Virus record (IMG/VR): IMGVR_UViG_3300045988_048834
Location: 1 to 38,438 of that record
Source of the DNA: a virus
Length of the DNA stretch: 38,438 nucleotides
Direction: 5' to 3' (one strand)
This document shows positions 1 through 38,438 of this stretch, in pieces. The notes beneath the pieces were generated by a model. The model saw nothing but the letters and a program-made list of their open reading frames with translations, had not been told where the DNA came from and did no database searches. The position numbers and the translations under genes were made by a program. Position 1 is the stretch's first letter. The number at the start of each line of letters is the position of its first letter.

Positions 1-544
1 GGTAACGTCGTAGCTGATACGGTACAGGCCGCTGCATTCCACCTCAAAGCCGCCGGTATTCGTTTTCAACGCACACCCGGTGTCAGTGTTAAGGATGCCC
101 AGCACATTCACCGGCGTGCCTGCCGCCACAAAAGCCTGCGCCGCGTTGTTGTAGGCGTTCTGGGCGCTCTTGTAATGCGGATTCTTCAACTTTCGATTGC
201 AAGCCATCTTGAAATCTCCTTTCAAAAAATGCCCGCACAGCTATTGCCGTGCGGGCGTCGCTGTTACAGCGGTTTTTATGCGCACGCAGCGCAGCCGCCG
301 CCGCAGAACGGGGACGGACCGGCGTTGTAGGCATAGCCGGTGGGGTAGCGGACGACGCCGGTCATCTGGCCCGCCAGCTCCAGCGCGCTGACCTTGTCGC
401 GCAGCTGCTGGATGGTGTTGGCCTGCATCAGGGCGCGGGTCTGCTCGCCCTCGGAATGGATCGCCGTGGTGATGTCGCAGGTCTGCCGATCCATCTGGGC
501 CGACAGGTTGGCCATAGCCAGGCGGTTCTCGCAGCAGCAGCCGG
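1..544. repeat. Terminal direct repeat, copy 1 (identical to 37895..38438)
   Basis: The sequence and ORF track repeat with an offset of 37,894 (e.g. ORF 89..334 equals 37983..38228). Bases 1..207 are a truncated copy of the 5' part of CDS 37661..38101. The repeat ends inside CDS 276..917. Confidence 0.95.
224..256 (-). terminator. Rho-independent terminator-like hairpin between CDS 276..917 and the next minus-strand gene (second copy at 38118..38150)
   Basis: GCCCGCAC (231-238) pairs with GTGCGGGC (249-256) around a 10-nt loop. On the minus strand a U-run follows (plus-strand A6 at 224-229). Confidence 0.55.
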
Positions 545-917
545 CGATCTGCTGCTGGATACCGTTGCCGGTGCCCATGATCGTCTGCTGCAGGTTGCTC
601 TGGCCCAGGGCGACCTCCTTGCCAAGCTGGCCAAGGCCGCCCTGCATCTCGTAGCCGAGATTGCAGACGCCGTTGCCCAGATTGGTCAAACGGTCGTTGA
701 TCTGGCCGAACTGCTGGCCGTACAGGATCTCCTGCTGGCTTGCTGCCGTGGCGTACTGCCCATATTCTCCCTGGCGGTTCCAGCCGTTCAGGCCGCCGCC
801 CATGAGGACAAACAGGAACAGGATGATGATATACAACGCGCCATTGCCGCCCCAGTTGCCGTCGTCGTTGGCGTTGCGGGTGACGGCAGCAATATCGGAA
901 AGACTCATGTTATCCAC
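276..917 (-). CDS. Cys-rich single-pass membrane protein of unknown function (accessory operon)
   Basis: 213-aa ORF. A Gly-flanked hydrophobic helix (GGNGALYIIILFLFVLMGGG) is followed by a Gln/Asn/Gly-rich region. Cys clusters include CCCENR and a C-terminal FCGGGCAACA. I recognise no family. Confidence 0.6.
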   Translation of the reverse strand: MDNMSLSDIAAVTRNANDDGNWGGNGALYIIILFLFVLMGGGLNGWNRQGEYGQYATAASQQEILYGQQFGQINDRLTNLGNGVCNLGYEMQGGLGQLGKEVALGQSNLQQTIMGTGNGIQQQIAGCCCENRLAMANLSAQMDRQTCDITTAIHSEGEQTRALMQANTIQQLRDKVSALELAGQMTGVVRYPTGYAYNAGPSPFCGGGCAACA

Positions 918-967
918 TTCTTTTTTCTCCTTTCAAAAAAATCTATGATAAACCGTTGCGCACCGGC

Positions 968-1195
968 TTATCTCCAAAACTGTGCCAGGTCTTGAGCCTG
1001 CTGTTTCAGGGCGTCGAACTGCTGCTGCGTCATCCGCCCATCGGCCAGCATCTGCCGGACCTGTTCCTCTGCCTTCTGCGGCGTTATGCCTGCCGCGAAT
1101 TTTCGAAATTCAGCTGCAAAAGCCAGGGGGTTATTTGGCAGCCTGGGGCCGTTTGCCTGGGGCCGCAGGAACTGCATCAGCGGGTTGCTTGCCAT
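968..1195 (-). CDS. Hypothetical small protein (accessory operon)
   Basis: 75-aa ORF. A strong RBS (GGAGGAG) lies 7 nt upstream of the ATG at 1195. The ORF overlaps the 3' end of the upstream gene by 65 nt. Confidence 0.55.
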   Translation of the reverse strand: MASNPLMQFLRPQANGPRLPNNPLAFAAEFRKFAAGITPQKAEEQVRQMLADGRMTQQQFDALKQQAQDLAQFWR

Positions 1196-1535
1196 TTACG
1201 ATCTCCTCCAATCTTGTAAGACGCGTGTCCAAACTGGACATATCTACCGCGGGGGCGGTCTGGTGTGGGGCAATGTCAAACGGCTGCACCGTCTTGTACC
1301 CTGCCCCATCGGTCTGGCACAGCCACACGATGGGTGCTGTGTCGTCCATCACAATGGCGTTGCTGTTAGGGGCCATTTGCAGCGCCCGCGCCCCCGGCTC
1401 GCCGTTGACGTGGATGATCTCATACCGCTGCGCGGCCTGCTGCATTGTGCCGCCCGGGTTGTAGGGCGTCTGGCCGTACCCGCCGGGCTGGCCATACATG
1501 GCCGGATAGGCCATAGGGCTGTTATAATAGGGCAT
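1131..1535 (-). CDS. Hypothetical protein with a Pro/Gly/Tyr/Gln-rich N-terminus (accessory operon)
   Basis: I prefer the internal ATG at 1535 because of its RBS (GAGAGGTGA); the ORF track extends to 1643. The N-terminus reads MPYYNSPMAYPAMYGQPGGYGQTPYNPGG and is followed by a globular-looking domain. Confidence 0.55.
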   Translation of the reverse strand: MPYYNSPMAYPAMYGQPGGYGQTPYNPGGTMQQAAQRYEIIHVNGEPGARALQMAPNSNAIVMDDTAPIVWLCQTDGAGYKTVQPFDIAPHQTAPAVDMSSLDTRLTRLEEIVNGKQPADAVPAAPGKRPQAAK

Positions 1536-1643
1536 CGTGCTCACCTCTCTTTTATTATTATTGTAACGCAGTGCACATTTTTTCGTGCGCCACATCTGCG
1601 CCAACTTTACGCCAACTTTTTTATAAAAATCCCGCAATTTCAC

Positions 1644-1672
1644 TTGACATTACTACGCTAGCGTAGTATAAT
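1644..1672 (+). promoter_or_regulatory. Consensus sigma-70-type promoter with an 18-bp palindromic operator in the spacer
   Basis: TTGACA (1644-1649), a 17-nt spacer, then TATAAT (1667-1672). The spacer and -10 contain the perfect palindrome TACTACGCT/AGCGTAGTA (1651-1668). The promoter lies 45 nt upstream of CDS 1717. Confidence 0.7.
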
Positions 1673-1716
1673 ATAGACACAGTAAGAAACAACCACTTAC
1701 ACGAAAGGAAATAAAA

Positions 1717-2076
1717 ATGAGTAAGCTCGATTTTAGCGACACCATCTATAAACAGACCCACGTCCGCATTGACAACAACGCCCTCATCGACGACATCCGC
1801 AAGGCCATCAGCACCAGCGAAATGGAGAACGACGAGCGCCAGCGCATCACCGGCAAGGATGATGTCATGGAGCGCTGGGAGTACCTCGTCGACTTCCACC
1901 GGGACGAGATTCTCGACGACGACGGCGAACTTCTGCAAGTCGCTGACACCGTGAAGGTCATCGAGATCACCATTTACCCGCGAAGCCGTAACTCCGTCTT
2001 TGGCCGCGCCGGATTCCCTGTCAATGAGGACATCTTCGTTGAACTTCCCGCCGACGCCGACAGCTTTGAAATCTAA
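1717..2076 (+). CDS. Highly acidic small protein of unknown function (first gene of the plus-strand cassette)
   Basis: 119-aa ORF with RBS AAAGGAA. I count about 28 D/E against about 14 K/R. It is transcribed opposite to all neighbouring genes. Confidence 0.7.
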   Translation: MSKLDFSDTIYKQTHVRIDNNALIDDIRKAISTSEMENDERQRITGKDDVMERWEYLVDFHRDEILDDDGELLQVADTVKVIEITIYPRSRNSVFGRAGFPVNEDIFVELPADADSFEI

Positions 2077-2089
2077 AAGGAGGCCATCT

Positions 2090-2578
2090 ATGGAAATTTC
2101 CCTAAAGGAATACGCCGCCCGGCACAGCCGCGCCGCGGCGACTGTCCGCCAAAAGGCCATCCGTGGCGGATTTAAGACCGCTCGCCGCGTTGGCCGTGAC
2201 TGGCTCATTGATGAAGATGAACCCTACATTGACGAGCGCTTTGCCATGCCTTCCACGCCGCCGGACCTGTGGCTTTTGACAAACGGCAGGCACAGCCGCA
2301 CCATCAGCGACGCCGGTGCCGTCAAAATCGGCAGTGACGAATTCTCCGCTCTTATTCCCACCGGCGCGGGTGACGGCGAATCCGCCTACTGTATCTATAC
2401 GCGGGCAGAGCTGGACGCCGTCGGCATCAACACCGCCGACCTTCACTACTTCACCCTTGTTTCCGGCAGCTTCAACATCTACGACTACGACTGCGGGTGC
2501 GCCGTATCGGAGACTGTAGAAGGAGTCTTCAGCGTTTTCTATGCGGACGGCATCGTCTTTTTCGTAAAAGCCGAATAA
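2090..2578 (+). CDS. HTH (excisionase/MerR-like) DNA-binding protein with an unknown C-terminal domain (second gene of the cassette)
   Basis: The ATG at 2090 has RBS AGGAGG; the ORF-track start at 2000 overlaps the upstream gene. The N-terminus ISLKEYAARHSRAAATVRQKAIRGGFKTARRVGRDWLI resembles winged-HTH Xis-type domains. Confidence 0.65.
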   Translation: MEISLKEYAARHSRAAATVRQKAIRGGFKTARRVGRDWLIDEDEPYIDERFAMPSTPPDLWLLTNGRHSRTISDAGAVKIGSDEFSALIPTGAGDGESAYCIYTRAELDAVGINTADLHYFTLVSGSFNIYDYDCGCAVSETVEGVFSVFYADGIVFFVKAE

Positions 2579-2582
2579 AATA

Positions 2583-2632
2583 AAAAAGCGCCCCTCCCGT
2601 GTCCACCATGGACACAAGGAGGGGCGCTTTTT
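2583..2632. terminator. Bidirectional rho-independent terminator with the GTGTCC-N5-GGACAC palindrome at its tip
   Basis: AAAAAGCGCCCCTCC (2583-2597) pairs with GGAGGGGCGCTTTTT (2618-2632). The inner stem is GTGTCCA-cca-TGGACAC. It lies between convergent CDS 2090..2578 (+) and 2631..2828 (-). Confidence 0.8.
2599..2615. repeat. GTGTCC-N5-GGACAC palindrome, perfect copy
   Basis: gtgtcc accat ggacac; forms the tip of the terminator hairpin. Confidence 0.95.
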
Positions 2633-2828
2633 ATTCAGCCTTCAACTTCCCAACAATCGCCTTTACCCGTCTGTTCACCGTCCGCTCACTCAAATTCAGC
2701 TCTGCGGCAATTTCCGCATTCCCAAAGCCGCGCCGCTTCAAATCCAGCACCGCCTTTTCTTCATCCGTAAGCAGAAAGCACAATTTTTCATACGTCGCCG
2801 AATCCAAGCAAAAGCGGTATCGGCACAC
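2631..2828 (-). CDS. Small sigma-70 region-4 / LuxR-type HTH protein
   Basis: 65 aa. The stretch LTDEEKAVLDLKRRGFGNAEIAAELNLSERTVNRRVKAIVGKL is a typical region-4-like HTH. GTG start with a weak RBS. Confidence 0.6.
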   Translation of the reverse strand: MCRYRFCLDSATYEKLCFLLTDEEKAVLDLKRRGFGNAEIAAELNLSERTVNRRVKAIVGKLKAE

Positions 2829-2837
2829 ACGCGGGCC

Positions 2838-3134
2838 TTACTCGGATTTATTTTTCTGCTTTACGCACTGGTTGGCGTAGACCGCACCCGCCGCGCACAG
2901 AACGCCTTGAATGATGGCGGTGAAAACCGCCATGGCCGCGTCCTGCCCGCCGCCGATGGGCGACGTCGCCAAAACATACAGCGCGGCCAGCACAATGCCC
3001 ACCGCGGCCAGCACCGCCGGGATGAGCTTGTCCGCCACAGCAGTGCTAATTTTCAGGCAGTACCCAACGAAAATCAGCGCCGGAATCAGTACCAGCAGCT
3101 CCGGTTTAATGTAGTTCATGTAGTCGATGTTCAT
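2838..3134 (-). CDS. Holin (three hydrophobic helices, Firmicutes phage holin-like)
   Basis: 98 aa. IKPELLVLIPALIFVGYCLK, LIPAVLAAVGIVLAALYVLA and a third helix are followed by a charged C-terminus KQKNKSE. The gene is adjacent to the endolysin. Confidence 0.7.
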   Translation of the reverse strand: MNIDYMNYIKPELLVLIPALIFVGYCLKISTAVADKLIPAVLAAVGIVLAALYVLATSPIGGGQDAAMAVFTAIIQGVLCAAGAVYANQCVKQKNKSE

Positions 3135-3149
3135 AATAAAACCCCTTTC

Positions 3150-3464
3150 TTAATGAATCGGCAGCACCCGCGCCCGATTGTACAGTTCTGTGCCTGTTCC
3201 GTTACCGCCCAGCGCATGGTAGCTCTTGTACAGATATTCCAGATTTTTAAGGCCCGCCGTCTCGATCCAGCCCTGCGCGATATAAAACGTGCAGACCTGA
3301 TACAGCCGGTCGTGCAGAATTGCCAGCATCCCTGCCTTGATGGCGGCTCTTTCTTCTGCGTCGTCCTTGATTTTTTTCGCCAACCACCTATAAGCAACCA
3401 GCAGTCCAGCGGCCAGTACGCCAAAAGCCCACTCGACCCAGTATTTTATAATCCACTCCGGCAC
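3150..3464 (-). CDS. N-terminally membrane-anchored lysis-cassette protein (holin-associated, function uncertain)
   Basis: 104 aa with one N-terminal TM (WVEWAFGVLAAGLLVAYRWL). It lies directly downstream of the endolysin. Confidence 0.5.
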   Translation of the reverse strand: MPEWIIKYWVEWAFGVLAAGLLVAYRWLAKKIKDDAEERAAIKAGMLAILHDRLYQVCTFYIAQGWIETAGLKNLEYLYKSYHALGGNGTGTELYNRARVLPIH

Positions 3465-3465
3465 G

Positions 3466-4707
3466 TTAAACCTCCGCCCATTCAGATTTATACAGCCCAG
3501 CGTCCGTCAGGCCTCGTTCTTTGCACAGCAGGTAAATCGCATCTGCGTCCCCCTGCGAGACCGGCCCTACCGTGATGACCTGTAGCTTGTTTGCGGGATT
3601 GTCCGCTGCGGGCATGGCTTTGACCAGATGATTCAAATCAACCACGCCAGTGATGCCCGGCACGCCGCCTTGCCCGTATTGGTGGATGTGGCGCGGTAGC
3701 GTCTTGTCGTAGTTCGTGCGCGTGTCGGCCAGCCATCCGATGTAATCTTCACACAGGTAGGTGTAGTCGATGTTCGTGCCTGCGAAGGCCGTGAAGGTGT
3801 AGATGCCCGCCGTGAATCCGTGCGTCTTGGCCTTTTCGCAAAATGCCACAGCGATGGACGTGCGCTGGTCTTTCGTCAGGCGGTCTGCGCGTCCATCGTG
3901 CGTCTCGTGGCTCCACTCGGCATCGAAAAACAGCGGGTATCCAGACGGTGCAAGGCTTGCGCAGAAGTCTGCCTCCTCGCGGGCTTCTTCCACCGTGATG
4001 GCCTGCGAGAAGAAGTAAAAGCCGAACAGCTTTCCGCTTGCTTTCGCCCCTGCGAGGTTGGCATCGTACTGCTTGTCTTTCATCAGCTTTCCGCTGCCGT
4101 ATCCGCGATATCCGATGCGAACAATGGCACGGTAGGGAACCTTTGCCCAGTCAATAGCGCCCTGATGGTGAGACACATCAATCAGCACTTCCTCGCCGCT
4201 GGGCTGCACAGGCTGGCCACCGTATGTGCCCGCCTTGTTGGGTATGCCTGCATACGCAGTCGGGTCAAGGCCCTTGCTCGTGGCAGTGGCTCGCACTTCA
4301 AAGTGGCAGTGCGTCCATGTGCCTGCGGCGTTGCCGGTCTGTCCGACAACCGCCAGCACATCGTCGGTCTTTACTTTCTGCCCTACGCTTGCAAGCAACT
4401 TGGAGCAGTGGCAAAAATACAGGTAATTCACTGCGTCCGGGGTCTGGTTTGCGTCCAGCTTCACGCAGATATAATAGCCCCATTCCCATGTTTTGTTGCT
4501 CTTGTTCGTCACGATGCGGGCTGTAACAACGGTTCCTGCAATGCTCTTGCTGTTGTAGCCGGGCATGCGGATTTTGTCGTCATCCATACCGCAGACATCA
4601 ATGCCGCCGTGCCAAATCTTGCCGCCGCCGCGCGTGTAACCGTAGCAGCTGTACGGGTACTTCACGAGATTTCTCCCGCTAAAAATCATGGTATCACTTC
4701 CTATCAT
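3466..4707 (-). CDS. Bifunctional endolysin: M23 peptidase plus GH25 muramidase plus a small C-terminal domain
   Basis: M23 motifs: HGGIDV (HxxxD) and THCHFEV (HxH). GH25 signature: LIDVSHHQGAIDWAKV ... FFDAEWS. Confidence 0.85.
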   Translation of the reverse strand: MIGSDTMIFSGRNLVKYPYSCYGYTRGGGKIWHGGIDVCGMDDDKIRMPGYNSKSIAGTVVTARIVTNKSNKTWEWGYYICVKLDANQTPDAVNYLYFCHCSKLLASVGQKVKTDDVLAVVGQTGNAAGTWTHCHFEVRATATSKGLDPTAYAGIPNKAGTYGGQPVQPSGEEVLIDVSHHQGAIDWAKVPYRAIVRIGYRGYGSGKLMKDKQYDANLAGAKASGKLFGFYFFSQAITVEEAREEADFCASLAPSGYPLFFDAEWSHETHDGRADRLTKDQRTSIAVAFCEKAKTHGFTAGIYTFTAFAGTNIDYTYLCEDYIGWLADTRTNYDKTLPRHIHQYGQGGVPGITGVVDLNHLVKAMPAADNPANKLQVITVGPVSQGDADAIYLLCKERGLTDAGLYKSEWAEV

Positions 4708-4970
4708 TCGTTGATGGTATTTTCAGCGCCGTCAACCTCCGGCACATCCGGTGTCTCCGTAACCTCGTCTGCGCTCTCTCTCGCGTCCACTGCATCATAA
4801 TACGCCTGCGCCAGTGCTTCCACCTCGGCAATGTCCGCCTCATCCAGCAGGCCGTTGTCGAGGTGCGTGTACGCCTTGTCCAACCAGAACGCAACGTCGC
4901 GTCCTGCTGCAATCTCTCGCTTGATGCTACGCAGCGTTAAATCGTGCCGTGCTTTACTCTTGATAGCCAT
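4704..4970 (-). CDS. Small acidic phage protein between the fibre and the lysis genes
   Basis: 88-aa ORF. Its stop overlaps the endolysin start by 4 nt. No family recognised. Confidence 0.55.
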   Translation of the reverse strand: MAIKSKARHDLTLRSIKREIAAGRDVAFWLDKAYTHLDNGLLDEADIAEVEALAQAYYDAVDARESADEVTETPDVPEVDGAENTINE

Positions 4971-4992
4971 TTTATTACTCCTTTCAGGTTTG

Positions 4993-7323
4993 TCATGTTT
5001 GCGATGCTACCGCATCTTCCAAATCGGTGATTCGTTTAATGGGGTCTGCGCGTCCCATTACAGTCACGCTGTCGGCATCGGTCAGCACGGTGTTTACTCC
5101 CGCAATCGCGGGGATGGGCTGTGCTCCTGTCGCAGTGAAGGGCGTTTGGGTGATAGTCTCAAAAGCAATTTCAACATTGTTGGACGCTAGCCAATTCTTA
5201 ACATCCGTTCCAGTGGCTGCAACACTTCTGGGAAGCCGAAAAGCAATAAGATGATTGGCTGAACCTATCAGGTATGGTTTTGCTGTATGACCAATGTCCG
5301 AAACAAAATTAAAAATGTTTGACAAAGTCTTCGTATTGCGTGAAAATAATGTTGGATTATACAGATACCATGCAACGGCATCTTCTGATTGTACCCATCC
5401 TCCTTCATCCATGCCCTCGTAATAGTTATAGCTGCTAGGATTGTTTAAAAGCTGCCACGTCTCCTGCCCCTTGCCAGTCACCGCATCCACCTCACCGCCA
5501 TACACGGTTTCAGGCAAGGTCATTGTGTTGGTGCTGCCCTGGTACTTGCTATATAGTGTAATTGTGGTTCCGACTTCAATCTTTGGGTAAAACGTTAGGC
5601 TGTTGCAAACAACTCCTTTAGCTATAGAAACTTCGACACGTGAATCAATCTTGCGTGTTGTGAGCTTAACATTCGTATTGCCATCTCCTACATCAGTAAA
5701 CCATTTTCCGCCGATATATAAGCCAATATAGTAGCTTTTTAGCGTCCCACCAGCTGGGCAACCACTTAATGTCATGGGTGTGTTCATAGGCAGTCTTTTA
5801 TCAAGACCATAGTTAAGCACATAAAATGTGTTCGCCGTTGCTGTGCCATCAACAGTTATGCTACCGTCCTGTTTCGCCGTGAAAACAAGTCCGTTTTTAT
5901 TATAAGAAGAAGTATAGTATGGGAATTTTACCAAGTTCTCCCCGCACCTTTCAACCGTCACGCTGTCACGTCCCTTGATGGGACGAATGTTTTCGGGGCT
6001 TGGTGTCCCGCTACCCTCCTGCACCGGTTCCCACTTCGCTTTCACGCCCAGCGGATAACCCGCTACGGGGTAGCACACAACAGGGTTGCTGATTTCTTCT
6101 ATCGGTGGGCAAATCATATCCACGATGTTCTTGCTGCTCCACGAATTCGCCCCAACGGCAGTATCATCAATTTCGGCCTTCTTTTCTTTCAGCTCGGCCA
6201 CCGCCGCCGTGTTCGCCGCCACGTTCTCCACGCTCTCGGCCAGCGTGTCCGCGCTCTGCTTGGCGTTTGCCTCGGATTTCGCCGCAGCCTCGGCGCTCTT
6301 AGCCGCCGTATCCCGGGCAGCCTCCGCGCCCTCCTGGGCGGTCTTGGCCTCGTCCCGGGCCTTCTCAGCAGCCGCCTGGGCATCTTGCGCACTCTTGGCC
6401 GCCGTTTGCGCCGCTCCCTGCGCATTTACGGCCTCCGCTTTGGCCGCCGCAGCAGCAGTCTGGGCGTCCTGGGCAGCCTTGGCCGCGGTCTCAGCAGCTG
6501 CCTTTCTTGCCGCTGCGTCGCTGGCGCTCTGACCTGCATCATTGGCGGCAGCTGTGGCCGTGTCCGCTGCCTGCTGTGCCGCCGTGGCATTCTCTCCGGC
6601 GAGGTTGGCCGCATTGTTGGCCGCTGCCTTGGAATTCTCCGCCGCCTGGGCAGCCTGCGCAGCCTCCGTCGCCAGCGTATCCGCTGCGCTCTTACTGGCC
6701 GCCGCGGCAGCAGCCGCATTTTCCGCCGCCTGCTGCGCGGCAATCGCTTCATCCCGGGCCGACTCTGCCGCTTCTTTGGCAGCCCGCGCGGCCTCTGCAT
6801 ACGGCCCGGCCTTGGCAGCATCCGCCGCAGCATTCTCCGCCGCCTGCTGTGCCTTTTCGGCATCGGCCTGGGCCTTGTCTGCGTTGGCTTTAGCAGCCGC
6901 CGCATCCTCCGCTGCTGCCTTTGCGTCCGCCTTGGCCTGCAAAGCAGCTTCCAGCACCTGCGCCGCCAGCTCGGGCGTCGGCTCTGCATCCGCGCCGCCG
7001 TATACGCCCGCTTGCTCAAGGATAAGATACTCCACGTTGCAACTCGCCCGCTGCACGCCGGAGGCCAGCCCGGCCAGCACAAGCACGCCATCCTTGGCCT
7101 TCTTCGTCACCTCGGGCGGCACGTCCATAGCATCCCCATCCAGCAGGGCCACGCGCAGCGGCTCTTCCCGCCCGGGGATGTGCCACGTTGCGGTGAGATT
7201 TAGTCCGTCCCACCCGGCCCCGCGCTCAATCTTGATACTCTCCGTGCCAAAGCTGGAATTAGTCCCCAGCACCAGCTTTCGCGGGGTGGGGAAGTAGTTG
7301 TCCAGTCTCAAAGTATGTACCAT
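4993..7323 (-). CDS. Tail fibre / receptor-binding protein with a long Ala-rich coiled-coil
   Basis: The ATG at 7323 has RBS GGGAGGTG; the ORF track extends to 7392. About 270 aa are an Ala/Gln/Lys/Asp repeat (roughly 6120-6950). The C-terminal globular domain is encoded by low-GC DNA. Confidence 0.75.
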   Translation of the reverse strand: MVHTLRLDNYFPTPRKLVLGTNSSFGTESIKIERGAGWDGLNLTATWHIPGREEPLRVALLDGDAMDVPPEVTKKAKDGVLVLAGLASGVQRASCNVEYLILEQAGVYGGADAEPTPELAAQVLEAALQAKADAKAAAEDAAAAKANADKAQADAEKAQQAAENAAADAAKAGPYAEAARAAKEAAESARDEAIAAQQAAENAAAAAAASKSAADTLATEAAQAAQAAENSKAAANNAANLAGENATAAQQAADTATAAANDAGQSASDAAARKAAAETAAKAAQDAQTAAAAAKAEAVNAQGAAQTAAKSAQDAQAAAEKARDEAKTAQEGAEAARDTAAKSAEAAAKSEANAKQSADTLAESVENVAANTAAVAELKEKKAEIDDTAVGANSWSSKNIVDMICPPIEEISNPVVCYPVAGYPLGVKAKWEPVQEGSGTPSPENIRPIKGRDSVTVERCGENLVKFPYYTSSYNKNGLVFTAKQDGSITVDGTATANTFYVLNYGLDKRLPMNTPMTLSGCPAGGTLKSYYIGLYIGGKWFTDVGDGNTNVKLTTRKIDSRVEVSIAKGVVCNSLTFYPKIEVGTTITLYSKYQGSTNTMTLPETVYGGEVDAVTGKGQETWQLLNNPSSYNYYEGMDEGGWVQSEDAVAWYLYNPTLFSRNTKTLSNIFNFVSDIGHTAKPYLIGSANHLIAFRLPRSVAATGTDVKNWLASNNVEIAFETITQTPFTATGAQPIPAIAGVNTVLTDADSVTVMGRADPIKRITDLEDAVASQT

Positions 7324-7340
7324 TATGCACCTCCCCAAAA

Positions 7341-8648
7341 TCAGTAATAAATCAGCGTGATCTGGCGGTTCACGGTGCCGTTTCCGCTCCATTCCATAGT
7401 GATGGTGTTCCCGCTGATGCGCAGGAGCCCGATCTCCGAGCTATCCCCACTTTGCGCGATGTCGCGGATGCCGACCAGCGTGCCGCCCGTAAAAGTGTAA
7501 CTCCAGGGACCCCCGCCTGTGGCCATGGTGATTGTCACCGTTTTCAACGCCTTTGCGCTCACTCTACCGCCGCCGTCGTGCTTTCCGTCCGGCACCGTCA
7601 CCGACTCACCCGGTGCAATCGTCGCGCCCCAGTCCCCGCGCCGCGGCACATTACCGGTGCGCAGCGTTTTGTCCTTCGCGTAAAACGTAGAGTTCGCCAG
7701 CACATCCGCTTCCGTGGCGGTGGCCTGTGCCAGCTTTCCAGAGCTCAATCCACCGCCGCCGTTAAAATCCAGCCGCGTGCCGTCAAAGGTAAACAGCACC
7801 CAGCGTCCGGTCACAACGCAGTCCCCGTCCGCCGCATCCGCGCCGCAATACGCAGGCACGGCCACACCGTTGACTGTCCACGTGTCGCCCGCACTCCACG
7901 CGGCGGGGACTTTGAATCGTCCCACCGCGCCATCGCCCGTCAGCGCATACACGCTGCCGCTCTTGCTGCACTCATATTCCTGCACGCAGATATTCACCCC
8001 GTCATCGCCGGGGTCGTAGACGCTGCGCAGCATGGCGGCGGTGCCGGTCTCTACCTCGCCGATCTCCTCCCGCAGCCGTGCGATCATTGCCGTCAGTTGG
8101 GCAAAAAATCCGCTTGTGTCTAGCTCCCCCACGGTCTGGGCCACCGCGCCGCAGCGGGTATCATCCAGCCGGGTGTCCTCCACATCCCGCTGGGTGATCA
8201 CACCCGCCCCCGCGCTCACCAGCACGTTGGCAATGCCCAGCTCCCAGGTGGTATTGTTGCGCGTCAGCGCCGGGGCCACCGGGCTCACCGCTGCCACACC
8301 GCTTACCACGGCCAGCGAAATGTCGCGCTTGTCTAGCGACAGATCCAGCCGCAGCACTACGCTGTCGATGCGGTTCAGGCTGGCGTCCGCCGCGGCAATA
8401 GGCAGCGTCTGCACGGTATCCTCCAGGCAGAAGGCCCCCTGCACCTGCGCCATACCGGGCTTCACCTGCACGTTCATTCCCGTGCCGGTGGCCGTTACGG
8501 CAAAGCTCGTGGACGGCTTATAAAACACGCCGTCGTCCCAGTACGCCTTATAGAATCGGCGCAGAAAAGCCGAATCTACGGCCCTGTCGTAAATTGGCAA
8601 GCTTTGCGCGTCGTAGGTGACGCGGCTCGTAAATGGATAAGAAATCAT
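7341..8648 (-). CDS. Tail / baseplate structural protein
   Basis: 435-aa ORF between the Gp37-like gene and the fibre gene. Its start overlaps the upstream stop. It contains a NRIDSVVLRLD-type motif that I have seen in siphophage distal tail proteins. Confidence 0.6.
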   Translation of the reverse strand: MISYPFTSRVTYDAQSLPIYDRAVDSAFLRRFYKAYWDDGVFYKPSTSFAVTATGTGMNVQVKPGMAQVQGAFCLEDTVQTLPIAAADASLNRIDSVVLRLDLSLDKRDISLAVVSGVAAVSPVAPALTRNNTTWELGIANVLVSAGAGVITQRDVEDTRLDDTRCGAVAQTVGELDTSGFFAQLTAMIARLREEIGEVETGTAAMLRSVYDPGDDGVNICVQEYECSKSGSVYALTGDGAVGRFKVPAAWSAGDTWTVNGVAVPAYCGADAADGDCVVTGRWVLFTFDGTRLDFNGGGGLSSGKLAQATATEADVLANSTFYAKDKTLRTGNVPRRGDWGATIAPGESVTVPDGKHDGGGRVSAKALKTVTITMATGGGPWSYTFTGGTLVGIRDIAQSGDSSEIGLLRISGNTITMEWSGNGTVNRQITLIYY

Positions 8649-9697
8649 CAGTGTATCAGCCTCGCTTTGTCCAGCATCGTCAGCTTTTTATCGCCCATCT
8701 CGATGCTGATCTTGTGATTATTTTGTTTAAAAACTTCCCGCACCGTCACGATGCGCGCCTCCAGCGCCAGGCCGATGTCTTCCACAATTACATCCACCTT
8801 GTCGCCCAGGTCCCAGTCCTCCAGGTACTTGTAGCCGCCCGCGCTGGCCTCCACATCCACGTTGTTGATGATCTGGTAGTCCAGCAGGGCCTCATAGCCC
8901 TCCTGCTGCAGTCCGGCAATGTAGTCCTCGCGGCTCTGCTCTTTTTCATCCCACCGGCTGGCGCGGCTATCCTTGTACAGCATCTTCTTATAGCCGCCGC
9001 CGGACAGGTCAGCCACTGCCGTAATGCGGTTCTCGGCCTTGTCCTGTCCGGCGATGATGGCATAATTCTTGTAGTTGCTTTTGTCCTGACTGGCCTCGGC
9101 AGAGATCAGATTTCCAAAGCTGTCCGCAAACGTCACAAACGGGTTAGCCGTCTGGCCCTGGGTGCGGTCCGTGCCCTGCCATACGCCGCAATAAATTTTA
9201 TTCGCGTTGTAGTCGTAGCGGCACCGCAGGCTGCAGGCCACTGTCTGCAGCTGCTTGTAGGCCACATTCCCCAACTCGCCGCCGGTCTCCTGCCACACCG
9301 CTGTGTCCAGGGTGGACACAGCCGGGGCGTCCAGCACCTCCAGCAGCGGTATGTCCCCCTTGTACTGCTGGATCATTGCCGTCACCGCCTCCGGGATCGT
9401 GCCGCCGCTGGCGTAGTACGTCGGCCAGAGGACCTTATCCCACAATAAGCGCTCCAAAAAGTAGCCGCTTATCTGGATAAAGCGCCCCTTGATGTTCTCG
9501 GTGCGTTCCACCTTATGGATAACACCCATCTCCGGGCGCTCCGGCGTGTACAGGTAAGCCATGCGCGGGTCGTAGTCCCCCGCCGCCACCTGCACGCTGT
9601 ACTGGCCCGCCGTGTAGTACTCACGTGTCCACTGCAGATTGATGTAGGGCAGGTAGCCCACCGGCTCAAAGTCGTCATCCAGCGCCAGCAGCTCCAT
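8648..9697 (-). CDS. Siphovirus Gp37-like distal tail protein
   Basis: The N-terminus MELLALDDDFEPVGYLPYINLQWTREYYTAGQYSVQV matches the characteristic start of the Sipho_Gp37 family. The gene follows Dit. Confidence 0.65.
   Translation of the reverse strand: MELLALDDDFEPVGYLPYINLQWTREYYTAGQYSVQVAAGDYDPRMAYLYTPERPEMGVIHKVERTENIKGRFIQISGYFLERLLWDKVLWPTYYASGGTIPEAVTAMIQQYKGDIPLLEVLDAPAVSTLDTAVWQETGGELGNVAYKQLQTVACSLRCRYDYNANKIYCGVWQGTDRTQGQTANPFVTFADSFGNLISAEASQDKSNYKNYAIIAGQDKAENRITAVADLSGGGYKKMLYKDSRASRWDEKEQSREDYIAGLQQEGYEALLDYQIINNVDVEASAGGYKYLEDWDLGDKVDVIVEDIGLALEARIVTVREVFKQNNHKISIEMGDKKLTMLDKARLIH
9303..9319. repeat. GTGTCC-N5-GGACAC palindrome, perfect copy
   Basis: gtgtcc agggt ggacac; inside CDS 8648..9697, where it encodes VSTLDT. 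Confidence 0.95.
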
Positions 9698-9700
9698 GGC

Positions 9701-10555
9701 TCACACCCCCAAATAATGATTGTAGTAGTGCAGCACCACGTGCAGCACATTGTCGCCGTAGTCGGCCTCGTAGCTGTAGTCGTTGCCGCCCGGCTGAACC
9801 TTCAGGGGCGCAAAGCGGCTCAGGCGGTCCACCTGATTCAGAATGTTGTCCCCGTTCAACTTCACCGTCGGCGTCGGCGACGTGACGATCTCGATGACGT
9901 CCCCCTTCTCCATCGTGTGGAGGACGCGCACAAAGCTGTCCCCCTTCACGATCTTGGGGTTCACCACCTTGCCCGCCGCGGACAGCGTCATCCGCAGGTC
10001 GGCCTCGGCGTCGCCGTCGTAGTCGATATGTACGCTGCCCGAGTAGGCAAATTTACTCACGATAGTTTTGTAGGTTAAATTGTCCATGTACGGCCAGCCC
10101 CAGCGCGGCTCGTCCGCCGCAATGTCTCGGCCAAAGTCATCTACGCTCAAAAGGTAGGGTTCCACGCACAAAAAGCTCACCGTAAGCAGCTGCAGGGCGT
10201 AGACATTGCGGAACGGGCAGCTTGCCTTCTCCACAACGCCCGCGATCCACCGCGTGCGGCCCAGATACGTGATATAGATTTTGTAATCCAGCTTTGGGTT
10301 AAAAAAGGCCAGCGCCGCGGCGCGGTTCGCGGCATTATTAGGCGTGTTTCGGTTGCGTCCTTTGATTTCAATGGTCCGGGCCGCCACGCGGCGGCCTGTG
10401 ATAATGCCGCCGTCGCCGCTTCCGCGATCCTCGGTAAATACGGCGTAATCCGCCGCATCCAGACCCGTCAGGCCGTACAGGCTCCAGTCTTGCCCGCCGA
10501 ACAAAAAGCTCTGGCCATCGCTGCGCTCAACGCGCACCTGTGATGGATAAGCCAT
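9701..10555 (-). CDS. Distal tail protein (Dit-like)
   Basis: The ATG at 10555 lies 1 nt after the tape-measure stop; the ORF track extends to 10636. It occupies the position immediately downstream of the TMP. Confidence 0.6.
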   Translation of the reverse strand: MAYPSQVRVERSDGQSFLFGGQDWSLYGLTGLDAADYAVFTEDRGSGDGGIITGRRVAARTIEIKGRNRNTPNNAANRAAALAFFNPKLDYKIYITYLGRTRWIAGVVEKASCPFRNVYALQLLTVSFLCVEPYLLSVDDFGRDIAADEPRWGWPYMDNLTYKTIVSKFAYSGSVHIDYDGDAEADLRMTLSAAGKVVNPKIVKGDSFVRVLHTMEKGDVIEIVTSPTPTVKLNGDNILNQVDRLSRFAPLKVQPGGNDYSYEADYGDNVLHVVLHYYNHYLGV

Positions 10556-10556
10556 A

Positions 10557-13010
10557 TCAAGCACCTGCCAATCCGCTGGTTGTAATTCGGCGCACTTCGC
10601 GCGCCACCACATCCGGGGCCTGCACCTCGTAGCCAAAGTTGATCGTTTGGTTCACGATGGCCCCGCCGGTCTGGGCCGCCGTCAGCTGCACGCCCATCCT
10701 GCCGGTCAGGCGGGTGATGGCATCCTCTACCCGCCAGCTGTTGGCGTCGATACCGTCAGCCAATCCGGCCATAAAATCCGGCATCCACTGTTCATAGTTT
10801 CGCAGCGGCCCCACATCCGGGCGGGAGAAATGCAAAAACGATTTGATTGCCCCGGCCACGTCCGTGACGACCTCCTTCAGGTTTCCCAGCATGCCCCGGA
10901 TGCCATCGATGAGGCCCTGGATCATGTCAGAGCCCCACTTTAAAAATTTTCCGGGCAGTTCCTCCATGAACGTCAGCGCGTCCATCAGTCCGTCCTTCAT
11001 GGCCTTTCCGGCTTTTTTCATGCCCTCCCAAGCGCTTTCCCCAAAGGCCGTGATTAGCTCCACAAGCGCATTAATGGTTCCCGCTACCGTTTCTTTGATG
11101 ATGCCCCACAATTCAATCATGCTCTCGCGCCATGCATCGTTGGTATTCCACGCCGTCATGATCGCGGCCACCAGCGCCGCGATGGCCGCCACAACAATGC
11201 CGATTGGGTTTGCAGCCAGCACCGCAAACACCGCAGTGATCGCGCCGGACAGTCCCCCCAGGGAGGATACCACCCCGGCAATGATGCTCACGATGTTCCA
11301 CGCCGCAAAGGCCGCGCCGATGGCAGCAATGATCGGCAGGATCGCGTTGATCTTCTCCTGCACCGGGGCCAGCAGCTCATCCAGTGCCGCGGTAATCCCC
11401 TCAATAGCGGCGTCGCCCAGCACCCTGGCCGCCTCACCGATTTGCGGTGCTGCCTCGGCAAAAACGCCCTGCAGCGTGTCGACCAGCGCCAGCAGCGCCT
11501 CCTTGATGGTCGGGGCCAGCTCTTCAATGGTTTCGCCTACGTAGGGGCTAAGTTGGTCAACCAGCTCCCCCAGCCCTTCGATCAACGTCGGGATGATCTC
11601 CTGCAGCCGCGGTACGATGTTGCTCGCCGCCGTCTGGATGCTCTGCACCAGGTTCTGCACCAGCGCGTCAAAGTCCTGCTCCGGGTCGGCCATGCCGGTC
11701 AAAAAATTCTCCCAGGCCGCCTTCATGCCGTTCACACTGCCCTGGATCGTGCTCTCGGCCTCCCTCGACGTCGTCCCCATGATGCCCATGTTGTCCTGCA
11801 CCACATGGATTGCCGCCACAATATTCTCAAAGCTCAGACTATTGGCGTCCACCGTGACGCCCAGCTTGTCCTGCACATCCGTCAGAGCTGCTGCGTCTGC
11901 CACCAGCCGCTCCATCTCCGTCTTCGTGCCACCATACCCCAGCTTCAAATTGTCCAGCATGGTATAGTTCTGCTTTGCGAATCCCTGGTAGGCATACTGG
12001 AGGCTTGTCATGTCCGTGCCAAACTTGTTCGCGTTGTCGCTCATGTCCACAATGGCCATGTCGGCGTACTGTGCGGCCTTCTCGGTGTCCCCGCCCAGCG
12101 AGGACACCAGGCTTGCCGCAAAGCTCGTCACGGTCTCCATGTAGGCATTGGCGGACAGGCCCGCGGTCTTCCAGCTGTCCCGTGCATTTTTCAGCACGGT
12201 TTCCTGGCTGCGCAGCAGGCTGTTGTACTTGTCGGCCACCTCGGCCACGCTCTGGTCTACGCTCTGGGCGTATTCCTCCACGCTGCCCGCCTCAGTGCCA
12301 AACAGCGTTTTCACGCCGCCCACAAGCTGCTCGTAGTTGCCGTAGCCCTCCAGACTGCTTTTAGCCAAATTCACAAAGGCGCTGCCAAGCTCCTTTATCA
12401 TATCCACCGTTTTGCCGATGGCCGCTTTGATAGCATCGCCCAGCAGATTTGCCTTCAGCATGTCGCCAAAAACGCTGCTCTTCTGACCGGTGTCCTCCAT
12501 GGCGGCCCCCAGCTTTTTGGTCTCCTCCTCGGTGCTCTGGGTCTCCTGGCCCGCTTTGCTCAGCGCGTCCTCGGTGTCGGCCAGCTGGTCGGCCATTTTG
12601 TTGGCCGCCGTCGCAGCATTCATCCATTCAGTCTTAGCCTTCGCCACCACGCCGATCTGCCGCTGGTAGGCGGCATTCGCGGCCTGCGCCTCGGTGGAGT
12701 TCTTCCCGTGCTCATTGGTGGCCTTGTTCAGCGCCGCGCTTAGCTCGTCCAGCTTTTTCTTGCTGTTTTCATAGGCCGTTTCAAGCAGGGTCACACGGCT
12801 TTTCTGGTTCGCCAGCTGCCGCCCCAGCACTTCGGCCTGTGCCTTCAGCTTGGCCTGCGCGTCGGAATTCTTGCCGAAGGTAGAAGTCACCATCTTAAAT
12901 TCCGCGTCCAGCGCCTTCGTCTGCTGCACAATGTTTTTCAGGCTCTGTTTAAAAGCGGCCTCGCCCTCAATGCCGATTTTGGGCCCGATATTCTCGGCCA
13001 ATTCCCTCAC
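10557..13010 (-). CDS. Tail tape measure protein
   Basis: 817 aa. It is alpha-helical and Ala/Leu/Gly-rich, with central hydrophobic segments. It follows the G/GT chaperone genes. Confidence 0.85.
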   Translation of the reverse strand: MRELAENIGPKIGIEGEAAFKQSLKNIVQQTKALDAEFKMVTSTFGKNSDAQAKLKAQAEVLGRQLANQKSRVTLLETAYENSKKKLDELSAALNKATNEHGKNSTEAQAANAAYQRQIGVVAKAKTEWMNAATAANKMADQLADTEDALSKAGQETQSTEEETKKLGAAMEDTGQKSSVFGDMLKANLLGDAIKAAIGKTVDMIKELGSAFVNLAKSSLEGYGNYEQLVGGVKTLFGTEAGSVEEYAQSVDQSVAEVADKYNSLLRSQETVLKNARDSWKTAGLSANAYMETVTSFAASLVSSLGGDTEKAAQYADMAIVDMSDNANKFGTDMTSLQYAYQGFAKQNYTMLDNLKLGYGGTKTEMERLVADAAALTDVQDKLGVTVDANSLSFENIVAAIHVVQDNMGIMGTTSREAESTIQGSVNGMKAAWENFLTGMADPEQDFDALVQNLVQSIQTAASNIVPRLQEIIPTLIEGLGELVDQLSPYVGETIEELAPTIKEALLALVDTLQGVFAEAAPQIGEAARVLGDAAIEGITAALDELLAPVQEKINAILPIIAAIGAAFAAWNIVSIIAGVVSSLGGLSGAITAVFAVLAANPIGIVVAAIAALVAAIMTAWNTNDAWRESMIELWGIIKETVAGTINALVELITAFGESAWEGMKKAGKAMKDGLMDALTFMEELPGKFLKWGSDMIQGLIDGIRGMLGNLKEVVTDVAGAIKSFLHFSRPDVGPLRNYEQWMPDFMAGLADGIDANSWRVEDAITRLTGRMGVQLTAAQTGGAIVNQTINFGYEVQAPDVVAREVRRITTSGLAGA

Positions 13011-13019
13011 CTCCTCTTC

Positions 13020-13597
13020 TTATGCCCAATCCGGAAACGGATCATCATCCGCCTCGGTTTTCTGGTCCGCGCCGTTGAAGATGGCCTCACATGCCACATA
13101 ATCCAGAATCTCGCCGATGGGCGTATGCAGCATCTCTGCCTTGCTCAATCCGGCGCGCATCCCAAAAAACTTCAGCCACGCCGTGCCGGGCCTTACGATG
13201 TGGCGCTTTCGTTTTTTCCTGTGGCCTCCACGGCCTTGCTCTCCACCTCCTGCTGCTGCCCGGCAGAGATCGCGCCAAAGATCACATCCTTCAGCGTAGC
13301 CAGGTCCTGCACGGTGTACAGGCTCTTCAGTTCCTCCGCCGTCGGCACGGCAAGGTCCTTGCGCTCCTGGCCGCTGTAGCGGGCCTGCAGCCGTTCGTAG
13401 TTCTCACCCTCGGCCATCAGCAGCTGCACGATCTCCACACACCGGCCCAGCGCGGCCATCTGGCCGCCGTCACCCGCCAGCCATTCGCCCAGTCGTTCCA
13501 GACTACCGGCCTTTTCATCCAGCTTTTCGGCGGCGGCCACCGTAAATGCCACGGTGCGCTCCTGGCCGCAGAAGTTAAACGTTGTTATTCTGCGCAC
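13020..13597 (-). CDS. Tail assembly chaperone frameshift product (gpGT-like, -1 PRF)
   Basis: After a slip at A_AAA_AAC, the -1 frame stays open for 64 further codons (KKRKRHIVRPGTAWLKFFGMRAGLSKAEMLHTPIGEILDYVACEAIFNG...). It ends at a TAA at 13022..13020, just before the TMP start. Confidence 0.7.
13193..13597 (-). CDS. Tail assembly chaperone (gpG-like)
   Basis: 134-aa ORF between the major tail protein and the TMP. A slippery heptamer lies near its 3' end. Confidence 0.75.
   Translation of the reverse strand: MRRITTFNFCGQERTVAFTVAAAEKLDEKAGSLERLGEWLAGDGGQMAALGRCVEIVQLLMAEGENYERLQARYSGQERKDLAVPTAEELKSLYTVQDLATLKDVIFGAISAGQQQEVESKAVEATGKNESATS
13211..13217 (-). promoter_or_regulatory. -1 programmed ribosomal frameshift slippery heptamer A_AAA_AAC
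   Basis: The minus strand reads GGA AAA AAC in the chaperone frame. This is the canonical X_XXY_YYZ pattern at the conserved G/GT position. Confidence 0.7.
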
Positions 13598-13600
13598 AGT

Positions 13601-14188
13601 TTATTCCTCCCCAATGTTCAGCAGCTTCTTGATGTAGCTCTCGGCCCCCGCCTCGCTGTCAAAGGTCGCATCCCGCTTCCAGCGGTGCTTGGCGCTGTCG
13701 TCGCGGTAGATCGTGGCCGTCAGCTCGGGGTGCTGCCACTCAATGGTCCCTCCCTGGGTCTTCGCCGCATCGCTCGGCACGCTAAACTTGATTTTCGGCA
13801 ATACCACAGCGCGCCACTTGACCGCGCCGTTCTTGATTTTCTTGATGATGGAGCCGTAGCCCAGATAAGGCGGGACCATGTCGTCGTCGTAGATCAGCTC
13901 CTTCGCCTCCGGCGTCACCCCTGCCACCGCGGAGGGCGTGATGCCCAGGATCATGGCGCTGCCCTCCTGCAGCAGGTCGTCCGTTGTCAATGTCAGCGTA
14001 CCACCGCCAAACGTGGTGTCGCTCTCGCTGATCTCGTTGTCGGCGTAGTCGTTGTTGTCGTCGGCGCTTTTCAGTTCCGAGTTCATCTCCACGGCCTTTG
14101 CCAGCAGCGTGCCGCCGCTGTAGGTGGGGTTGCCGCCGTTTGCATCGTACTTTGCCACATACACGCGGCTCAAACCAACAGTTGCCAT
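13601..14188 (-). CDS. Major tail protein
   Basis: The ATG at 14188 has RBS AAAGGAG; the ORF track extends to 14233, inside a hairpin. Position and size are typical for a siphophage major tail protein. Confidence 0.7.
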   Translation of the reverse strand: MATVGLSRVYVAKYDANGGNPTYSGGTLLAKAVEMNSELKSADDNNDYADNEISESDTTFGGGTLTLTTDDLLQEGSAMILGITPSAVAGVTPEAKELIYDDDMVPPYLGYGSIIKKIKNGAVKWRAVVLPKIKFSVPSDAAKTQGGTIEWQHPELTATIYRDDSAKHRWKRDATFDSEAGAESYIKKLLNIGEE

Positions 14189-14201
14189 TTGTTTCTCCTT
14201 T

Positions 14202-14233
14202 CCAAAAATGGCCCGGCATTTCTGCCGGGCCAT
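14202..14233 (-). terminator. Strong hairpin plus U-run just upstream of the major tail gene
   Basis: ATGGCCCGGCA (14208-14218) pairs with TGCCGGGCCAT (14223-14233) around a 4-nt loop. On the minus strand a U-run follows and then the RBS. Confidence 0.5.
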
Positions 14234-14241
14234 CGCGCCGC

Positions 14242-14258
14242 GTGTCCACTTTGGACAC
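14242..14258. repeat. GTGTCC-N5-GGACAC palindrome, perfect copy
   Basis: gtgtcc acttt ggacac; intergenic, upstream of the major tail gene. Confidence 0.95.
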
Positions 14259-14265
14259 GCCCGTA

Positions 14266-14766
14266 TTACTCAAATGTATCGTGAATCGCTTCGTCAAATT
14301 TTACCCGCGCAGCCTCAATACCTTTCTTTCGAGACGCCGCCAAGGCGAGACGCAGGAAGGGTGTTTTTTCGCGCGTGCTGCTGCCGCTTTCAATGCTGCG
14401 GGCAATCAGCGCGTTGGGCTGGCCATTGGGGAATGTTTTGGTCTTTACCTCATTGTATCCGTCAAAGCCTATCTTCACATGGATAAAGCCGCCCTCGTTT
14501 CGCAAAGAGGCAATACCAAAAGAATGAACAAGTCCCCATTTCTGGGCCTTTGTGATAGGTATTTTCTGCTGTGGCTTGGAGGCAAACGCCTTCAAGCCCT
14601 CCGTGTCTGGCACGCTGGGCAGAGCAATTAGATTAGCCTTCACCTCATCCGCCACCACCTTGGCCATCTCGTACACAGCCTCGCTGATCACGGTGTCGGT
14701 TTTCTTCCCAAGCCGTTCCAGCTGGGCCACGTACTTGTCAAGCCCCTGCGTCTTGAACGTCGCCAT
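14266..14766 (-). CDS. HK97 gp10-family head-tail / tail-completion protein
   Basis: 166 aa with RBS GGGAGGT. N-terminus MATFKTQGLDKYVAQLERLGKK. It has the gp10-family position between the connectors and the major tail protein. Confidence 0.6.
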   Translation of the reverse strand: MATFKTQGLDKYVAQLERLGKKTDTVISEAVYEMAKVVADEVKANLIALPSVPDTEGLKAFASKPQQKIPITKAQKWGLVHSFGIASLRNEGGFIHVKIGFDGYNEVKTKTFPNGQPNALIARSIESGSSTREKTPFLRLALAASRKKGIEAARVKFDEAIHDTFE

Positions 14767-15088
14767 CGTCGTATACCTCCCATACCCACTCGTGGTGGGT
14801 CAGCCCGGTCTCCTCCTCGTACTGCACGCTGTTTTTGTACCACGCCCCCACGCTGGGGGCCGCGTCCAGCGCCGCCTCAAAGGCCCGCACCCACGGGTCG
14901 AACTCCAACGGCGTGAAAAGGTCCGTCGTGCCGGTCACGGCCCGCTCGCTGTGGCGGTTCTCGCTGCCGTCGTCGTTGCCGCCGTCCTCCTGCCAGACGA
15001 AATACCGCTCGCTTTTCAGCCTCGCGGCATGGCTCACCTGGTCGGTGACGCTCGTATGCACGGCTATGATCTCATCGCTCCAGCTCAT
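14738..15088 (-). CDS. Head-tail connector-module protein
   Basis: 116-aa ORF. Its start overlaps the upstream stop (ATGA). Called from synteny only. Confidence 0.5.
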   Translation of the reverse strand: MSWSDEIIAVHTSVTDQVSHAARLKSERYFVWQEDGGNDDGSENRHSERAVTGTTDLFTPLEFDPWVRAFEAALDAAPSVGAWYKNSVQYEEETGLTHHEWVWEVYDDGDVQDAGA

Positions 15089-15462
15089 TTTACACGCACC
15101 CTTTCAATCTTGGCCAGCGTCAAATCAAGGCACGGCGGGTAAACGCCCTGCGTGGACTGTACCAGGTCGATGCGGTAGCGCCGCCCGTCCTCGGTCTCAG
15201 CCACGTCCTGGCTGTTGATGTCCAGCCCCCGCGGCACCCGCACCACCCGTTCGATCTGCACCTGGTTCTGCCGCCCCTGATAGTATCGCTGCAAGCCGAG
15301 GCGCTGCTCATCGTAGCGCAGCCGCCCCTTCTCGGTTAGCTTCTCCACGGGCATCCGGCCCGGCGCTGCCGTGTCGGCCACGGCGTAGATCGTCACAATG
15401 CCGTCCGCAAACGGCTGGGTGATCACGGCATTATTCTGCCGCGTAAACGGTGTTTTTCTCAA
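15085..15462 (-). CDS. Head-tail adaptor / head closure protein (SPP1 gp16 / HK97-like)
   Basis: 125 aa. Size, position and the C-terminal pattern (DGRRYRIDLV) are typical of the Phage_H_T_join family. Confidence 0.6.
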   Translation of the reverse strand: MRKTPFTRQNNAVITQPFADGIVTIYAVADTAAPGRMPVEKLTEKGRLRYDEQRLGLQRYYQGRQNQVQIERVVRVPRGLDINSQDVAETEDGRRYRIDLVQSTQGVYPPCLDLTLAKIERVRVK

Positions 15463-15751
15463 ACTGGTTCACCGCCCTTCCGTGCTGCGCACTCAAAATC
15501 AGGGAGAGATAGTTTGCCTCAAACACATCCAGCGCACTGTCCCGGGCATAGCGCACATACTCCATCAGCAGGGTTCGGGGATCGCCGTCGGCGGTGTAGT
15601 CCGCCCGCGTGCCCAGCCTGTCATCCAAGTAGTTTGCACCGGCGGCGATCAGCCCGCAGTACTTCTTGTCCGTTGCTTCATCGCTCCAGGTGATGTCCAG
15701 CTGGTTCTTCACGTCGTCCAAAAGCCCCGCGGGCAGCTTGTCGCGGGTCAT
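15431..15751 (-). CDS. gp6-like head-tail connector (DNA-packaging-type) protein
   Basis: 106 aa, immediately downstream of the capsid gene. Acidic helical protein. Confidence 0.55.
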   Translation of the reverse strand: MTRDKLPAGLLDDVKNQLDITWSDEATDKKYCGLIAAGANYLDDRLGTRADYTADGDPRTLLMEYVRYARDSALDVFEANYLSLILSAQHGRAVNQFEKNTVYAAE

Positions 15752-17226
15752 CAGCTCTTCGTCACGGTCACGGTGTAGGTCTTGGTGGTCGTGCCATCCT
15801 CAGCCGTCACCGTCACCTTCACCGTGTTCGCACCGCTCGCCCAGGTCGCGGCGCTGCCGTTGTCGATCTCCTTGCCGCCAACCTCGACCTTCACGCTGGC
15901 CGCCGCATCAGCGGGCACCGCCGTGATCGTATTCGTCGCATTGGTCGTAGCCGCGGTATAGGTCACCGTCGCCGCGCTGAACGCGGGGGACAGGCTTACG
16001 CTGCCCAGGCTCAGGCTGTTCAGCGCAGCGTTGGTGCCAGGCGTCGGGGCGTCGGCGGTCTCCACCTTCCACACCGCCGGGCGCAGACCGCCAATGTTCA
16101 GCAGCAGGAAGGCATTGTTGTCCAGCGGCATGCCATTGGCATACGTCTTGATCAGGTAGACGCGCTCATCCTCCAGGAAGTGGTAGTCGTCGCTGTACTC
16201 GATGCGTCCGTCTTTGGCCAGGCCCGCAAATGCCTTGTAGCGTCCGGCAATGCCCATCAGCGCCTCGCCGCGCTTCAGCGCCGGGCTCTGGATCACCGTC
16301 ATCGGGTAGGGCAGCACGTCGTTGCGGTAGGTGCCGTCCGGGGCCTGCACCGTCGTGGCGGGCATCACCTTCTGGTAGTAGTCCTGCGGGTTCACCAGGA
16401 AGATCACGTCGCTCACCGTGCGGGGGCGGCCATTGGGCGTTACCGCCATCAGACTGATTAGGTTGCCCACCGTCGCGGGGGACAAATCGTTCAGCGTGAT
16501 GGCGTCCTTCTTCGGGTATCTGCCGCCGGTCACGGTCACATCGTCGCCCACCTTGCGCATCATGCCAATGGGCTGGTCCTTGCCCTCACCGGTCACAATG
16601 CCCACCTCAAGGCCGTTGGACAGGTACTCGTACAGCGTCTCGCGCACAAAGCGGTCCAGCCAGTCGGGGCCCAGGTCCAGCATGGCCTTGGCCACCGGCA
16701 GGAAGGCGCTCAGCTTGTACAGCACCGTGTCGATCTCCTTCAGACCCGCGGTGGCCTCCTTGACGATTTCATCCGTGAGCTTGCCCCAGACGGCGCTCTC
16801 CACGCCGTTGGTGTTCACCAAAATCTTCACCGCGCCGCCGCTGGGCATAAAGTTGATTTTACTCAGCAGCGGGTGGTTGGCGCGCATGTCGTCAAAAACG
16901 GAGTTGATGACGGTCTCCGGCAGCGCCACATCAAGGTTAGCCACCGCCTGCTGGGGGTTGTCACTCCGGGCCGCTGCGGCAAATTTCTGGTAGTACTCGC
17001 GCTCGGCGCTGGTCAGCTGGCGCACGCCGCGGGCCGCCAGAATACGGCCATCCATCTCCTGACGTACCTCCTCCAGCTGGTCGGCGTACTCCTGGCGCAG
17101 GTTCTGCTCAATGTCGCCCAGCATTTCATCAAAGGCGGCGTAAAAGCCCTCCGTATCGTTGCCGCGCAGCGCCTGCTGCATTCTTGCGCGGATTTCATCG
17201 CGCGTTTTAATGTCGTTGCTTCTCAT
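15751..17226 (-). CDS. HK97-fold major capsid protein with an N-terminal delta domain and a C-terminal Ig/cadherin-like beta-sandwich extension
   Basis: The ATG at 17226 has RBS AAAGGAG. A helical N-terminal region is followed by the capsid core. The last ~95 aa (LNSLSLGSVSLSPAFSAATVTYTAATTNATNTITAV...TYTVTVTKS) match the cadherin-like/Big-type repeat pattern. Confidence 0.8.
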   Translation of the reverse strand: MRSNDIKTRDEIRARMQQALRGNDTEGFYAAFDEMLGDIEQNLRQEYADQLEEVRQEMDGRILAARGVRQLTSAEREYYQKFAAAARSDNPQQAVANLDVALPETVINSVFDDMRANHPLLSKINFMPSGGAVKILVNTNGVESAVWGKLTDEIVKEATAGLKEIDTVLYKLSAFLPVAKAMLDLGPDWLDRFVRETLYEYLSNGLEVGIVTGEGKDQPIGMMRKVGDDVTVTGGRYPKKDAITLNDLSPATVGNLISLMAVTPNGRPRTVSDVIFLVNPQDYYQKVMPATTVQAPDGTYRNDVLPYPMTVIQSPALKRGEALMGIAGRYKAFAGLAKDGRIEYSDDYHFLEDERVYLIKTYANGMPLDNNAFLLLNIGGLRPAVWKVETADAPTPGTNAALNSLSLGSVSLSPAFSAATVTYTAATTNATNTITAVPADAAASVKVEVGGKEIDNGSAATWASGANTVKVTVTAEDGTTTKTYTVTVTKS

Positions 17227-17244
17227 GGTATCTCCTTTCAACGT

Positions 17245-18009
17245 TTACTGTGTCCCCGCCAGCATCTGCATGATGCCCGCGGGCTTTGGTTCCTTCGGTG
17301 GCGGCACAGGGTCCGCTGCCGGGCGCATCAGGCTGCGCAGCTGGGCGGCCAGGCTTTTCTGCATGGTCAGCCGCTGCTCCGCGTCCAGATTGGCCTTCTT
17401 CAAAAGCTCTGCCGCGCCGCTCATGTCGGCGTCGGCGTCGGCGTAGCGGTCCGCCAGCCCCAGCGCAATGCACTGCTCGGCAGTCAGCCAGGTTTCGGCT
17501 TCCATCAACTCGGTCAGCTTTTCCTCGGTCAGTTTCTCCCCGGCCTTCGCCAGGTAAGCCCTGCGGCCTGCCGCGTTGATGGTTTCCAGGTCGTCCGCCG
17601 CCTTGCGCAGCTCGGCAGCATTCCCGACCGCGCCCATCCACATGTTGTGGATCATCATCAACGTGTTCTTGGGCATCACCACCTCGTCCCCGGCCATTGC
17701 GATGACCGAGGCAATCGAACATGCGAATCCGTCCACGTAGACGGTCTTGTGCGCCGGGCAGCGGCGCAGCTGGTTGTAGATGGCCGTGCCCTCAAACACG
17801 CTGCCGCCGTTGCTGTTGATGTAGATGTTGATCTGCGCAAGCTCCGGGATTCTTTCCAGCGCCGCTCTAAAAGCGTTCGCGCTGGTCTCGCTGCGCTTGA
17901 CCTCGCCCGTCCAGAAGTCGGTGCTGTCGCTCTCCACGTCGCCGTAGATATACAGCTCAGCTACAGCCGGGTCTGCGCTCTGTTTAAATTCCCACATGTT
18001 TTTCTTCAA
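17245..18009 (-). CDS. ClpP-family prohead protease
   Basis: INIYINSNGGSVFEGTAIYNQL ... DGFACSIASVIAMAGDEVVMPKNTLMMIHN is the S14/ClpP-like pattern. The gene lies between the portal and capsid genes. Confidence 0.85.
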   Translation of the reverse strand: MKKNMWEFKQSADPAVAELYIYGDVESDSTDFWTGEVKRSETSANAFRAALERIPELAQINIYINSNGGSVFEGTAIYNQLRRCPAHKTVYVDGFACSIASVIAMAGDEVVMPKNTLMMIHNMWMGAVGNAAELRKAADDLETINAAGRRAYLAKAGEKLTEEKLTELMEAETWLTAEQCIALGLADRYADADADMSGAAELLKKANLDAEQRLTMQKSLAAQLRSLMRPAADPVPPPKEPKPAGIMQMLAGTQ

Positions 18010-19184
18010 GTTTCCTCTCCCCCTTTCTGGTCCAGCTGGCGGGCAGCCTCGTCCATTGTCGCGATATTCAGCGTCATGTAGTGCTCGTCCGCCCAGGGCT
18101 CCGTGATCGCGGCCTGGTTCGCGGCGCGGCGCACATCGTTGATGCTGTACGCGCCGCTGCCGACCAGCTTCTCCACGTTGGCCGCATTCTCGAATATATC
18201 AAAGTGGATAATGCTGGAGGAGTCGACCATCATGTAGTTCCCGGCCTGCCACTGGGCAAAGCCGTACCGCTTTCGGGTCCCCTCTTCCTGCAGCTGATCG
18301 CACAACGGGTCGATGCAGTTCGTCAGGAAGCGCTTGTTTGCATCCGCGGTCCCCTCGATCTGCCCGTTCACCAAAACAGCGGGGATCAAAAAGCCCCGCG
18401 CGGTAAAGTTGAAAATATCTTCCACAAGCGCCCAAATGTCGCGGCTGTCGTCGCTCGTATCCTCCACGCGCTCGTATTTATAGCCACTGAACTCCGGCAA
18501 AATCGCGCCGTTCGAGTCAAAGAACGGCTTTACCTGTGCCTGCATCATTTCCTGAAAGCTCTTGGCCCAGCCCTCCTGGCCGCGGGCCATGTCGGCCACC
18601 GTCACCTTCCAGTGCTGGCCCTTGTTCCACTCGTAGTTCTTGATGGCGGCATTTACCAGCTTCACATAGGATTTGTACATCCCGTCCAGCACCGGGCGGA
18701 TGCTGCTATTGTTCAGCTTCAGGTGCATCACATCGTTCTCGCGGAAGGTTTTGTCGTAGCTCACATTGCCGGCCACAACGCCCCGGTACTCATTCTGCTT
18801 GCTGGGGTAGTTTTCGGGCAGCATCCACTGGTCTGCCACCACAAGCCCCTCCCCGCCGTCCCGGCGTCGGGTACTGATGATCAGCACCTCATTATCCTCG
18901 TACAGCTTGGCTACCAGCTTGTGCAGAAAGGCCGTAGAGTTCTGGTTCGTGTTCGGCTCAATATTCCACATCCAGTACTCGCGGCCCTTGAACTCGGCCC
19001 CGTCCCGGAAGGTGCGTATTTCGCACCGCCCCACTGCATTGGCGATCATGTTCACGCAGATCGACCAACACAGCTCGCGGATGCGGTACTCCTCCGCCGC
19101 GGCGTACAGCTCCTTCATCACGATGTCGTCTCCGCCGCCCTTGGCCTTTCGGCTCATAAAGGCATCCCAGAATTTTAAGCCCAT
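18006..19184 (-). CDS. Portal protein (HK97-family type)
   Basis: The ATG at 19184 has RBS GAGGAAGGA; the ORF track extends to 19250. It follows TerL and has a typical size. Confidence 0.8.
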   Translation of the reverse strand: MGLKFWDAFMSRKAKGGGDDIVMKELYAAAEEYRIRELCWSICVNMIANAVGRCEIRTFRDGAEFKGREYWMWNIEPNTNQNSTAFLHKLVAKLYEDNEVLIISTRRRDGGEGLVVADQWMLPENYPSKQNEYRGVVAGNVSYDKTFRENDVMHLKLNNSSIRPVLDGMYKSYVKLVNAAIKNYEWNKGQHWKVTVADMARGQEGWAKSFQEMMQAQVKPFFDSNGAILPEFSGYKYERVEDTSDDSRDIWALVEDIFNFTARGFLIPAVLVNGQIEGTADANKRFLTNCIDPLCDQLQEEGTRKRYGFAQWQAGNYMMVDSSSIIHFDIFENAANVEKLVGSGAYSINDVRRAANQAAITEPWADEHYMTLNIATMDEAARQLDQKGGEET

Positions 19185-19197
19185 TCTATCCTTCCTC

Positions 19198-20859
19198 TCA
19201 CCACGCGATGGCCCCGATGGGCGGCGGCTGCGCCGTCTCCCCGGTCCCAAGCTCCGGCTCCACCACCATGCTGGCGACCAGCGCCATCCACGGGTCGGTT
19301 TTCCGGCTCTTGGCCTCGATCTTCGCGTAAATAAAATTGCCGGTGTCCACGCCCAGTTTCCGGCTGCTGCGCACCCGCTTGGTATTATTCACAGCCCACC
19401 GCAGGCAGGGGTTGTTCCCCCAACAGAACTGCTCTCGGTCGAAGCATTCCTGAATCACCGGTTCAATGCTCATAATGTCACTGGGCCGCACCAACTTTAC
19501 GCGCTCCTTGTCGTTGGCGTCAAAGCCGATCTTGCGCAGCGCCTCGCTCATCATGGTCCACCGGTAATGGTCCATGGCCAGCTTGCGGATGCTATACTTC
19601 TGCGCAGCCTCCCGGATGTAGGCAGCCAGCAGATCGGGGTGGATGCTCACGTCCTCCACCACCGTCACCAGTCCGTCCGCGGCCCATGCCTGCCACGGGG
19701 CCTTTACCCGCGTCAGCGTCTTGCTCTCCCGACACAGCCAGGCGTGGTTGATGTCGTACCGCATCGCCCCGCGGCGGAAGTGCAGGTTCACCGCCGCCCA
19801 GTCGTTCAGCTCGGCGTAGTCGATGCCCACCGTGCAGCTCCAGCCGCGCAGCTCCGGCAGCGGCTTATTCGTCGCCTTGATCTTCTCGTAGCTGGTGACG
19901 CTCACTTCCTTTACGCCCTCGCGCAGTCCCATCCGCTTTGTGGGGAAGTCGCCGTTCTGCTCAGGGTGCTCGCACCAGTCCTTGTACTCATCCGCGATCT
20001 CCTGCTGCAAATTCGGAAAGTAATGCAGGGATGGGTTCGCCATCGTCCAGTTCTCGGGGTCGTGGATTTGCCCCTTCTCCGTCAATCGGCAGATAAACGG
20101 CAGAAAGCCGTTGTCCGCCTCGCCGTCGTACAAAATGCGCAGCCCGCGGGCCAGGTAGTCATCAAACGGCCCGTCGCTTACGTCACCGTTGGAGCTAAAG
20201 ATGCCGCACCGCGGCTGGGCGACCTTGCCCAGGCCCGTCGTAAACACCTTGATGTTGTCGTAGTTCTCATAAGCGTGCACCTCGTTGAAGATGATTTTGC
20301 CGCTGCGCATACCGTCGCGGCCCTTGGGGTTGTTGGTCCGCCCTTTCATCACGCCCTTATTCTTCCGTCCCTGGATGATCTCCTTGGTGTGGTAATAGTG
20401 GCGGTTCAGTTTTGTGGCCCATTTTGTGGATTCCAACACCTCCACCAAATCGCGGCTCGGCTGCGTGGCCTGGTCCTCGTTGTTGGCGCACACGTCAACG
20501 TTGTAGTGCCCCACCGGGTTGTAGGGCGACAGCGAGCATGCGGAATCAAAGGCAATGTATCCATCCTTGCCCGCGCCGCGTCCCACAAAGCAGAAAACAG
20601 TTTTCCACCGCGGCGTACCGTCGGCCCGGTAGGTGCAGTTCCACAGGACCAATAAAAATTTTTCCCACGGCAGCAAATCGCCGTAGGGGAAATATTTGAC
20701 GAGGCCCAGGTATTTCGCCGCCTGGGCCTCGTCAACGTAAATATTCTCGTTTTCAAACACCCGCCGCACATAGGCGGCCAGCGCTTTTTGTTCTGCCCCC
20801 ACGCGGAAGGGCTTGTCGGTCTCGCAGCTCTCCACGTAGGCCAGCACCTCGGGGGGCAT
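19198..20859 (-). CDS. terL: Terminase large subunit
   Basis: Walker-A-like VGRGAGKDGY and a C-terminal nuclease region. I prefer the ATG at 20859, directly after the TerS stop. The ORF track allows starts up to 20901. Confidence 0.85.
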   Translation of the reverse strand: MPPEVLAYVESCETDKPFRVGAEQKALAAYVRRVFENENIYVDEAQAAKYLGLVKYFPYGDLLPWEKFLLVLWNCTYRADGTPRWKTVFCFVGRGAGKDGYIAFDSACSLSPYNPVGHYNVDVCANNEDQATQPSRDLVEVLESTKWATKLNRHYYHTKEIIQGRKNKGVMKGRTNNPKGRDGMRSGKIIFNEVHAYENYDNIKVFTTGLGKVAQPRCGIFSSNGDVSDGPFDDYLARGLRILYDGEADNGFLPFICRLTEKGQIHDPENWTMANPSLHYFPNLQQEIADEYKDWCEHPEQNGDFPTKRMGLREGVKEVSVTSYEKIKATNKPLPELRGWSCTVGIDYAELNDWAAVNLHFRRGAMRYDINHAWLCRESKTLTRVKAPWQAWAADGLVTVVEDVSIHPDLLAAYIREAAQKYSIRKLAMDHYRWTMMSEALRKIGFDANDKERVKLVRPSDIMSIEPVIQECFDREQFCWGNNPCLRWAVNNTKRVRSSRKLGVDTGNFIYAKIEAKSRKTDPWMALVASMVVEPELGTGETAQPPPIGAIAW

Positions 20860-20860
20860 T

Positions 20861-21217
20861 CTACAGCTCATCATCCTCACCGCCATTCTGCGGCTTGGCA
20901 CTGTTCGCCTGCTCCCGGAATCCCAGCGCCGTCCAGATGTTCAGCATCTGGGCGGACACGCGCGTGGCAATGGTCAGGCTTTTATTCTCGGTGGTGCCCA
21001 TCTGGTTCGCGCCGTTCTGGTATTTCACATAAACACCGCGGTCCACCACGTCATCGTTGAGCATCTGCAGCCAGCTCCACAGGTTGATGTACTCCTCCAC
21101 CTTGTCCGTATATTGGGTTCCCACCAGCCCGCGGACCTCCAGGTCGTCCAACATGTCCTGCTTCAGCTTTTTGCAGGCATCCCGTTCCAGATACTCATTT
21201 TTCTTCTTCCGCGCCAC
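20861..21217 (-). CDS. terS: Terminase small subunit (P27-family-like)
   Basis: I prefer the GTG at 21217 (RBS AGAGGGTGA). The ORF-track start at 21274 lies in a G-rich tract. Pattern LEVRGLVGTQYTDKVEEYINLW ... TTENKSLTIATRVSAQML. Confidence 0.7.
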   Translation of the reverse strand: MARKKKNEYLERDACKKLKQDMLDDLEVRGLVGTQYTDKVEEYINLWSWLQMLNDDVVDRGVYVKYQNGANQMGTTENKSLTIATRVSAQMLNIWTALGFREQANSAKPQNGGEDDEL

Positions 21218-21375
21218 CAAATCACCCTCTTTCCCTTCGTCACGCGCCCTTTTCTCTCTCCACACCCACCCCACCCCTCACGCCCAACCCCTTCCCCTCC
21301 CGAATGTCTCGGACCCATTCGAGTTGGAAGCCGCTGGAAATTGTTGGTTTTTTCGTGGGGGGGGGTATCGCGCAA

Positions 21376-21726
21376 TTAATCCCATCTTTCCGCCGTGATT
21401 GGCGGCTCTTTCGGCAAAAATTGCGTAAAACTTTCCGGGTGAAGTTCTTCATGGCACTGTTTGCACACGCTGACAAGCTGCCGCTCATCGCCATCCCAAA
21501 TACTAAGCGCCAAGTCCGGCCTATCCCGCAAATGCTTTACATGATGCACCAACATCGCGTGCTTGTATCTGTGTTTCAGTTCACGGCAGCGCTGACACTC
21601 GCCTTTATCCAGGGCCAGCACTTCAGCGCGAACTGCCCGCCATTGCGGCCAGTAGTAGAAGTCATGCTCCGTGTCCGCGGCAATCATCTTCTTCAACCGC
21701 GCCAGATCATACGGATTTATTGCCAT
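21376..21726 (-). CDS. HNH endonuclease (terminase-associated)
   Basis: CQRCRELKHRYKHAMLVHHVKHL ... CKQCHEELH. It is adjacent to terS, as in cos-type HNH phages. Confidence 0.85.
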   Translation of the reverse strand: MAINPYDLARLKKMIAADTEHDFYYWPQWRAVRAEVLALDKGECQRCRELKHRYKHAMLVHHVKHLRDRPDLALSIWDGDERQLVSVCKQCHEELHPESFTQFLPKEPPITAERWD

Positions 21727-21729
21727 TAC

Positions 21730-22935
21730 TCACGTGTCCACCCCGGACACATCCTCAAAGCTCATTTGTATCCCCGCCCCCAGCCTTTCATAATATTCGC
21801 CCTCAAAACGCTCTTGCACAAACAGCCTCTCGCAATTCTCGCTGCTGCCGTTCCCTGTGCCCAACAGTTTCCGCTTTTTGATGTTTGCCACCTCAACGCA
21901 GCCTGCCGGGCAACTGTACTCACTTATAATCACCATGTACGGCACGCTCGCCAGCCATGTATCAAATCGCTCATGATCAAACATGCCGCCGTACCCTTCC
22001 TGGGCCGTCCCGCGGTAGGGCGGATCGGCATAAACCACAGCCCCGCGCGGCACCTCGACCCTTTCGTAATCGCCTTGCAGCCTTTCCAGCCTTTCCAGAC
22101 TTTGCAGCCTTTGCAGCCTTTGCAGACTTTGCAGCCTTTGCAGACTTTGCAGCCTTTGCCTTAATCTGTACAAGCCGATAATTTTATTATAATCTTTCGT
22201 CAGCGCAGGCATAAAAGCCTGCATCTTCTCGTAGTATTCCTGCGTAGGGAAAGCCCATTGACTGCGCCCAAAATAGTGCCCGGCCATCTGTGTCCCCAGC
22301 CTTATCTGCACCTCCGACTGCGTCATGCCGCTGCTTTTCAAGCCCGCTAGCAAATACGCTCGCAGCTGCTCTTCTTCTGCGGCCATTTCCCGCTCGTTGT
22401 TTTTTATCAGCTCGTCCAACTCCGCCGGGGTGTACCGCTGCTGCCCTAACCACCATCGGATATATTTCTCTTTATATTCGTCATGGTGAGCCAAAACGTC
22501 CGCCGCGCTCCCGTCGGAATTGATTCCAATCTCGCGCAGAGGCCCGGTATCGCCAAGGACGCGCGCATAATGCAGCGCTCGCTTCCACGGCTCGACCTCT
22601 TCGACGTATAAATAATTGCTTCGATTATTTCCAAAGCTCCAACACAGGCTGACGTAGGGGTCGGCGTCTTTTAGCTGGTAGAAATCCTCCCGGCTGATCC
22701 ACCGCCTTTCGTCCGCGTACCGTCCATGCGCGGCGTTCAAAAACACATTCGGCGCGTCGCCGATGTCATTGGCAATGTATCTGTCCCATCGCCCGGCCAG
22801 CAGCGCCGCGTGCGTTACCGCACAGCCTCCCGCAAATAAATCCACAAGCGTATGGCCCGACGGCAAATGCTCCACTACCCACTCGGCTATTTTATTTTTG
22901 CTTCCCTGGTAAGGCACTCCGTACCGCATACGCAC
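21730..22935 (-). CDS. N6-adenine DNA methyltransferase (D12/Dam class) with an internal RLQ/SLQ repeat
   Basis: YQGSKNKIAEWV, DLFAGGCAV (FxGxG) and VYADPPYRG (DPPY). Confidence 0.8.
   Translation of the reverse strand: MRMRYGVPYQGSKNKIAEWVVEHLPSGHTLVDLFAGGCAVTHAALLAGRWDRYIANDIGDAPNVFLNAAHGRYADERRWISREDFYQLKDADPYVSLCWSFGNNRSNYLYVEEVEPWKRALHYARVLGDTGPLREIGINSDGSAADVLAHHDEYKEKYIRWWLGQQRYTPAELDELIKNNEREMAAEEEQLRAYLLAGLKSSGMTQSEVQIRLGTQMAGHYFGRSQWAFPTQEYYEKMQAFMPALTKDYNKIIGLYRLRQRLQSLQRLQSLQRLQRLQSLERLERLQGDYERVEVPRGAVVYADPPYRGTAQEGYGGMFDHERFDTWLASVPYMVIISEYSCPAGCVEVANIKKRKLLGTGNGSSENCERLFVQERFEGEYYERLGAGIQMSFEDVSGVDT
21734..21750. repeat. GTGTCC-N5-GGACAC palindrome, perfect copy
   Basis: gtgtcc acccc ggacac; lies in the last codons of the methyltransferase gene, 8 nt upstream of the HNH ATG. 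Confidence 0.95.
22073..22160 (-). repeat. About 10 tandem 9-bp repeats (CTTTGCAGC, CTTTCCAGC, CTTTGCAGA) inside the methyltransferase gene
   Basis: Read directly from the sequence. The repeats encode RLQSLQRLQSLQRLQRLQSLERLERLQ, between the SAM-binding and DPPY motifs. Confidence 0.9.
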
Positions 22936-23280
22936 CTCAAAATCAACTAGCTGCCCAGCGGCGCGAGACGGAGTATATTGGTCTCGATGTAGGTGTGTCT
23001 CTCCCGCCCGCCGGGCATGGCGGTCTATATTCCCGCCCGTCAGCCGCTACTTCTTTTTCTTTTCACGCCAGCGGCTTGCGTGCTGGCACCACACCCGGGT
23101 CTCACACCCAACCCGCGCCGTTGCTTGCGGCGCGCGGTGCCCATCCCGCCGGGCATTTCTGCAGGTGGCTGTGCGGCATAGTGTCCGGCATTTCAACCGG
23201 ACGGCGGGAGCTTCATCGTGGCGACGCCGCATCACGCAGCGCAGCACCCGTACCACGAGGAGGATTACGACGACATGCGC

Positions 23281-23319
23281 CAAAATCAAAATCCGCAGGG
23301 CATCTCTGTCCCGCGGATT
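23281..23319 (-). terminator. Promoter-proximal intrinsic terminator-like hairpin
   Basis: On the minus strand AATCCGC(G)GGG pairs with CCCGCGGATT around a 9-nt loop and is followed by TTGATTTTG. It starts a few nt after the predicted transcription start. Confidence 0.5.
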
Positions 23320-23330
23320 CTGATACTACC

Positions 23331-23376
23331 ATTATACGCCTTTCGCGATGGACATCAAGGGACATCAGTGGACATC
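23331..23376 (-). promoter_or_regulatory. Putative late promoter with three 10-bp-phased GGACATC half-sites
   Basis: The minus strand reads GATGTCCactGATGTCCcttGATGTCCatcgcgaaaggcgTATAAT. The -35-like TTGATG (23358..23353) and TATAAT (23336..23331) are 16 nt apart. Repeats start at 23350, 23360 and 23370. Confidence 0.5.
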
Positions 23377-23801
23377 TTTAGCGCGTTCACAATTTTATCG
23401 TGCTTTCTGCGCACCTGTCGGCTGCAATAGCCCATGGCCCTGCCGACCTCCCGCCAGGTCTGCCCCAGCAGGTAGCGGCGGCGCATCAGCTCGTAGTCAT
23501 CGGCTGCCGGTATCGTCTCCAGCACGGTGGCCACCTCCCGGCGTACCGCGCTGCATACGCTCAGCTGCTCCTCCACCCTGGCCCGCGCCGCATCGATGCG
23601 CTCCACCGCCCGCGGCAGGGCCTGGCCGTCGCTGGCCCCGCCGGGCATTCCGCTCAGGTTGGCCGTTACGCGGCACGCATCAGCGCGCAGCTCCCGGACC
23701 TCTTCCTCATAGAGGCGCTCCAACCGACAGGCGTCCAGGTAGCGGTACAGCCATTGCACCCGCAGGGCCCGTACCCGCCGGGTCTCCTCCTCACAGCTCA
23801 C
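23355..23801 (-). CDS. Sigma-70 region-4-like phage transcription regulator (RinA/ArpU/DUF1492-type candidate)
   Basis: 148 aa. The C-terminal RRRYLLGQTWREVGRAMGYCSRQVRRKHDKIV resembles a region-4 HTH. The gene sits directly upstream of the putative late promoter. Confidence 0.6.
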   Translation of the reverse strand: MSCEEETRRVRALRVQWLYRYLDACRLERLYEEEVRELRADACRVTANLSGMPGGASDGQALPRAVERIDAARARVEEQLSVCSAVRREVATVLETIPAADDYELMRRRYLLGQTWREVGRAMGYCSRQVRRKHDKIVNALKMSTDVP

Positions 23802-25201
23802 CCGACACCACCTCCCTGCACTTTCTTCAGGTCGTCGGCCAGATAGCTTTCAATGCCCGCGCCGGTGCTGTACCAGCGCTTGTACCGTTCCAGCGCATTA
23901 ATGTCTCCGTCCCGCCCTGCGCGCTCGCCGTTCGGCCCGAGGCGCACTGCGAAGCACTCGCGGTATTGAAAGCCGTTCACATGGCAGGAAAAGCGCGCCA
24001 GATCATCCACGGCAATGATAAGCCGCCCGCCGTCTGCCATCTTCCGCTCACGGATCGTCAGGCCCAGGTCCTTCAGCCGCGTCACAAGCGGCCAGCTGTC
24101 AAACGCCTCCAGCTCCTGCCGGGCCAGCGCCTGCCACTTTTCGGCCTCCTCCTGCCGGGCACGCTCCTGATTACGCTTGCCCTTCACCTCGGCCTTGTAC
24201 GCCGCCAGATCGTCCATGTTGATGTACAGACGCTTAGCGGCATCGAAGAAGTCCCGAGGATACAGCAGGCTCTCTGCCAGCACCTCATCCGTATCGGCAG
24301 GGTCCCGCATCTGTACCCGGACGCCGCGGGAATCGACAGGCTCAATGTGCAGCAGCGCATCCGTCTCACTCTCGGTCAGATTCAGCGTCACCGGCTCCAG
24401 CTTTCGGGCATTCAGCCCATGGTCAGCGTAGTTCCATTCGCTCTTGCGAACGTAGTCGAGCTTCTTCAGCTGGTCAGCCAGGCCGCACTCGACCAGATAC
24501 TTGATGGCCGCCCGCCGAGCCAGAGCGGTGATGGGCGGCATGCCGGCGTACCCGTTTCTGGCGTGTTCTGCCTGCTGCACCTTGTACAGCTTGCTGCACT
24601 CATAGGCGCGGGTCATCGTGATCTCGCCTTTTTCCAACATTTGCACAACCTCGGCTGTGCAATTATTGAGAATCGCGTTGAATCTTCCCAGCGTCCCGGT
24701 GCCGTCTCCGGTAATGCGGCTCATCTCATCACGGATTCGGCCATCGAGCGCGCCCGCTGCCTTTTTGCGTTCAAGCGCCTGCTTGAGTGCCCGGTACTGG
24801 CGCAGCCGCTCACCGTCCGTCAGCTCGCGCGCCGTGGCGTTGGAGGTGATCAGCGCGATCAGGTCATCATCCACGCCCTGGCTTTGGTGGATGACACAGG
24901 GCAGGACTTCAAACCCGGTCACGCCCTCAACCGTCAGCGCCTGGCACGCGGTCCAACGGCGGTGTCCGGCCAGCAGCATATATTTACCGTTCTGGGCGGG
25001 CAGGACCTCCAGCGGGCTGCGCAGTCCCCGCTCGGCAATGTCCGCCTTGAGCATCGACACATCCCCGATCTCGTAGATGCTGTTCTCCGGGTTCGGCTCA
25101 ATATCGGCGGCGGGCAGCATGACGATCTGCATCTTCTGCCCCGCCGGGGCGTTGGCTTTTGTGTTGCCGAGAATGTCGTTGATAGAAAATCCCTTGCTCA
25201 T
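23798..25201 (-). CDS. parB: ParB-like N-terminal-domain protein with a long unknown C-terminal region
   Basis: NPENSIYEIGDVSMLKADIAERGLRSPLEVLPAQNGKYMLLAGHRRWTA is the ParB/Srx fold with the GHRR arginine patch. It is encoded directly after parA. Confidence 0.75.
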   Translation of the reverse strand: MSKGFSINDILGNTKANAPAGQKMQIVMLPAADIEPNPENSIYEIGDVSMLKADIAERGLRSPLEVLPAQNGKYMLLAGHRRWTACQALTVEGVTGFEVLPCVIHQSQGVDDDLIALITSNATARELTDGERLRQYRALKQALERKKAAGALDGRIRDEMSRITGDGTGTLGRFNAILNNCTAEVVQMLEKGEITMTRAYECSKLYKVQQAEHARNGYAGMPPITALARRAAIKYLVECGLADQLKKLDYVRKSEWNYADHGLNARKLEPVTLNLTESETDALLHIEPVDSRGVRVQMRDPADTDEVLAESLLYPRDFFDAAKRLYINMDDLAAYKAEVKGKRNQERARQEEAEKWQALARQELEAFDSWPLVTRLKDLGLTIRERKMADGGRLIIAVDDLARFSCHVNGFQYRECFAVRLGPNGERAGRDGDINALERYKRWYSTGAGIESYLADDLKKVQGGGVG

Positions 25202-25204
25202 CGC

Positions 25205-25987
25205 TCAGCCCTCCTTTGTGTCCACATTGGACACGATCTCGTCGACCTCACCGGCCAGCGCCTTGTAATCGTCCGTGGCCGTACATTTCGGCGCGAACTC
25301 CCGCAGCGGCTTGTGGGCGCTCTTGGCCTCGCTGACCTTGACCGTGTAGCGGATGACCGTTCGCAGCATCGGGACGCCCTGTGCACTCAGCTGCCGGATA
25401 ACGTCCGCCGCGTATTTGGTGTGACGATATTTTGTCATCATCGCGCCCATAATCTTAAGCCGCGGATTGTAATACATCTGGACGCGCTCGATCTGGTCGA
25501 TGATCTCGTCCATGCCATCGCACGCCCACTCGTCACAGTCCACCGGGATGATGACCCAGTCCGCCGCGCACAGGGCGTTGATGCTTCCCATGTCCAGATC
25601 GGGCGGGCAGTCCAGCAGGCAATAGTCGTAATTCTCGGCCACATGCTCCAGCGCATCCCGCAGGCGGTACTGCTGCGGCTCGGTGGTATCCATCAGGATC
25701 ATGCGGTTGGCTTTGAGAAGCCGCATATCACCGGGCAGCAGGTGGACGCCGGGCAGGCCGGTATCCTCGACGATGGCGGCGTTGGCGAAGCGCTCGCCCA
25801 GCAGCACCTCGGCCACCGATAGGCGGTCATAATCGAGCCAGCCGAAAAACTTGCTTGTGTTGCCCTGTTTATCCAGGTCCACCACCAGAACGCTCTTGCT
25901 CTTGGCGGCCAATTCGGCGGCCAGGTTGCAGGCGGTGACGGATTTCCCGACGCCGCCCTTCAAGTTGATGATTGCGATTTTGTCCAT
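25205..25987 (-). CDS. parA: ParA-family partition ATPase
   Basis: The deviant Walker A KGGVGKS lies in MDKIAIINLKGGVGKSVTACNLA. 260 aa. Confidence 0.85.
   Translation of the reverse strand: MDKIAIINLKGGVGKSVTACNLAAELAAKSKSVLVVDLDKQGNTSKFFGWLDYDRLSVAEVLLGERFANAAIVEDTGLPGVHLLPGDMRLLKANRMILMDTTEPQQYRLRDALEHVAENYDYCLLDCPPDLDMGSINALCAADWVIIPVDCDEWACDGMDEIIDQIERVQMYYNPRLKIMGAMMTKYRHTKYAADVIRQLSAQGVPMLRTVIRYTVKVSEAKSAHKPLREFAPKCTATDDYKALAGEVDEIVSNVDTKEG
25218..25234. repeat. GTGTCC-N5-GGACAC palindrome, perfect copy
   Basis: gtgtcc acatt ggacac; lies in the last codons of parA, abutting the parB RBS. Confidence 0.95.
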
Positions 25988-26008
25988 CTTGTAAATCCCC
26001 CTGTAAAA

Positions 26009-27370
26009 TTATAGTTGCTGTTGCTCGTAGCTTTCAAATTTCGGGCCGCTCTCGCCGCCCTCGTCCTGCTGGTAGATGTCGCCATCGGGTATCCAGTCGT
26101 GGTACTGCGGGCGCCACTGCATGGGCACCTCGCCCAGACCGCCTTCCCGATTTTTGGCGATCATGATGCCGGTAGCCCGGTAGTCGTTGGTGTCGTGCAG
26201 TTCTGCCCCGCCGGGCGGTAATGTGCGCACCATAACAACTGCGTTGGCGTCCTGTTCTATCGTGCCGCTGCCACGCAGTTCGGCCAGCGTGCCGTACTGG
26301 GCCGCCGCGCCGCCGCGGTTGAGCTGGCACAGCTCGATGATGACGATTCCCATCTGCATGGCTAAAAGTTTTAACTGCCGGGTTATCTCGCTCAGGCGGT
26401 CATACTCCTTGGCCCGCGGGTCTGTACTCGCGATCAGGCCGATGTGGTCGATGATCGCCACATCCGGCTTGTAGGTCAGCAGCCGGGCGCGGATCATGTC
26501 CAGCGTCGCCGCGCCGCCCACGTCCTCGACATCCTCCAGGATCATGTTGTGGTGGTTTGCCATCATGGCCTGCACAGCCTTGATATTAGCAAGCTCCTGT
26601 CGGCTGAGCTTTCGGTCCCGCATTCGGCCCGCGTCCACCCGAGCCGTCTTCGAGATGATTCGGTGCATCAGCTTCACAGCGCTTTCTTCCAGCGTCAGGT
26701 AGTAGACTTTTTTCCGCAGGCTCAACCGGGCCGCCAGGTTGATGGTCAGGTCGGTCTTGCCGCAGCCTGGCCGCCCGGCCACGACCACGGTGTTGGTCGG
26801 TTCAAACAGGCCGTAGCGGTCCACCTGCCGCCAGCCGGTACGCAGCAGGGTGTCTGGCTTTTCCAGCGCGGCCACCGCCTTCTCCAGCACAGCGGCGAAT
26901 GTCTGCCCGCTGCCGTCGGCCTGGGTAGCCAGAATGGCGTCCTGCATATTCAGCGCGGCCCGCACCTTGGCGCAGATGCGGTCGGCGTTGCTGTTGCTGC
27001 TGCACGCGGCCAGCAGGGCCGATTGCAGCAGGTCAAGCCGGTAGTCCTCGACAACAAGCGTGGCGTAGTTGTCCAGGTTGGACACCGCCGGGCAGGTCTC
27101 CGCCGCCCGGGTGACGTAGACCTTGACGTCGGCCACGTCCTGGTTGTTTTCCTGGGCGGCCCGGCTGACGATGAGGACAGGGTCGCCCACATCCTCGCCC
27201 GCGTAGGCCATACGCTGCATTGCGGCGAATACATCCCGCCGGGTGCCCTCTTCGAACATAGCGGGGGAGAGTTTCAGCACCGCCGCCCGGGCCGCTTTTT
27301 TATTGCTCATGCCCCGCAGCATCACAGCGCCGATGAACGCGTCTTGATGCGTTAACGTCTCGGCGCTCAT
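26009..27370 (-). CDS. dnaB: DnaB-type replicative helicase
   Basis: Walker A GRPGCGKT and a RecA-like C-terminal domain. The ATG at 27370 overlaps the upstream stop (ATGA); the ORF track extends to 27388. Confidence 0.85.
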   Translation of the reverse strand: MSAETLTHQDAFIGAVMLRGMSNKKAARAAVLKLSPAMFEEGTRRDVFAAMQRMAYAGEDVGDPVLIVSRAAQENNQDVADVKVYVTRAAETCPAVSNLDNYATLVVEDYRLDLLQSALLAACSSNSNADRICAKVRAALNMQDAILATQADGSGQTFAAVLEKAVAALEKPDTLLRTGWRQVDRYGLFEPTNTVVVAGRPGCGKTDLTINLAARLSLRKKVYYLTLEESAVKLMHRIISKTARVDAGRMRDRKLSRQELANIKAVQAMMANHHNMILEDVEDVGGAATLDMIRARLLTYKPDVAIIDHIGLIASTDPRAKEYDRLSEITRQLKLLAMQMGIVIIELCQLNRGGAAAQYGTLAELRGSGTIEQDANAVVMVRTLPPGGAELHDTNDYRATGIMIAKNREGGLGEVPMQWRPQYHDWIPDGDIYQQDEGGESGPKFESYEQQQL

Positions 27371-28134
27371 TCTTCCCACGCTCCCCACAATTTGGTGATG
27401 TCGCCGTCGGGGTCAAGTACCGGCGTGGGCGGCGGCGGGCTGTGCGGTGTCTGCCGCGCCGCCGGGGCGGCCACACCGTCCGGTTCATCCTCCCACCGGC
27501 GCTGATTTAGCCAGGTGGCCGGGTTGGGGATGTAGCCGCGCAGCCATGTGTCACTCTGGCGCTGTGTCTCAATGGCCCGCAGCATCCCGTCCAGCAGGGC
27601 AGCGTCCGGGCGGATGCGCTCAAAGCTGCGTTCAGCGGCCCCCTTGCCGACCTTGCGCGGGTAAGCCGCCCAGAACCGGTCAAACCCTCGTGCGCACGCA
27701 CGCGTTGTGTTGTTATTACTTGTATTATTATTCTTGTATTGTTTTCCCGCAGTTTTCTGCGGGGGTGGGGCGCAGTTTTCTGCGGGGGTATCCCCGCAAT
27801 TTTCTGCGGGGGTGGCGCTTAAATCTGCGGGGGTCTGCCGGACGTCCCGCAAGCCGAAAAGCGGGGTCATGCGGCGCTCGCACCGACCCTGTCCGGCACC
27901 GCCGAACACTTCCACCGTGATGTACTCACAGTCGGCCAAGTTTTTTATCCATCCCTGAACAGTCCGTTCCCCGGCTCCGTACAGCTCGATAAAATACCGG
28001 TTCGACGCGTAGCAGTATCCGGTCTGGTCGGCCAGCGCCGTGATCTCGCTGTATAAAATCCGCTCCATCGGTTTCAGTCGCGTGTCGTACCGCACGGCGG
28101 CGGGCAGTATCGCAAAAAAAGCAGGTTTGTCCAT
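27367..28134 (-). CDS. Replisome organizer / DnaD-like replication initiator
   Basis: An N-terminal winged-HTH pattern (FAILPAAVRYDTRLKPMERILYSEITALADQTGYCYASNRYF) and a C-terminal FDRFWAAYPRKVGK motif. Iterons lie inside the gene. Confidence 0.7.
   Translation of the reverse strand: MDKPAFFAILPAAVRYDTRLKPMERILYSEITALADQTGYCYASNRYFIELYGAGERTVQGWIKNLADCEYITVEVFGGAGQGRCERRMTPLFGLRDVRQTPADLSATPAENCGDTPAENCAPPPQKTAGKQYKNNNTSNNNTTRACARGFDRFWAAYPRKVGKGAAERSFERIRPDAALLDGMLRAIETQRQSDTWLRGYIPNPATWLNQRRWEDEPDGVAAPAARQTPHSPPPPTPVLDPDGDITKLWGAWEE
27704..27833. other. Candidate replication origin: AT-rich tract plus four 18-bp iterons inside the initiator gene
   Basis: CGCAGTTTTCTGCGGGGG occurs at 27748-27765 and 27771-27788, CGCAATTTTCTGCGGGGG at 27795-27812, and a degenerate copy at 27816-27833. 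The adjacent AT-rich stretch at 27704-27747 stands out in otherwise GC-rich DNA. Confidence 0.65.
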
Positions 28135-28230
28135 GTCAGTACCTCTAAAAAAGGCTGACCTTAATACAGGGGTGCGCCGCGCTGTTTTTTAGCAGCGCAT
28201 CCCTGTTCAGGTCTTATCAAGTTTTAAACG

Positions 28231-28677
28231 TCAGAACGGCAGGTCGCCCTCATCCTCGATCATGGCGAAGTCGTCACCCGGCCCGCGGCTGTACTCCGGT
28301 GCGGGCGCACCCACTCTGGGTCCCTCAGCGGGAGCTGAAAGAGCCCCTGCGTTGTCCGCCTTGCTGCCGCAAAAATTGATGTTGTTGGCCACAACCTCCA
28401 GCACGGTGCGGTTGGTGCCGTCCTTGGCTGTGTAGGTGCGGCTCTGCAGCCGTCCATCCACCGCTACCATCTGGCCCTTAGTGAGCCATTTATAGGCAAA
28501 CTCGGCGGCACGCTCCCATGCAATGACGGGTATCCAGTCCGCCACGCTCTTGCCGTTGGCGTCCCTGCGCCCGCGATCCACGGCCAGGGTGAATGTCGCC
28601 ACCTGCTTGCCCGTGTTGGTCTGCCGCAGCTCCGGGTCACGGGCCAGGCGGCCCTGCAGCGCTATCACATTAAGCAT
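28231..28677 (-). CDS. ssb: Single-stranded DNA-binding protein
   Basis: OB-fold pattern MLNVIALQGRLARDPELRQT ... and the acidic C-terminal tip DEGDLPF. Confidence 0.9.
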   Translation of the reverse strand: MLNVIALQGRLARDPELRQTNTGKQVATFTLAVDRGRRDANGKSVADWIPVIAWERAAEFAYKWLTKGQMVAVDGRLQSRTYTAKDGTNRTVLEVVANNINFCGSKADNAGALSAPAEGPRVGAPAPEYSRGPGDDFAMIEDEGDLPF

Positions 28678-28686
28678 AAGGTCACC

Positions 28687-28752
28687 TCACTTTGTCAGCC
28701 ATGCGTAAATCAGAAGGCTGATAACAATAATTGCCACTGCGACCCAAGTCAT
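28687..28752 (-). CDS. Possible 21-aa hydrophobic micropeptide (MTWVAVAIIVISLLIYAWLTK)
   Basis: Below the ORF-track size cutoff. Its ATG overlaps the upstream stop (TGATG) and its stop lies 10 nt before the ssb ATG. Confidence 0.35.
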   Translation of the reverse strand: MTWVAVAIIVISLLIYAWLTK

Positions 28753-29495
28753 CAGATCATCACCACCACATTGCCGCTCTCGATCAGGTCGGCCAGCTTC
28801 TCGCCCAGATAGGCGGCAATGTTGCGCTTTGCCTCCAGCTTCCACGCGCCGCCGTCAGCCTCGTACAGCGCCGGGCGGCCTTCTTTGTTAAGGCGCAGCA
28901 GGAAGTCGCTGGCGGGCTGCTCGACCTCAAGGAAAGTGCGGTAGGGCTGCAGATGGACGATGGGCTGCACCGTCTGCTGCTCCTTCAGCACCGCGCCGGT
29001 CTTGACGCTGACCTCCTGACTGATCCCGTTGTCCACACTGGACACGCCCTGATTCACGTCGATGCGGCTCAGCAGCGCCAGCAGATAGTCACGGTCAGTG
29101 GTGACGGCGTACAGACTCTGCAGCTCCACGACGGCCTTCTCCTTGGTCATGCTCTGGTTTGTGGTAATGTCCGGCACGTCACTCACGGCCTCATACAGCG
29201 GCAGGCGGCTGTAGATCGCGTAGTCGCGGCCCGTGTAGGTGCTGTCCACTACGACCCGCCGGGCGCTGTCCACACGCACATACAGCAGCGGTGCCTGGGT
29301 GACGCCCTCGGTGCGGATCAGCTTGACCAGCGCCTCCAGAGTATCCACCGAGTACCGGTCCGGGAGTTCAACCTCCGGCTTGACCTCGTGCAGGTAGGTG
29401 GAGCAGAACTGATACCCGCTGCGCGTTTCCAGGGTGAAGGGGGTCGCCAGCTCCACAATGCGGTCAATAGCGTCTTTCAAAAAACTGTTTTCCAT
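28752..29495 (-). CDS. Early-region protein of unknown function
   Basis: 247-aa ORF in the recombination/replication operon. No motif recognised. Confidence 0.6.
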   Translation of the reverse strand: MENSFLKDAIDRIVELATPFTLETRSGYQFCSTYLHEVKPEVELPDRYSVDTLEALVKLIRTEGVTQAPLLYVRVDSARRVVVDSTYTGRDYAIYSRLPLYEAVSDVPDITTNQSMTKEKAVVELQSLYAVTTDRDYLLALLSRIDVNQGVSSVDNGISQEVSVKTGAVLKEQQTVQPIVHLQPYRTFLEVEQPASDFLLRLNKEGRPALYEADGGAWKLEAKRNIAAYLGEKLADLIESGNVVVMI

Positions 29496-29515
29496 TGTCT
29501 TGTCCTTTCTGTGTG

Positions 29516-29890
29516 TTAATACCCTGCACGGCCTACGCGGGCCATTGCGGGCATCGGTGTTTCATCGCCGTCCATGTCCACCTGTCCGGGCACCTGCGGC
29601 GTCATCTCGGCCAGCAGCAGGCTGCCGTCCCGCGCCTTGGTAATGCACAGGGACGTGCGCACCGGCGAGAGCGGCGCGAGGGTGGTCTTTGCCTGCGCGT
29701 CCATGCCGATCTGCTGGCGGTAGTCATCCGGTGCAAAGGTCAGCGTGATGGTGATCTTGCGCTTGGCCGTTGCGTTGGTGTTGGGGTCCATGATGTTCGC
29801 CACGACCCGTTCCACCTCATAGTCTGTGATCTCGGCAATCGCGCCCATCGCCATCTCCAGCACGCTCTTTTTGTTTACGATCTGGGGCAT
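29516..29890 (-). CDS. Early-region protein of unknown function
   Basis: The ATG at 29890 has RBS AGGAGGA; the ORF track extends to 30028. Confidence 0.55.
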   Translation of the reverse strand: MPQIVNKKSVLEMAMGAIAEITDYEVERVVANIMDPNTNATAKRKITITLTFAPDDYRQQIGMDAQAKTTLAPLSPVRTSLCITKARDGSLLLAEMTPQVPGQVDMDGDETPMPAMARVGRAGY

Positions 29891-29900
29891 AAGTATCCTC

Positions 29901-30197
29901 CTAAATTTCTTCTCCGAACACCTTGGCAAAGCTGCCGGGGCCGTGGAGATCATCAAAAGCAAATTGTGCTGCCTGTTCCAACACCCGCCGGGCAGCCGGG
30001 TCAAAATGGACGCCCAGGGGCGGCTCATTGTGATGGTTGTGGCACAGCCAGACCTTTAAGCCGTACCGCTCGCTCAGCTCCCGCCGCCCGCGTCCAAACA
30101 GGATGTGGTGCTCCTCCAGGCCGCGCGTGGTGCGCAGGTTATAGAACCGGCGGCAAAGATAGCACTCTTTGTCCTTCTGCAAAATGCTCTTAGCCAT
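29901..30197 (-). CDS. Small Cys/His-rich His-Me-finger (HNH-like) protein
   Basis: The ATG at 30197 has RBS GGAGG. Motifs CYLC ... EEHHILFG ... LCHNHH. Confidence 0.5.
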   Translation of the reverse strand: MAKSILQKDKECYLCRRFYNLRTTRGLEEHHILFGRGRRELSERYGLKVWLCHNHHNEPPLGVHFDPAARRVLEQAAQFAFDDLHGPGSFAKVFGEEI

Positions 30198-30762
30198 CCG
30201 CACGCCTCCAGTCTCGGTATTGCTCAGTGGTTTCGGCATCGTCAACACCGGCCTCGGCCAGCCGGTCAAAGATGCGCTCAATGAAATCGTGCATTTGCTG
30301 CCGAGTAAAGCTGCTGCTGCCCAGGCCGAGCCGGGCCACGCAGTAGCCGCCGTCCAGCACCTCCACCACCTGTACCACGCGGTACGCACGGCGCAAAGCA
30401 GGCAGTGCCTTAAGCGGCACGCGCCAGGTCTCCACCTCGGCACCGTAGTCGGCCAAAAGGTCCAGATAGCACTGTTCGGCAGTCACCCCGCCGGGGGTGC
30501 CGCCGCTCAATGCCTGGGCCAGCTTGTTCAGCAAGGCCCACATCAGTCTGTTCTGGTCCAGCGTCCGCTTGTCCCGCACCGGCTTGATCTCGATTTCTAC
30601 CATCAGGGGCTGGCCGCGGGCGCGGGCTTCCAGCTCGGTGTGCATCCGCCGCGCCTCCAGCAGGTATCCGTAGTCCACGGTCAGGCCCTCCATGCCGTCC
30701 AGGTCGGTGCGCCCGGTGGGGATGTACCACGCGGCCAGGTGTGCAATCAGTTTGCTTGCCAT
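30190..30762 (-). CDS. NinB/Orf-like recombination mediator
   Basis: RTLDQNRLMWALLNKLAQ resembles lambda NinB RSLDQNRKLWACLGDVS. GSSSFTRQQMHDFIERIFDRLAEAGV resembles the NinB C-terminal region. Confidence 0.6.
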   Translation of the reverse strand: MASKLIAHLAAWYIPTGRTDLDGMEGLTVDYGYLLEARRMHTELEARARGQPLMVEIEIKPVRDKRTLDQNRLMWALLNKLAQALSGGTPGGVTAEQCYLDLLADYGAEVETWRVPLKALPALRRAYRVVQVVEVLDGGYCVARLGLGSSSFTRQQMHDFIERIFDRLAEAGVDDAETTEQYRDWRRADG

Positions 30763-31313
30763 GCAATGATTCCCCCATCCCGCTTGCGCACGCGCAGGGC
30801 GGCGACGCTCTCGTCATCGTTGTAGGTGATGTCGTCCAGCGTGAGCACATCGTCCAGGATATACCGCTCGATAACGTTAGTGCCATCCTTGGCCTTTGGC
30901 ACAATATGCACTTTGCTAGCCGAGATGCGCAGGGGCGGCAGGTCAAACACGCCCTTGCCGATGCCCCATTCCGCCGCTGCCGCAATCAGGCTGCCGTCGG
31001 CCTCGTTGAGGTTGGCGTCGCTGTGCACGTGGTAGCCCGCCGGGCATGGAGCGTCCCGCGTGGCGTCGCCCAGCTGCACGGCGCAGTACAGCGCCCGCCC
31101 GCACACATAGCGCCGCAGGCTGTACCCGCCGGGAACCTGCGCCAGCTTGGCAGCCTTGCCCAGCACGCCGCGCACCGCGTCGGCATCGGGCCAGAGCTTG
31201 ATGCTCACACCATCCGCCGTCACCTTCACGACGCTGACGACCACATCCTTGGCATTCAGCAGCCCGAATGCCTGGGCCTGCTGCCTCTCGTTGGTTTTGA
31301 TTTCATTTTCCAT
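30747..31313 (-). CDS. Rad52/Sak-like single-strand annealing protein (candidate)
   Basis: The ATG at 31313 has RBS GAGGAGGA. AAAAEWGIGKGVFDLPP resembles the conserved FGIG-x-LY-x-LP motif of the Rad52-type SSAP family. It is adjacent to the NinB-like gene. Confidence 0.45.
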   Translation of the reverse strand: MENEIKTNERQQAQAFGLLNAKDVVVSVVKVTADGVSIKLWPDADAVRGVLGKAAKLAQVPGGYSLRRYVCGRALYCAVQLGDATRDAPCPAGYHVHSDANLNEADGSLIAAAAEWGIGKGVFDLPPLRISASKVHIVPKAKDGTNVIERYILDDVLTLDDITYNDDESVAALRVRKRDGGIIAWQAN

Positions 31314-31323
31314 AAGTTCCTCC

Positions 31324-32013
31324 TCACTGTGGGCCAATATAGACCCCATCGTCATCATACTGGGCGGGGTCGGCGTGCGGACCGTCCCAACCGTAGAGTA
31401 CGCCCCCCACCATGGCCGCCGCCTGACGGGCGTCCACGCTGATCTGCTCGTTGGCCTTGCTCACTATCATGTCAGGCCGCACGCCGAACATGGCGTGTTC
31501 GCCCCGGAAAATCCGTACCGGCAGCCCGGTCTTGGGCGCTATCGCGTAGCAGTACGCGGGCAGCCCTTTCTTGTCAATGTTCATCTTGATTTCTCCCTTT
31601 TTTCGTATTTGCGCCGGGGTCGCCCGGCTGTGCGGCAGTCGGCGCGCCGCGGTGGGGTTCTTTTCCTTCCAGCTCGTGCAGCGTAACGTGATCGCCGCGT
31701 TAGATATCTTCCCCGCGTAGCCCATCAGCTGCTTTACAACGTCCATGTCCACGCCGCCGTAGAACATCAGCACGGCCTCGTGCATCGTATTCTCGTCGGG
31801 CATGGTGTAGGTGTTGCCGCGATGGTTCCCGCCGCGGCCTCGCAGCTTGCTGGTGTAGGCCGCTTTGAGGGCGGCTTCGCTCTCAAAGCCCAGCGCGGCC
31901 AGCAGTGCGTCGTCGCCCACGTCCAAACACTGGGCACATTTGTGCAACGTGTCGACCAGATACTTACAGCCGCGCAGCCGCCCCTGCACCCAGGCGATAT
32001 CATCGGGCGTCAT
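31324..32013 (-). CDS. Early protein of unknown function (possible nested in-frame second start at about 31584)
   Basis: The ATG at 32013 has RBS GGAAGGAGG; the ORF track extends to 32142. An internal MNIDKKGLP start is preceded by GGGAGA. Confidence 0.55.
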   Translation of the reverse strand: MTPDDIAWVQGRLRGCKYLVDTLHKCAQCLDVGDDALLAALGFESEAALKAAYTSKLRGRGGNHRGNTYTMPDENTMHEAVLMFYGGVDMDVVKQLMGYAGKISNAAITLRCTSWKEKNPTAARRLPHSRATPAQIRKKGEIKMNIDKKGLPAYCYAIAPKTGLPVRIFRGEHAMFGVRPDMIVSKANEQISVDARQAAAMVGGVLYGWDGPHADPAQYDDDGVYIGPQ

Positions 32014-32031
32014 CTGCGCCCCTCCTTCCCT

Positions 32032-32048
32032 GTGTCCACGTTGGACAC
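32032..32048. repeat. GTGTCC-N5-GGACAC palindrome, perfect copy
   Basis: gtgtcc acgtt ggacac; fills the gap between the stop at 32051 and the RBS of CDS 31324..32013. Confidence 0.95.
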
Positions 32049-32050
32049 AC

Positions 32051-32377
32051 TTAAATTCTGCCGGGGTCGGCCCGGCTGATACGGCGGCGTGTTGGGGCGG
32101 CGGGCTGGCCCGCGTAGGCCGGGCCGGTGTGCCGGGTGTCAAACTCCGTGATGCCCGAAAGCGTCACCAGGTGGATGCGCGGCGTCGGGTTGACGGTCTC
32201 GCCAAACTCCCCGGCCCGCATCCAGCGGGTAATGGTGTCGTCGCTGACGCCGTACCGCTCGCACAGATCCTGCACGGTGTACAGCTCCTTGCGCTGCGGC
32301 GCGATCCTGCCCGCCACCCGGGCGGCCAGTTCTTCCAGCAGGGCGTCAAGGACAGGTTGTAATGCGGTGTTGTCCAT
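32051..32377 (-). CDS. Xis/MerR-type HTH DNA-binding protein
   Basis: YTVQDLCERYGVSDDTITRWMRAGEFGE is a typical excisionase-type HTH. Confidence 0.6.
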   Translation of the reverse strand: MDNTALQPVLDALLEELAARVAGRIAPQRKELYTVQDLCERYGVSDDTITRWMRAGEFGETVNPTPRIHLVTLSGITEFDTRHTGPAYAGQPAAPTRRRISRADPGRI

Positions 32378-32630
32378 TTATATCCCTCCCTCGTTTTGCT
32401 TGGCGCAAACCGAGCTCAAAAGTTTTAAAGGCAGCACGAAATTGTTGCGCGGGCTGGCCATCCAGCTCCGCCCACATTTCGTATGCGCGTAGCAATGTGC
32501 ACAGAATCTGGTCGTTGCTATAATTAGGAGCAATTTTTCGGCCCTGGTCAAAAAGCCGCGTGACCGTGTTCCGATCCATTTTTTTACAGCAAGCGCTCAT
32601 CATAAATTTGATTGCGGTTTTACGCTTCAT
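32346..32630 (-). CDS. Early protein of unknown function
   Basis: 94-aa ORF, second gene of the early operon. Confidence 0.5.
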   Translation of the reverse strand: MKRKTAIKFMMSACCKKMDRNTVTRLFDQGRKIAPNYSNDQILCTLLRAYEMWAELDGQPAQQFRAAFKTFELGLRQAKRGRDINGQHRITTCP

Positions 32631-32632
32631 TT

Positions 32633-32827
32633 TCAGGCCCCCTTGTTTTGCAGCAGGCTTGCCATCTCGACGGCACCTGCTATGTAGCTGATCGCTTGCG
32701 GCGGCAGCTGCTTAATTTTTTCGGTCAAAGTCTGCATATCCACACACTTGACGGTATCCAGCCCCGGTCGGGTTGCGGTGATTTTGTTGTCGGCCACTTG
32801 GCTCACCTCCTGTCTTTTTCTTGCCAT
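32633..32827 (-). CDS. First early gene in the Cro position, probably leaderless
   Basis: The ATG at 32827 lies 6-7 nt downstream of a consensus -10. The longer ORF-track start at 32866 falls inside the -35 region. Confidence 0.5.
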   Translation of the reverse strand: MARKRQEVSQVADNKITATRPGLDTVKCVDMQTLTEKIKQLPPQAISYIAGAVEMASLLQNKGA

Positions 32828-32833
32828 GGCTAA

Positions 32834-32862
32834 ATTATAGCATCTCTTAGAAAACTTGTCAA
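32834..32862 (-). promoter_or_regulatory. Early lytic promoter (consensus)
   Basis: On the minus strand: TTGACA (32862..32857), a 17-nt spacer, then TATAAT (32839..32834). Confidence 0.7.
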
Positions 32863-32897
32863 GCATTATTTTTTAGCTTAGGCAAAAATAATGCTTG
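32860..32897. promoter_or_regulatory. Operator-like 14-bp inverted repeat bridging the divergent promoters
   Basis: CAAGCATTATTTTT (32860-32873) and AAAAATAATGCTTG (32884-32897) are separated by 10 nt. The arms overlap the -35 elements of both divergent promoters. Confidence 0.65.
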
Positions 32898-32923
32898 ATT
32901 TTTTTCTAGAGATGTGTTATTCT
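32895..32923 (+). promoter_or_regulatory. Repressor-gene promoter (weaker -10)
   Basis: TTGATT (32895-32900), a 17-nt spacer, then TATTCT (32918-32923). Confidence 0.45.
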
Positions 32924-32951
32924 ATACTTGTACCGAGGAGGTGATAGAGTT

Positions 32952-33329
32952 TTGAACGAACGTATTAAATTGGTGCGTAAAAATGAAGGCCTGACCCTGG
33001 AAAAGTTCGGGGAGCGTATCGGAATTACTGCCCCCTCTTGCAGCAATATTGAGAATGGAAAAAAGAACCCATCTGACCAAACCATCCGCTCAATCTGCCG
33101 CGAGTTCAATGTCTCCGAGACTTGGCTGCGCACCGGAGAGGGGGAAATGTACAACCGCCTTGATGATGACGCCGAGTTTAACCTTATTATGGAGTCCATC
33201 GGTGCAAACGACCCGGTCATCGTTCGCATCCTGCGTGCCTATTGGCACCTGCCGGAGGAGGACAAGGCCGCCGTCCGCAGGTTGGTGGACAACGTTGTGG
33301 AGGAGTACAAAAAAAACAGCCCGGAGTAA
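32952..33329 (+). CDS. CI-like XRE-family repressor
   Basis: LNERIKLVRKNEGLTLEKFGERIGITAPSCSNIENGKKNPSDQTIRSICREFNVSETWLRTGEG. I prefer the TTG at 32952 after RBS GGAGGTG; the ORF track starts at 32928. Confidence 0.8.
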   Translation: MNERIKLVRKNEGLTLEKFGERIGITAPSCSNIENGKKNPSDQTIRSICREFNVSETWLRTGEGEMYNRLDDDAEFNLIMESIGANDPVIVRILRAYWHLPEEDKAAVRRLVDNVVEEYKKNSPE

Positions 33330-33339
33330 GCCTCCGGGC
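33309..33339 (-). terminator. Rho-independent terminator (minus-strand sense) overlapping the repressor stop codon
   Basis: GCCCGGAG (33319-33326) pairs with CTCCGGGC (33332-33339). On the minus strand a U8 run follows (plus-strand A8 at 33309-33316). Confidence 0.6.
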
Positions 33340-33345
33340 CTTGTA

Positions 33346-33465
33346 CTAATGCCAGATTCGTTCCAGCGTCAGCAGCCGTGTCAACGCCTTGCGCAAAAAT
33401 AGAGCGTTGCGGTTGCGGCGCAGTATGTAGTTGATTTCTCGAATCATGGCGTCGCTATCGTCCAT
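33346..33465 (-). CDS. Possible 39-aa Arg-rich small protein convergent with the repressor gene
   Basis: MDDSDAMIREINYILRRNRNALFLRKALTRLLTLERIWH. RBS AAGGGGG lies 7 nt upstream and a terminator follows directly. Below the ORF-track cutoff. Confidence 0.3.
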   Translation of the reverse strand: MDDSDAMIREINYILRRNRNALFLRKALTRLLTLERIWH

Positions 33466-33550
33466 CTGTTGTCCCCCTTTCGTTATCTTCATTATAAACA
33501 ACTGTTAGTTGTTGTTCAGCTCGCATTTTAAACAAAATTGTTGTTAAAAA

Positions 33551-33579
33551 TTGTGGATTCCCGAACTTTACACTATAAT
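33551..33579 (+). promoter_or_regulatory. Promoter for the exonuclease-lipoprotein(-integrase) block
   Basis: TTGTGG (33551-33556), a 17-nt spacer, then TATAAT (33574-33579). Small palindromes lie upstream (AACAACT-gtt-AGTTGTT). Confidence 0.5.
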
Positions 33580-33629
33580 ACACCGCCGCGGGCGCAAACT
33601 CTGTCGCAACCGCAGCGGTAAACGAGGAT

Positions 33630-35072
33630 GTGATCAAAATCGCCAACAAAAAGAAAAGTACCGGCAATAACAACAGCGATTTCGCCAACGGTTGCATGTT
33701 GATCATCGCCGCCATCGCGCTTTTGCCTTACTTCTTATCATTTGTCCTCAGCAAATTTGTTTGGACGTCGAAAAGATCCAAGCTGCCAAAATTCCTGCGC
33801 GGGGTGCTGATCGTTTTACTTTGGGTCATCATGCTCCTGTGGGGCCTAGCGGCCTGGGCGCTGCAAACCAACGCCAAAGACACCGGCACGACGTCCAACG
33901 CGATGATTTTATTCTGGGGCATCACCGTCTGCACCCAGGCGCTTGCCTGCCTTTTCATGTACGAGCGCGAGCCGGAAGAAAAGCCCGCGCCTCCTGTTGA
34001 GCCGGAAGTTCCGGACACCTCTGCTGTCGCCGACACGCTGGCCGCTACCCTGACCCCGCGCATCGTTTTTGATGGCTACGAGTACACCCCGGCACCAACT
34101 CCCGCTCCGGCAGCACCTCCAAAGCCGCGCGGCCTGCCGCCGTTCTGTACCCGCGCCCCCGCCGAGCTGGCCGACCTCAGGAAGCTCCACGACTACGTTG
34201 TCGTGGACACCGAGACCACCGGCTTAAATCACCTCACGGATGAGATGATCGAGATTGCCATCATCACCGTGGTCGGTGACCAAACTGTAGAAGAATACAG
34301 CACGTTGATTCATCCGATAGTTCCCGTCTCGGCACAGGCCTCCGCGGTCAACGGCCTGACGGAGGCCGACCTCATCGAGGCCCCGCATCTGGCCGATGTC
34401 CTGCCGGAGATTCGCCGCCGGCTGGACGGCAAAACCATCATCGGCCACAACGTCACCTTCGATTTGGGCTTTATTTCCGATGCGCTGGCCGCACCGGAGC
34501 GCCCCGCCGATCTGTGCTACATTGACACCATGAGTCTCTCCCGCCAGTGCGTACCGGCCAAGACGCACAAGCTCCAGGCGCTGGCCGCTCAACTGGGCCT
34601 TGACCCCGGCCAGGCGCACCGCGCACTGGGCGACGCCCGCACGACCCTGCAGCTATATCAGTACTGTGTGCACAAGCTGGATGCCGATGCCGCCGAGGAG
34701 CGCCGCTTGCGCGCCGAACGCCGCCGCATCAAGCAGGCCGCTCACGATGCCGAGTTCAGCTGGTCGCCGCTCAATAATAAGAATTTTGCTTTTTCCGGCG
34801 ACTTCCTGACAGATCGCGAACGTCTGGAGGGCCTCGTTCTCACCGTTGGCGCGAATTTGCGCACCGAGGTAAACACGAAAACGGACTACCTCGTTACCGG
34901 AGATCTTACCCACCTGCCCGACTGGGCTCTGGCCCGCAAATCCGGCAAGGCCGACAGCCTCAAAAACGCCGGGCAGAATTTAACAAGGCTCACCGAGGCC
35001 GAATACATCGCCCTTATCCAATCCACTACAGCCCTGAAGCCCGCCGCCGAGACCGGGGACTTCAACCAATAA
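33630..35072 (+). CDS. Membrane-anchored DEDDh (DnaQ-like) 3'-5' exonuclease with a C-terminal BRCT domain
   Basis: About three N-terminal hydrophobic helices and a Pro-rich linker. Exo I VVVDTETTGL, Exo II GHNVTFDLGF, Exo III HRALGDARTT. BRCT-like FAFSGDFLTDRERLEGLVLTVGANLRTEVNTKTDYLVTGD. The start (GTG 33630) is uncertain. Confidence 0.75.
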   Translation: MIKIANKKKSTGNNNSDFANGCMLIIAAIALLPYFLSFVLSKFVWTSKRSKLPKFLRGVLIVLLWVIMLLWGLAAWALQTNAKDTGTTSNAMILFWGITVCTQALACLFMYEREPEEKPAPPVEPEVPDTSAVADTLAATLTPRIVFDGYEYTPAPTPAPAAPPKPRGLPPFCTRAPAELADLRKLHDYVVVDTETTGLNHLTDEMIEIAIITVVGDQTVEEYSTLIHPIVPVSAQASAVNGLTEADLIEAPHLADVLPEIRRRLDGKTIIGHNVTFDLGFISDALAAPERPADLCYIDTMSLSRQCVPAKTHKLQALAAQLGLDPGQAHRALGDARTTLQLYQYCVHKLDADAAEERRLRAERRRIKQAAHDAEFSWSPLNNKNFAFSGDFLTDRERLEGLVLTVGANLRTEVNTKTDYLVTGDLTHLPDWALARKSGKADSLKNAGQNLTRLTEAEYIALIQSTTALKPAAETGDFNQ

Positions 35073-35097
35073 AAGCATTTGCAGAGGAGGCAACCTC

Positions 35098-35754
35098 ATG
35101 AAGCGCCTGGTCGCTCTCACCGCTGCCGCTGTCCTGGCCCTGAGCCTGGCCGCGTGCAGCACCGCCCCCAGCACGGCGGACACCCCCGCCGAGACCCCCG
35201 CACCGACTGCCGCGCCCACCACGGAGCCAGACATCTCCCTGCAGGAAGCTGCCGACGCCATCAGCACCGCCGAGCAGATCGAGGTGGAGGACAACCTCTT
35301 TGATGTCACCCTCACCCTGCCCGCCGACTACGCCAGCGACATTACCGCCGAGGAGATCGCGCAGCAGGTGGCCGACGGCAAGGTCCACACCGGCGTGCTC
35401 AACGACGACGGCAGCGTAACGTACACCATGAGCAAGGCCCAGCACGCCGCCCTGCTGGAGAGCATCGCCGCCGAGCTGCGCAGCACGCTGGACGACATGA
35501 TCGGTTCCACCGACTACCCCAACCTCACCCGCATTGAGACGAACGACGATTTCACCGCCTTCACCGTCTACACCACCACTCAGCCCGGCGCGGTGGGGCT
35601 TTCTGACGAAATGTCCGTGCTGATCTACTACACCTGCGGCAAAATGTACGGCATCGTCAGCGGCCAGGAGCCGGGCAACATCCACGTGGACATCCTCAAC
35701 GCCGAATCCGGCGAGCTTGTTTCCTCGCACGATTCCAAAGATTTCAATCAATAA
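35098..35754 (+). CDS. Lipoprotein of unknown function (lysogeny-block moron)
   Basis: Signal peptide MKRLVALTAAAVLALSLAAC with the lipobox L-A-A-C. RBS GAGGAGG. Confidence 0.75.
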   Translation: MKRLVALTAAAVLALSLAACSTAPSTADTPAETPAPTAAPTTEPDISLQEAADAISTAEQIEVEDNLFDVTLTLPADYASDITAEEIAQQVADGKVHTGVLNDDGSVTYTMSKAQHAALLESIAAELRSTLDDMIGSTDYPNLTRIETNDDFTAFTVYTTTQPGAVGLSDEMSVLIYYTCGKMYGIVSGQEPGNIHVDILNAESGELVSSHDSKDFNQ

Positions 35755-35798
35755 AAAAATCCCGCAGCGTTACCAGCACCGCGGGATAGAATATCAGC

Positions 35799-35815
35799 GT
35801 GTCCGAGGTGGACAC
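35799..35815. repeat. GTGTCC-N5-GGACAC palindrome, perfect copy
   Basis: gtgtcc gaggt ggacac; intergenic, 64 nt upstream of the int ATG. Confidence 0.95.
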
Positions 35816-35878
35816 AAACCGAAAACCATTTAGATTATACCACCTCCGGCACGATTCGACAAGTATCGGAGGTTAATT

Positions 35879-36931
35879 ATGGCACTAAAAAAGCGAAAAG
35901 ACGGGCGCTACCAGCGCCGCGTTACCCTTTCCAACGGCAAAACAAAGCTGGTCTACGGCAAAGCGCAGGCAGAGGTCAACGCCGCCGTCCGCCGGGCCAT
36001 GGCAGAGGATAATGCCGGCTTAGAGGTCGGCGACACCACCACCGTTGGCGAGTGGGCTAAAATCTGGCTCACGACCTACAAGTCCGATCTGCGCCCGGCC
36101 ACCGTGCGGATGTATCGGGACGCCTACAACCTGCACATCATGGGCATCATCGGCAGCATGGAGCTGCGCACCGTGCGTCCGGTGCACATCCGCCGGGTGC
36201 TGTCCGGCGTGGCCGATCTATCGGAGAGCTTGCAGCACAAAGTGCTGATAACAGCCCGACAAATTTTTACAAGCGCAAAGCAAAACCACCTCATCAGCAG
36301 CGATCCCACCGAAGGACTAAAAATCACGCGCCACGCCAAGGCAAAACGCAAGGAATATCTCAGTCCTTCCGAGTACACCCGCCTGCTGGAGGACGTCACA
36401 GAGCCGCGGGCGCGGGCGTTCTGTGCATTGTGCATCTACTGCGGCCTACGCCGGGAAGAGGCCCTGGGCCTGCGCTGGACGGACATAGGCCCCGCCGGAC
36501 TGATCGTGGCGCGTGCGGTGAGCTTTCCTGCAGGCAGCAACCGCCATGACCCGAGCATGGAGTTAAAAAGCCCCTCGGCCAACCGCATCGTGCCCATTCC
36601 CGCCGCGCTGCGCCTCATCCTGGCCGAAACGCCCCGCGCCAGCGAGTACGTCGTCCCCAACGCCCGCGGCCAGATTATGACCCAGTCCGCTTACCAGAAG
36701 ATGTGGACCACTCACGTGGAGCCGCACTTCCCCCTGCCCATTCACGCTCACATGTTGCGCCACACCTACGCCACCAACCTGTACCGTGCCGGGGTTGACC
36801 TGCGCACCGCGCAGCAGCTGCTGGGCCACGCCAGCATTCAAATGACGGCCAACATATATACCCATCTGGAGGCCGCCGACAGCCTGCAGGTGGTCGACCG
36901 CCTGGACAACTACTTCGCCACCGCAACCTGA
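35879..36931 (+). CDS. int: Tyrosine integrase
   Basis: [12 protein letters not shown] (Arg), [11 protein letters not shown] (HxxR) and [16 protein letters not shown] (His and the catalytic Tyr). Confidence 0.9.
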
Positions 36932-37036
36932 CTACTTTTTGACTACATGCCACAGCAAAGTCAAGCGCCTGGCAAAGCAAAAAAGCAACGCTTCAACGTA
37001 AACTCTGTCCGCACAAAACCGCAAAAGACCGCATCC

Positions 37037-37088
37037 TCTCTGACTACGAATCAGAAGGTCGGGGGTTCGAGTCCCTTCCGGCGCACCA
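37037..37088 (+). other. 3' fragment of tRNA-Arg(ACG), the probable attP core
   Basis: Anticodon stem TCTGA/TCAGA with loop CTACGAA (anticodon ACG), a T-arm GGGGG-TTCGAGT-CCCTT, and a 3' acceptor strand CCGGCGC-A-CCA. No matching 5' acceptor strand or D-arm lies upstream. It starts about 105 nt downstream of int. Confidence 0.75.
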
Positions 37089-37092
37089 AAAT

Positions 37093-37138
37093 AGCCGCGT
37101 GTTATCGCTATTTTTATAGCGTAACACGCGGCTTTTTT
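37093..37138. terminator. Long hairpin terminator after the tRNA fragment, between the convergent int and accessory operons
   Basis: AGCCGCGTGTTA-CGCTAT pairs with ATAGCG-TAACACGCGGCT (18 bp with one bulge) and is followed by T6. Confidence 0.75.
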
Positions 37139-37173
37139 GTTTGCATTCCCGACACTGACTACATAATGACTAC

Positions 37174-37650
37174 TCACCCGCACACAATGCAGTGGTAGTA
37201 CCGCCCGGCCTTGTTAGGCATGGCGTCCGCGTCCATCAGGAAGGCAGCGGCCATGTCGGCGTAGAAGTCCGGCGTGTCCACGTTGTTCGTCCAGGCGACC
37301 TTGTAATAATCCGAGTACATCATGTTCATCACGCACCAGAACGTCTCCGGCGGCGCAGTGACGCCGCGCGGTGCCATATAGGGCGTTGTCTGGGCCAGCG
37401 TCCAATGCGCCCCGGTAGTGCCGTCGGCGTTCTTCATCTTGTCCGCCCAGGTGTGAGCCTCTGCCGCGGAGAGGGCTGCCCCTTCCTGCCCATCGGCGGG
37501 TTCTCCCCTGCGCTCTCGATCATCCAGCGCCATCCAGCACGCGCTGATGGCCCGGATCGTGTCCAGGCGCTGGCCCGTGAGATTTCCGCGCATGCACTCC
37601 AGCATCTCACCGTCGAGGCGCTTTTTAAATTCCTCGATTTCCTTCTTCAT
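37174..37650 (-). CDS. Hypothetical protein, last gene of the accessory operon
   Basis: The ATG at 37650 follows the upstream stop; the ORF track extends to 37668. The Trp/Tyr/Met-rich C-terminal domain (FWCVMNMMYSDYYKVAW) matches no family I recognise. Confidence 0.55.
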   Translation of the reverse strand: MKKEIEEFKKRLDGEMLECMRGNLTGQRLDTIRAISACWMALDDRERRGEPADGQEGAALSAAEAHTWADKMKNADGTTGAHWTLAQTTPYMAPRGVTAPPETFWCVMNMMYSDYYKVAWTNNVDTPDFYADMAAAFLMDADAMPNKAGRYYHCIVCG

Positions 37651-37660
37651 CGGCCCAGCC

Positions 37661-38101
37661 TCACGCAAGCTTTACGATGCTGGCGCAGACGTGGTTCACT
37701 GTCCCGGCCACGCCGCCGACGACAGCGTTGATCGTCGGTGTGCCATTGCAGCAGACCGGAATATAAACCGTCGTCTCCGTGTGCAGCGTCACGACGTCGT
37801 TGGCGGCTACGGTTGCCTGCGCACTCATGCAGGGCAGCGCGATGGTATCCTTGTACCCTTGCAGCGTCACCGTGCCCGCCGCAGTAGCCGTGGCGGTAAC
37901 GTCGTAGCTGATACGGTACAGGCCGCTGCATTCCACCTCAAAGCCGCCGGTATTCGTTTTCAACGCACACCCGGTGTCAGTGTTAAGGATGCCCAGCACA
38001 TTCACCGGCGTGCCTGCCGCCACAAAAGCCTGCGCCGCGTTGTTGTAGGCGTTCTGGGCGCTCTTGTAATGCGGATTCTTCAACTTTCGATTGCAAGCCA
38101 T
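37661..38101 (-). CDS. Small Cys-containing beta-rich protein with a C1q/TNF-jellyroll-like signature (weak call)
   Basis: The ATG at 38101 has RBS AAAGGAG. GLYRISYDVTATATAAGTVTLQ resembles the G-x-Y-x-hydrophobic strand pattern of C1q/BclA-CTD-type jellyrolls. The protein has 8 Cys. Confidence 0.5.
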   Translation of the reverse strand: MACNRKLKNPHYKSAQNAYNNAAQAFVAAGTPVNVLGILNTDTGCALKTNTGGFEVECSGLYRISYDVTATATAAGTVTLQGYKDTIALPCMSAQATVAANDVVTLHTETTVYIPVCCNGTPTINAVVGGVAGTVNHVCASIVKLA

Positions 38102-38438
38102 CTTGAAATCTCCTTTCAAAAAATGCCCGCACAGCTATTGCCGTGCGGGCGTCGCTGTTACAGCGGTTTTTATGCGCACGCAGCGCAGCCGCCGCCGCAG
38201 AACGGGGACGGACCGGCGTTGTAGGCATAGCCGGTGGGGTAGCGGACGACGCCGGTCATCTGGCCCGCCAGCTCCAGCGCGCTGACCTTGTCGCGCAGCT
38301 GCTGGATGGTGTTGGCCTGCATCAGGGCGCGGGTCTGCTCGCCCTCGGAATGGATCGCCGTGGTGATGTCGCAGGTCTGCCGATCCATCTGGGCCGACAG
38401 GTTGGCCATAGCCAGGCGGTTCTCGCAGCAGCAGCCGG
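37895..38438. repeat. Terminal direct repeat, copy 2 (identical to 1..544)
   Basis: Same as copy 1. Both boundaries fall inside coding sequences, which fits an assembly overlap of a circular or permuted molecule rather than att sites. Confidence 0.95.

Follow-up and report, generated by a model that had tools for sequence, protein, structure and literature searches.

What acts on a 17-bp palindrome, GTGTCC-N5-GGACAC, that recurs throughout a phage genome? The window, by which we mean the whole stretch of 38,438 nucleotides analysed, is a temperate siphophage of gut Oscillospiraceae; it encodes a tyrosine integrase, and its close relatives sit inside contigs of 72–484 kb. The sequence is a circle of 37,894 bp (37.9 kb) with a terminal duplication of 544 bp, in agreement with the genome length implied by an earlier note on this DNA. 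That note had offered three explanations for the palindrome: parS-like sites for a ParB-like protein, operators of sigma-region-4-like proteins, and an RNA stem-loop.

Number, sequence and placement of the copies

An exact pattern search of the whole window yielded seven perfect copies, at 2599, 9303, 14242, 21734, 25218, 32032 and 35799, against a mean of 0.01 in 100 dinucleotide-preserving shuffles. When one mismatch was allowed, three further copies were found (1225, 27069 and 29029), giving a total of ten, a number that was reached in none of the shuffles (mean 0.05); raising the tolerance to three mismatches added just two weak matches in the window. The counts and coordinates of the earlier note were thus reproduced by both searches, and the comparison with shuffles that it had proposed placed the motif far above them. 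In eight of the ten copies position 7 is A and position 11 is T, so that the arms are 7 bp long, and the central 3 nt differ between copies, as had also been described; the core is therefore GTGTCCA-N3-TGGACAC. Symmetric preferences were present at positions that had not been selected, namely A7/T11, Y at −1 and R at +17, and beyond these the palindrome is a bare 17-bp site with no conservation of its flanks. The gaps between copies range from 1.4 to 7.5 kb, with intervals of about 3.8 kb, and the spacing is more regular than random placement (CV 0.51, P = 0.026).

Only four copies are strictly intergenic. The perfect copy at 2599–2615 forms the tip of a long hairpin (−39 kcal/mol), bordered by an A-run and a T-run, between the convergent genes 2090–2578 (+) and 2631–2828 (−), in accord with its earlier assignment to the tip of a bidirectional terminator. 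The copy at 14242–14258 lies between the tail-completion gene (14266–14766) and the major tail gene (13601–14188) and is followed by a second strong hairpin and then an RBS; that at 32032–32048 lies between the stop of 32051–32377 (−) and the RBS of 31324–32013 (−). The fourth, at 35799–35815, which has G at position 7, lies 64 nt upstream of the integrase start and is flanked by a minus-strand promoter-like site (35862–35834) and a terminator (35787–35759). The earlier statement that five of the seven perfect copies separate a stop codon from the next RBS or start was therefore correct only in part; two of the five, which had been placed upstream of parB and of an HNH gene, are intragenic. 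The copy at 25218–25234 occupies the final codons of parA (V-S-N-V-D-T-K-E-G-stop), 3 nt ahead of the RBS of parB, and that at 21734–21750, which has 6-bp arms (position 11 is C) and does lie just upstream of the HNH gene, closes the D12 methyltransferase gene 21730–22929 (−) as its final six codons (V-S-G-V-D-T-stop).

The remaining copies also fall within open reading frames. The perfect copy at 9303–9319 is in the minor tail protein gene 8648–9697 (−), with codons V-S-T-L-D-T, and the three one-mismatch copies are in ORF 1131–1643 (−) (1225–1241, GTGTCCAAACTGGACAT, codons M-S-S-L-D-T, 29 nt ahead of the start codon (ATG) of ORF 968–1195 (−)), in the DnaB-type helicase gene 26009–27370 (−) (27069–27085, codons V-S-N-L-D-N), and in gene 28752–29495 (−), a member of phrog_1029 (29029–29045, codons V-S-S-V-D-N). 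All six intragenic copies share one frame, GTG-TCC-xxx-xTG-GAC-AC, translated as [V/M]-S-x-[L/V]-D-[T/N]. Of 177 non-redundant copies, 85 were intergenic and 92 intragenic, 82 of the latter in a single frame. The motif thus appears to be selected at the DNA level, being accommodated either in short intergenic gaps or in the one ORF frame that gives an innocuous V-S-x-L-D-T.

Co-occurrence of the palindrome with ParA and ParB

The parB gene (23798–25201, minus strand) encodes a 467-aa protein of the ParB/Noc/KorB family, which we propose as the binder of the palindrome. Immediately upstream lies parA (25205–25987, minus strand), not recognised in the earlier note, which encodes a 260-aa ParA/Soj-type deviant Walker A ATPase (KGGVGKS). 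ParA matched AAA_31 at 4e-47 and ParB matched ParB_N; among the PHROGs the two corresponded to a ParA-like partition protein (9e-63) and a ParB-like partition protein (5e-41). The parA-parB cassette of the phage is thus complete, and with the palindromes as its sites it would be a full parABS. A promoter-like sequence, TTGAAA-18-TATAAT (26008–26037, minus strand; 11 of 12 matches, a consensus match only), lies 21 nt upstream of the parA start.

Among 119 IMG/VR viral loci fetched by the motif pattern alone, a ParB homologue was present in at least 26 and a ParA homologue in at least 26, and no other protein of the window came near this frequency; a composition-matched scrambled control palindrome gave ParA or ParB homologues in 0 of 120 loci. 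In the reverse test, the motif was present in 79 of 80 loci fetched by similarity to ParB (306 copies in 1.35 Mb), and copies at syntenic junctions had the same arms and different spacers. The copy at the parA/parB junction, 25218 in the window, is kept across the ParB family: even where the ParBs are only 23–30% identical, a palindrome is found at this junction or within the N-terminal codons of parB itself (V-S-K-L-D-T). Most close relatives share the one-mismatch sequence of copy 29029, which there lies upstream of parB at an equivalent distance. ParA co-occurs with the motif as tightly as ParB does. In some mosaic relatives the copies are confined to the early module, and genome-wide coverage is thus not universal.

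The same association was seen in cultured phages and in plasmids. Flavonifractor phage Cormatin has four perfect copies and the myovirus Clostridium phage Saumur has degenerate ones, one of them within the parA-parB spacer; in the Clostridium perfringens plasmid pBCNF5603 (25% GC) the one perfect copy lies within the 58-bp parA-parB spacer, and in the Paraclostridium sordellii plasmid pCS1-6 copies flank parAB. ParA and ParB are the only proteins of the window common to Saumur, Cormatin and pBCNF5603, three otherwise unrelated carriers. The plasmid parABS loci are true homologues of that of the phage (ParB 32–35% identical over residues 1–233, ParA 38%), and the same GTGTCC-N5-GGACAC palindrome adjoins parAB in both; the plasmids, however, have one or two copies at the par locus only, whereas the phage has about ten genome-wide. 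In pBCNF5603 another stretch, 117 bp long and downstream of parB, has been published as the putative parS (PMC4459074). Conversely, terminase relatives whose head and tail genes are homologous but which have no ParAB within 10 kb had no copy in 65 kb, and Faecalibacterium phage Aster, which lacks ParAB, had none either. On the comparative evidence the motif is thus tied to ParAB alone, and every comparative test that we ran supports the suggestion of parS-like sites for the ParB-like protein.

The same data bear on three other readings. The palindrome could be an RNA hairpin (7-bp stem, 3-nt loop) that acts in processing, stability or translational control at the junctions of polycistronic transcripts. 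Several copies in the window and its relatives do lie 1–6 nt upstream of a Shine-Dalgarno sequence, folding is predicted (as any transcribed palindrome is able to fold), and Watson-Crick complementarity at −1/+17 is slightly above expectation (101 observed vs 74 expected). However, there is no covariation at −1/+17 within the Y/R class (C-A 46 and T-G 38 vs C-G 31 and T-A 36), the arm sequence itself, beyond pairing, is fixed among ParBs of only 23–30% identity, half of the copies are intragenic and far from start codons, and no Rfam match was obtained. We consider an RNA element very unlikely, as it leaves unexplained the ParAB link, the plasmid copies, which adjoin parAB outside genes and in unrelated gene contexts, and the lack of the motif at the same junctions of homologous head and tail operons without ParAB.

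The phage also encodes several small HTH proteins, and the half-site TGGACA resembles a −35 hexamer, which led to the earlier suggestion of an operator for a sigma-region-4-like protein; candidates are the 65-aa GerE/sigma-region-4-like protein (2631–2828), the 148-aa late regulator (23355–23801) and a cI-like repressor. The last would make the sites resemble the stoperators of mycobacteriophage L5, short protein-binding motifs dispersed at gene junctions of temperate phages of that type. The immunity repressor binds stoperators, which lack symmetry and are oriented along the direction of transcription, whereas the present motif is a palindrome that is not accompanied by the cI-like protein. 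Among the 119 motif-fetched loci the GerE-like and cI-like proteins occurred in none and the 148-aa regulator in four; Aster carries a homologue of that regulator (38% identity) but no copy of the motif, and the site-bearing Saumur, Cormatin and pBCNF5603 encode none of the three candidates. An operator of this kind is scarcely credible. We give next to no weight to a host-genome repeat (REP- or MITE-like) or host-factor site merely common to phage and host; a REP-like repeat of another kind occurs in one related contig, but the palindrome, GC-rich and without conserved flanks, adjoins parAB in hosts of different families that span 25% to 62% GC and is absent from Aster, a ParAB-less phage of the same host clade.

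The palindrome as a candidate parS-type site

From the co-occurrence and from homology, we conclude that (Y)GTGTCCA-N3-TGGACAC(R) is very probably the cognate parS-type site of the phage ParB, with ParA as its partner. ParB was chosen as the binder because its HTH is homologous to parS-binding domains, whereas ParA is of the short form, in which a DNA-binding extension was not detected. Residues 1–215 of ParB comprise an N-domain (with a GHRR arginine patch at 79–82) and an HTH DNA-binding domain; residues 226–467 are confidently folded with no match in the PDB. The ParB-family profile matched Noc (1e-20) and Spo0J/ParB (3e-19 to 7e-16) across both domains and KorB weakly (5e-05), far below Noc or Spo0J. 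The AF2 model (pLDDT 90.6) matched Noc-NBS, KorB-OB and ParB-parS structures at probability 1.0.

The closest homologues of residues 1–215 in sequence and structure are thus the Bacillota ParB (Spo0J)-parS and Noc-NBS systems, which likewise have multiple palindromic sites scattered over many kb, some of them intragenic. One parS of B. subtilis is inside spo0J itself, a parallel to the copies within the 5′ codons of parB in distant relatives of the phage. The phage site differs, however, from canonical parS (TGTTNCACGTGNAACA) and from NBS, and its 17-bp 7-3-7 form, set against the lengths of parS (16 bp), NBS (14 bp) and OB, means that the geometry of DNA binding must differ. The phage-encoded protein differs as well: the Glu of the ENLQR box is replaced by Ser or Ala throughout the phage ParB family, and nothing in Bacillota ParB or Noc corresponds to the C-terminal half of about 240 aa, which is unlike canonical ParB. 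By analogy with ParB, Noc and KorB, a ParB dimer would grip each palindrome through two HTH domains, with half-site centres about 10 bp apart, and would load as a CTP-dependent clamp that spreads over adjacent DNA; given the altered ENLQR box and C-terminal half, CTP hydrolysis and clamp behaviour may deviate from this analogy. Ten such sites would allow ParB to cover most of the genome.

Two mobile replicons offer further likenesses. RK2 carries multiple OB sites with the core TTTAGCSGCTAAA. Like the phage ParB, the KorB protein of RK2/IncP belongs to the ParB family, combines an HTH with a CTP-binding-type domain at the N terminus, works with a ParA (IncC in RK2) and has a short palindrome in many copies over a mobile replicon of tens of kb; KorB-OB structures were among the best structural matches to the phage model. 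KorB function and the 16-bp OB silencer, which is of another sequence than the 17-bp phage site, have been described (PMC11790492). The phage, unlike RK2, is an integrase-bearing siphophage and not a conjugative plasmid, and most of its copies are not near promoters.

In phage N15 the centromere sites are dispersed through the genome and not in one cluster, with a reported effect on late-gene expression. N15 is a temperate phage with a ParA/ParB-type pair (SopAB) and several dispersed palindromic sites, about four against the ten found here; it is a linear plasmid prophage without an integrase, in contrast to the window phage, and for its SopB, a ParB of type Ia, no sequence match to the phage ParB was detected. 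The palindromic centromere repeats of N15 are F-like and are recognised by the HTH of SopB (PMC2910045). The earlier view that no described phage system has this motif does not hold for the kind of system, a ParB-family protein whose palindromic sites are dispersed, already known from RK2 KorB and N15 SopB; it does hold for the site sequence, which was not found in the literature that we searched. Temperate actinobacteriophages such as RedRock also carry parABS cassettes, but there the cassette stands in place of the integrase, and the short repeats of parS are clustered locally beside parB.

Partition or control of transcription

We infer both the binding of ParB to the palindrome and its use, which might be partition or KorB-like silencing. 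With the same sites and binder, the main output could be gene regulation, in that a KorB-like ParB would load at dispersed operators, slide, and silence or insulate transcription units, holding lytic genes silent in the lysogen or timing late genes; this overlaps the parS-type reading and differs from it solely in downstream function. Consistent with it, the sites are spread genome-wide, as are the OB sites of RK2, about half lie in intergenic cistron boundaries, one is just downstream of the promoter-like site 35862–35834 and another is at the terminator between convergent genes, and parAB is directly upstream of the predicted late regulator and packaging genes. In addition, with a tyrosine integrase and relatives within long contigs, a classical plasmid-partition role is not obviously needed. 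Promoter-like sequence, however, is near only one or two of the ten copies, no KorA-like partner was identified in the phage, and true plasmids carry the site once or twice beside parAB, as a centromere would be; moreover, in all lineages examined ParB has kept a ParA partner, which is what DNA positioning would call for. Regulation as the main output is possible and, in our estimate, rather unlikely, though ParB may also, or instead, affect transcription as KorB does. That the main output of the parS-type sites is partition or positioning rather than regulation we put at about an even chance.

The motif and ParAB co-occur in very divergent Clostridia phages and plasmids, with one copy anchored at or beside parAB. 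In the phage, ParA would use the ParB-covered DNA to position or segregate extrachromosomal phage genomes, be they newly infecting, excised, replicating or kept in a plasmid-like carrier state.

The palindrome and its genomic setting

An exact pattern search of the window for GTGTCC-N5-GGACAC found seven copies, at 2599, 9303, 14242, 21734, 25218, 32032, and 35799, and three more with one mismatch were found at 1225, 27069, and 29029; these are the copy numbers and positions claimed in the earlier note. In dinucleotide-preserving shuffles the mean count was 0.01 for exact copies, an enrichment of 7 versus 0.01, and 0.05 when up to one mismatch was permitted. Allowing three mismatches brought in just two extra, weak matches, indicating that the palindrome is sharply defined and not part of a degenerate family. 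The arms extend to 7 bp (GTGTCCA-N3-TGGACAC) in eight of the ten copies. Gaps between copies range from 1.4 to 7.5 kb and are more even than random (CV 0.51 versus 0.88 expected, P = 0.026). With 10 palindromes per 37.9 kb the window displays the many dispersed operator-like copies typical of KorB-type systems.

The two ends of the window (1–544 and 37895–38438; G+C 59.6% overall) are identical over 544 bp, an assembly overlap, from which we concluded that the genome is a closed circle of 37,894 bp and that the minus-strand ORF 276–917 is the full version of the ORF truncated at the right end. Pfam, PHROGs, and NCBIfam scans described a temperate HK97-like siphophage whose lytic genes lie almost entirely on the minus strand. 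Regulation and early functions are represented by a cI-like repressor (32952–33329, plus strand) and an early region; the replication genes encode SSB, DnaB helicase, and a replication initiator whose gene carries iterons internally; the late genes encode a sigma-like late regulator of 148 aa (23355–23801), a D12 methyltransferase, an HNH protein, the small and large terminase subunits, portal, protease, capsid, tail proteins, endolysin, and holin; and lysogeny is represented by a tyrosine integrase (35879–36931, plus strand). The initiator gene (27367–28134) seems to enclose an iteron-type origin at 27705–27816, where three direct repeats of 23 bp (CCCGCAGTTTTCTGCGGGGGTGG) come after short AT-rich repeats. 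The D12 N6-adenine methyltransferase gene (21730–22929) contains 9.4 tandem repeats of the 9-bp unit TTGCAGCCT at 22075–22159, which encode an in-frame tripeptide repeat. On the lysogeny side, the gene at 33630–35072 (plus strand), located after the cI-like repressor gene and before the integrase gene, encodes 480 aa that combine an RNase_T/DnaQ-type 3'-5' exonuclease domain with a BRCT domain.

Four of the ten copies are intergenic. Between two convergent genes, copy 2599 makes up the apex of a hairpin (−39 kcal/mol) that has an A-run on one side and a T-run on the other. Copy 14242 precedes the major tail gene, copy 32032 lies between the stop codon of 32051–32377 and the RBS of 31324–32013 (both minus strand), and copy 35799 lies upstream of int. 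The earlier description of an exact position after a stop codon and before the following RBS did not hold for the copies upstream of parB and HNH, which overlap the ends of the parA and methyltransferase genes, respectively; copy 25218 occupies the final parA codons, 3 nt ahead of the parB RBS. The six copies within ORFs share a single reading frame, GTG-TCC-xxx-xTG-GAC-AC, encoding [V/M]-S-x-[L/V]-D-[T/N], and the same frame was used by 82 of the 92 ORF-internal copies among 177 non-redundant copies from related loci, the other 85 being intergenic. This placement fits a site acting at the DNA level for which short intergenic gaps and the least damaging reading frame are the only tolerated places.

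Operators of KorB-type regulators are located at their target promoters or upstream of them and act with a KorA-like partner that locks the clamp. Promoter scans of the window did not assign palindrome copies in general to promoters, promoter-like matches adjoining only copies 35799 and 2599. On the minus strand, a promoter-like sequence, TTGTCG-17-TGnTATAAT (35862–35834), is followed by the copy at 35815–35799 and then by a strong terminator with an 11-bp stem plus T7 (35787–35759); no other copy is arranged in this order. The element could yield an RNA of some 70 nt, transcribed away from int from a position just upstream of it; alternatively, it could be a ParB-gated promoter.

Linkage of the palindrome to ParA and ParB

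The ParB-like gene (23798–25201, minus strand) had been recognized earlier, and its upstream neighbor as a ParA ATPase had been missed. The product of that neighbor (25205–25987, minus strand) matches AAA_31 (4e-47), CbiA/ParA, and the ParA-like family phrog_164 (9e-63) and contains a KGGVGKS motif, and its stop codon lies 3 nt ahead of the parB ATG. With a ParA ATPase directly upstream of parB, the phage carries a complete parA-parB cassette.

We examined the association of the palindrome with window proteins from both directions. A scan of IMG/VR for GTGTCCANNNTGGACAC yielded at least 119 loci of about ±5 kb each, which were searched by tblastn with all window proteins; among the matches listed, a ParB homologue occurred in at least 26 and a ParA homologue in at least 26. 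As a control, loci were fetched with a palindrome of identical base composition (CTGGTCANNNTGACCAG), and ParA or ParB was found in none of 120. Conversely, when 80 loci were fetched by ParB similarity with a 20-sequence alignment (43–91% identity), 79 contained the motif, with 306 copies at up to one mismatch in 1.35 Mb. The results in both directions support the earlier suggestion that the copies are parS-like sites of ParB.

Other window proteins did not follow the motif. Among the matches listed for the 119 motif-fetched loci, the GerE-like HTH protein (2631–2828) and the cI-like repressor were found in none, the 148-aa regulator in 4, the methyltransferase in 3, and the HNH protein in 7. 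We therefore rejected the palindrome as a methyltransferase or HNH target site and as an operator of the cI-like repressor, which is also absent from the palindrome-bearing phages Saumur and Cormatin and plasmid pBCNF5603 described below. The proposal of an operator for a sigma-like regulator fared no better, as Faecalibacterium phage Aster (59% G+C), which encodes an integrase, has tail proteins and a 148-aa-type regulator homologous to those of the window, and lacks ParAB, has no palindrome copy at up to one mismatch. L5-type stoperators also differ from the window site, being asymmetric, oriented with transcription, and bound by a repressor, whereas the window site is a palindrome and the cI-like protein does not accompany it.

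A search at syntenic junctions of related phages, as suggested at the outset, found the palindrome where ParAB was present and not in ParAB-less homologues. Three terminase/head/tail relatives (60–75% identity) with no ParAB within 10 kb had no copies in 65 kb, and the palindrome was absent from their syntenic tail junction. The absence of the window's tail and packaging copies from these homologues suggests that they were gained under selection in a ParAB background. At the par locus itself, the parA-parB junction copy is present in all close relatives, with fixed arms and a spacer of AATGT, AAGAT, AATAT, or AACGT, and the palindrome persists at loci whose ParBs are only 23–30% identical, where it occupies either the parA-parB spacer or the first parB codons (V-S-K/N-L-D-T). 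A palindromic centromere-type site in cis at the par operon is thus kept across the ParB family, in 79 of the 80 ParB-fetched loci, alongside distant ParBs, and in cultured phages and plasmids.

Flavonifractor phage Cormatin (ON453905) has four perfect copies along with ParA and a 24% identical ParB whose only annotation is "hypothetical protein"; as it lacks an annotated integrase, it may persist as a plasmid prophage. Three one-mismatch copies, one of them exactly between parA and parB, are present in Clostridium phage Saumur (48% G+C, ParB 30% identical), a myovirus that infects Enterocloster. The C. perfringens plasmid pBCNF5603 (25% G+C, 36.7 kb) has a single perfect copy, at 17710–17726 in the 58-bp parA-parB spacer; from base composition, the chance of one copy anywhere on the plasmid was estimated as about 5e-5. 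ParA and ParB are the sole window proteins common to Saumur, Cormatin, and pBCNF5603. Homologous C. perfringens plasmid systems have already been called parABS, and the published putative parS of pBCNF5603 is a 117-bp region downstream of parB (19038–19152) that was not tested for binding (PMC4459074). Location of the palindrome in the parA-parB spacer and not in 19038–19152 raises the possibility that this centromere was misassigned. In P. sordellii, the par genes of plasmid pCS1-6, on which the toxin gene tcsL is also found, are flanked by a perfect copy, roughly 110 bp before parA, and by a symmetric variant immediately after parB. We concluded from these results that presence of the palindrome tracks the parA-parB cassette across phages and plasmids of hosts with 25–62% G+C, and that a copy is anchored at the par locus.

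The number of dispersed copies is lineage-specific. In relatives inside contigs of 72–131 kb (L349–L351), a replication-parAB module is joined to a wholly different capsid and scaffold module, and motif copies are confined to the early module. Some loci carry altered palindromes: one (L310) has GTGTCAC-N3-GTGACAC twice just downstream of parB (11518 and 12214) and no canonical copy, another (L025) has two copies of GTGCCCA-N3-TGGGCAC (4380 and 12769) adjoining a divergent ParB, and a further C. perfringens plasmid (L348) has a 16-bp version, GTGTCCCCTGGGACAC, in its parA-parB spacer (at about 3950). These may be specificity variants; when ParB recognition helices were compared at L310 and L025, the variants were too few to assign specificity residues. 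Arrays of other palindromes lie 2–4 kb upstream of parB at four loci: CGGACA-N4-TGTCCG, with the half-sites of the motif in reverse order, occurs three times with a 23-bp period in L305 (357–420) and L307 (5956–6020), GGGAAAAAATTTCCC is repeated four to five times in L309 (8095–8190), and GGGTGACAAAATGTCACCC occurs in pairs in L315 (5710–5805). Such arrays may serve as origins, or other proteins may use them as operators.

Properties of the site and of ParB

The alignment of copies from related loci allowed us to ask what is conserved outside the selected positions. A7 was found in 151 of 155 copies and T11 in 148 of 155, with Y at −1 and R at +17. Within the Y/R class, the −1/+17 pairs C-A (46) and T-G (38) were as well represented as C-G (31) and T-A (36), so there was no pairing covariation, as predicted for independent recognition of each half-site by a symmetric dimer. 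Complementary flanks were slightly in excess overall, probably because of copies in longer hairpins such as that at 2599. An RNA hairpin acting at cistron junctions, also put forward in the earlier note, can form according to fold prediction, yet it accounts for none of the ParAB linkage, and Rfam covariance models gave no match to the window at the gathering threshold; we regard this explanation as very improbable. A REP/MITE-type host repeat is argued against by the flanks of the 155 unique copies, which are nearly information-free, and by the site accompanying ParAB into hosts of 25% GC. One related locus (L311, 3288–9840) does contain a REP/MITE-like element unrelated to the palindrome: seven copies of a roughly 45-bp repeat with a double hairpin (cggcgctgcgcgccaCCTCCCCTTGCCAGGGGAGGcttt) lie within 10 kb.

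The 467-aa ParB resembles known family members in its N-terminal half. Family profiles matched Noc (1e-20), Spo0J/ParB (3e-19 to 7e-16), and, weakly, KorB, and the Pfam ParB_N model scored 26.1 bits, just below its 26.3 cut-off. Profile alignments to Noc and H. pylori ParB span the N-domain and HTH, to about residue 231. The arginine patch GxxRxxA is present as GHRRWTA (residues 79–85), with G79 and R82 invariant and R81 nearly so among 101 family members. The ENLQR box is S/A-N-A-T-A-R in this family, N121 and R125 being kept and Glu replaced by Ser or Ala family-wide; judged from sequence, retention of Asn and Arg makes CTP binding plausible, and loss of Glu means that hydrolysis may differ and is uncertain. 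An AF2 model built from the 101-sequence alignment (pLDDT 90.6) gave as its best structural matches Noc-NBS, KorB-OB, and ParB-parS/CTP complexes, DNA-bound forms among them. All PDB matches were confined to the N-terminal half. Conservation in the family alignment covers residues 1–215 and gives way to variability in the C-terminal half. Residues 226–467 (nt 23798–24526), which lie in the variable part, are predicted with confidence to form a fold in which a 37-residue helix lies between two beta-rich modules, and had no match in the PDB; the canonical short C-terminal dimerization domain was not recognized.

Possible roles of ParB and its proposed sites

We propose that a ParB dimer binds each palindrome, whose half-site centers lie about one helical turn apart, and that bound ParB would, by analogy with ParB, Noc, and KorB, load as a CTP-dependent clamp and spread. 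Spreading from sites every 1.4–7.5 kb could cover most of the genome. ParA and ParB together would then position or segregate the phage DNA while it is extrachromosomal, a function favored by the ParA partner and by the single, centromere-like copies on plasmids. Given the integrase and the occurrence of close relatives inside contigs of 72–484 kb (for example, a ParB 70% identical on a 128-kb Subdoligranulum contig and another 59% identical on a 215-kb contig), a regulatory role like that described for KorB (PMC11790492) is a serious alternative or an additional output. Integration was deduced from these contig sizes, the integrase look-up having returned only a 4-kb contig.

It is also conceivable, although we think it rather unlikely, that in integrating gut phages ParB is a genome-wide, CTP-gated DNA clamp that coats the phage chromosome, and not a plasmid-style partition protein. 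About 10 sites some 4 kb apart would load ParB, with hydrolysis possibly impaired by the Glu replacement; the coat could silence or insulate transcription in the manner of KorB or, alternatively, could organize, position, or shield the replicating genome, and the large novel C-terminal domain would supply a new partner interface. If true, this would give a function to the many unexplained "ParB-like" genes of temperate phages, in which such genes are common.

Systems of this kind are known, as RK2 KorB/OB, chromosomal parS, and Noc NBS have multiple palindromic sites, and SopB of N15 is a ParB-family protein with multiple palindromic sites. In the literature searched, we found no report of this palindrome, and nothing relevant on phage ParB/parS turned up. 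The unusual features are the 7-3-7 geometry, the genome-wide amplification of sites in an integrating phage, and the large uncharacterized C-terminal region of ParB. The puzzle is that an integrase-bearing phage multiplies a centromere to about 10 copies, even within coding sequences. The palindrome is not surprising in principle, and its value lies in the well-supported consensus, YGTGTCCA-N3-TGGACACR, that it provides for a large ParA/ParB family spanning phages of gut Oscillospiraceae and Lachnospiraceae and plasmids of C. perfringens and P. sordellii. With this consensus, direct tests of ParB binding, CTP dependence, spreading, and incompatibility become possible. It also serves as a simple metagenome marker for the replicon family and offers a clean handle on the role of ParAB in temperate phages of major gut commensals.

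Follow-up and report, generated by a model that had tools for sequence, protein, structure and literature searches.

The closest described systems are the acr-aca operons, such as acrIF1-aca1 of Pseudomonas phage JBD30 and acrIF-aca2 of Pectobacterium phage ZF40, with regulators ranging from Aca1 to Aca14. In these operons, one or more small, unrelated inhibitor genes are followed by the gene of an HTH repressor. All tested acr-aca promoters have consensus -35 and -10 elements and one inverted repeat that always lies within the core promoter (PMC9410906). Recombination between acr and aca genes is typically many-to-many, according to AcaFinder, and the operons have an accessory location in phages and prophages (PMC9410906, PMC13551039, 10.1101/2022.08.29.505781). 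In some cases, inhibitor and repressor are joined in one protein of ~150-160 aa. In the Acr-Aca fusions AcrIIA1 of Listeria phages, AcrIIA13-15 of Staphylococcus and AcrIF24, an N-terminal HTH recognises an inverted repeat of the promoter from which it is itself expressed, and a flexible linker leads to an acidic C-terminal domain. For AcrIIA15, the repeat IR2 is positioned between -35 and -10, and the acidic C-terminal domain mimics dsDNA (PMC10901769). The operon under the control of such a fusion can include further acr genes (PMC10901769, PMC9410906). Another inhibitor of importance here is AcrIC5, whose inhibition of type I-C has been validated by experiment and which has Firmicutes orthologues (PMC7913775). 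It is highly acidic and blocks target-DNA binding (PMC7913775, 10.1101/2025.06.06.658234), and it is reported to co-localise with 10 predicted new Aca families (10.1101/2022.08.29.505781).

The window analysed here, the whole 38,438-nucleotide stretch of IMG/VR record IMGVR_UViG_3300045988_048834, is the complete genome of a temperate phage: it has a 544-bp terminal repeat and encodes a terminase, a portal protein, tail proteins, lysis proteins and an integrase. The phage originates from the human gut and is siphovirus-like. Its host would be a member of the Clostridia, probably Faecalibacterium-like; Faecalibacterium phage Aster gave a weak DNA match to the window in the phage database, and the other matches are unannotated human-faecal phages. 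Type I-C systems are carried by F. prausnitzii clade A (PMC12716062), which is only circumstantial here. In the accessory region, with lysis genes on one side and the integrase on the other, a two-gene plus-strand cassette is placed in convergent orientation and insulated by a terminator. The integrase is ~3.2 kb away on the circular map, with five minus-strand genes in between. A preliminary description had called the cassette the only plus-strand unit outside the lysogeny block, which is reasonable, since the other long plus-strand ORFs outside 32.9-37 kb show shadow-type GC3. The GC3 of gene 1 (0.78) and gene 2 (0.70), compared with 0.57-0.58 for the antisense ORFs, together with conserved homologues supports plus-strand coding of both genes. 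The features of the cassette and its flank are as follows.

1644-1672, plus strand: consensus sigma-70 promoter, with -35 TTGACA (1644-1649), a 17-nt spacer and -10 TATAAT (1667-1672)
1651-1668, no strand assigned: perfect 18-bp palindrome TACTACGCTAGCGTAGTA, the putative operator, with core half-sites CTACG-N4-CGTAG
1673-1716, plus strand: short 5' leader, with start region ATAGACACAGTA (1673-1684) and RBS AAGGA (1705-1709)
1717-2076, plus strand: gene 1, a 119-aa acidic protein of an uncharacterised family, candidate Acr-like inhibitor
2090-2578, plus strand: gene 2, a 162-aa two-domain protein, predicted Aca-like autorepressor fused to domain X, with RBS AGGAGG (2078-2083)
2090-2239, plus strand: N-terminal domain of gene 2 (residues 1-50), basic (pI 9.4), excisionase/HTH_17-type winged HTH
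2252-2575, plus strand: C-terminal domain X of gene 2 (residues 55-162), 108 aa, acidic (pI 4.2), beta-rich
2583-2632, no strand assigned: bidirectional intrinsic terminator; its perfect 15-bp stem is rich in G+C, encloses an inner hairpin and is flanked by an A-run and, at the opposite end, a T-run
2631-2828 and 2838-3134, minus strand: LuxR/GerE-type gene and holin gene of the lysis operon

Every sequence feature named in the preliminary description was found at its place. The perfect TTGACA-17-TATAAT promoter matches sigma-70 at 12 of 12 positions, a score reached only twice in the genome (the second time by the early minus-strand promoter at 32862), while 200 shuffles gave a mean of 0.0 perfect matches. 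The palindrome TACTACGCTAGCGTAGTA, which is likewise perfect over its 18 bp, fills the spacer between -35 and -10 and overlaps the -10 element. It is present as a single copy in the window even when three mismatches are allowed, with none expected by chance, and a search of the window for further operator copies or signs of global regulation found none. Directly after the -10 element, ATAGACACAGTA is retained in nearly all cassettes of closely related gut phages. The genes are separated by 13 nt and share the single promoter and the single terminator, in keeping with the autonomous, insulated cassette that had been proposed. The terminator is as strong as supposed, with folding energies of -39 (plus strand) and -41 kcal/mol (minus strand), and it is common to the cassette and the convergent minus-strand lysis operon. 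An RNA motif search of the cassette returned noise on the terminator hairpin only.

A divergent minus-strand promoter, TTGTTT-16-TATACT, had also been suggested to overlap the palindrome, so that one operator would control both directions. The letters are there, as the reverse complement of 1666-1693, but a role as promoter is not supported: the match is 8 of 12, under the scan threshold, and in the sister cassettes L002 and L024 the minus-strand -35 reads TTGCTT with a 20-nt spacer, so that neither the -35 nor the spacing of the candidate is kept. The divergent promoter was therefore rejected, and a shared operator is unsupported, the palindrome having no second copy.

The gene 1 protein contains 28 D+E residues (23.5%, close to the ~24% estimated before), with a net charge of -14 and a pI of 4.3. 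It belongs to a family of 54 homologous clusters with a conserved core near RWEY-VD--R and I-I-PRS. No significant match to the gene 1 product was obtained in Pfam, PHROG, PADLOC, NCBIfam or PDB; the family profile found nothing in PDB, and no Pfam model, PF22147 (AcrIC5) included, was matched at E <= 1. The structure model of gene 1 has a pLDDT of 42 and is unusable. In another prophage lineage, gene 1 homologues are followed by an unrelated 68-aa Xre HTH. These loci have a TTGAAA-17-TACAAT promoter with another palindrome, GTACCGC-N4-GCGGTAC, in its spacer. A relationship between gene 1 and domain X was also considered and rejected, because the profile-profile probability is 0.1.

The preliminary description of gene 2 as an Xis/MerR-like HTH followed by a ~110-aa domain was borne out, the protein being an excisionase-type winged HTH followed by the 108-aa acidic domain. 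In the AlphaFold2 model (mean pLDDT 82), the HTH occupies residues 1-41 and the C-terminal domain residues 59-162, and the linker at residues 47-55 is disordered, with pLDDT below 50. The recognition helix lies around TVRQK and the wing at GRDWLID, and domain X carries the motifs IPxGxGDG and YDYDCG. Both domains are also found apart, in other proteins. The gene 2 product has no significant match in Pfam, PHROG, PADLOC, NCBIfam or PDB. The HTH reaches PF07825 (Exc) only below threshold (E 0.17, 12.3 bits against a cut-off of 23), and its relatives reach only HTH_17 at E 0.03. Against BFVD, the N-terminal model has structural matches to phage HTH/Excise proteins with a probability of ~1.0. The Foldseek comparison of the gene 2 model that had been advised found no match in PDB (best E 0.07, TM below 0.3). 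In a profile search of all PDB chains, including the solved Aca1, Aca2, Aca10, AcrIIA1 and AcrIIA15 (PMC8633003, PMC9410881, PMC10901769), the HTH obtained nothing better than E 0.3. It thus shows no homology to any named Aca compared, as PDB profile, Pfam, NCBIfam and Foldseek were all without a match, a comparison across Aca1-14 that covered the families with a solved structure or a library model.

Domain X has no sequence or fold match in PDB by profile, and its model matches a single uncharacterised phage protein in BFVD (E 1.4e-6). Its family comprises at least 359 clusters at E <= 1e-3, most of them with helical N-terminal extensions. The claim that neither protein of the cassette falls into a known family is therefore correct, yet both belong to sizeable uncharacterised families. 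Elsewhere, domain X is a stand-alone protein of 100-123 aa followed by its own Xre HTH gene, or it is fused to Xre HTH_3. As it is fused to two unrelated HTH types, HTH_17-like and Xre, domain X may be a regulatory, dimerisation or sensor domain, which fits as well as an effector.

The interpretation of the cassette rests on a comparison of ~200 related loci; for the HTH domain, related loci number ~160. The HTH invariably follows a near-consensus promoter in which an inverted repeat occupies the same register each time, and the promoter is homologous in all sister cassettes. Across 39 distinct promoters of HTH relatives, the register is N3-5nt-N4-5nt-TATAAT, and the arms of the repeat change together, as in CTACG/CGTAG, CATCG/CGATG, CAACG/CGTTG, CTACT/AGTAG and TACTG/CAGTA. 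Same-register complementarity is 74%, against 52% after permutation (none of 20000 permutations was as high) and 12-27% when the register is shifted; the 39 promoters are phylogenetically related, so that the permutation statistic overstates their independence. The half-sites also track the recognition helix. T[AV]RQK/R is found with C[TA][AT]CG, even in HTHs that are only 46-60% identical, and NVRHK pairs with (G/T)(T/C)CCG. The autorepression layout read from the palindrome thereby gains comparative support: the fixed register, the co-variation of the half-sites and their tracking of the recognition helix argue for binding of the gene 2 protein to this palindrome and for repression of its own promoter.

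The partner upstream of the HTH is exchanged from locus to locus. Under one promoter and HTH chassis, the upstream position is taken by gene 1, by a homologue of 111 aa, by an unrelated protein of 82 aa, by a fusion of the two, by AcrIC5 or by strings of other ORFans. The swapped genes are unrelated, mostly small acidic ORFans from more than 30 unrelated families, and by computed pI values ~29 of 36 partner families lie below pI 5.5. At eight loci (L011-13, L038, L167, L170, L171 and L176), AcrIC5 takes the position of gene 1; the first gene in these loci of HTH relatives matches PF22147 with 91.7 bits (cut-off 27). These AcrIC5 homologues have 58 aa and a pI of 4.3-4.4, and they stand upstream of an HTH that is ~80% identical in the N-terminal domain and behind a homologous promoter. 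In a further relative, P0063, the HTH is fused to a Cas8c C-terminal domain (PF09709, 32.6 bits, cut-off 27). AcrIC5 and the Cas8c C-terminal domain are the only annotatable partners, and both point to CRISPR type I-C; this link consists of one annotated partner family and one fusion, both in relatives outside the window. When 30 partner proteins of related loci were scanned with Pfam, no further known Acr was found. All inspected contexts of the family are phage or prophage. Distant HTH relatives lie in bacterial contigs of Eubacteriaceae, Lachnospiraceae, Anaerovoracaceae and Pseudoramibacter.

Set beside the known systems, the cassette is phage-borne, has a small gene followed by an HTH gene, and is driven by a strong near-consensus promoter with an inverted repeat in its core, as in the acr-aca operons. 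Its relatives also share with them the many-to-many recombination of cargo and regulator and the accessory location, and its HTH family adjoins a validated Acr, AcrIC5. In contrast to the acr-aca operons, the HTH of the cassette is an excisionase/HTH_17-type winged helix that matches no solved Aca or library family, the repressor carries an extra domain of 108 aa, and the cargo gene is without known relatives. In the databases compared, neither gene 1 nor domain X nor the HTH showed homology to known Acr, Aca or anti-defence families. With the Acr-Aca fusions, gene 2 shares the N-terminal HTH, the flexible linker and a separate acidic C-terminal domain in the AlphaFold2 model, and the overall length. 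However, gene 2 has neither sequence nor fold similarity to AcrIIA1, AcrIIA13-15 or AcrIF24, and domain X is beta-rich. Domain X is, unlike its counterparts in those fusions, also joined to Xre HTHs and has helical extensions in most of its 359 clusters, so that an effector role for it is only putative. Gene 1 resembles AcrIC5 in being small and highly acidic, but the two are not homologues and gene 1 is twice the length of AcrIC5. Moreover, Pseudomonas AcrIC5 is paired with Aca1 and not with an HTH of the cassette type.

On this comparison of sequences, we lean slightly towards reading the cassette as an acr-aca-type anti-defence operon in which gene 2 resembles the Acr-Aca fusions AcrIIA1 and AcrIIA15; the cassette is a good candidate source of previously undescribed inhibitors of bacterial immune systems. 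The preliminary description had offered toxin-antitoxin, abortive-infection and anti-restriction (DNA-mimic) functions. Among these, the anti-defence, DNA-mimic-like function is favoured, because a genuine AcrIC5 gene accompanies a close HTH homologue downstream of a homologous promoter. On genome entry or induction, the host RNA polymerase would fire the consensus promoter and produce a single bicistronic mRNA that ends at the terminator. It is proposed that the gene 1 protein would then inhibit a host immune complex, type I-C CRISPR-Cas being the only target with any lead. The gene 2 protein would dimerise through or beside its N-terminal winged HTH, bind the CTACG-N4-CGTAG palindrome and, once bound, exclude RNA polymerase, giving a low and steady operon output, as with Aca proteins. 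Domain X could add another inhibitor to the repressor, as is the case in AcrIIA1 and AcrIIA13-15, or it could serve the repressor as a dimerisation or sensor module.

The alternative that survives best, though we consider it unlikely, is an autoregulated accessory (moron) operon with cargo that serves lysogenic conversion, host modulation or a phage regulatory module and not anti-defence. Here, the HTH would simply repress the operon locally, with domain X serving it for dimerisation or ligand sensing. In several phages, the HTH is the first gene of an apparent early operon without upstream cargo, with the promoter 51-53 nt upstream; the HTH family is therefore broader than an Aca role, and association alone is a weak argument. 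At least 35 partner families are without any annotation, Aca-like genes are widespread without acr genes (PMC9410906), and fusion to unrelated HTHs is what a regulatory domain would show. Against these points stand the two annotatable partners, which both indicate CRISPR type I-C, and cargo that is strikingly small, acidic and exchangeable. Furthermore, domain X as a stand-alone protein with a separate HTH gene would be unusual for a mere dimerisation domain.

Slightly less probable again is that the prophage expresses a toxin-antitoxin, abortive-infection or superinfection-exclusion module, with the HTH protein as antitoxin and autorepressor and the other protein as effector. Type II toxin-antitoxin operons (Xre/HigA-type) and C-protein restriction-modification operons are likewise small and bicistronic, with an HTH dimer at a promoter palindrome, and an accessory location in a prophage suits such a module. 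The orders gene 1 homologue-Xre HTH and domain X-Xre HTH mimic the toxin-first order of HigBA. The solved relatives closest to the 68-aa Xre partner include the antitoxins HipB and HigA (E 2.6e-4 and 8.7e-4), and those of the alternative Xre partners include HigA, HipB, C.AhdI and C.BclI. Yet the cassette has no toxin, nuclease or methyltransferase domain, and no toxin, antitoxin or defence model was matched in Pfam, NCBIfam or PADLOC. Both products are acidic, and the partner under the same HTH is replaced by unrelated genes, one of them an anti-CRISPR; cognate pairing would not tolerate such exchange, which therefore speaks against toxin-antitoxin. The 68-aa HTH beside gene 1 homologues leaves no room for a toxin-binding domain, and the inspected contexts are all phage or prophage. 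The toxin-antitoxin and abortive-infection functions offered at the outset are weakened accordingly.

That gene 2 is a phage excisionase or recombination directionality factor (Xis/Cox-like), with gene 1 as an unrelated passenger, is highly improbable: the N-terminal fold is excisionase-type, with weak matches to PF07825, PHROG excisionases and Cox-like proteins and an integrase ~3.2 kb off, but all sequence matches are sub-threshold, five minus-strand genes separate gene 2 from int, the protein has two domains where a small stand-alone one would be expected, the HTH is fused to many different C-terminal domains and adjoins AcrIC5, and co-variation predicts, in place of sites arrayed beside attP, a dimeric palindrome within the gene's own promoter.

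If the cassette is indeed an acr-aca-type anti-defence operon, its regulator would be a new one of the Aca type, with CTACG-N4-CGTAG as its defined operator code, and gene 1 and domain X would each represent a new family of candidate inhibitors. The cassette would also be an anchor, which already leads to over 30 additional candidates, small and acidic, and to the fusion, encoded by a phage, in which an HTH is joined to a Cas8c C-terminal domain. For the Clostridia that dominate the human gut, the number of characterised anti-CRISPR or anti-defence proteins is small, as is that of their regulators, and such inhibitors would be relevant to gut phage-host dynamics and as off-switches for type I-C genome-editing tools. 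If it is not, the cassette would be an ordinary autoregulated accessory operon. A bolder proposition, possible if doubtful, is that gene 1 and domain X represent two new, widespread immune-inhibitor families of gut Clostridia phages, and gene 2 a new bifunctional inhibitor-repressor built on an excisionase-type HTH. In that event, once domain X has bound its target (e.g., type I-C Cascade), the repressor could be drawn away from the operator by titration. How much the operon produces would then depend on how much host defence is present; for AcrIIA1 and AcrIIA15, such a feedback has so far been a matter of speculation only. The HTH would also serve as a guilt-by-association anchor for dozens more small acidic candidate inhibitors in the human gut virome.

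Among the AcrIC5 loci, L011 holds a 29-aa ORF beside AcrIC5, where an RNA anti-CRISPR (Racr, PMC10651486) was considered. No Rfam match was obtained and the ORF is a gene remnant, so that Racr was rejected for this locus; L170 and L176 have the acidic gene of 102 aa from which the ORF derives in intact form.

All the features that the preliminary description had listed for the two-gene cassette were found where it had placed them:

1644-1649 and 1667-1672, plus strand: promoter, -35 TTGACA and -10 TATAAT separated by a 17-nt spacer, matching sigma-70 at 12/12 positions
1651-1668: 18-bp palindrome TACTACGCTAGCGTAGTA, with exact symmetry
1717-2076, plus strand: gene 1, 119 aa, D+E 23.5%, net charge -14, pI 4.3
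2090-2578, plus strand: gene 2, 162 aa, RBS AGGAGG
2583-2632, both strands: terminator hairpin, about -40 kcal/mol on either strand, with an A-run flanking one side and a T-run the other

The promoter, claimed to be perfect, shares its 12/12 sigma-70 match with just one further site in the genome, at 32862 on the minus strand, and shuffled sequence gave none. The palindrome, also claimed to be perfect, has no further copy in the window with up to three mismatches permitted. The acidity of gene 1 had been put at about 24% D/E, in line with the computed value, while gene 2 is split in charge between residues 1-50 (basic, pI 9.4) and residues 55-162 (acidic, pI 4.2). The terminator, rightly described as strong and bidirectional, is common to the cassette and a convergent minus-strand lysis operon. 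The GC3 is 0.78 in gene 1 and 0.70 in gene 2 versus 0.57-0.58 in the antisense ORFs, which together with the conserved homologues identifies the plus strand as coding.

Bases 1-544 are an exact direct repeat of 37895-38438, which makes the window a complete genome, circularly permuted (or terminally redundant), 37,894 bp in length. The left-end minus-strand genes carry on from those past the integrase (35879-36931) at the right end, and on the circular map the integrase lies about 3.2 kb left of the cassette. The cassette and its terminator separate five of these genes from the late operon. The five genes and the lysis operon are as follows:

1131-1535, 968-1195, 276-917 and over the junction to 37174-38119, minus strand: five genes between cassette and integrase, one encoding a glycine/glutamine-rich 213-aa protein (phrog_16490); in sister phages this group includes DUF7841 and BclA_C-like proteins
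3466-4707, a phrog_4105 protein gene, 2838-3134 and 2631-2828, minus strand: lysis operon of endolysin, phrog_4105 protein, Hol44-type holin and LuxR/GerE-type HTH

The host could be placed no closer than human-gut Clostridia: Faecalibacterium phage Aster gave a weak match, and the terminase comes closest to those of faecal phages that lack annotation.

To examine the operator, relatives of the gene-2 HTH were gathered from viral, genome and metagenome collections, and the region upstream of each was scanned. Nearly all of these loci have a near-consensus promoter, whose 17-nt spacer bears an inverted repeat in constant register (N3, 5-nt arm, N4, 5-nt arm, then the -10). The paired arms co-vary between loci (CTACG/CGTAG, CATCG/CGATG, CAACG/CGTTG, CTACT/AGTAG, TACTG/CAGTA). 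In 39 distinct promoters, the complementarity of the seven same-register pairs was 74%, versus 52% when the halves were re-paired among promoters, and shifted registers reached 12-27%. The observed value was matched in 0/20000 permutations, which is not a true probability, as the compared promoters share descent. Furthermore, the half-site tracks the recognition helix and not how similar the HTHs are overall: a T[AV]RQK/R helix goes with C[TA][AT]CG, even where the HTH is only 46-60% identical to that of the window, and an NVRHK helix goes with (G/T)(T/C)CCG. Taken together, the conserved register, the arm co-variation and the match of half-site to helix are strong comparative evidence that a dimer of the gene-2 HTH would bind the palindrome at 1651-1668. 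With the operator covering the spacer and reaching into the -10, a bound dimer would be expected to repress transcription. The autorepression layout suggested earlier thus gains comparative support with binding as a prediction, and gene 2 probably autorepresses the cassette, which we consider considerably likelier than the functional reading reached below.

It had also been proposed that a divergent minus-strand promoter, TTGTTT-16-TATACT, overlaps the palindrome, so that one operator controls both the cassette and the accessory operon. The sequence is present, but as a promoter it matches at only 8/12 positions, and it was rejected on this count and on the finding that sister cassettes carry TTGCTT with a 20-nt spacer there. 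The shared operator was given up on the same grounds and on the single occurrence of the palindrome. The minus-strand genes left of the cassette (1131-1535 onward) nevertheless require a separate promoter within the A+T-rich region 1536-1643, which is conserved and in which no convincing sigma-70 element was found. The 65-aa LuxR/GerE-type (sigma-70 region 4-like) protein ending the lysis operon at the shared terminator (2631-2828, minus strand; PF00196, E 1.7e-10) is kept in the sister phages L002, L014 and L015 and absent from L001 and L003; it could activate these promoter-less genes.

Both cassette proteins had been said to fall outside recognised families, and indeed neither has a significant match in Pfam, PHROGs, PADLOC, NCBIfam or the PDB sequences. 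Judged from its homologues, gene 2 consists of two separable domains. Its AlphaFold2 model (mean pLDDT 82) has a winged HTH (1-41), a disordered linker (47-55) and a beta-rich C-terminal domain, termed domain X. In structure, the N-terminal domain matches phage DNA-binding proteins of the excisionase/HTH_17 type, a fit of fold that is the sole point in favour of gene 2 being an excisionase, which is highly improbable. Fold and profile searches of the PDB found no counterpart of domain X. An exhaustive profile search collected at least 359 domain X clusters (E <= 1e-3), the majority being 165-195-aa proteins with a helical N-terminal extension, and others fused to an Xre-type HTH_3 or standing alone at 95-123 aa. 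Where context is available, X-family genes lie in the integrase-lysis accessory region of temperate phages or are terminal in a run of small ORFs. A stand-alone X of 123 aa and an Xre HTH of 82 aa make up a separate two-gene cassette on the opposite strand, a direct repeat flanking its promoter.

The structure model of gene 1 was unusable (pLDDT 42), and its family was enlarged by profile search to 54 clusters with a conserved core of approximately RWEY-VD--R...G-L...I-I-PRS. In a different prophage lineage, gene-1 homologues (44-50% identity) precede an unrelated Xre HTH of 68 aa, making a two-gene cassette at the prophage end that adjoins a tRNA-like gene or a serine recombinase. Its promoter is TTGAAA-17-TACAAT, with a different palindrome, GTACCGC-N4-GCGGTAC, in the spacer and another copy about 55 nt upstream. 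In L087, a locus of this lineage (5640-5733 and 5850-5960), the cassette with both copies stands directly beside a gene judged by eye to be a tRNA, a probable attachment site; the layout of two inverted repeats resembles the Aca1 and AcrIIA15 promoters.

In related loci, the upstream gene is swapped under a single promoter/HTH chassis, and the cargo takes these forms:

gene 1, 119 aa
a 111-aa gene-1 homologue, 42-45% identity
an 82-aa protein unrelated to gene 1
a 218-aa fusion of the 82-aa protein with the gene-1 core
runs of two to four other ORFans

In one locus, L070, the 82-aa protein is fused directly to the HTH. By hand count, roughly 29/36 partner families have a pI below 5.5. Only two partners could be annotated, AcrIC5 and the Cas8c C-terminal domain, and both point to type I-C CRISPR-Cas. 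An AcrIC5 homologue (58 aa, pI 4.3-4.4; PF22147 score 91.7 bits, cut-off 27) comes first in eight loci (L011, L012, L013, L038, L167, L170, L171, L176), under a promoter homologous to that of the window, TTTACA-ttgtagagctagcgctg-TATTAT-atagaca, and the HTH downstream has an N-terminal domain about 80% identical to that of gene 2. In these loci (L011 4663-5423 and the seven others) further small acidic ORFans follow, a 29-aa ORF in L011 being the remnant of a truncated 102-aa acidic gene. Next come an HTH whose C-terminal fusion partner is a different, basic domain and a cysteine-rich protein of 246 aa, with Lar-like and dGTPase-like genes nearby on the opposite strand; this gut-phage region looks like an anti-defence island. 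The Cas8c link is P0063 (L086 384-872), in which a gene-2 HTH relative is joined to a Cas8c/Csd1 C-terminal domain. The match covers PF09709 positions 446-556, where the type I-C small subunit is encoded, and scores 32.6 bits with a cut-off of 27. A separate operator-bearing promoter lies 61 nt ahead of the gene, and the protein could represent a mimic of a Cas subunit that regulates its own expression.

According to published work, acr-aca operons are marked by four features in combination: a consensus promoter, an inverted repeat within the core promoter, a small HTH preceded by small cargo that can be exchanged, and many-to-many recombination of cargo and regulator (PMC9410906; PMC13551039; 10.1101/2022.08.29.505781). 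The cassette and its relatives show all four features, as known here from sequences. AcrIC5 is a validated type I-C inhibitor with Firmicutes orthologues, highly acidic, which blocks target-DNA binding (PMC7913775; 10.1101/2025.06.06.658234), and it co-localises with ten predicted new Aca families (AcaFinder preprint, 10.1101/2022.08.29.505781). Moreover, gene 2 has the layout of AcrIIA1 and AcrIIA15, with an N-terminal HTH, a flexible linker and an acidic C-terminal domain; in AcrIIA15, the HTH binds an inverted repeat between -35 and -10 and the C-terminal domain mimics DNA (PMC10901769). For these reasons an acr-aca-type anti-defence operon is the best explanation of the cassette, and somewhat more probable than not. 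Gene 1, domain X and the excisionase-type HTH as an Aca-like regulator are families without description in the libraries searched, whereas the kind of system is already known.

Much less certain, and put forward tentatively, is that gene 1 or domain X acts specifically against type I-C. F. prausnitzii clade A carries type I-C (PMC12716062), which is circumstantial for the host of this phage.

An autoregulated accessory operon with a local repressor and non-defence cargo is an unlikely but serious alternative: members of the HTH family also stand first in apparent early operons that lack cargo, domain X occurs in fusions with two HTH types that are unrelated, much as expected of a regulatory domain, and almost all partner genes are without annotation. 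The toxin-antitoxin or abortive-infection module, which the preliminary description had offered beside anti-defence, is disfavoured, as is an exclusion module. Such a module would be in keeping with an autoregulated pair of genes and with the alternative Xre partners having HigA/HipB-like relatives; against it, the partner gene is freely exchanged, both products are acidic, and Pfam, PHROGs, PADLOC and NCBIfam gave zero toxin or defence matches.

The second perfect promoter (32834-32862, minus strand), TTGACA-agttttctaagagatgc-TATAAT, is an early promoter directed away from the plus-strand gene (32928-33329) for a CI-like Xre repressor. The inverted copies ATCTCTAGA and TCTAAGAGAT that bracket it (region including 32880-32935) are probably the operators governing immunity in the lysis-lysogeny switch. 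In the sister phages L002 and L025 the cassette operator also contains the 9-mer CATCTCTAG, possibly by chance. Between repressor and integrase, the lysogeny block encodes a 480-aa protein with N-terminal membrane segments (33630-35072, plus strand). Its L002 homologue contains an exonuclease domain of RNase_T/DnaQ-like type (PF00929), and the gene may be one for exclusion or defence that is expressed from the prophage.

Follow-up and report, generated by a model that had tools for sequence, protein, structure and literature searches.

The closest described relatives of the locus reported here belong to the Ltr superfamily of late transcriptional activators in Gram-positive phages, which comprises RinA, ArpU, LtrA (Sigma70_r4), LtrB (DUF1492) and LtrC, small basic proteins of ~130-150 aa with a pI > 8 that are encoded upstream of the small terminase gene terS (PMC3753634). 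Their genes stand at the end of the early region before the packaging genes, their C-terminal domain resembles sigma factor region 4, and 2-4 direct repeats of ~7 nt lie at or after the 3' end of the gene itself. These 7-nt repeats, just distal to the ltr genes, are both required and enough to set specificity, which the C-terminus of the protein reads, and a terminator separates the ltr gene from terS (PMC3753634). The documented role of Ltr proteins is in activating initiation, not in elongation (PMC3753634, PMC13123087), and for Phi13 P23, Ltr was required in a reporter with only +50 nt (PMC13123087). In staphylococcal phages, RinA depends on sequences located >155 bp ahead of the mapped 5' end of terS, on the far side of a terminator, and its mechanism has been called 'more complex' (PMC3152322). 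The RinA-dependent 5' end of phi11/80alpha was mapped downstream of this terminator, after a treatment meant to exclude processed ends, placing the promoter beyond the terminator and >155 bp from the binding site (PMC3152322). With binding so far upstream of the mapped start and across a terminator, the mode of action of RinA and Ltr has been open since 2011, and our literature search found no article tying either to antitermination.

Other phages supply further points of comparison. In lactococcal phage TP901-1, the late activator Alt binds a series of direct repeats from -76 to -32 at a late promoter upstream of terS, an arrangement, as described, similar to that of the present locus; unlike here, no promoter-proximal terminator is mentioned in the cited summaries (PMC3152322, PMC13123087). 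The small flap-binding protein gp39 of Thermus phage P23-45 redirects polymerase to promoters of the extended -10 kind, which need no -35, and suppresses intrinsic termination as well (PMC3351154). Lambdoid phages use Q proteins (Q-lambda, Q21, Q82/QuuD) at the late promoter PR' and its terminator tR', and it was to this Q/PR'/tR' layout that a preliminary description had likened the present locus.

Here we analyze a late control locus within a 38,438-nt viral sequence (IMG/VR record IMGVR_UViG_3300045988_048834), hereafter the window. We find that the locus as a whole is best explained, with a probability of about 0.6, as an Ltr-type (RinA/ArpU/LtrA-C) switch for the late genes of a temperate Oscillospiraceae phage.

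Results

A 148-aa protein of the Ltr/RinA type is encoded ahead of the late genes

The gene for the late transcriptional regulator, ltr (23355..23801, minus strand, as are all genes described here), was recognized as an open reading frame with family and profile matches. Its GTG start overlaps the stop codon of a ParB-like gene (23798..25201), upstream of which lies parA (25205..25987), and a terminator scan of the interval from parA and the ParB-like gene to ltr returned no convincing terminator. On the other side of ltr, open reading frames with family matches encode a D12 adenine methylase (21730..22935), which is the first late gene, an HNH endonuclease (21376..21726) and the small terminase subunit TerS (20861..21274). 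These are followed by the presumed large subunit gene terL (19198..20901), assigned by its size and its position beside terS. In relatives, either an HNH gene or terS directly follows the leader, and in FP_Lugh the annotated small terminase gene comes next.

The encoded protein is basic (148 aa, pI 8.93); its N-terminal part is a helical hairpin whose tip loop is conserved (GMPGGxxDGQALP), and its C-terminal part is a helix-turn-helix (HTH) resembling sigma region 4. Profile searches matched it to phrog_36 'transcriptional regulator' (E = 2.8e-17), phrog_248 'transcriptional activator' (E = 4.7e-5) and TIGR02937, sigma70-ECF region 4 (E = 2.5e-4). No match rose above any Pfam threshold, the lone one being to Phage_antitermQ (PF06530; E = 0.062, 13.7 bits against a cut-off of 26). 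We found 71 homologues and aligned 67 sequences, namely the window protein and 66 homologues, among which Pfam recognized Sigma70_r4 in 41, Sigma70_r4_2 in 25 and DUF1492 in 5; weak matches to Phage_antitermQ appeared in 11 of the 67, all below the Pfam threshold (best E = 0.0013) and confined to the HTH.

An AlphaFold (AF2) model of the protein (pLDDT 87) showed a long two-helix hairpin whose tip is the invariant GMPGGxxDGQALP loop, followed by three helices. Foldseek superposed these three C-terminal helices on region 4 of SigD in the PDB, the domain that binds the -35 element (TM 0.66-0.70), and gave full-length matches in BFVD to gut-phage DUF1492/Sigma70_r4 proteins (TM 0.7-0.9). Consistent with these matches, the preliminary description had placed a protein resembling sigma region 4 directly upstream of the late promoter. 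No Q fold appeared among the PDB matches of the model, a profile search of PDB sequences with the protein gave no meaningful match, and hhalign with E. coli QuuD, which does belong to PF06530, reached 7% probability over the HTH only. The sub-threshold Pfam matches, the QuuD alignment and the missing Q fold rule out a Q homologue. A true, complete sigma factor was likewise rejected, as the protein has no sigma region 2, its N-terminal half being the two-helix hairpin, and the -10 element of the promoter described below is of the host sigma-A type. Sequence and model comparison place the 148-aa protein in the Ltr/RinA superfamily, with which it shares its size, a pI > 8, a C-terminal DNA-binding domain, the gene position before the packaging module and repeats at the 3' end of its gene.

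Phased repeats occupy the place of the -35 element in a predicted late promoter

The end of ltr carries a predicted operator array of three exact direct repeats of GATGTCC with a period of exactly 10 bp (23350..23376, minus strand; copies at 23376..23370, 23366..23360 and 23356..23350), just where the preliminary description had noted three repeats in the last codons of the gene. Read along the minus strand, the region runs ...AAA GATGTCC ACT GATGTCC CT TGATGTCC ATCGCGAAAGGCG TATAAT GGTAGT ATCAGAATCCGCGGG ACAGAGATG CCCTGCGGATTTTGAT TTTGG. The array overlaps the final seven codons of ltr and its stop codon: the last codons (K-M-S-T-D-V-P) hold the first two repeats, and the third overlaps the TGA stop. 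An exact 7-mer present three times at a period of 9-12 bp arose in 1 of 300 genomes simulated under a first-order Markov model (Markov-1), and apart from the array the window has a single periodic repeat, a tandem repeat of 9 bp in coding sequence at 22100-22140. The phased pair ATGTCC-N4-ATGTCC has no second occurrence elsewhere in the window and, in 143 fetched loci, was confined to the 3' end of the homologous gene.

We compared the array with those of related loci (denoted by L numbers). ATGTCC is present in 2-4 copies in the window and in L006, L007, L009 and L042, in differing reading frames (KMSTDVP, KMSINVPKCP, KDVLQCPI). Other clades carry GTGATA, GCACTGTTTT, TGGACTAA, ATGTCAC or CCGGAGCAAA instead, at periods of 10-11 bp, and the comparison paired each repeat type with its own recognition-helix motif: KQVRRRH with ATGTCC, YQHVCRCH with GTGATA, SRVYRRH with GCACTGTTTT, RSAVLAHH with TGGACTAA and RSQMFQHH with CCGGAGCAAA. 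Because repeat type co-varies with the recognition helix, and in view of the published Ltr operators, we regard the phased GATGTCC repeats as predicted binding sites, very probably those through which the 148-aa protein contacts the late promoter. The placement of the repeats within the regulator's own gene is the signature of the known Ltr family.

The preliminary description had offered a different possibility, that the repeats form an iteron-type centromere downstream of parAB. In this reading they would serve the ParA/ParB-like proteins, and the -10 element and hairpin would just be the end of that operon. In its favor, parA and the ParB-like gene are both upstream of the repeats, and direct repeats in phase are a typical feature of some centromeres. 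We nevertheless consider this reading highly improbable, since repeats are found at the stop codon of the regulator in every curated relative, including FP_Lugh and Aster, in which a resolvase gene and not parAB is directly upstream of the regulator, and since their sequence follows the recognition helix of that regulator. A better candidate for a ParB site is the dispersed 15-bp palindrome TGTCCA-N3-TGGACA, of which the window holds 10 copies against 0.36 expected. The suggestion that one protein might recognize both repeats and palindrome was rejected, as the palindrome also occurs in L008, L047 and L048, whose Ltr repeats differ, and the palindromes of GTGATA-type loci are unlike their repeats. 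The palindrome more probably serves as a site for a different protein, such as the ParB-like one.

Beyond the array, a promoter scan detected TTGATG-16 nt-TATAAT at 23358..23331 (minus strand; 10 of 12 matches), as the preliminary description had reported. The -10 hexamer TATAAT (23336..23331) is retained as that of a predicted Ltr-dependent late promoter. TTGATG (23358..23353) belongs to the third repeat, and relatives do not conserve it as a -35 element. The predicted transcription start, by a position rule, is the A at 23324, the 7th nt past the -10 hexamer, which puts the ATGTCC cores at about -52..-47, -42..-37 and -32..-27; across relatives, the proximal repeat is found at about -31..-26. 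As a predicted regulator site, the repeats from -52 to -27 adjoin and overlap the -35 position and do not fall between -35 and -10. In relatives, the -10 is mostly of the extended form TGnTATAAT and lies 13-14 nt past the last ATGTCC, and in 95%-identical relatives substitutions fall in the spacer, leaving the repeats and the -10 unchanged. Such a promoter, without a -35 and with repeats in its place, is by its sequence typical of activator-dependent and not of constitutive promoters. A second candidate, GAGACA-18-TATACT at 23001..22972, within the leader hairpin described below as T3, was rejected as a late promoter, since even relatives with 95% identity fail to conserve it.

These features bear on a strict version of the lambda model, in which the promoter would fire constitutively, giving a terminated RNA of ~43-48 nt, and the 148-aa protein would be a Q antiterminator that loads at the repeats and carries polymerase past T1 and the terminators after it. 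The order of gene, promoter and terminator matches this model, the weak Phage_antitermQ matches point the same way, and a TAnnnT motif conserved 2 nt past the -10 in many loci could serve as a sigma-dependent pause signal. This motif, however, would occupy -4..+2, outside the initially transcribed region (+1..+15) in which the lambdoid pause hexamer is located; the Q likeness is sub-threshold and limited to the HTH, and the promoter has repeats where a constitutive one would have a -35. We judge the strict model unlikely. The lambdoid layout seen in the preliminary description is real, and membership of the regulator in the Q family is not.

A conserved hairpin lies at the predicted start

Immediately at the predicted start is a stem-loop, T1, that was defined by folding and covariation and ends in the tail UUUGAUUUUGG (23280..23324, minus strand; stem 23324..23285, GC core 23318..23291). 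RNA from 23324 would be base-paired from its first nucleotide in the predicted fold, with a 15-bp stem followed by UUUGG (dG ~ -27 to -28 kcal/mol, z = -4.2), and none of 200 shuffles folded as well. The loop exceeds 8 nt, so that T1 was missed by a simple terminator scan and detected by a custom one. Across 14 homologues, 88% of cells in the alignment were paired and 6 pairs had changed on both sides, compared with 37-57% pairing in slid controls; the window itself has a U-A pair where 95%-identical relatives have G-C. Because of this covariation and of G.U wobbles on the minus strand, we take T1 to be an RNA structure of that strand. The GC-rich hairpin with a U-run proposed earlier at this position is thus borne out, both by its stability and by its conservation.

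We drew relatives from viral, genome and metagenome collections and obtained 94 distinct loci, in prophages of Gemmiger, Subdoligranulum and Faecalibacterium. In 23 of 23 curated loci, the -10 is followed by a hairpin that begins at nt 1-3 of the predicted RNA, taking the start as 7 nt past the hexamer. An automatic survey found a hairpin at the predicted start in 66 of the 94, with a U-rich tail in 39 of these 66; its -10 picker was misled in GTGATA-type loci, whose repeat contains TGATAGAAT, and these were curated by hand. A TGn-type -10 accompanied by a hairpin was more frequent near ltr (43/66) than elsewhere (24/114; Fisher p = 5e-9, uncorrected for relatedness), although the loci are phylogenetically related, so that counts are not independent and enrichment statistics are inflated. 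The cultured phages FP_Lugh (regulator gp17) and Aster (orf48) have the same order of elements as the window, and in 80alpha the rinA stop is followed by two TGGCAGT repeats, -10-like elements, a terminator and terS. A blastn search of the region against phage records returned one unannotated fragment.

T1 is predicted to have two roles, one as an intrinsic terminator that ends the replication/partition-ltr operon and the other as the 5'-terminal hairpin of the late transcript. The U-tract of T1 (UUUUGAUUUU) is interrupted, and termination could therefore be partial. In 7 of the 23 curated loci (L006, L008, L047, L048, L049, L052, L055), the hairpin at +1 is kept without a U-run, so its conserved role may be unrelated to termination. 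Stem-loops at the 5' terminus protect Firmicute mRNAs from 5' exonuclease, and stabilizers in B. subtilis need to be at the very 5' end. A hairpin fixed at +1, even where the U-run is gone, fits such a stabilizing role.

In another reading, Ltr would be a plain activator of a very strong late promoter with no antitermination, T1 and T3 being leaky enough, or not real terminators for this polymerase, to let a sufficient amount of transcription through. T1 would then stop the early operon and protect the late mRNA as a 5' stem-loop. Activation by Ltr proteins has been demonstrated (PMC3753634, PMC13123087), the hairpin begins within 0-2 nt of +1 even in U-run-less loci, as the stabilizer rule would have it, and T1, the only strict terminator in the window's leader, has an interrupted U-tract. 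These points make the plain activator a possible but not a favored explanation; the evidence against it comes from the leaders.

The leader contains further terminator-like and structured elements

The leader of the window is strongly structured (z = -2.7). An alignment of seven loci (A4) defined a conserved pseudoknot-like block at 23206..23256 (minus strand), in which helix A pairs GUGGU (23256..23252) with GCCAC (23222..23218; 100% paired, 3 double changes) and helix B pairs GGGUGC (23249..23244) with GCUCCC (23211..23206; 83% paired, 4 double changes). Beyond it is a T2-like hairpin, GUCCGG-loop-CCGGAC (23183..23202, minus strand), which is without a U-run in the window and has homologues with one in L007, L008, L042, L045 and L046. 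The leader ends in T3 (22927..23016, minus strand), identified by folding and homology, a long GC-rich hairpin (23016..22953, ~ -31 kcal/mol) followed by AGCUAGUUGAUUUUG, the ribosome-binding site (RBS) GAGG and the start codon of the first late gene (ATG at 22929). T3 is homologous in 12 loci (dG -31 to -44 kcal/mol), most of which have a strong U-tract directly abutting the RBS, and its tail reaches up to 8 U in some relatives; the window copy has a 6-nt spacer before the U-rich tail.

In 14 leaders with an assignable first late ORF, which we analyzed by hand, lengths ranged from 135 to 841 nt and 1-4 terminator-like hairpins were present in each, most relatives having 2-4 in series. A -10-like element after +50 was absent from 13 of these 14, and L048 had one weak match. 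Several leaders (L006, L008, L013, L043, L047, L048) contain tRNA genes, which are flanked by terminators and have no separate promoter; the one in L043 starts no more than ~10 nt from where T1 ends. Serial hairpins of this stability argue against the plain activator, as passive read-through of them should be very low, and so do the tRNA genes that lie between terminators without their own promoter. In the window, the methylase, HNH, terS and terL genes all follow T1 on the same strand with no other promoter-like element in between, which agrees with the placement of the late genes behind the hairpin in the preliminary description. Because the late genes stand behind T1 and T3 without another promoter, late transcription must read through both, and the late genes probably need an antitermination step, so far undescribed for the Ltr family.

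Read-through could in principle be provided by RNA or by another factor, with Ltr activating initiation only. The structured leader (pseudoknot-like block, T2 and T3) would then work in cis as an antiterminator or a regulated attenuator, much like HK022 put or the B. subtilis EAR element, or a host factor or other phage factor would take this part. Covariation backs the pseudoknot-like block and hairpins, and the leader as a whole is structured beyond expectation. The block is located downstream of T1, however, and cannot help polymerase to pass it; it is also absent from L010, L043 and L053-L059, loci that still have T1 and T3. A search of the window region and 16 relatives with Rfam found only tRNAs and one abiF-motif match (L052), with no family matching T1, the pseudoknot block or T3 and no similarity to known antiterminator RNAs. 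We therefore hold this explanation to be improbable, to about the same degree as the strict lambda model.

Discussion

The comparisons above lead us to propose a sequence of events for the late switch. Ltr, the product of the last gene of the replication/partition block, would bind the three repeats (-52 to -27) through its sigma region-4-like domain, a step supported by comparison of related loci and by the literature. The repeats would stand in for the -35 element and bring the sigma-A polymerase of the host to a promoter that has a -10 alone, as the conserved anatomy suggests. Transcription would then start near 23324 at the foot of T1, which may both end the upstream operon and form a protective hairpin at the 5' end of the late RNA. 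Taken together, we hold these three steps with considerable confidence. In a fourth and least certain step, the polymerase started by Ltr would be termination-resistant, functionally similar to one modified by Q, and would pass T1 and T3. That Ltr itself confers read-through is the most economical mechanism, and we put it forward tentatively, as somewhat short of an even chance. Among the alternatives, leakiness of the terminators comes close behind in our estimate, and read-through due to leader RNA or another factor is much less likely.

The locus differs from the one described in the staphylococcal work. Its -10 follows the last repeat by 13-14 nt and precedes the terminator, and the predicted transcript has its 5' end at the foot of the terminator hairpin. 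The leader also has elements beyond those of known Ltr systems, namely further terminators, the pseudoknot-like block and, in relatives, tRNAs. An activator family with its operator in its own gene was already known; what is added here is a promoter predicted to fire into at least one terminator.

The likeness to lambdoid Q/PR'/tR' control is one of arrangement: a regulator gene immediately upstream of the late promoter, a predicted regulator site there, a close downstream terminator ahead of ~20 kb of late genes, and a short terminated RNA as a possible by-product. It does not extend to the proteins, which have no homology in sequence or fold beyond the HTH, nor to the promoter, which looks activator-dependent in the window, nor to the position of the terminator, which starts at +1 in place of tens to hundreds of nt downstream. 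A lambda-like antitermination mechanism is plausible on this evidence. For the dual role proposed here for Ltr, gp39 of P23-45 offers a precedent (PMC3351154); gp39, whose sequence is unrelated, is not a DNA-binding protein, and a contact between Ltr and the beta flap is hypothetical. The general form of the proposal, in which Ltr-type proteins would be promoter-loaded processive antiterminators and a Gram-positive functional counterpart of lambda Q built on a sigma-4 module, is somewhat more doubtful than read-through by Ltr at this locus.

Across a very large proportion of Firmicute phages, packaging and lysis, and hence transduction, are under the control of Ltr/RinA-type regulators; the staphylococcal phages that mobilize pathogenicity islands are among them. 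The anatomy of the Oscillospiraceae clade is clean, with repeats, an extended -10, a hairpin at +1, more terminators and no second promoter, and this makes the question of 'activator or antiterminator?' directly testable. If the antiterminator reading is true, it could explain the staphylococcal puzzles of the >155 bp requirement and the intervening terminator, and also why a 59-nt repeat block works on unrelated downstream DNA. The anatomy further supplies an annotation rule for late promoters in gut phages of Gemmiger, Subdoligranulum and Faecalibacterium, which are abundant but have received little study; two of them, FP_Lugh and Aster, are in culture.

Conserved RNA elements in the late leader

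The late leader, which runs from the predicted late start (23324, minus strand) to the first late gene, contains a conserved, pseudoknot-like RNA block of the H type (23206-23256, minus strand), flanked by the terminator-like hairpin T1 on one side and the T2 hairpin on the other. The block starts with a conserved CCUCC and has homologues in the related prophage loci L008, L009, L042, L046, L048 and L049. Its helix A is paired in 100% and its helix B in 83%, with compensatory changes in support of each, and we found no Rfam family that matches the block.

The third hairpin of the leader, T3 (22927-23016, minus strand), is long and GC-rich, was found in 12 loci, and carries a U-tract that directly abuts the first packaging gene's ribosome site. 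Since the base of T3 (CCCGGCAGGCG...CGCxCUGCCGGG) is conserved at the level of its sequence, we suggest that T3 may be a specific recognition element, such as an attenuator, a processing site or a cos-related element, beyond a mere terminator. In a Gemmiger prophage, an element of the late leader (L052, 835-871) matches the Rfam abiF RNA motif over its full length, at 46 bits where the gathering score is 37. This element is a small hairpin with the stem CCCGGC...GCCGGG, similar to the base of T3.

Other promoters and terminators and a dispersed palindrome

A second arrangement of a promoter followed by a terminator is present at 35759-35862 (minus strand), where the promoter TTGTCG-17-TGgTATAAT is followed within ~75 nt by a hairpin of -18 kcal/mol and then UUUUUUU. 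The stem of this hairpin (AUCCCGCGG...CUGCGGGAU) is similar to that of T1, and the arrangement could produce a short RNA or be an early antitermination point. Inside the late gene block, a strong intrinsic terminator at 14209-14232 (minus strand; UGGCCCGGCAGAAAUGCCGGGCCA followed by UUUUU) is a further site for late transcription to pass; it is similar to the T2 hairpin of the relatives.

The 15-bp palindrome TGTCCA-N3-TGGACA occurs in 10 copies in the window (at 1226, 2600, 9304, 14243, 21735, 25219, 27070, 29030, 32033 and 35800), and the pattern with a spacer of 0-12 nt gave 11 matches there compared to 0.36 expected. These palindromes may serve as operators for the ParB-like protein, in the style of KorB, or as RNA hairpins tied to termination control. 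One copy follows the strong early promoter (35862..35834) at a short distance and precedes a terminator (35787..35759), another adjoins the internal late terminator (14232..14209), and the terminator at 2632..2583 holds one in its loop.

Genome ends and a repeat in the D12 methylase gene

The window represents an assembly closed into a circle, with a terminal overlap in which bases 1-544 are identical to bases 37895-38438; the unique genome length is 37,894 bp. The gene of the D12 methylase (21730-22935) contains ~5 copies of a 9-bp tandem repeat (22100-22140, plus strand). They code for LQRLQS repeats in the central part of this adenine methyltransferase, and these repeats may form a length-variable linker.

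Late control in phage 80alpha and in prophages related to the window

In the rinA-terS region of phage 80alpha (L061), the 59-nt RinA repeat block (1722-1775) contains the -10-like hexamers TAAAAT, TATTAT and TATGAT directly after two TGGCAGT repeats, and a terminator (1836-1859) lies downstream of these hexamers. Their position between the repeats and the terminator is compatible with a putative promoter that lies at the RinA repeats instead of beyond the terminator.

The late leader of some relatives carries tRNA genes (Tyr and Leu, Gly, Trp) inserted between terminator-like hairpins (L006, 4942-5242; L008, 4557-4631; L013, 4566-4639; L043, 4472-4545; L047, 4549-4623; L048, 1052-1126), and we recognised no promoter of their own for the tRNA genes in these six loci. 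Two other relatives have a second paralogue of the late regulator gene ltr behind the leader (MEYKERIHWLGRYQD... from ~4565 onward in L046 and MTYDDKITWLRRYRA... from ~4638 onward in L049), which suggests a two-step Ltr cascade in some relatives.

Follow-up and report, generated by a model that had tools for sequence, protein, structure and literature searches.

A membrane-anchored DEDDh exonuclease-BRCT protein beside the repressor of a temperate phage: a candidate nuclease for incoming DNA

The stretch of DNA analysed here (the window, 38,438 nucleotides) looks like an apparently complete temperate phage of ~38 kb, with a Gemmiger/Subdoligranulum-like member of the gut Clostridia as its host. 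Near its integrase gene, it encodes a 480-residue protein whose N-terminal part has three hydrophobic helices, followed by a linker rich in Pro and Ala, an intact DEDDh exonuclease domain and a BRCT domain. Pfam, profile comparisons and an AF2 model agree on this architecture, which an earlier note on the same DNA had described. We propose that the protein is expressed in lysogens, tethered to the membrane, and attacks the ends of entering DNA as a 3'-5' exonuclease. Its relation to SNIPE, a nuclease tethered to the membrane that cuts phage DNA as it is injected (Saxton et al., Nature 2026, PMC13190303), would be one of analogy, not homology. We give this explanation as a whole a probability of about 0.5. 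Its architecture, active site, anchor translation, genomic slot and anchor swapping are observed; orientation, expression in lysogens, substrate and protection are what we infer.

In the proposed mechanism, the exonuclease would be held on the cytoplasmic face of the membrane by its hydrophobic anchor and a flexible linker of ~55-60 residues. Its most likely job would be to degrade free ends of foreign linear DNA crossing the membrane. This would chiefly hit the genome of a superinfecting phage, for example by trimming of 3' ends or cos overhangs, which would prevent circularisation. The chromosome and the prophage would be spared because they are circular, have no ends and are located in the nucleoid, away from the membrane.

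The exonuclease and BRCT domains

Four genes follow each other on the plus strand. The first encodes a 133-aa CI-like HTH (XRE) repressor (32928..33329; Pfam HTH_19 2.7e-15, HTH_3 1.9e-14; PHROG transcriptional repressor families). It is followed by the exonuclease-BRCT gene (33630..35072, 480 aa, GTG start), a lipoprotein gene (35098..35754, 218 aa) and a tyrosine integrase gene (35879..36931, 350 aa; Pfam Phage_integrase 1.4e-26, Phage_int_SAM_3). These coordinates agree with the placement of the two middle genes in the earlier note. The open reading frames are as described there, but a conserved 39-aa ORF with its own promoter and terminator, located on the minus strand between the repressor and exonuclease genes (33346-33465), had been overlooked. 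No known RNA families were found in the window with Rfam, and megablast of the whole locus gave no match in deposited phages.

The exonuclease domain (residues ~186-345; 34185..34664, plus strand) carries the motifs DTETTG (Exo I), HNVTFD (Exo II) and HRALGD (Exo III). All the corresponding residues of the DEDDh superfamily (DxE, D and Hx4D) are there, and catalytic residues D193, E195, D278, H330 and D335 are invariant in an alignment of 15 homologues. Pfam assigns residues 190-343 to RNase_T/DEDDh (PF00929) with E=2.7e-29 and 103 bits, versus a gathering score of 24. The AF2 model has pLDDT values >87 for residues 181-280 and block means of 76-94 for residues 281-345. Using Foldseek, its RNase H-like alpha/beta fold superposes on 2p1j (E=1.7e-14), and comparison with 8zef, 2ido and 4fzx gives rmsd values of 2.2-3.1 Å across 165-172 columns. 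Among solved structures, the domain comes closest to the T. maritima PolC exonuclease (2p1j), S. aureus DinG, epsilon and ExoX.

A long connecting helix (residues 331-375; 34620..34754, plus strand; AF2 pLDDT >90), Arg/Glu-rich from residue ~346, precedes the BRCT domain (residues ~380-470; 34767..35039, plus strand). The latter is assigned to the LigA/RFC1 (DNA-binding) class from its family profile together with a Pfam match that, at 6.4e-4 and 20.4 bits, is under the gathering score of 21.3. The profile of the region matches the BRCT domains of LigA (1l7b, 1.1e-10; 1dgs, 3e-8) and RFC1 (2ebu/2k6g, ~3e-7). The assignment is backed further by phrog_192, which spans residues 185-469, and by a confident AF2 alpha/beta domain at 380-470. 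In the BRCT alignment, S/T-G19 and R25 are invariant and K66 is nearly so. We take these conserved (S/T)-G, Arg and Lys residues to be the pocket for 5'-phosphorylated DNA ends or nicks, as in the RFC1 and LigA domains. The probable ligands of the domain are DNA ends or nicks that carry a 5'-phosphate. In the explanation that we favour, the protein would be catalytically active, a DnaQ/PolC-exo-type enzyme that digests DNA 3'-5', with DNA ends as its presumed substrate. DnaQ-type exonucleases usually work on single-stranded DNA or frayed 3' ends; action on duplex phage ends is assumed here.

The nearest structures, PolC-exo, epsilon and DinG, would also suit a role in the phage's own DNA metabolism: proofreading with the host replicase, end processing for circularisation, integration or recombination, or repair, the anchor then merely localising phage replication or entry. 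phrog_192 is indeed labelled 'DNA polymerase exonuclease subunit', related loci have no phage polymerase and only DnaB and SSB, and the mycobacterial DnaQ-BRCT protein is a true proofreader whose BRCT domain is essential (PMC11348249). This DnaQ and the epsilon/PolC-exo proofreaders share the catalytic motifs of the window protein, and DnaQ also its two-domain order. However, they are housekeeping proteins encoded on the chromosome, are soluble and associate with the clamp or replicase, whereas the window protein is phage-borne and membrane-anchored. Among NCBIfam models, the generic dnaq subfamily-domain model TIGR00573 alone passes (96.8 vs 71.5); every proofreader equivalog is far under its cutoff (PRK06063, 91 vs 389 bits; PRK05711, 80 vs 196). 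The gene also lies on the repressor/integrase strand, opposite the early-lytic/replication operon, and is operonic with the repressor in several lineages. Finally, it is difficult to see why a replisome subunit would be tied to the membrane, and by an anchor that can be swapped. We consider a role in the phage's own metabolism unlikely. Neither the equivalog scores nor the position of the close relatives, all located between a phage repressor and an integrase, points to the housekeeping function that the earlier note had set against its own proposal.

The same comparisons bear on the idea of another type of conflict factor: an RNA-targeting or signal-degrading DEDDh enzyme, a counter-defence protein or an abortive-infection effector, with a substrate other than incoming DNA ends. 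Prophage DEDDh enzymes with auxiliary domains (ISG20-like TONDOs) counter RNA phages (PMC13344964), and DEDDh domains are tied to CRISPR-Cas and DRT systems in PADLOC. The window domain, however, groups with PolC-exo, DinG, epsilon and ExoX, not with ISG20, Orn or RNase D, and its BRCT neighbour belongs to the DNA-binding LigA/RFC1 class. Such a factor is in our view improbable.

Anchor translation, topology and exchange

The N-terminal membrane region (residues ~15-111; 33672..33962, plus strand) contains hydrophobic segments at residues 22-40, 59-77 and 92-110, with Kyte-Doolittle values of 1.9-2.6. AF2 predicts helices at 15-46, 54-83 and 90-111. The linker that follows (residues ~112-170; 33963..34139, plus strand) is Pro/Ala/Glu-rich and predicted to be disordered (AF2 pLDDT <50 at 112-166). 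Its sequence and length differ between homologues.

The earliest start codon of the 480-aa ORF is a GTG, with an SD-like GAGGA only 1 nt 5' of it. An over-extended, mis-called ORF was considered as the origin of the N-terminus and rejected. Indeed, the anchor-region dN/dS of 0.26 versus the L008 orthologue indicates coding constraint, relatives carry non-homologous TM anchors in frame, and no Met or SD-preceded start occurs between residue 109 and the exonuclease domain. From these comparisons, the hydrophobic N-terminus is a translated part of the protein on which purifying selection acts. This removes the concern, raised in the earlier note, that it might not be translated.

The TM1-TM2 loop contains 6 K/R residues, which favours a C-terminus located inside. 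This +6 loop precedes the TM2-TM3 hairpin, which aligns with relatives having two TM helices. In these 2-TM relatives, K/R-rich N-tails and K/R-rich segments past the last TM helix indicate an N-in/C-in arrangement. The charge count of the window protein, 8 vs 5 K/R, is also in favour of C-in. With three hydrophobic segments, its topology is only moderately determined. Overall, charge distribution and 2-TM relatives predict a nuclease facing the cytoplasm, the orientation on which the idea of attack at the point of entry depended.

The reverse arrangement, N-in/C-out, would place the nuclease outside the cell beside the lipoprotein, where it could degrade extracellular DNA or that of adsorbing phages. 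The odd number of hydrophobic segments, the Lys-rich N-tail and an acidic segment past TM3 would fit. On the other hand, the +6 TM1-TM2 loop would then face outside. A 2-TM hairpin with K/R residues on both cytoplasmic sides is found in most relatives, and TM2-TM3 of the window protein aligns to it. Moreover, a 370-residue charged domain would require export without a signal peptide. No case of a DnaQ-type or BRCT domain being exported is known to us, and we hold this orientation to be very improbable.

Although the earlier note did not recognise a membrane-anchored version of these proteins, such versions are common in sequence databases. Of 120 exo-BRCT proteins found among the 150 nearest cluster representatives (50% identity), about 58% carry hydrophobic segments at the N-terminus. 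In the literature, we found no description of a membrane-anchored DnaQ/DEDDh-BRCT protein or of its role in a lysogeny module. Sequence comparison indicates that anchors are swapped between near-identical nuclease bodies: in P0008 and P0009, the nuclease bodies are 94% identical while the N-terminal parts show 25% identity. The anchor is an exchangeable module and may set the membrane site or the adjoining entry machinery.

The repressor-adjacent slot and related systems

In every relative examined, the exonuclease gene resides in the lysogeny region, as the earlier note had it for the window, often 12-35 nt 3' of the repressor gene. At least five prophage lineages have an exo-BRCT gene, anchored or soluble, directly 3' of the repressor. 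The order repressor, exo-BRCT, integrase is observed in the window-type phages (L001-L010). The repressor-integrase slot is also occupied in L011 (S24 repressor, Tyr integrase, 12-nt gap), and it is kept in L017 and L018, two Gemmiger prophages that each have an S24 repressor and a serine recombinase. Soluble exo-BRCT genes fill it in S. aureus Triavirus and S. pneumoniae prophages. A GTDB scan identified two close relatives, both in Gemmiger; the other 78 loci, generic DnaQ-like or distant exo-BRCT, were left out. The slot of L017 additionally holds an FtsK-gamma/Mrr_cat protein with C-terminal TM helices, and that of L016 contains SLATT and ThsB-TIR. Neighbours or replacements thus include ThsB-TIR, SLATT and Mrr-type nuclease genes, a defence-type setting as had been suspected. 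The exonuclease gene belongs to the prophage immunity region and is probably expressed in lysogens along with the repressor.

The soluble phrog_192 proteins (S. aureus phiSa2wa UYL83194.1, phi47, LH1 and phi2958PVL; S. pneumoniae IPP43 APD23361.1) have DEDDh and BRCT domains like those of the window protein, with 23-24% identity across ~90% of the exo-BRCT body. Their genes lie directly 3' of a repressor or ImmA gene and 5' of the integrase, as in the window. They are, however, 306-307 aa long and begin at the exonuclease domain, with neither anchor nor linker. As the soluble genes share the slot, the tether is not essential to the role of the family. GenBank names for the soluble proteins range over 'exonuclease', 'DNA ligase' and 'epsilon subunit'.

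The PADLOC check proposed in the earlier note gave a match of the window protein to the defence candidate PDC-S48, a computational candidate. The corresponding HMM (PDLC05027) matches at 2.9e-41 in two stretches, the exonuclease on profile positions 5-191 and BRCT on 338-380, of 411. The BRCT region alone gives E=0.005, and the 185 extra N-terminal residues of the window protein have no PADLOC match. Because the profile starts at the exonuclease domain, it describes the soluble form. We found no paper on PDC-S48 in the literature.

For the idea of a nuclease held at the membrane, an experimental precedent does exist in SNIPE, albeit with unrelated domains (PMC13190303). Both proteins have an N-terminal anchor; the nuclease of SNIPE is cytoplasmic and that of the window protein is predicted to be so. 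SNIPE also combines a variable, poorly conserved N-terminal region with a conserved nuclease, comparable to the anchor swapping of exo-BRCT proteins. The logic, cutting DNA at entry while the chromosome is spared by spatial separation, would be that proposed here. SNIPE without its TM helix is toxic (PMC13190303). In contrast, SNIPE is made of a GIY-YIG endonuclease and a DUF4041 (DNA/TMP-binding) domain, without homology to the DEDDh exonuclease and BRCT domain of the window protein. The latter gave no match to GIY-YIG in Pfam or PADLOC, nor any to DUF4041. The order is reversed, DNA-binding domain then nuclease in SNIPE, nuclease then binder in the window protein. SNIPE mostly has one TM helix and exo-BRCT proteins two or three. 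SNIPE is found in E. coli defence loci, exo-BRCT in prophage immunity regions of Clostridia. As an exonuclease requires a free end, the killing chemistry would also differ.

Tethering at the membrane suits any DNA-import route. In natural transformation of Gram-positive bacteria, single-stranded DNA enters 3'-end first through ComEC-mediated uptake. An alternative target would therefore be transforming DNA, the prophage being guarded from deletion by recombination with prophage-free alleles. A 3'-5', ssDNA-preferring enzyme class suits an entering 3' end, and homologues occur in the lysogeny module of prophages of naturally competent S. pneumoniae. Yet no competence is known in Gemmiger/Subdoligranulum, and the co-residents of the slot (TIR, SLATT, Mrr, Ltp-like lipoprotein) indicate anti-phage roles instead. 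We find transformation a rather unlikely main target, slightly more so than the phage's own metabolism.

Returning to entering phage DNA as the main target, a broader version of this reading is more tentative. Anchored exo-BRCT proteins could represent a second, independently evolved class of injection-site nucleases, widespread in prophages of Gram-positive gut bacteria. The 5'-phosphate/end-binding BRCT domain would guide the exonuclease, so that the leading end or cohesive overhang of phage or transforming DNA is erased. Recombinationally swapped anchors would act as adapters parking the enzyme by particular DNA-entry machineries. Soluble S. aureus PVL-type (e.g. phi2958PVL) and pneumococcal forms would be an untethered version of the immunity function.

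If so, confining nucleolysis to the site of DNA entry, for which SNIPE in E. coli is so far the one proven case, would be a strategy that is common and arose convergently. Its carriers would be temperate phages of dominant human-gut Clostridia, and S. aureus and S. pneumoniae prophages of clinical importance would carry the soluble form. A gene that many phage genomes label variously as 'exonuclease', 'DNA ligase' or 'Pol III epsilon' would gain a function, and part of prophage-mediated resistance to superinfection or transformation would be accounted for. The system would be simple to test: a single gene is involved, its catalytic mutant is clear-cut, the anchor can be removed, and anchor-swap variants occur naturally. 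Were this reading wrong, the strictly conserved repressor-adjacent position would still signal an unexplained lysogeny function.

Candidate promoter and lipoprotein cassette

A candidate promoter, TTGTGG-17-TATAAT, is located 5' of the exonuclease gene (33551..33579, plus strand), with TTGTGG at 33551-56, TATAAT at 33574-79 and a 17-nt spacer. The claim of the earlier note that the exonuclease and lipoprotein genes have their own promoter holds insofar as this sequence is present. The -10 element is perfect, but the -35 element is weak, matching the consensus at 3/6 positions only, which is why a promoter scan did not return it. Moreover, the candidate promoter is kept in L008, not in L001, L005 or L009, and the -10 element is not conserved in more distant relatives. 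As a terminator and the convergent small ORF part the exonuclease gene from the repressor, and as the promoter is weak and unconserved, expression in lysogens is least certain in the window phage. A perfect palindrome, ACAACTgttAGTTGT, is located at 33498-33512. An operator that the cI-cro region would share with the promoter region of the exonuclease gene was considered and rejected, since this palindrome occurs once in the window; CI control of the exonuclease gene is not arguable on this basis. A GC-rich hairpin (35759..35787) closes the exonuclease-lipoprotein unit, with a U-tract on the minus strand only.

The second gene does encode a lipoprotein, as the earlier note had stated. The protein is composed of a signal peptide with an LAAC lipobox (Cys20), a Pro/Thr/Ala linker and a confidently predicted alpha/beta domain. 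Across 25 homologues, A19 and C20 of the signal MKRLVALTAAAVLALSLAAC are nearly invariant. Pfam, PHROG and PADLOC gave no family past signal-peptide-level matches, and a weak match to a lipoprotein N-terminus model is the sole database support. No significant PDB match was found for the predicted alpha/beta repeat fold (best Foldseek E=0.016), and tblastn against 50,697 phage records found no homologue in deposited phages.

The lipoprotein gene is flanked by two copies of a 17-nt repeat, GAyTTCAAyCAATAAAA. Copy 1 (35058..35074, plus strand), which encodes DFNQ-stop, forms the left boundary of the cassette. Comparison with L008, which has no lipoprotein gene, places the right boundary at copy 2 (35740..35756, plus strand): the sequence past this copy is collinear with the region after the exonuclease stop codon in L008. 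The lipoprotein is missing at most exo-BRCT loci and occurs alone in the repressor-adjacent slot of other prophages. An obligate two-gene system was rejected because of this presence/absence pattern and of the repeat-flanked cassette. The pairing of the two genes as one module in the earlier note does not stand: from locus comparison, the lipoprotein gene is an independent moron, separately gained and lost, not an obligate partner.

The window, L009, L012-L016 and L173-L175 carry a lipoprotein gene within the lysogeny module, on the strand of the repressor. In the searches above, the protein showed no sequence or fold homology with Ltp, the superinfection-exclusion lipoprotein of S. thermophilus phage TP-J34 (PMC3952083), whose gene likewise lies in a lysogeny module on the repressor strand. 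It may be a separate, Ltp-like candidate exclusion factor at the outer face of the membrane, here co-transcribed with the exonuclease but functionally independent. At other loci, a gap of 23 nt parts the repressor gene from homologues of the window lipoprotein gene, and the integrase gene comes after them.

Domain structure and membrane anchor

The divergent lysogeny/early switch lies within 31.5-38.4 kb of the window, and the early genes are on the minus strand. The plus strand carries, in order, the genes of a 133-residue XRE/CI-like HTH repressor (32928-33329), a 480-residue protein that combines a DEDDh exonuclease with a BRCT domain (exo-BRCT; 33630-35072, GTG start), a 218-residue lipoprotein (35098-35754) and a 350-residue tyrosine integrase (35879-36931). 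The domains, catalytic residues and hydrophobic helices that we find bear out the observation of an earlier note that an anchored exonuclease-BRCT gene and a lipoprotein gene stand between repressor and integrase.

The exonuclease domain is recognized by Pfam as RNase_T at residues 190-343 (2.7e-29). D193/E195 (DTETTG), D278 (HNVTFD) and H330/D335 (HRALGD) do not vary in any of 15 homologues, the least similar of which has 31% identity. The closest matches among solved structures, in sequence as well as fold, are 3'-5' exonucleases that act on DNA, namely the exonuclease domain of T. maritima PolC (2p1j, 37% identity), S. aureus DinG exonuclease, E. coli epsilon and ExoX; RNase T and TREX1/2 come lower in the Foldseek ranking. 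Beside these neighbours, another role in conflict, such as degradation of RNA or of a signal, appears quite improbable. As a single sequence, the C-terminal 100 residues fall narrowly under the Pfam BRCT threshold. The family profile of this region matches the BRCT domains of NAD-dependent ligase (1l7b, 1.1e-10) and RFC1 (~3e-7), and the domain can be assigned from its sequence to the DNA-binding class of BRCT. The alignment shows conservation of (S/T)-G, Arg and Lys positions, which we take to form the phosphate pocket in the RFC1 and LigA BRCT domains. An AF2 model computed from a 15-sequence alignment (mean pLDDT 76) contains three long helices (15-46, 54-83 and 90-111), an unstructured region (112-166) and confident exonuclease and BRCT domains, with a 45-residue helix at 331-375.

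The ORF is open from 33579 and its first start codon is the GTG at 33630, with an SD-like GAGGA unusually close, just 1 nt upstream. This GTG overlaps an ATG-TGA start-stop pair (33628-33633; site 33624-33633), identical in the related phage locus L008, and may be simply a weak initiation site or a regulatory start-stop. Comparison of the TM region with that of the 67%-identical L008 orthologue gives a dN/dS of 0.26 (pS 0.69, pN 0.35). Distant homologues have non-homologous N-terminal regions, yet these also form hydrophobic hairpins in frame with the exonuclease. No plausible internal start was found in the window ORF between residue 109 and the exonuclease domain. Taken together, these three observations show that the hydrophobic N-terminus is translated.

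Topology was judged solely by hydropathy and the positive-inside rule. Relatives with two TM helices have K/R-rich N-tails and post-TM2 segments and short neutral or acidic loops between the TMs, a distribution that points to an N-in/C-in orientation. In the window protein, TM2-TM3 aligns with the hairpin of these relatives, the loop before TM2 holds six K/R, and a Lys-rich tail stands before the additional first helix. A cytoplasmic nuclease (C-in) is the favoured prediction, by 8 K/R versus 5, and more strongly so should helix 1 fail to cross the membrane. With this charge distribution, an extracellular nuclease seems highly improbable.

A large family with exchangeable anchors

With the exo-BRCT body as query, a full HMMER search retrieved 115 of 1.84 billion cluster representatives at E<1e-30. 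Among the 150 best representatives, surveyed for architecture, 120 carry both exonuclease and BRCT; within that set, 91/120 are extended N-terminally by at least 50 residues and 69/120 (58%) have a hydrophobic segment in the extension, defined as at least one 19-residue stretch with a mean Kyte-Doolittle value of at least 1.6, a crude criterion that undercounts tight hairpins. Thus, the membrane-anchored architecture is common, and the rarity presumed at first is not what the survey returned. In the literature and database annotation the anchored form is nowhere named as such, and we found no paper on it.

Anchors can differ between otherwise closely related proteins. The homologues P0008 and P0009 share 94% identity over the nuclease body, against 25% over the N-terminal part; the corresponding values for P0004 and P0007 are 92% and 24%. 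Anchor variants occur in phage backbones that otherwise differ very little (L001 versus L005). Sequence comparison thus indicates that the anchors are modular and have recently been swapped by recombination. Exo-BRCT proteins form a large and uncharacterised family, readily accessible to experiment, which extends into medically relevant prophages.

Genomic slot and possible function

In every close relative examined, the exo-BRCT gene lies between repressor and integrase, on the same strand as both. Window-type phages (L001-L010) have an XRE repressor and a Tyr integrase, with a small antisense ORF between repressor and exo-BRCT. L011 combines an S24/LexA-like repressor with a Tyr integrase, at 12 nt from the upstream gene, and two Gemmiger MAG loci (L017, L018) have an S24 repressor and a large serine recombinase, with a gap of 35 nt in L017. 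Soluble exo-BRCT proteins of 306-307 residues fill the same position in deposited phages. They are found 15 nt after the XRE repressor in S. aureus Triavirus phages (phiSa2wa, phi47, LH1, phi2958PVL) and, in many S. pneumoniae prophages, IPP43 among them, 12 nt beyond an ImmA-like gene, with the integrase downstream in both groups. Examples are the gene at 3998-4918 of phage phiSa2wa-st5.7 (L097), directly 3' of the repressor, and that at 3995-4918 of IPP43 (L098), directly 3' of the ImmA gene. Their GenBank labels are inconsistent (exonuclease, DNA ligase, epsilon subunit, hypothetical). A literature search for functional studies of these S. aureus and S. pneumoniae prophage genes found none.

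From the tight spacing we infer co-transcription with the repressor and therefore expression in lysogens. In the window itself, however, the exonuclease gene is cut off from the repressor by a terminator and a small ORF in convergent orientation, and the gene's own promoter has a poor -35.

The best-supported reading, to which we give a probability of about one half, is a putative lysogen-expressed 3'-5' DNA exonuclease tethered to the cytoplasmic side of the membrane. A flexible leash would hold the enzyme there, and the BRCT domain, by binding DNA ends or nicks, would direct it to the ends of incoming linear DNA. The circular chromosome and the prophage would be spared, having no ends and being distant. 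Against tethering as the essential feature stands the fact that soluble relatives share the slot. Participation in the DNA metabolism of the phage itself appears unlikely, and a role against transformation is likewise unlikely.

The concept of a membrane-tethered nuclease that meets DNA on entry has a precedent in SNIPE, a membrane-bound E. coli defence nuclease (TM, DUF4041, GIY-YIG) that cuts lambda DNA as it is injected and becomes toxic once its TM is removed (PMC13190303). Its N-terminal region is variable and was proposed to act as an adapter (PMC13190303). The window protein has no domain in common with SNIPE and would be an analogue, not a member.

Recognisable conflict genes share the repressor-integrase slot. 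In L017 (6888-8625, Gemmiger sp. MAG prophage), the anchored exo-BRCT gene is followed by those of a 111-residue DUF898-like small membrane protein and a 454-residue protein with FtsK-gamma DNA-binding and Mrr_cat restriction-endonuclease domains and two C-terminal hydrophobic helices. The latter matches the Mrr-like nuclease part of ZorD (PADLOC), and this immunity region is thus predicted to encode two membrane-anchored nucleases of different construction. In a different prophage, L016, the stretch from repressor to integrase contains a small defence island (3746-9031) that encodes, in order, an ImmA-like protein, a DEDDh exonuclease, a lipoprotein homologue (51% identity to that of the window), a SLATT_1/DUF4231 protein and a ThsB-type TIR protein; the integrase gene comes next. 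Its DEDDh protein (479 residues) is soluble, has other, unassigned N- and C-terminal domains and lacks BRCT and TM; the exonuclease domains are 35% identical. The PADLOC phage-defence candidate PDC-S48 matches the exonuclease and BRCT parts of the window protein. The idea of defence or exclusion is strengthened by this genomic context and by SNIPE, and the interpretation as a whole is partly supported: the window protein, a DnaQ-BRCT exonuclease, is a candidate for an anti-invader nuclease whose action is confined in space.

The lipoprotein cassette and neighbouring elements

The window lipoprotein has a canonical signal peptide, a LAAC lipobox, a Pro/Thr/Ala linker and a confident alpha/beta domain (pLDDT >90 across most of residues 71-210), for which searches gave neither a significant PDB neighbour nor a family. 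Its homologues form 77 clusters. The gene follows exo-BRCT in the window and in L009/L010, and a DEDDh gene of unrelated architecture in L016. In L012-L015 and L173-L175 no exonuclease accompanies it; there it immediately follows an S24 repressor and precedes a Tyr or Ser integrase. It is missing from most exo-BRCT loci. The exonuclease and lipoprotein genes terminate in copies of one 17-nt direct repeat, GAyTTCAAyCAATAAAA (DFNQ-stop; 35058-35074 and 35740-35756), and the sequence 3' of the lipoprotein stop is collinear with that 3' of the exonuclease stop in the lipoprotein-less L008. The repeats mark the boundaries of a lipoprotein cassette in the window. Because of its varied contexts, its absence from most exo-BRCT loci and this cassette structure, the lipoprotein gene is considered an independent moron, and the two-gene module proposed in the earlier note is not upheld. 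The ltp gene of S. thermophilus TP-J34, which is expressed from the prophage and blocks DNA injection (PMC3952083), has an analogous position without homology to the window lipoprotein. The ImmA-like ORF of the unrelated prophage L016 also terminates in NFNQ-stop; the (D/N)FNQ-stop motif may be a recurrent recombination junction.

An sRNA-like unit is located on the minus strand between the lipoprotein and integrase genes (35752-35862). It has an extended -10 promoter, TTGTCG-17-TATAAT (35862..35834), and a predicted transcript of ~75 nt with two hairpins and a U-tract end (MFE -32 kcal/mol, z = -4.5); no Rfam match was found. L001, L008 and L009 conserve this region, whose -35 overlaps the ribosome-binding region of the integrase gene. 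Directly after the integrase, in the region of about 37034-37140, is a tRNA-like 3' fragment (anticodon-arm-like and T-arm-like, CCA-ending part ~37034-37088) followed by a strong hairpin terminator. ARAGORN found no whole tRNA there. The fragment probably represents the attP core, corresponding to the 3' end of a tRNA gene in the host. The related prophages L002 and L003 are integrated beside aspS instead.

L099, a 38,560-bp IMG/VR contig, encodes an exonuclease protein 96% identical to that of the window, and in the related contigs L001 and L005 the integrase runs straight into late genes, e.g. endolysin. We therefore regard the window as probably the complete genome of a temperate phage, circularly permuted. 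For both the exonuclease and the lipoprotein gene, the nearest genomic relatives lie in Gemmiger and Subdoligranulum MAGs, and the host is probably a member of this group of gut Clostridia.

A minus-strand ORF of 39 residues with a good SD (33346-33465; unit 33318-33518) points towards the repressor gene and away from the exonuclease gene. Its promoter is TGAACA-16-TATAAT (33518..33491), with a perfect palindrome, ACAACTgttAGTTGT (33498-33512), inside the spacer, and its terminator is at 33340..33318. ORFs of 35-39 residues, of two sequence types, occupy the equivalent place in L001, L005, L008 and L009. On the repressor/cro side, a long intergenic inverted repeat, AAGCATTATTTTT...AAAAATAATGCTT (32862-32899), overlaps a perfect minus-strand TTGACA-17-TATAAT promoter and is likely an operator.
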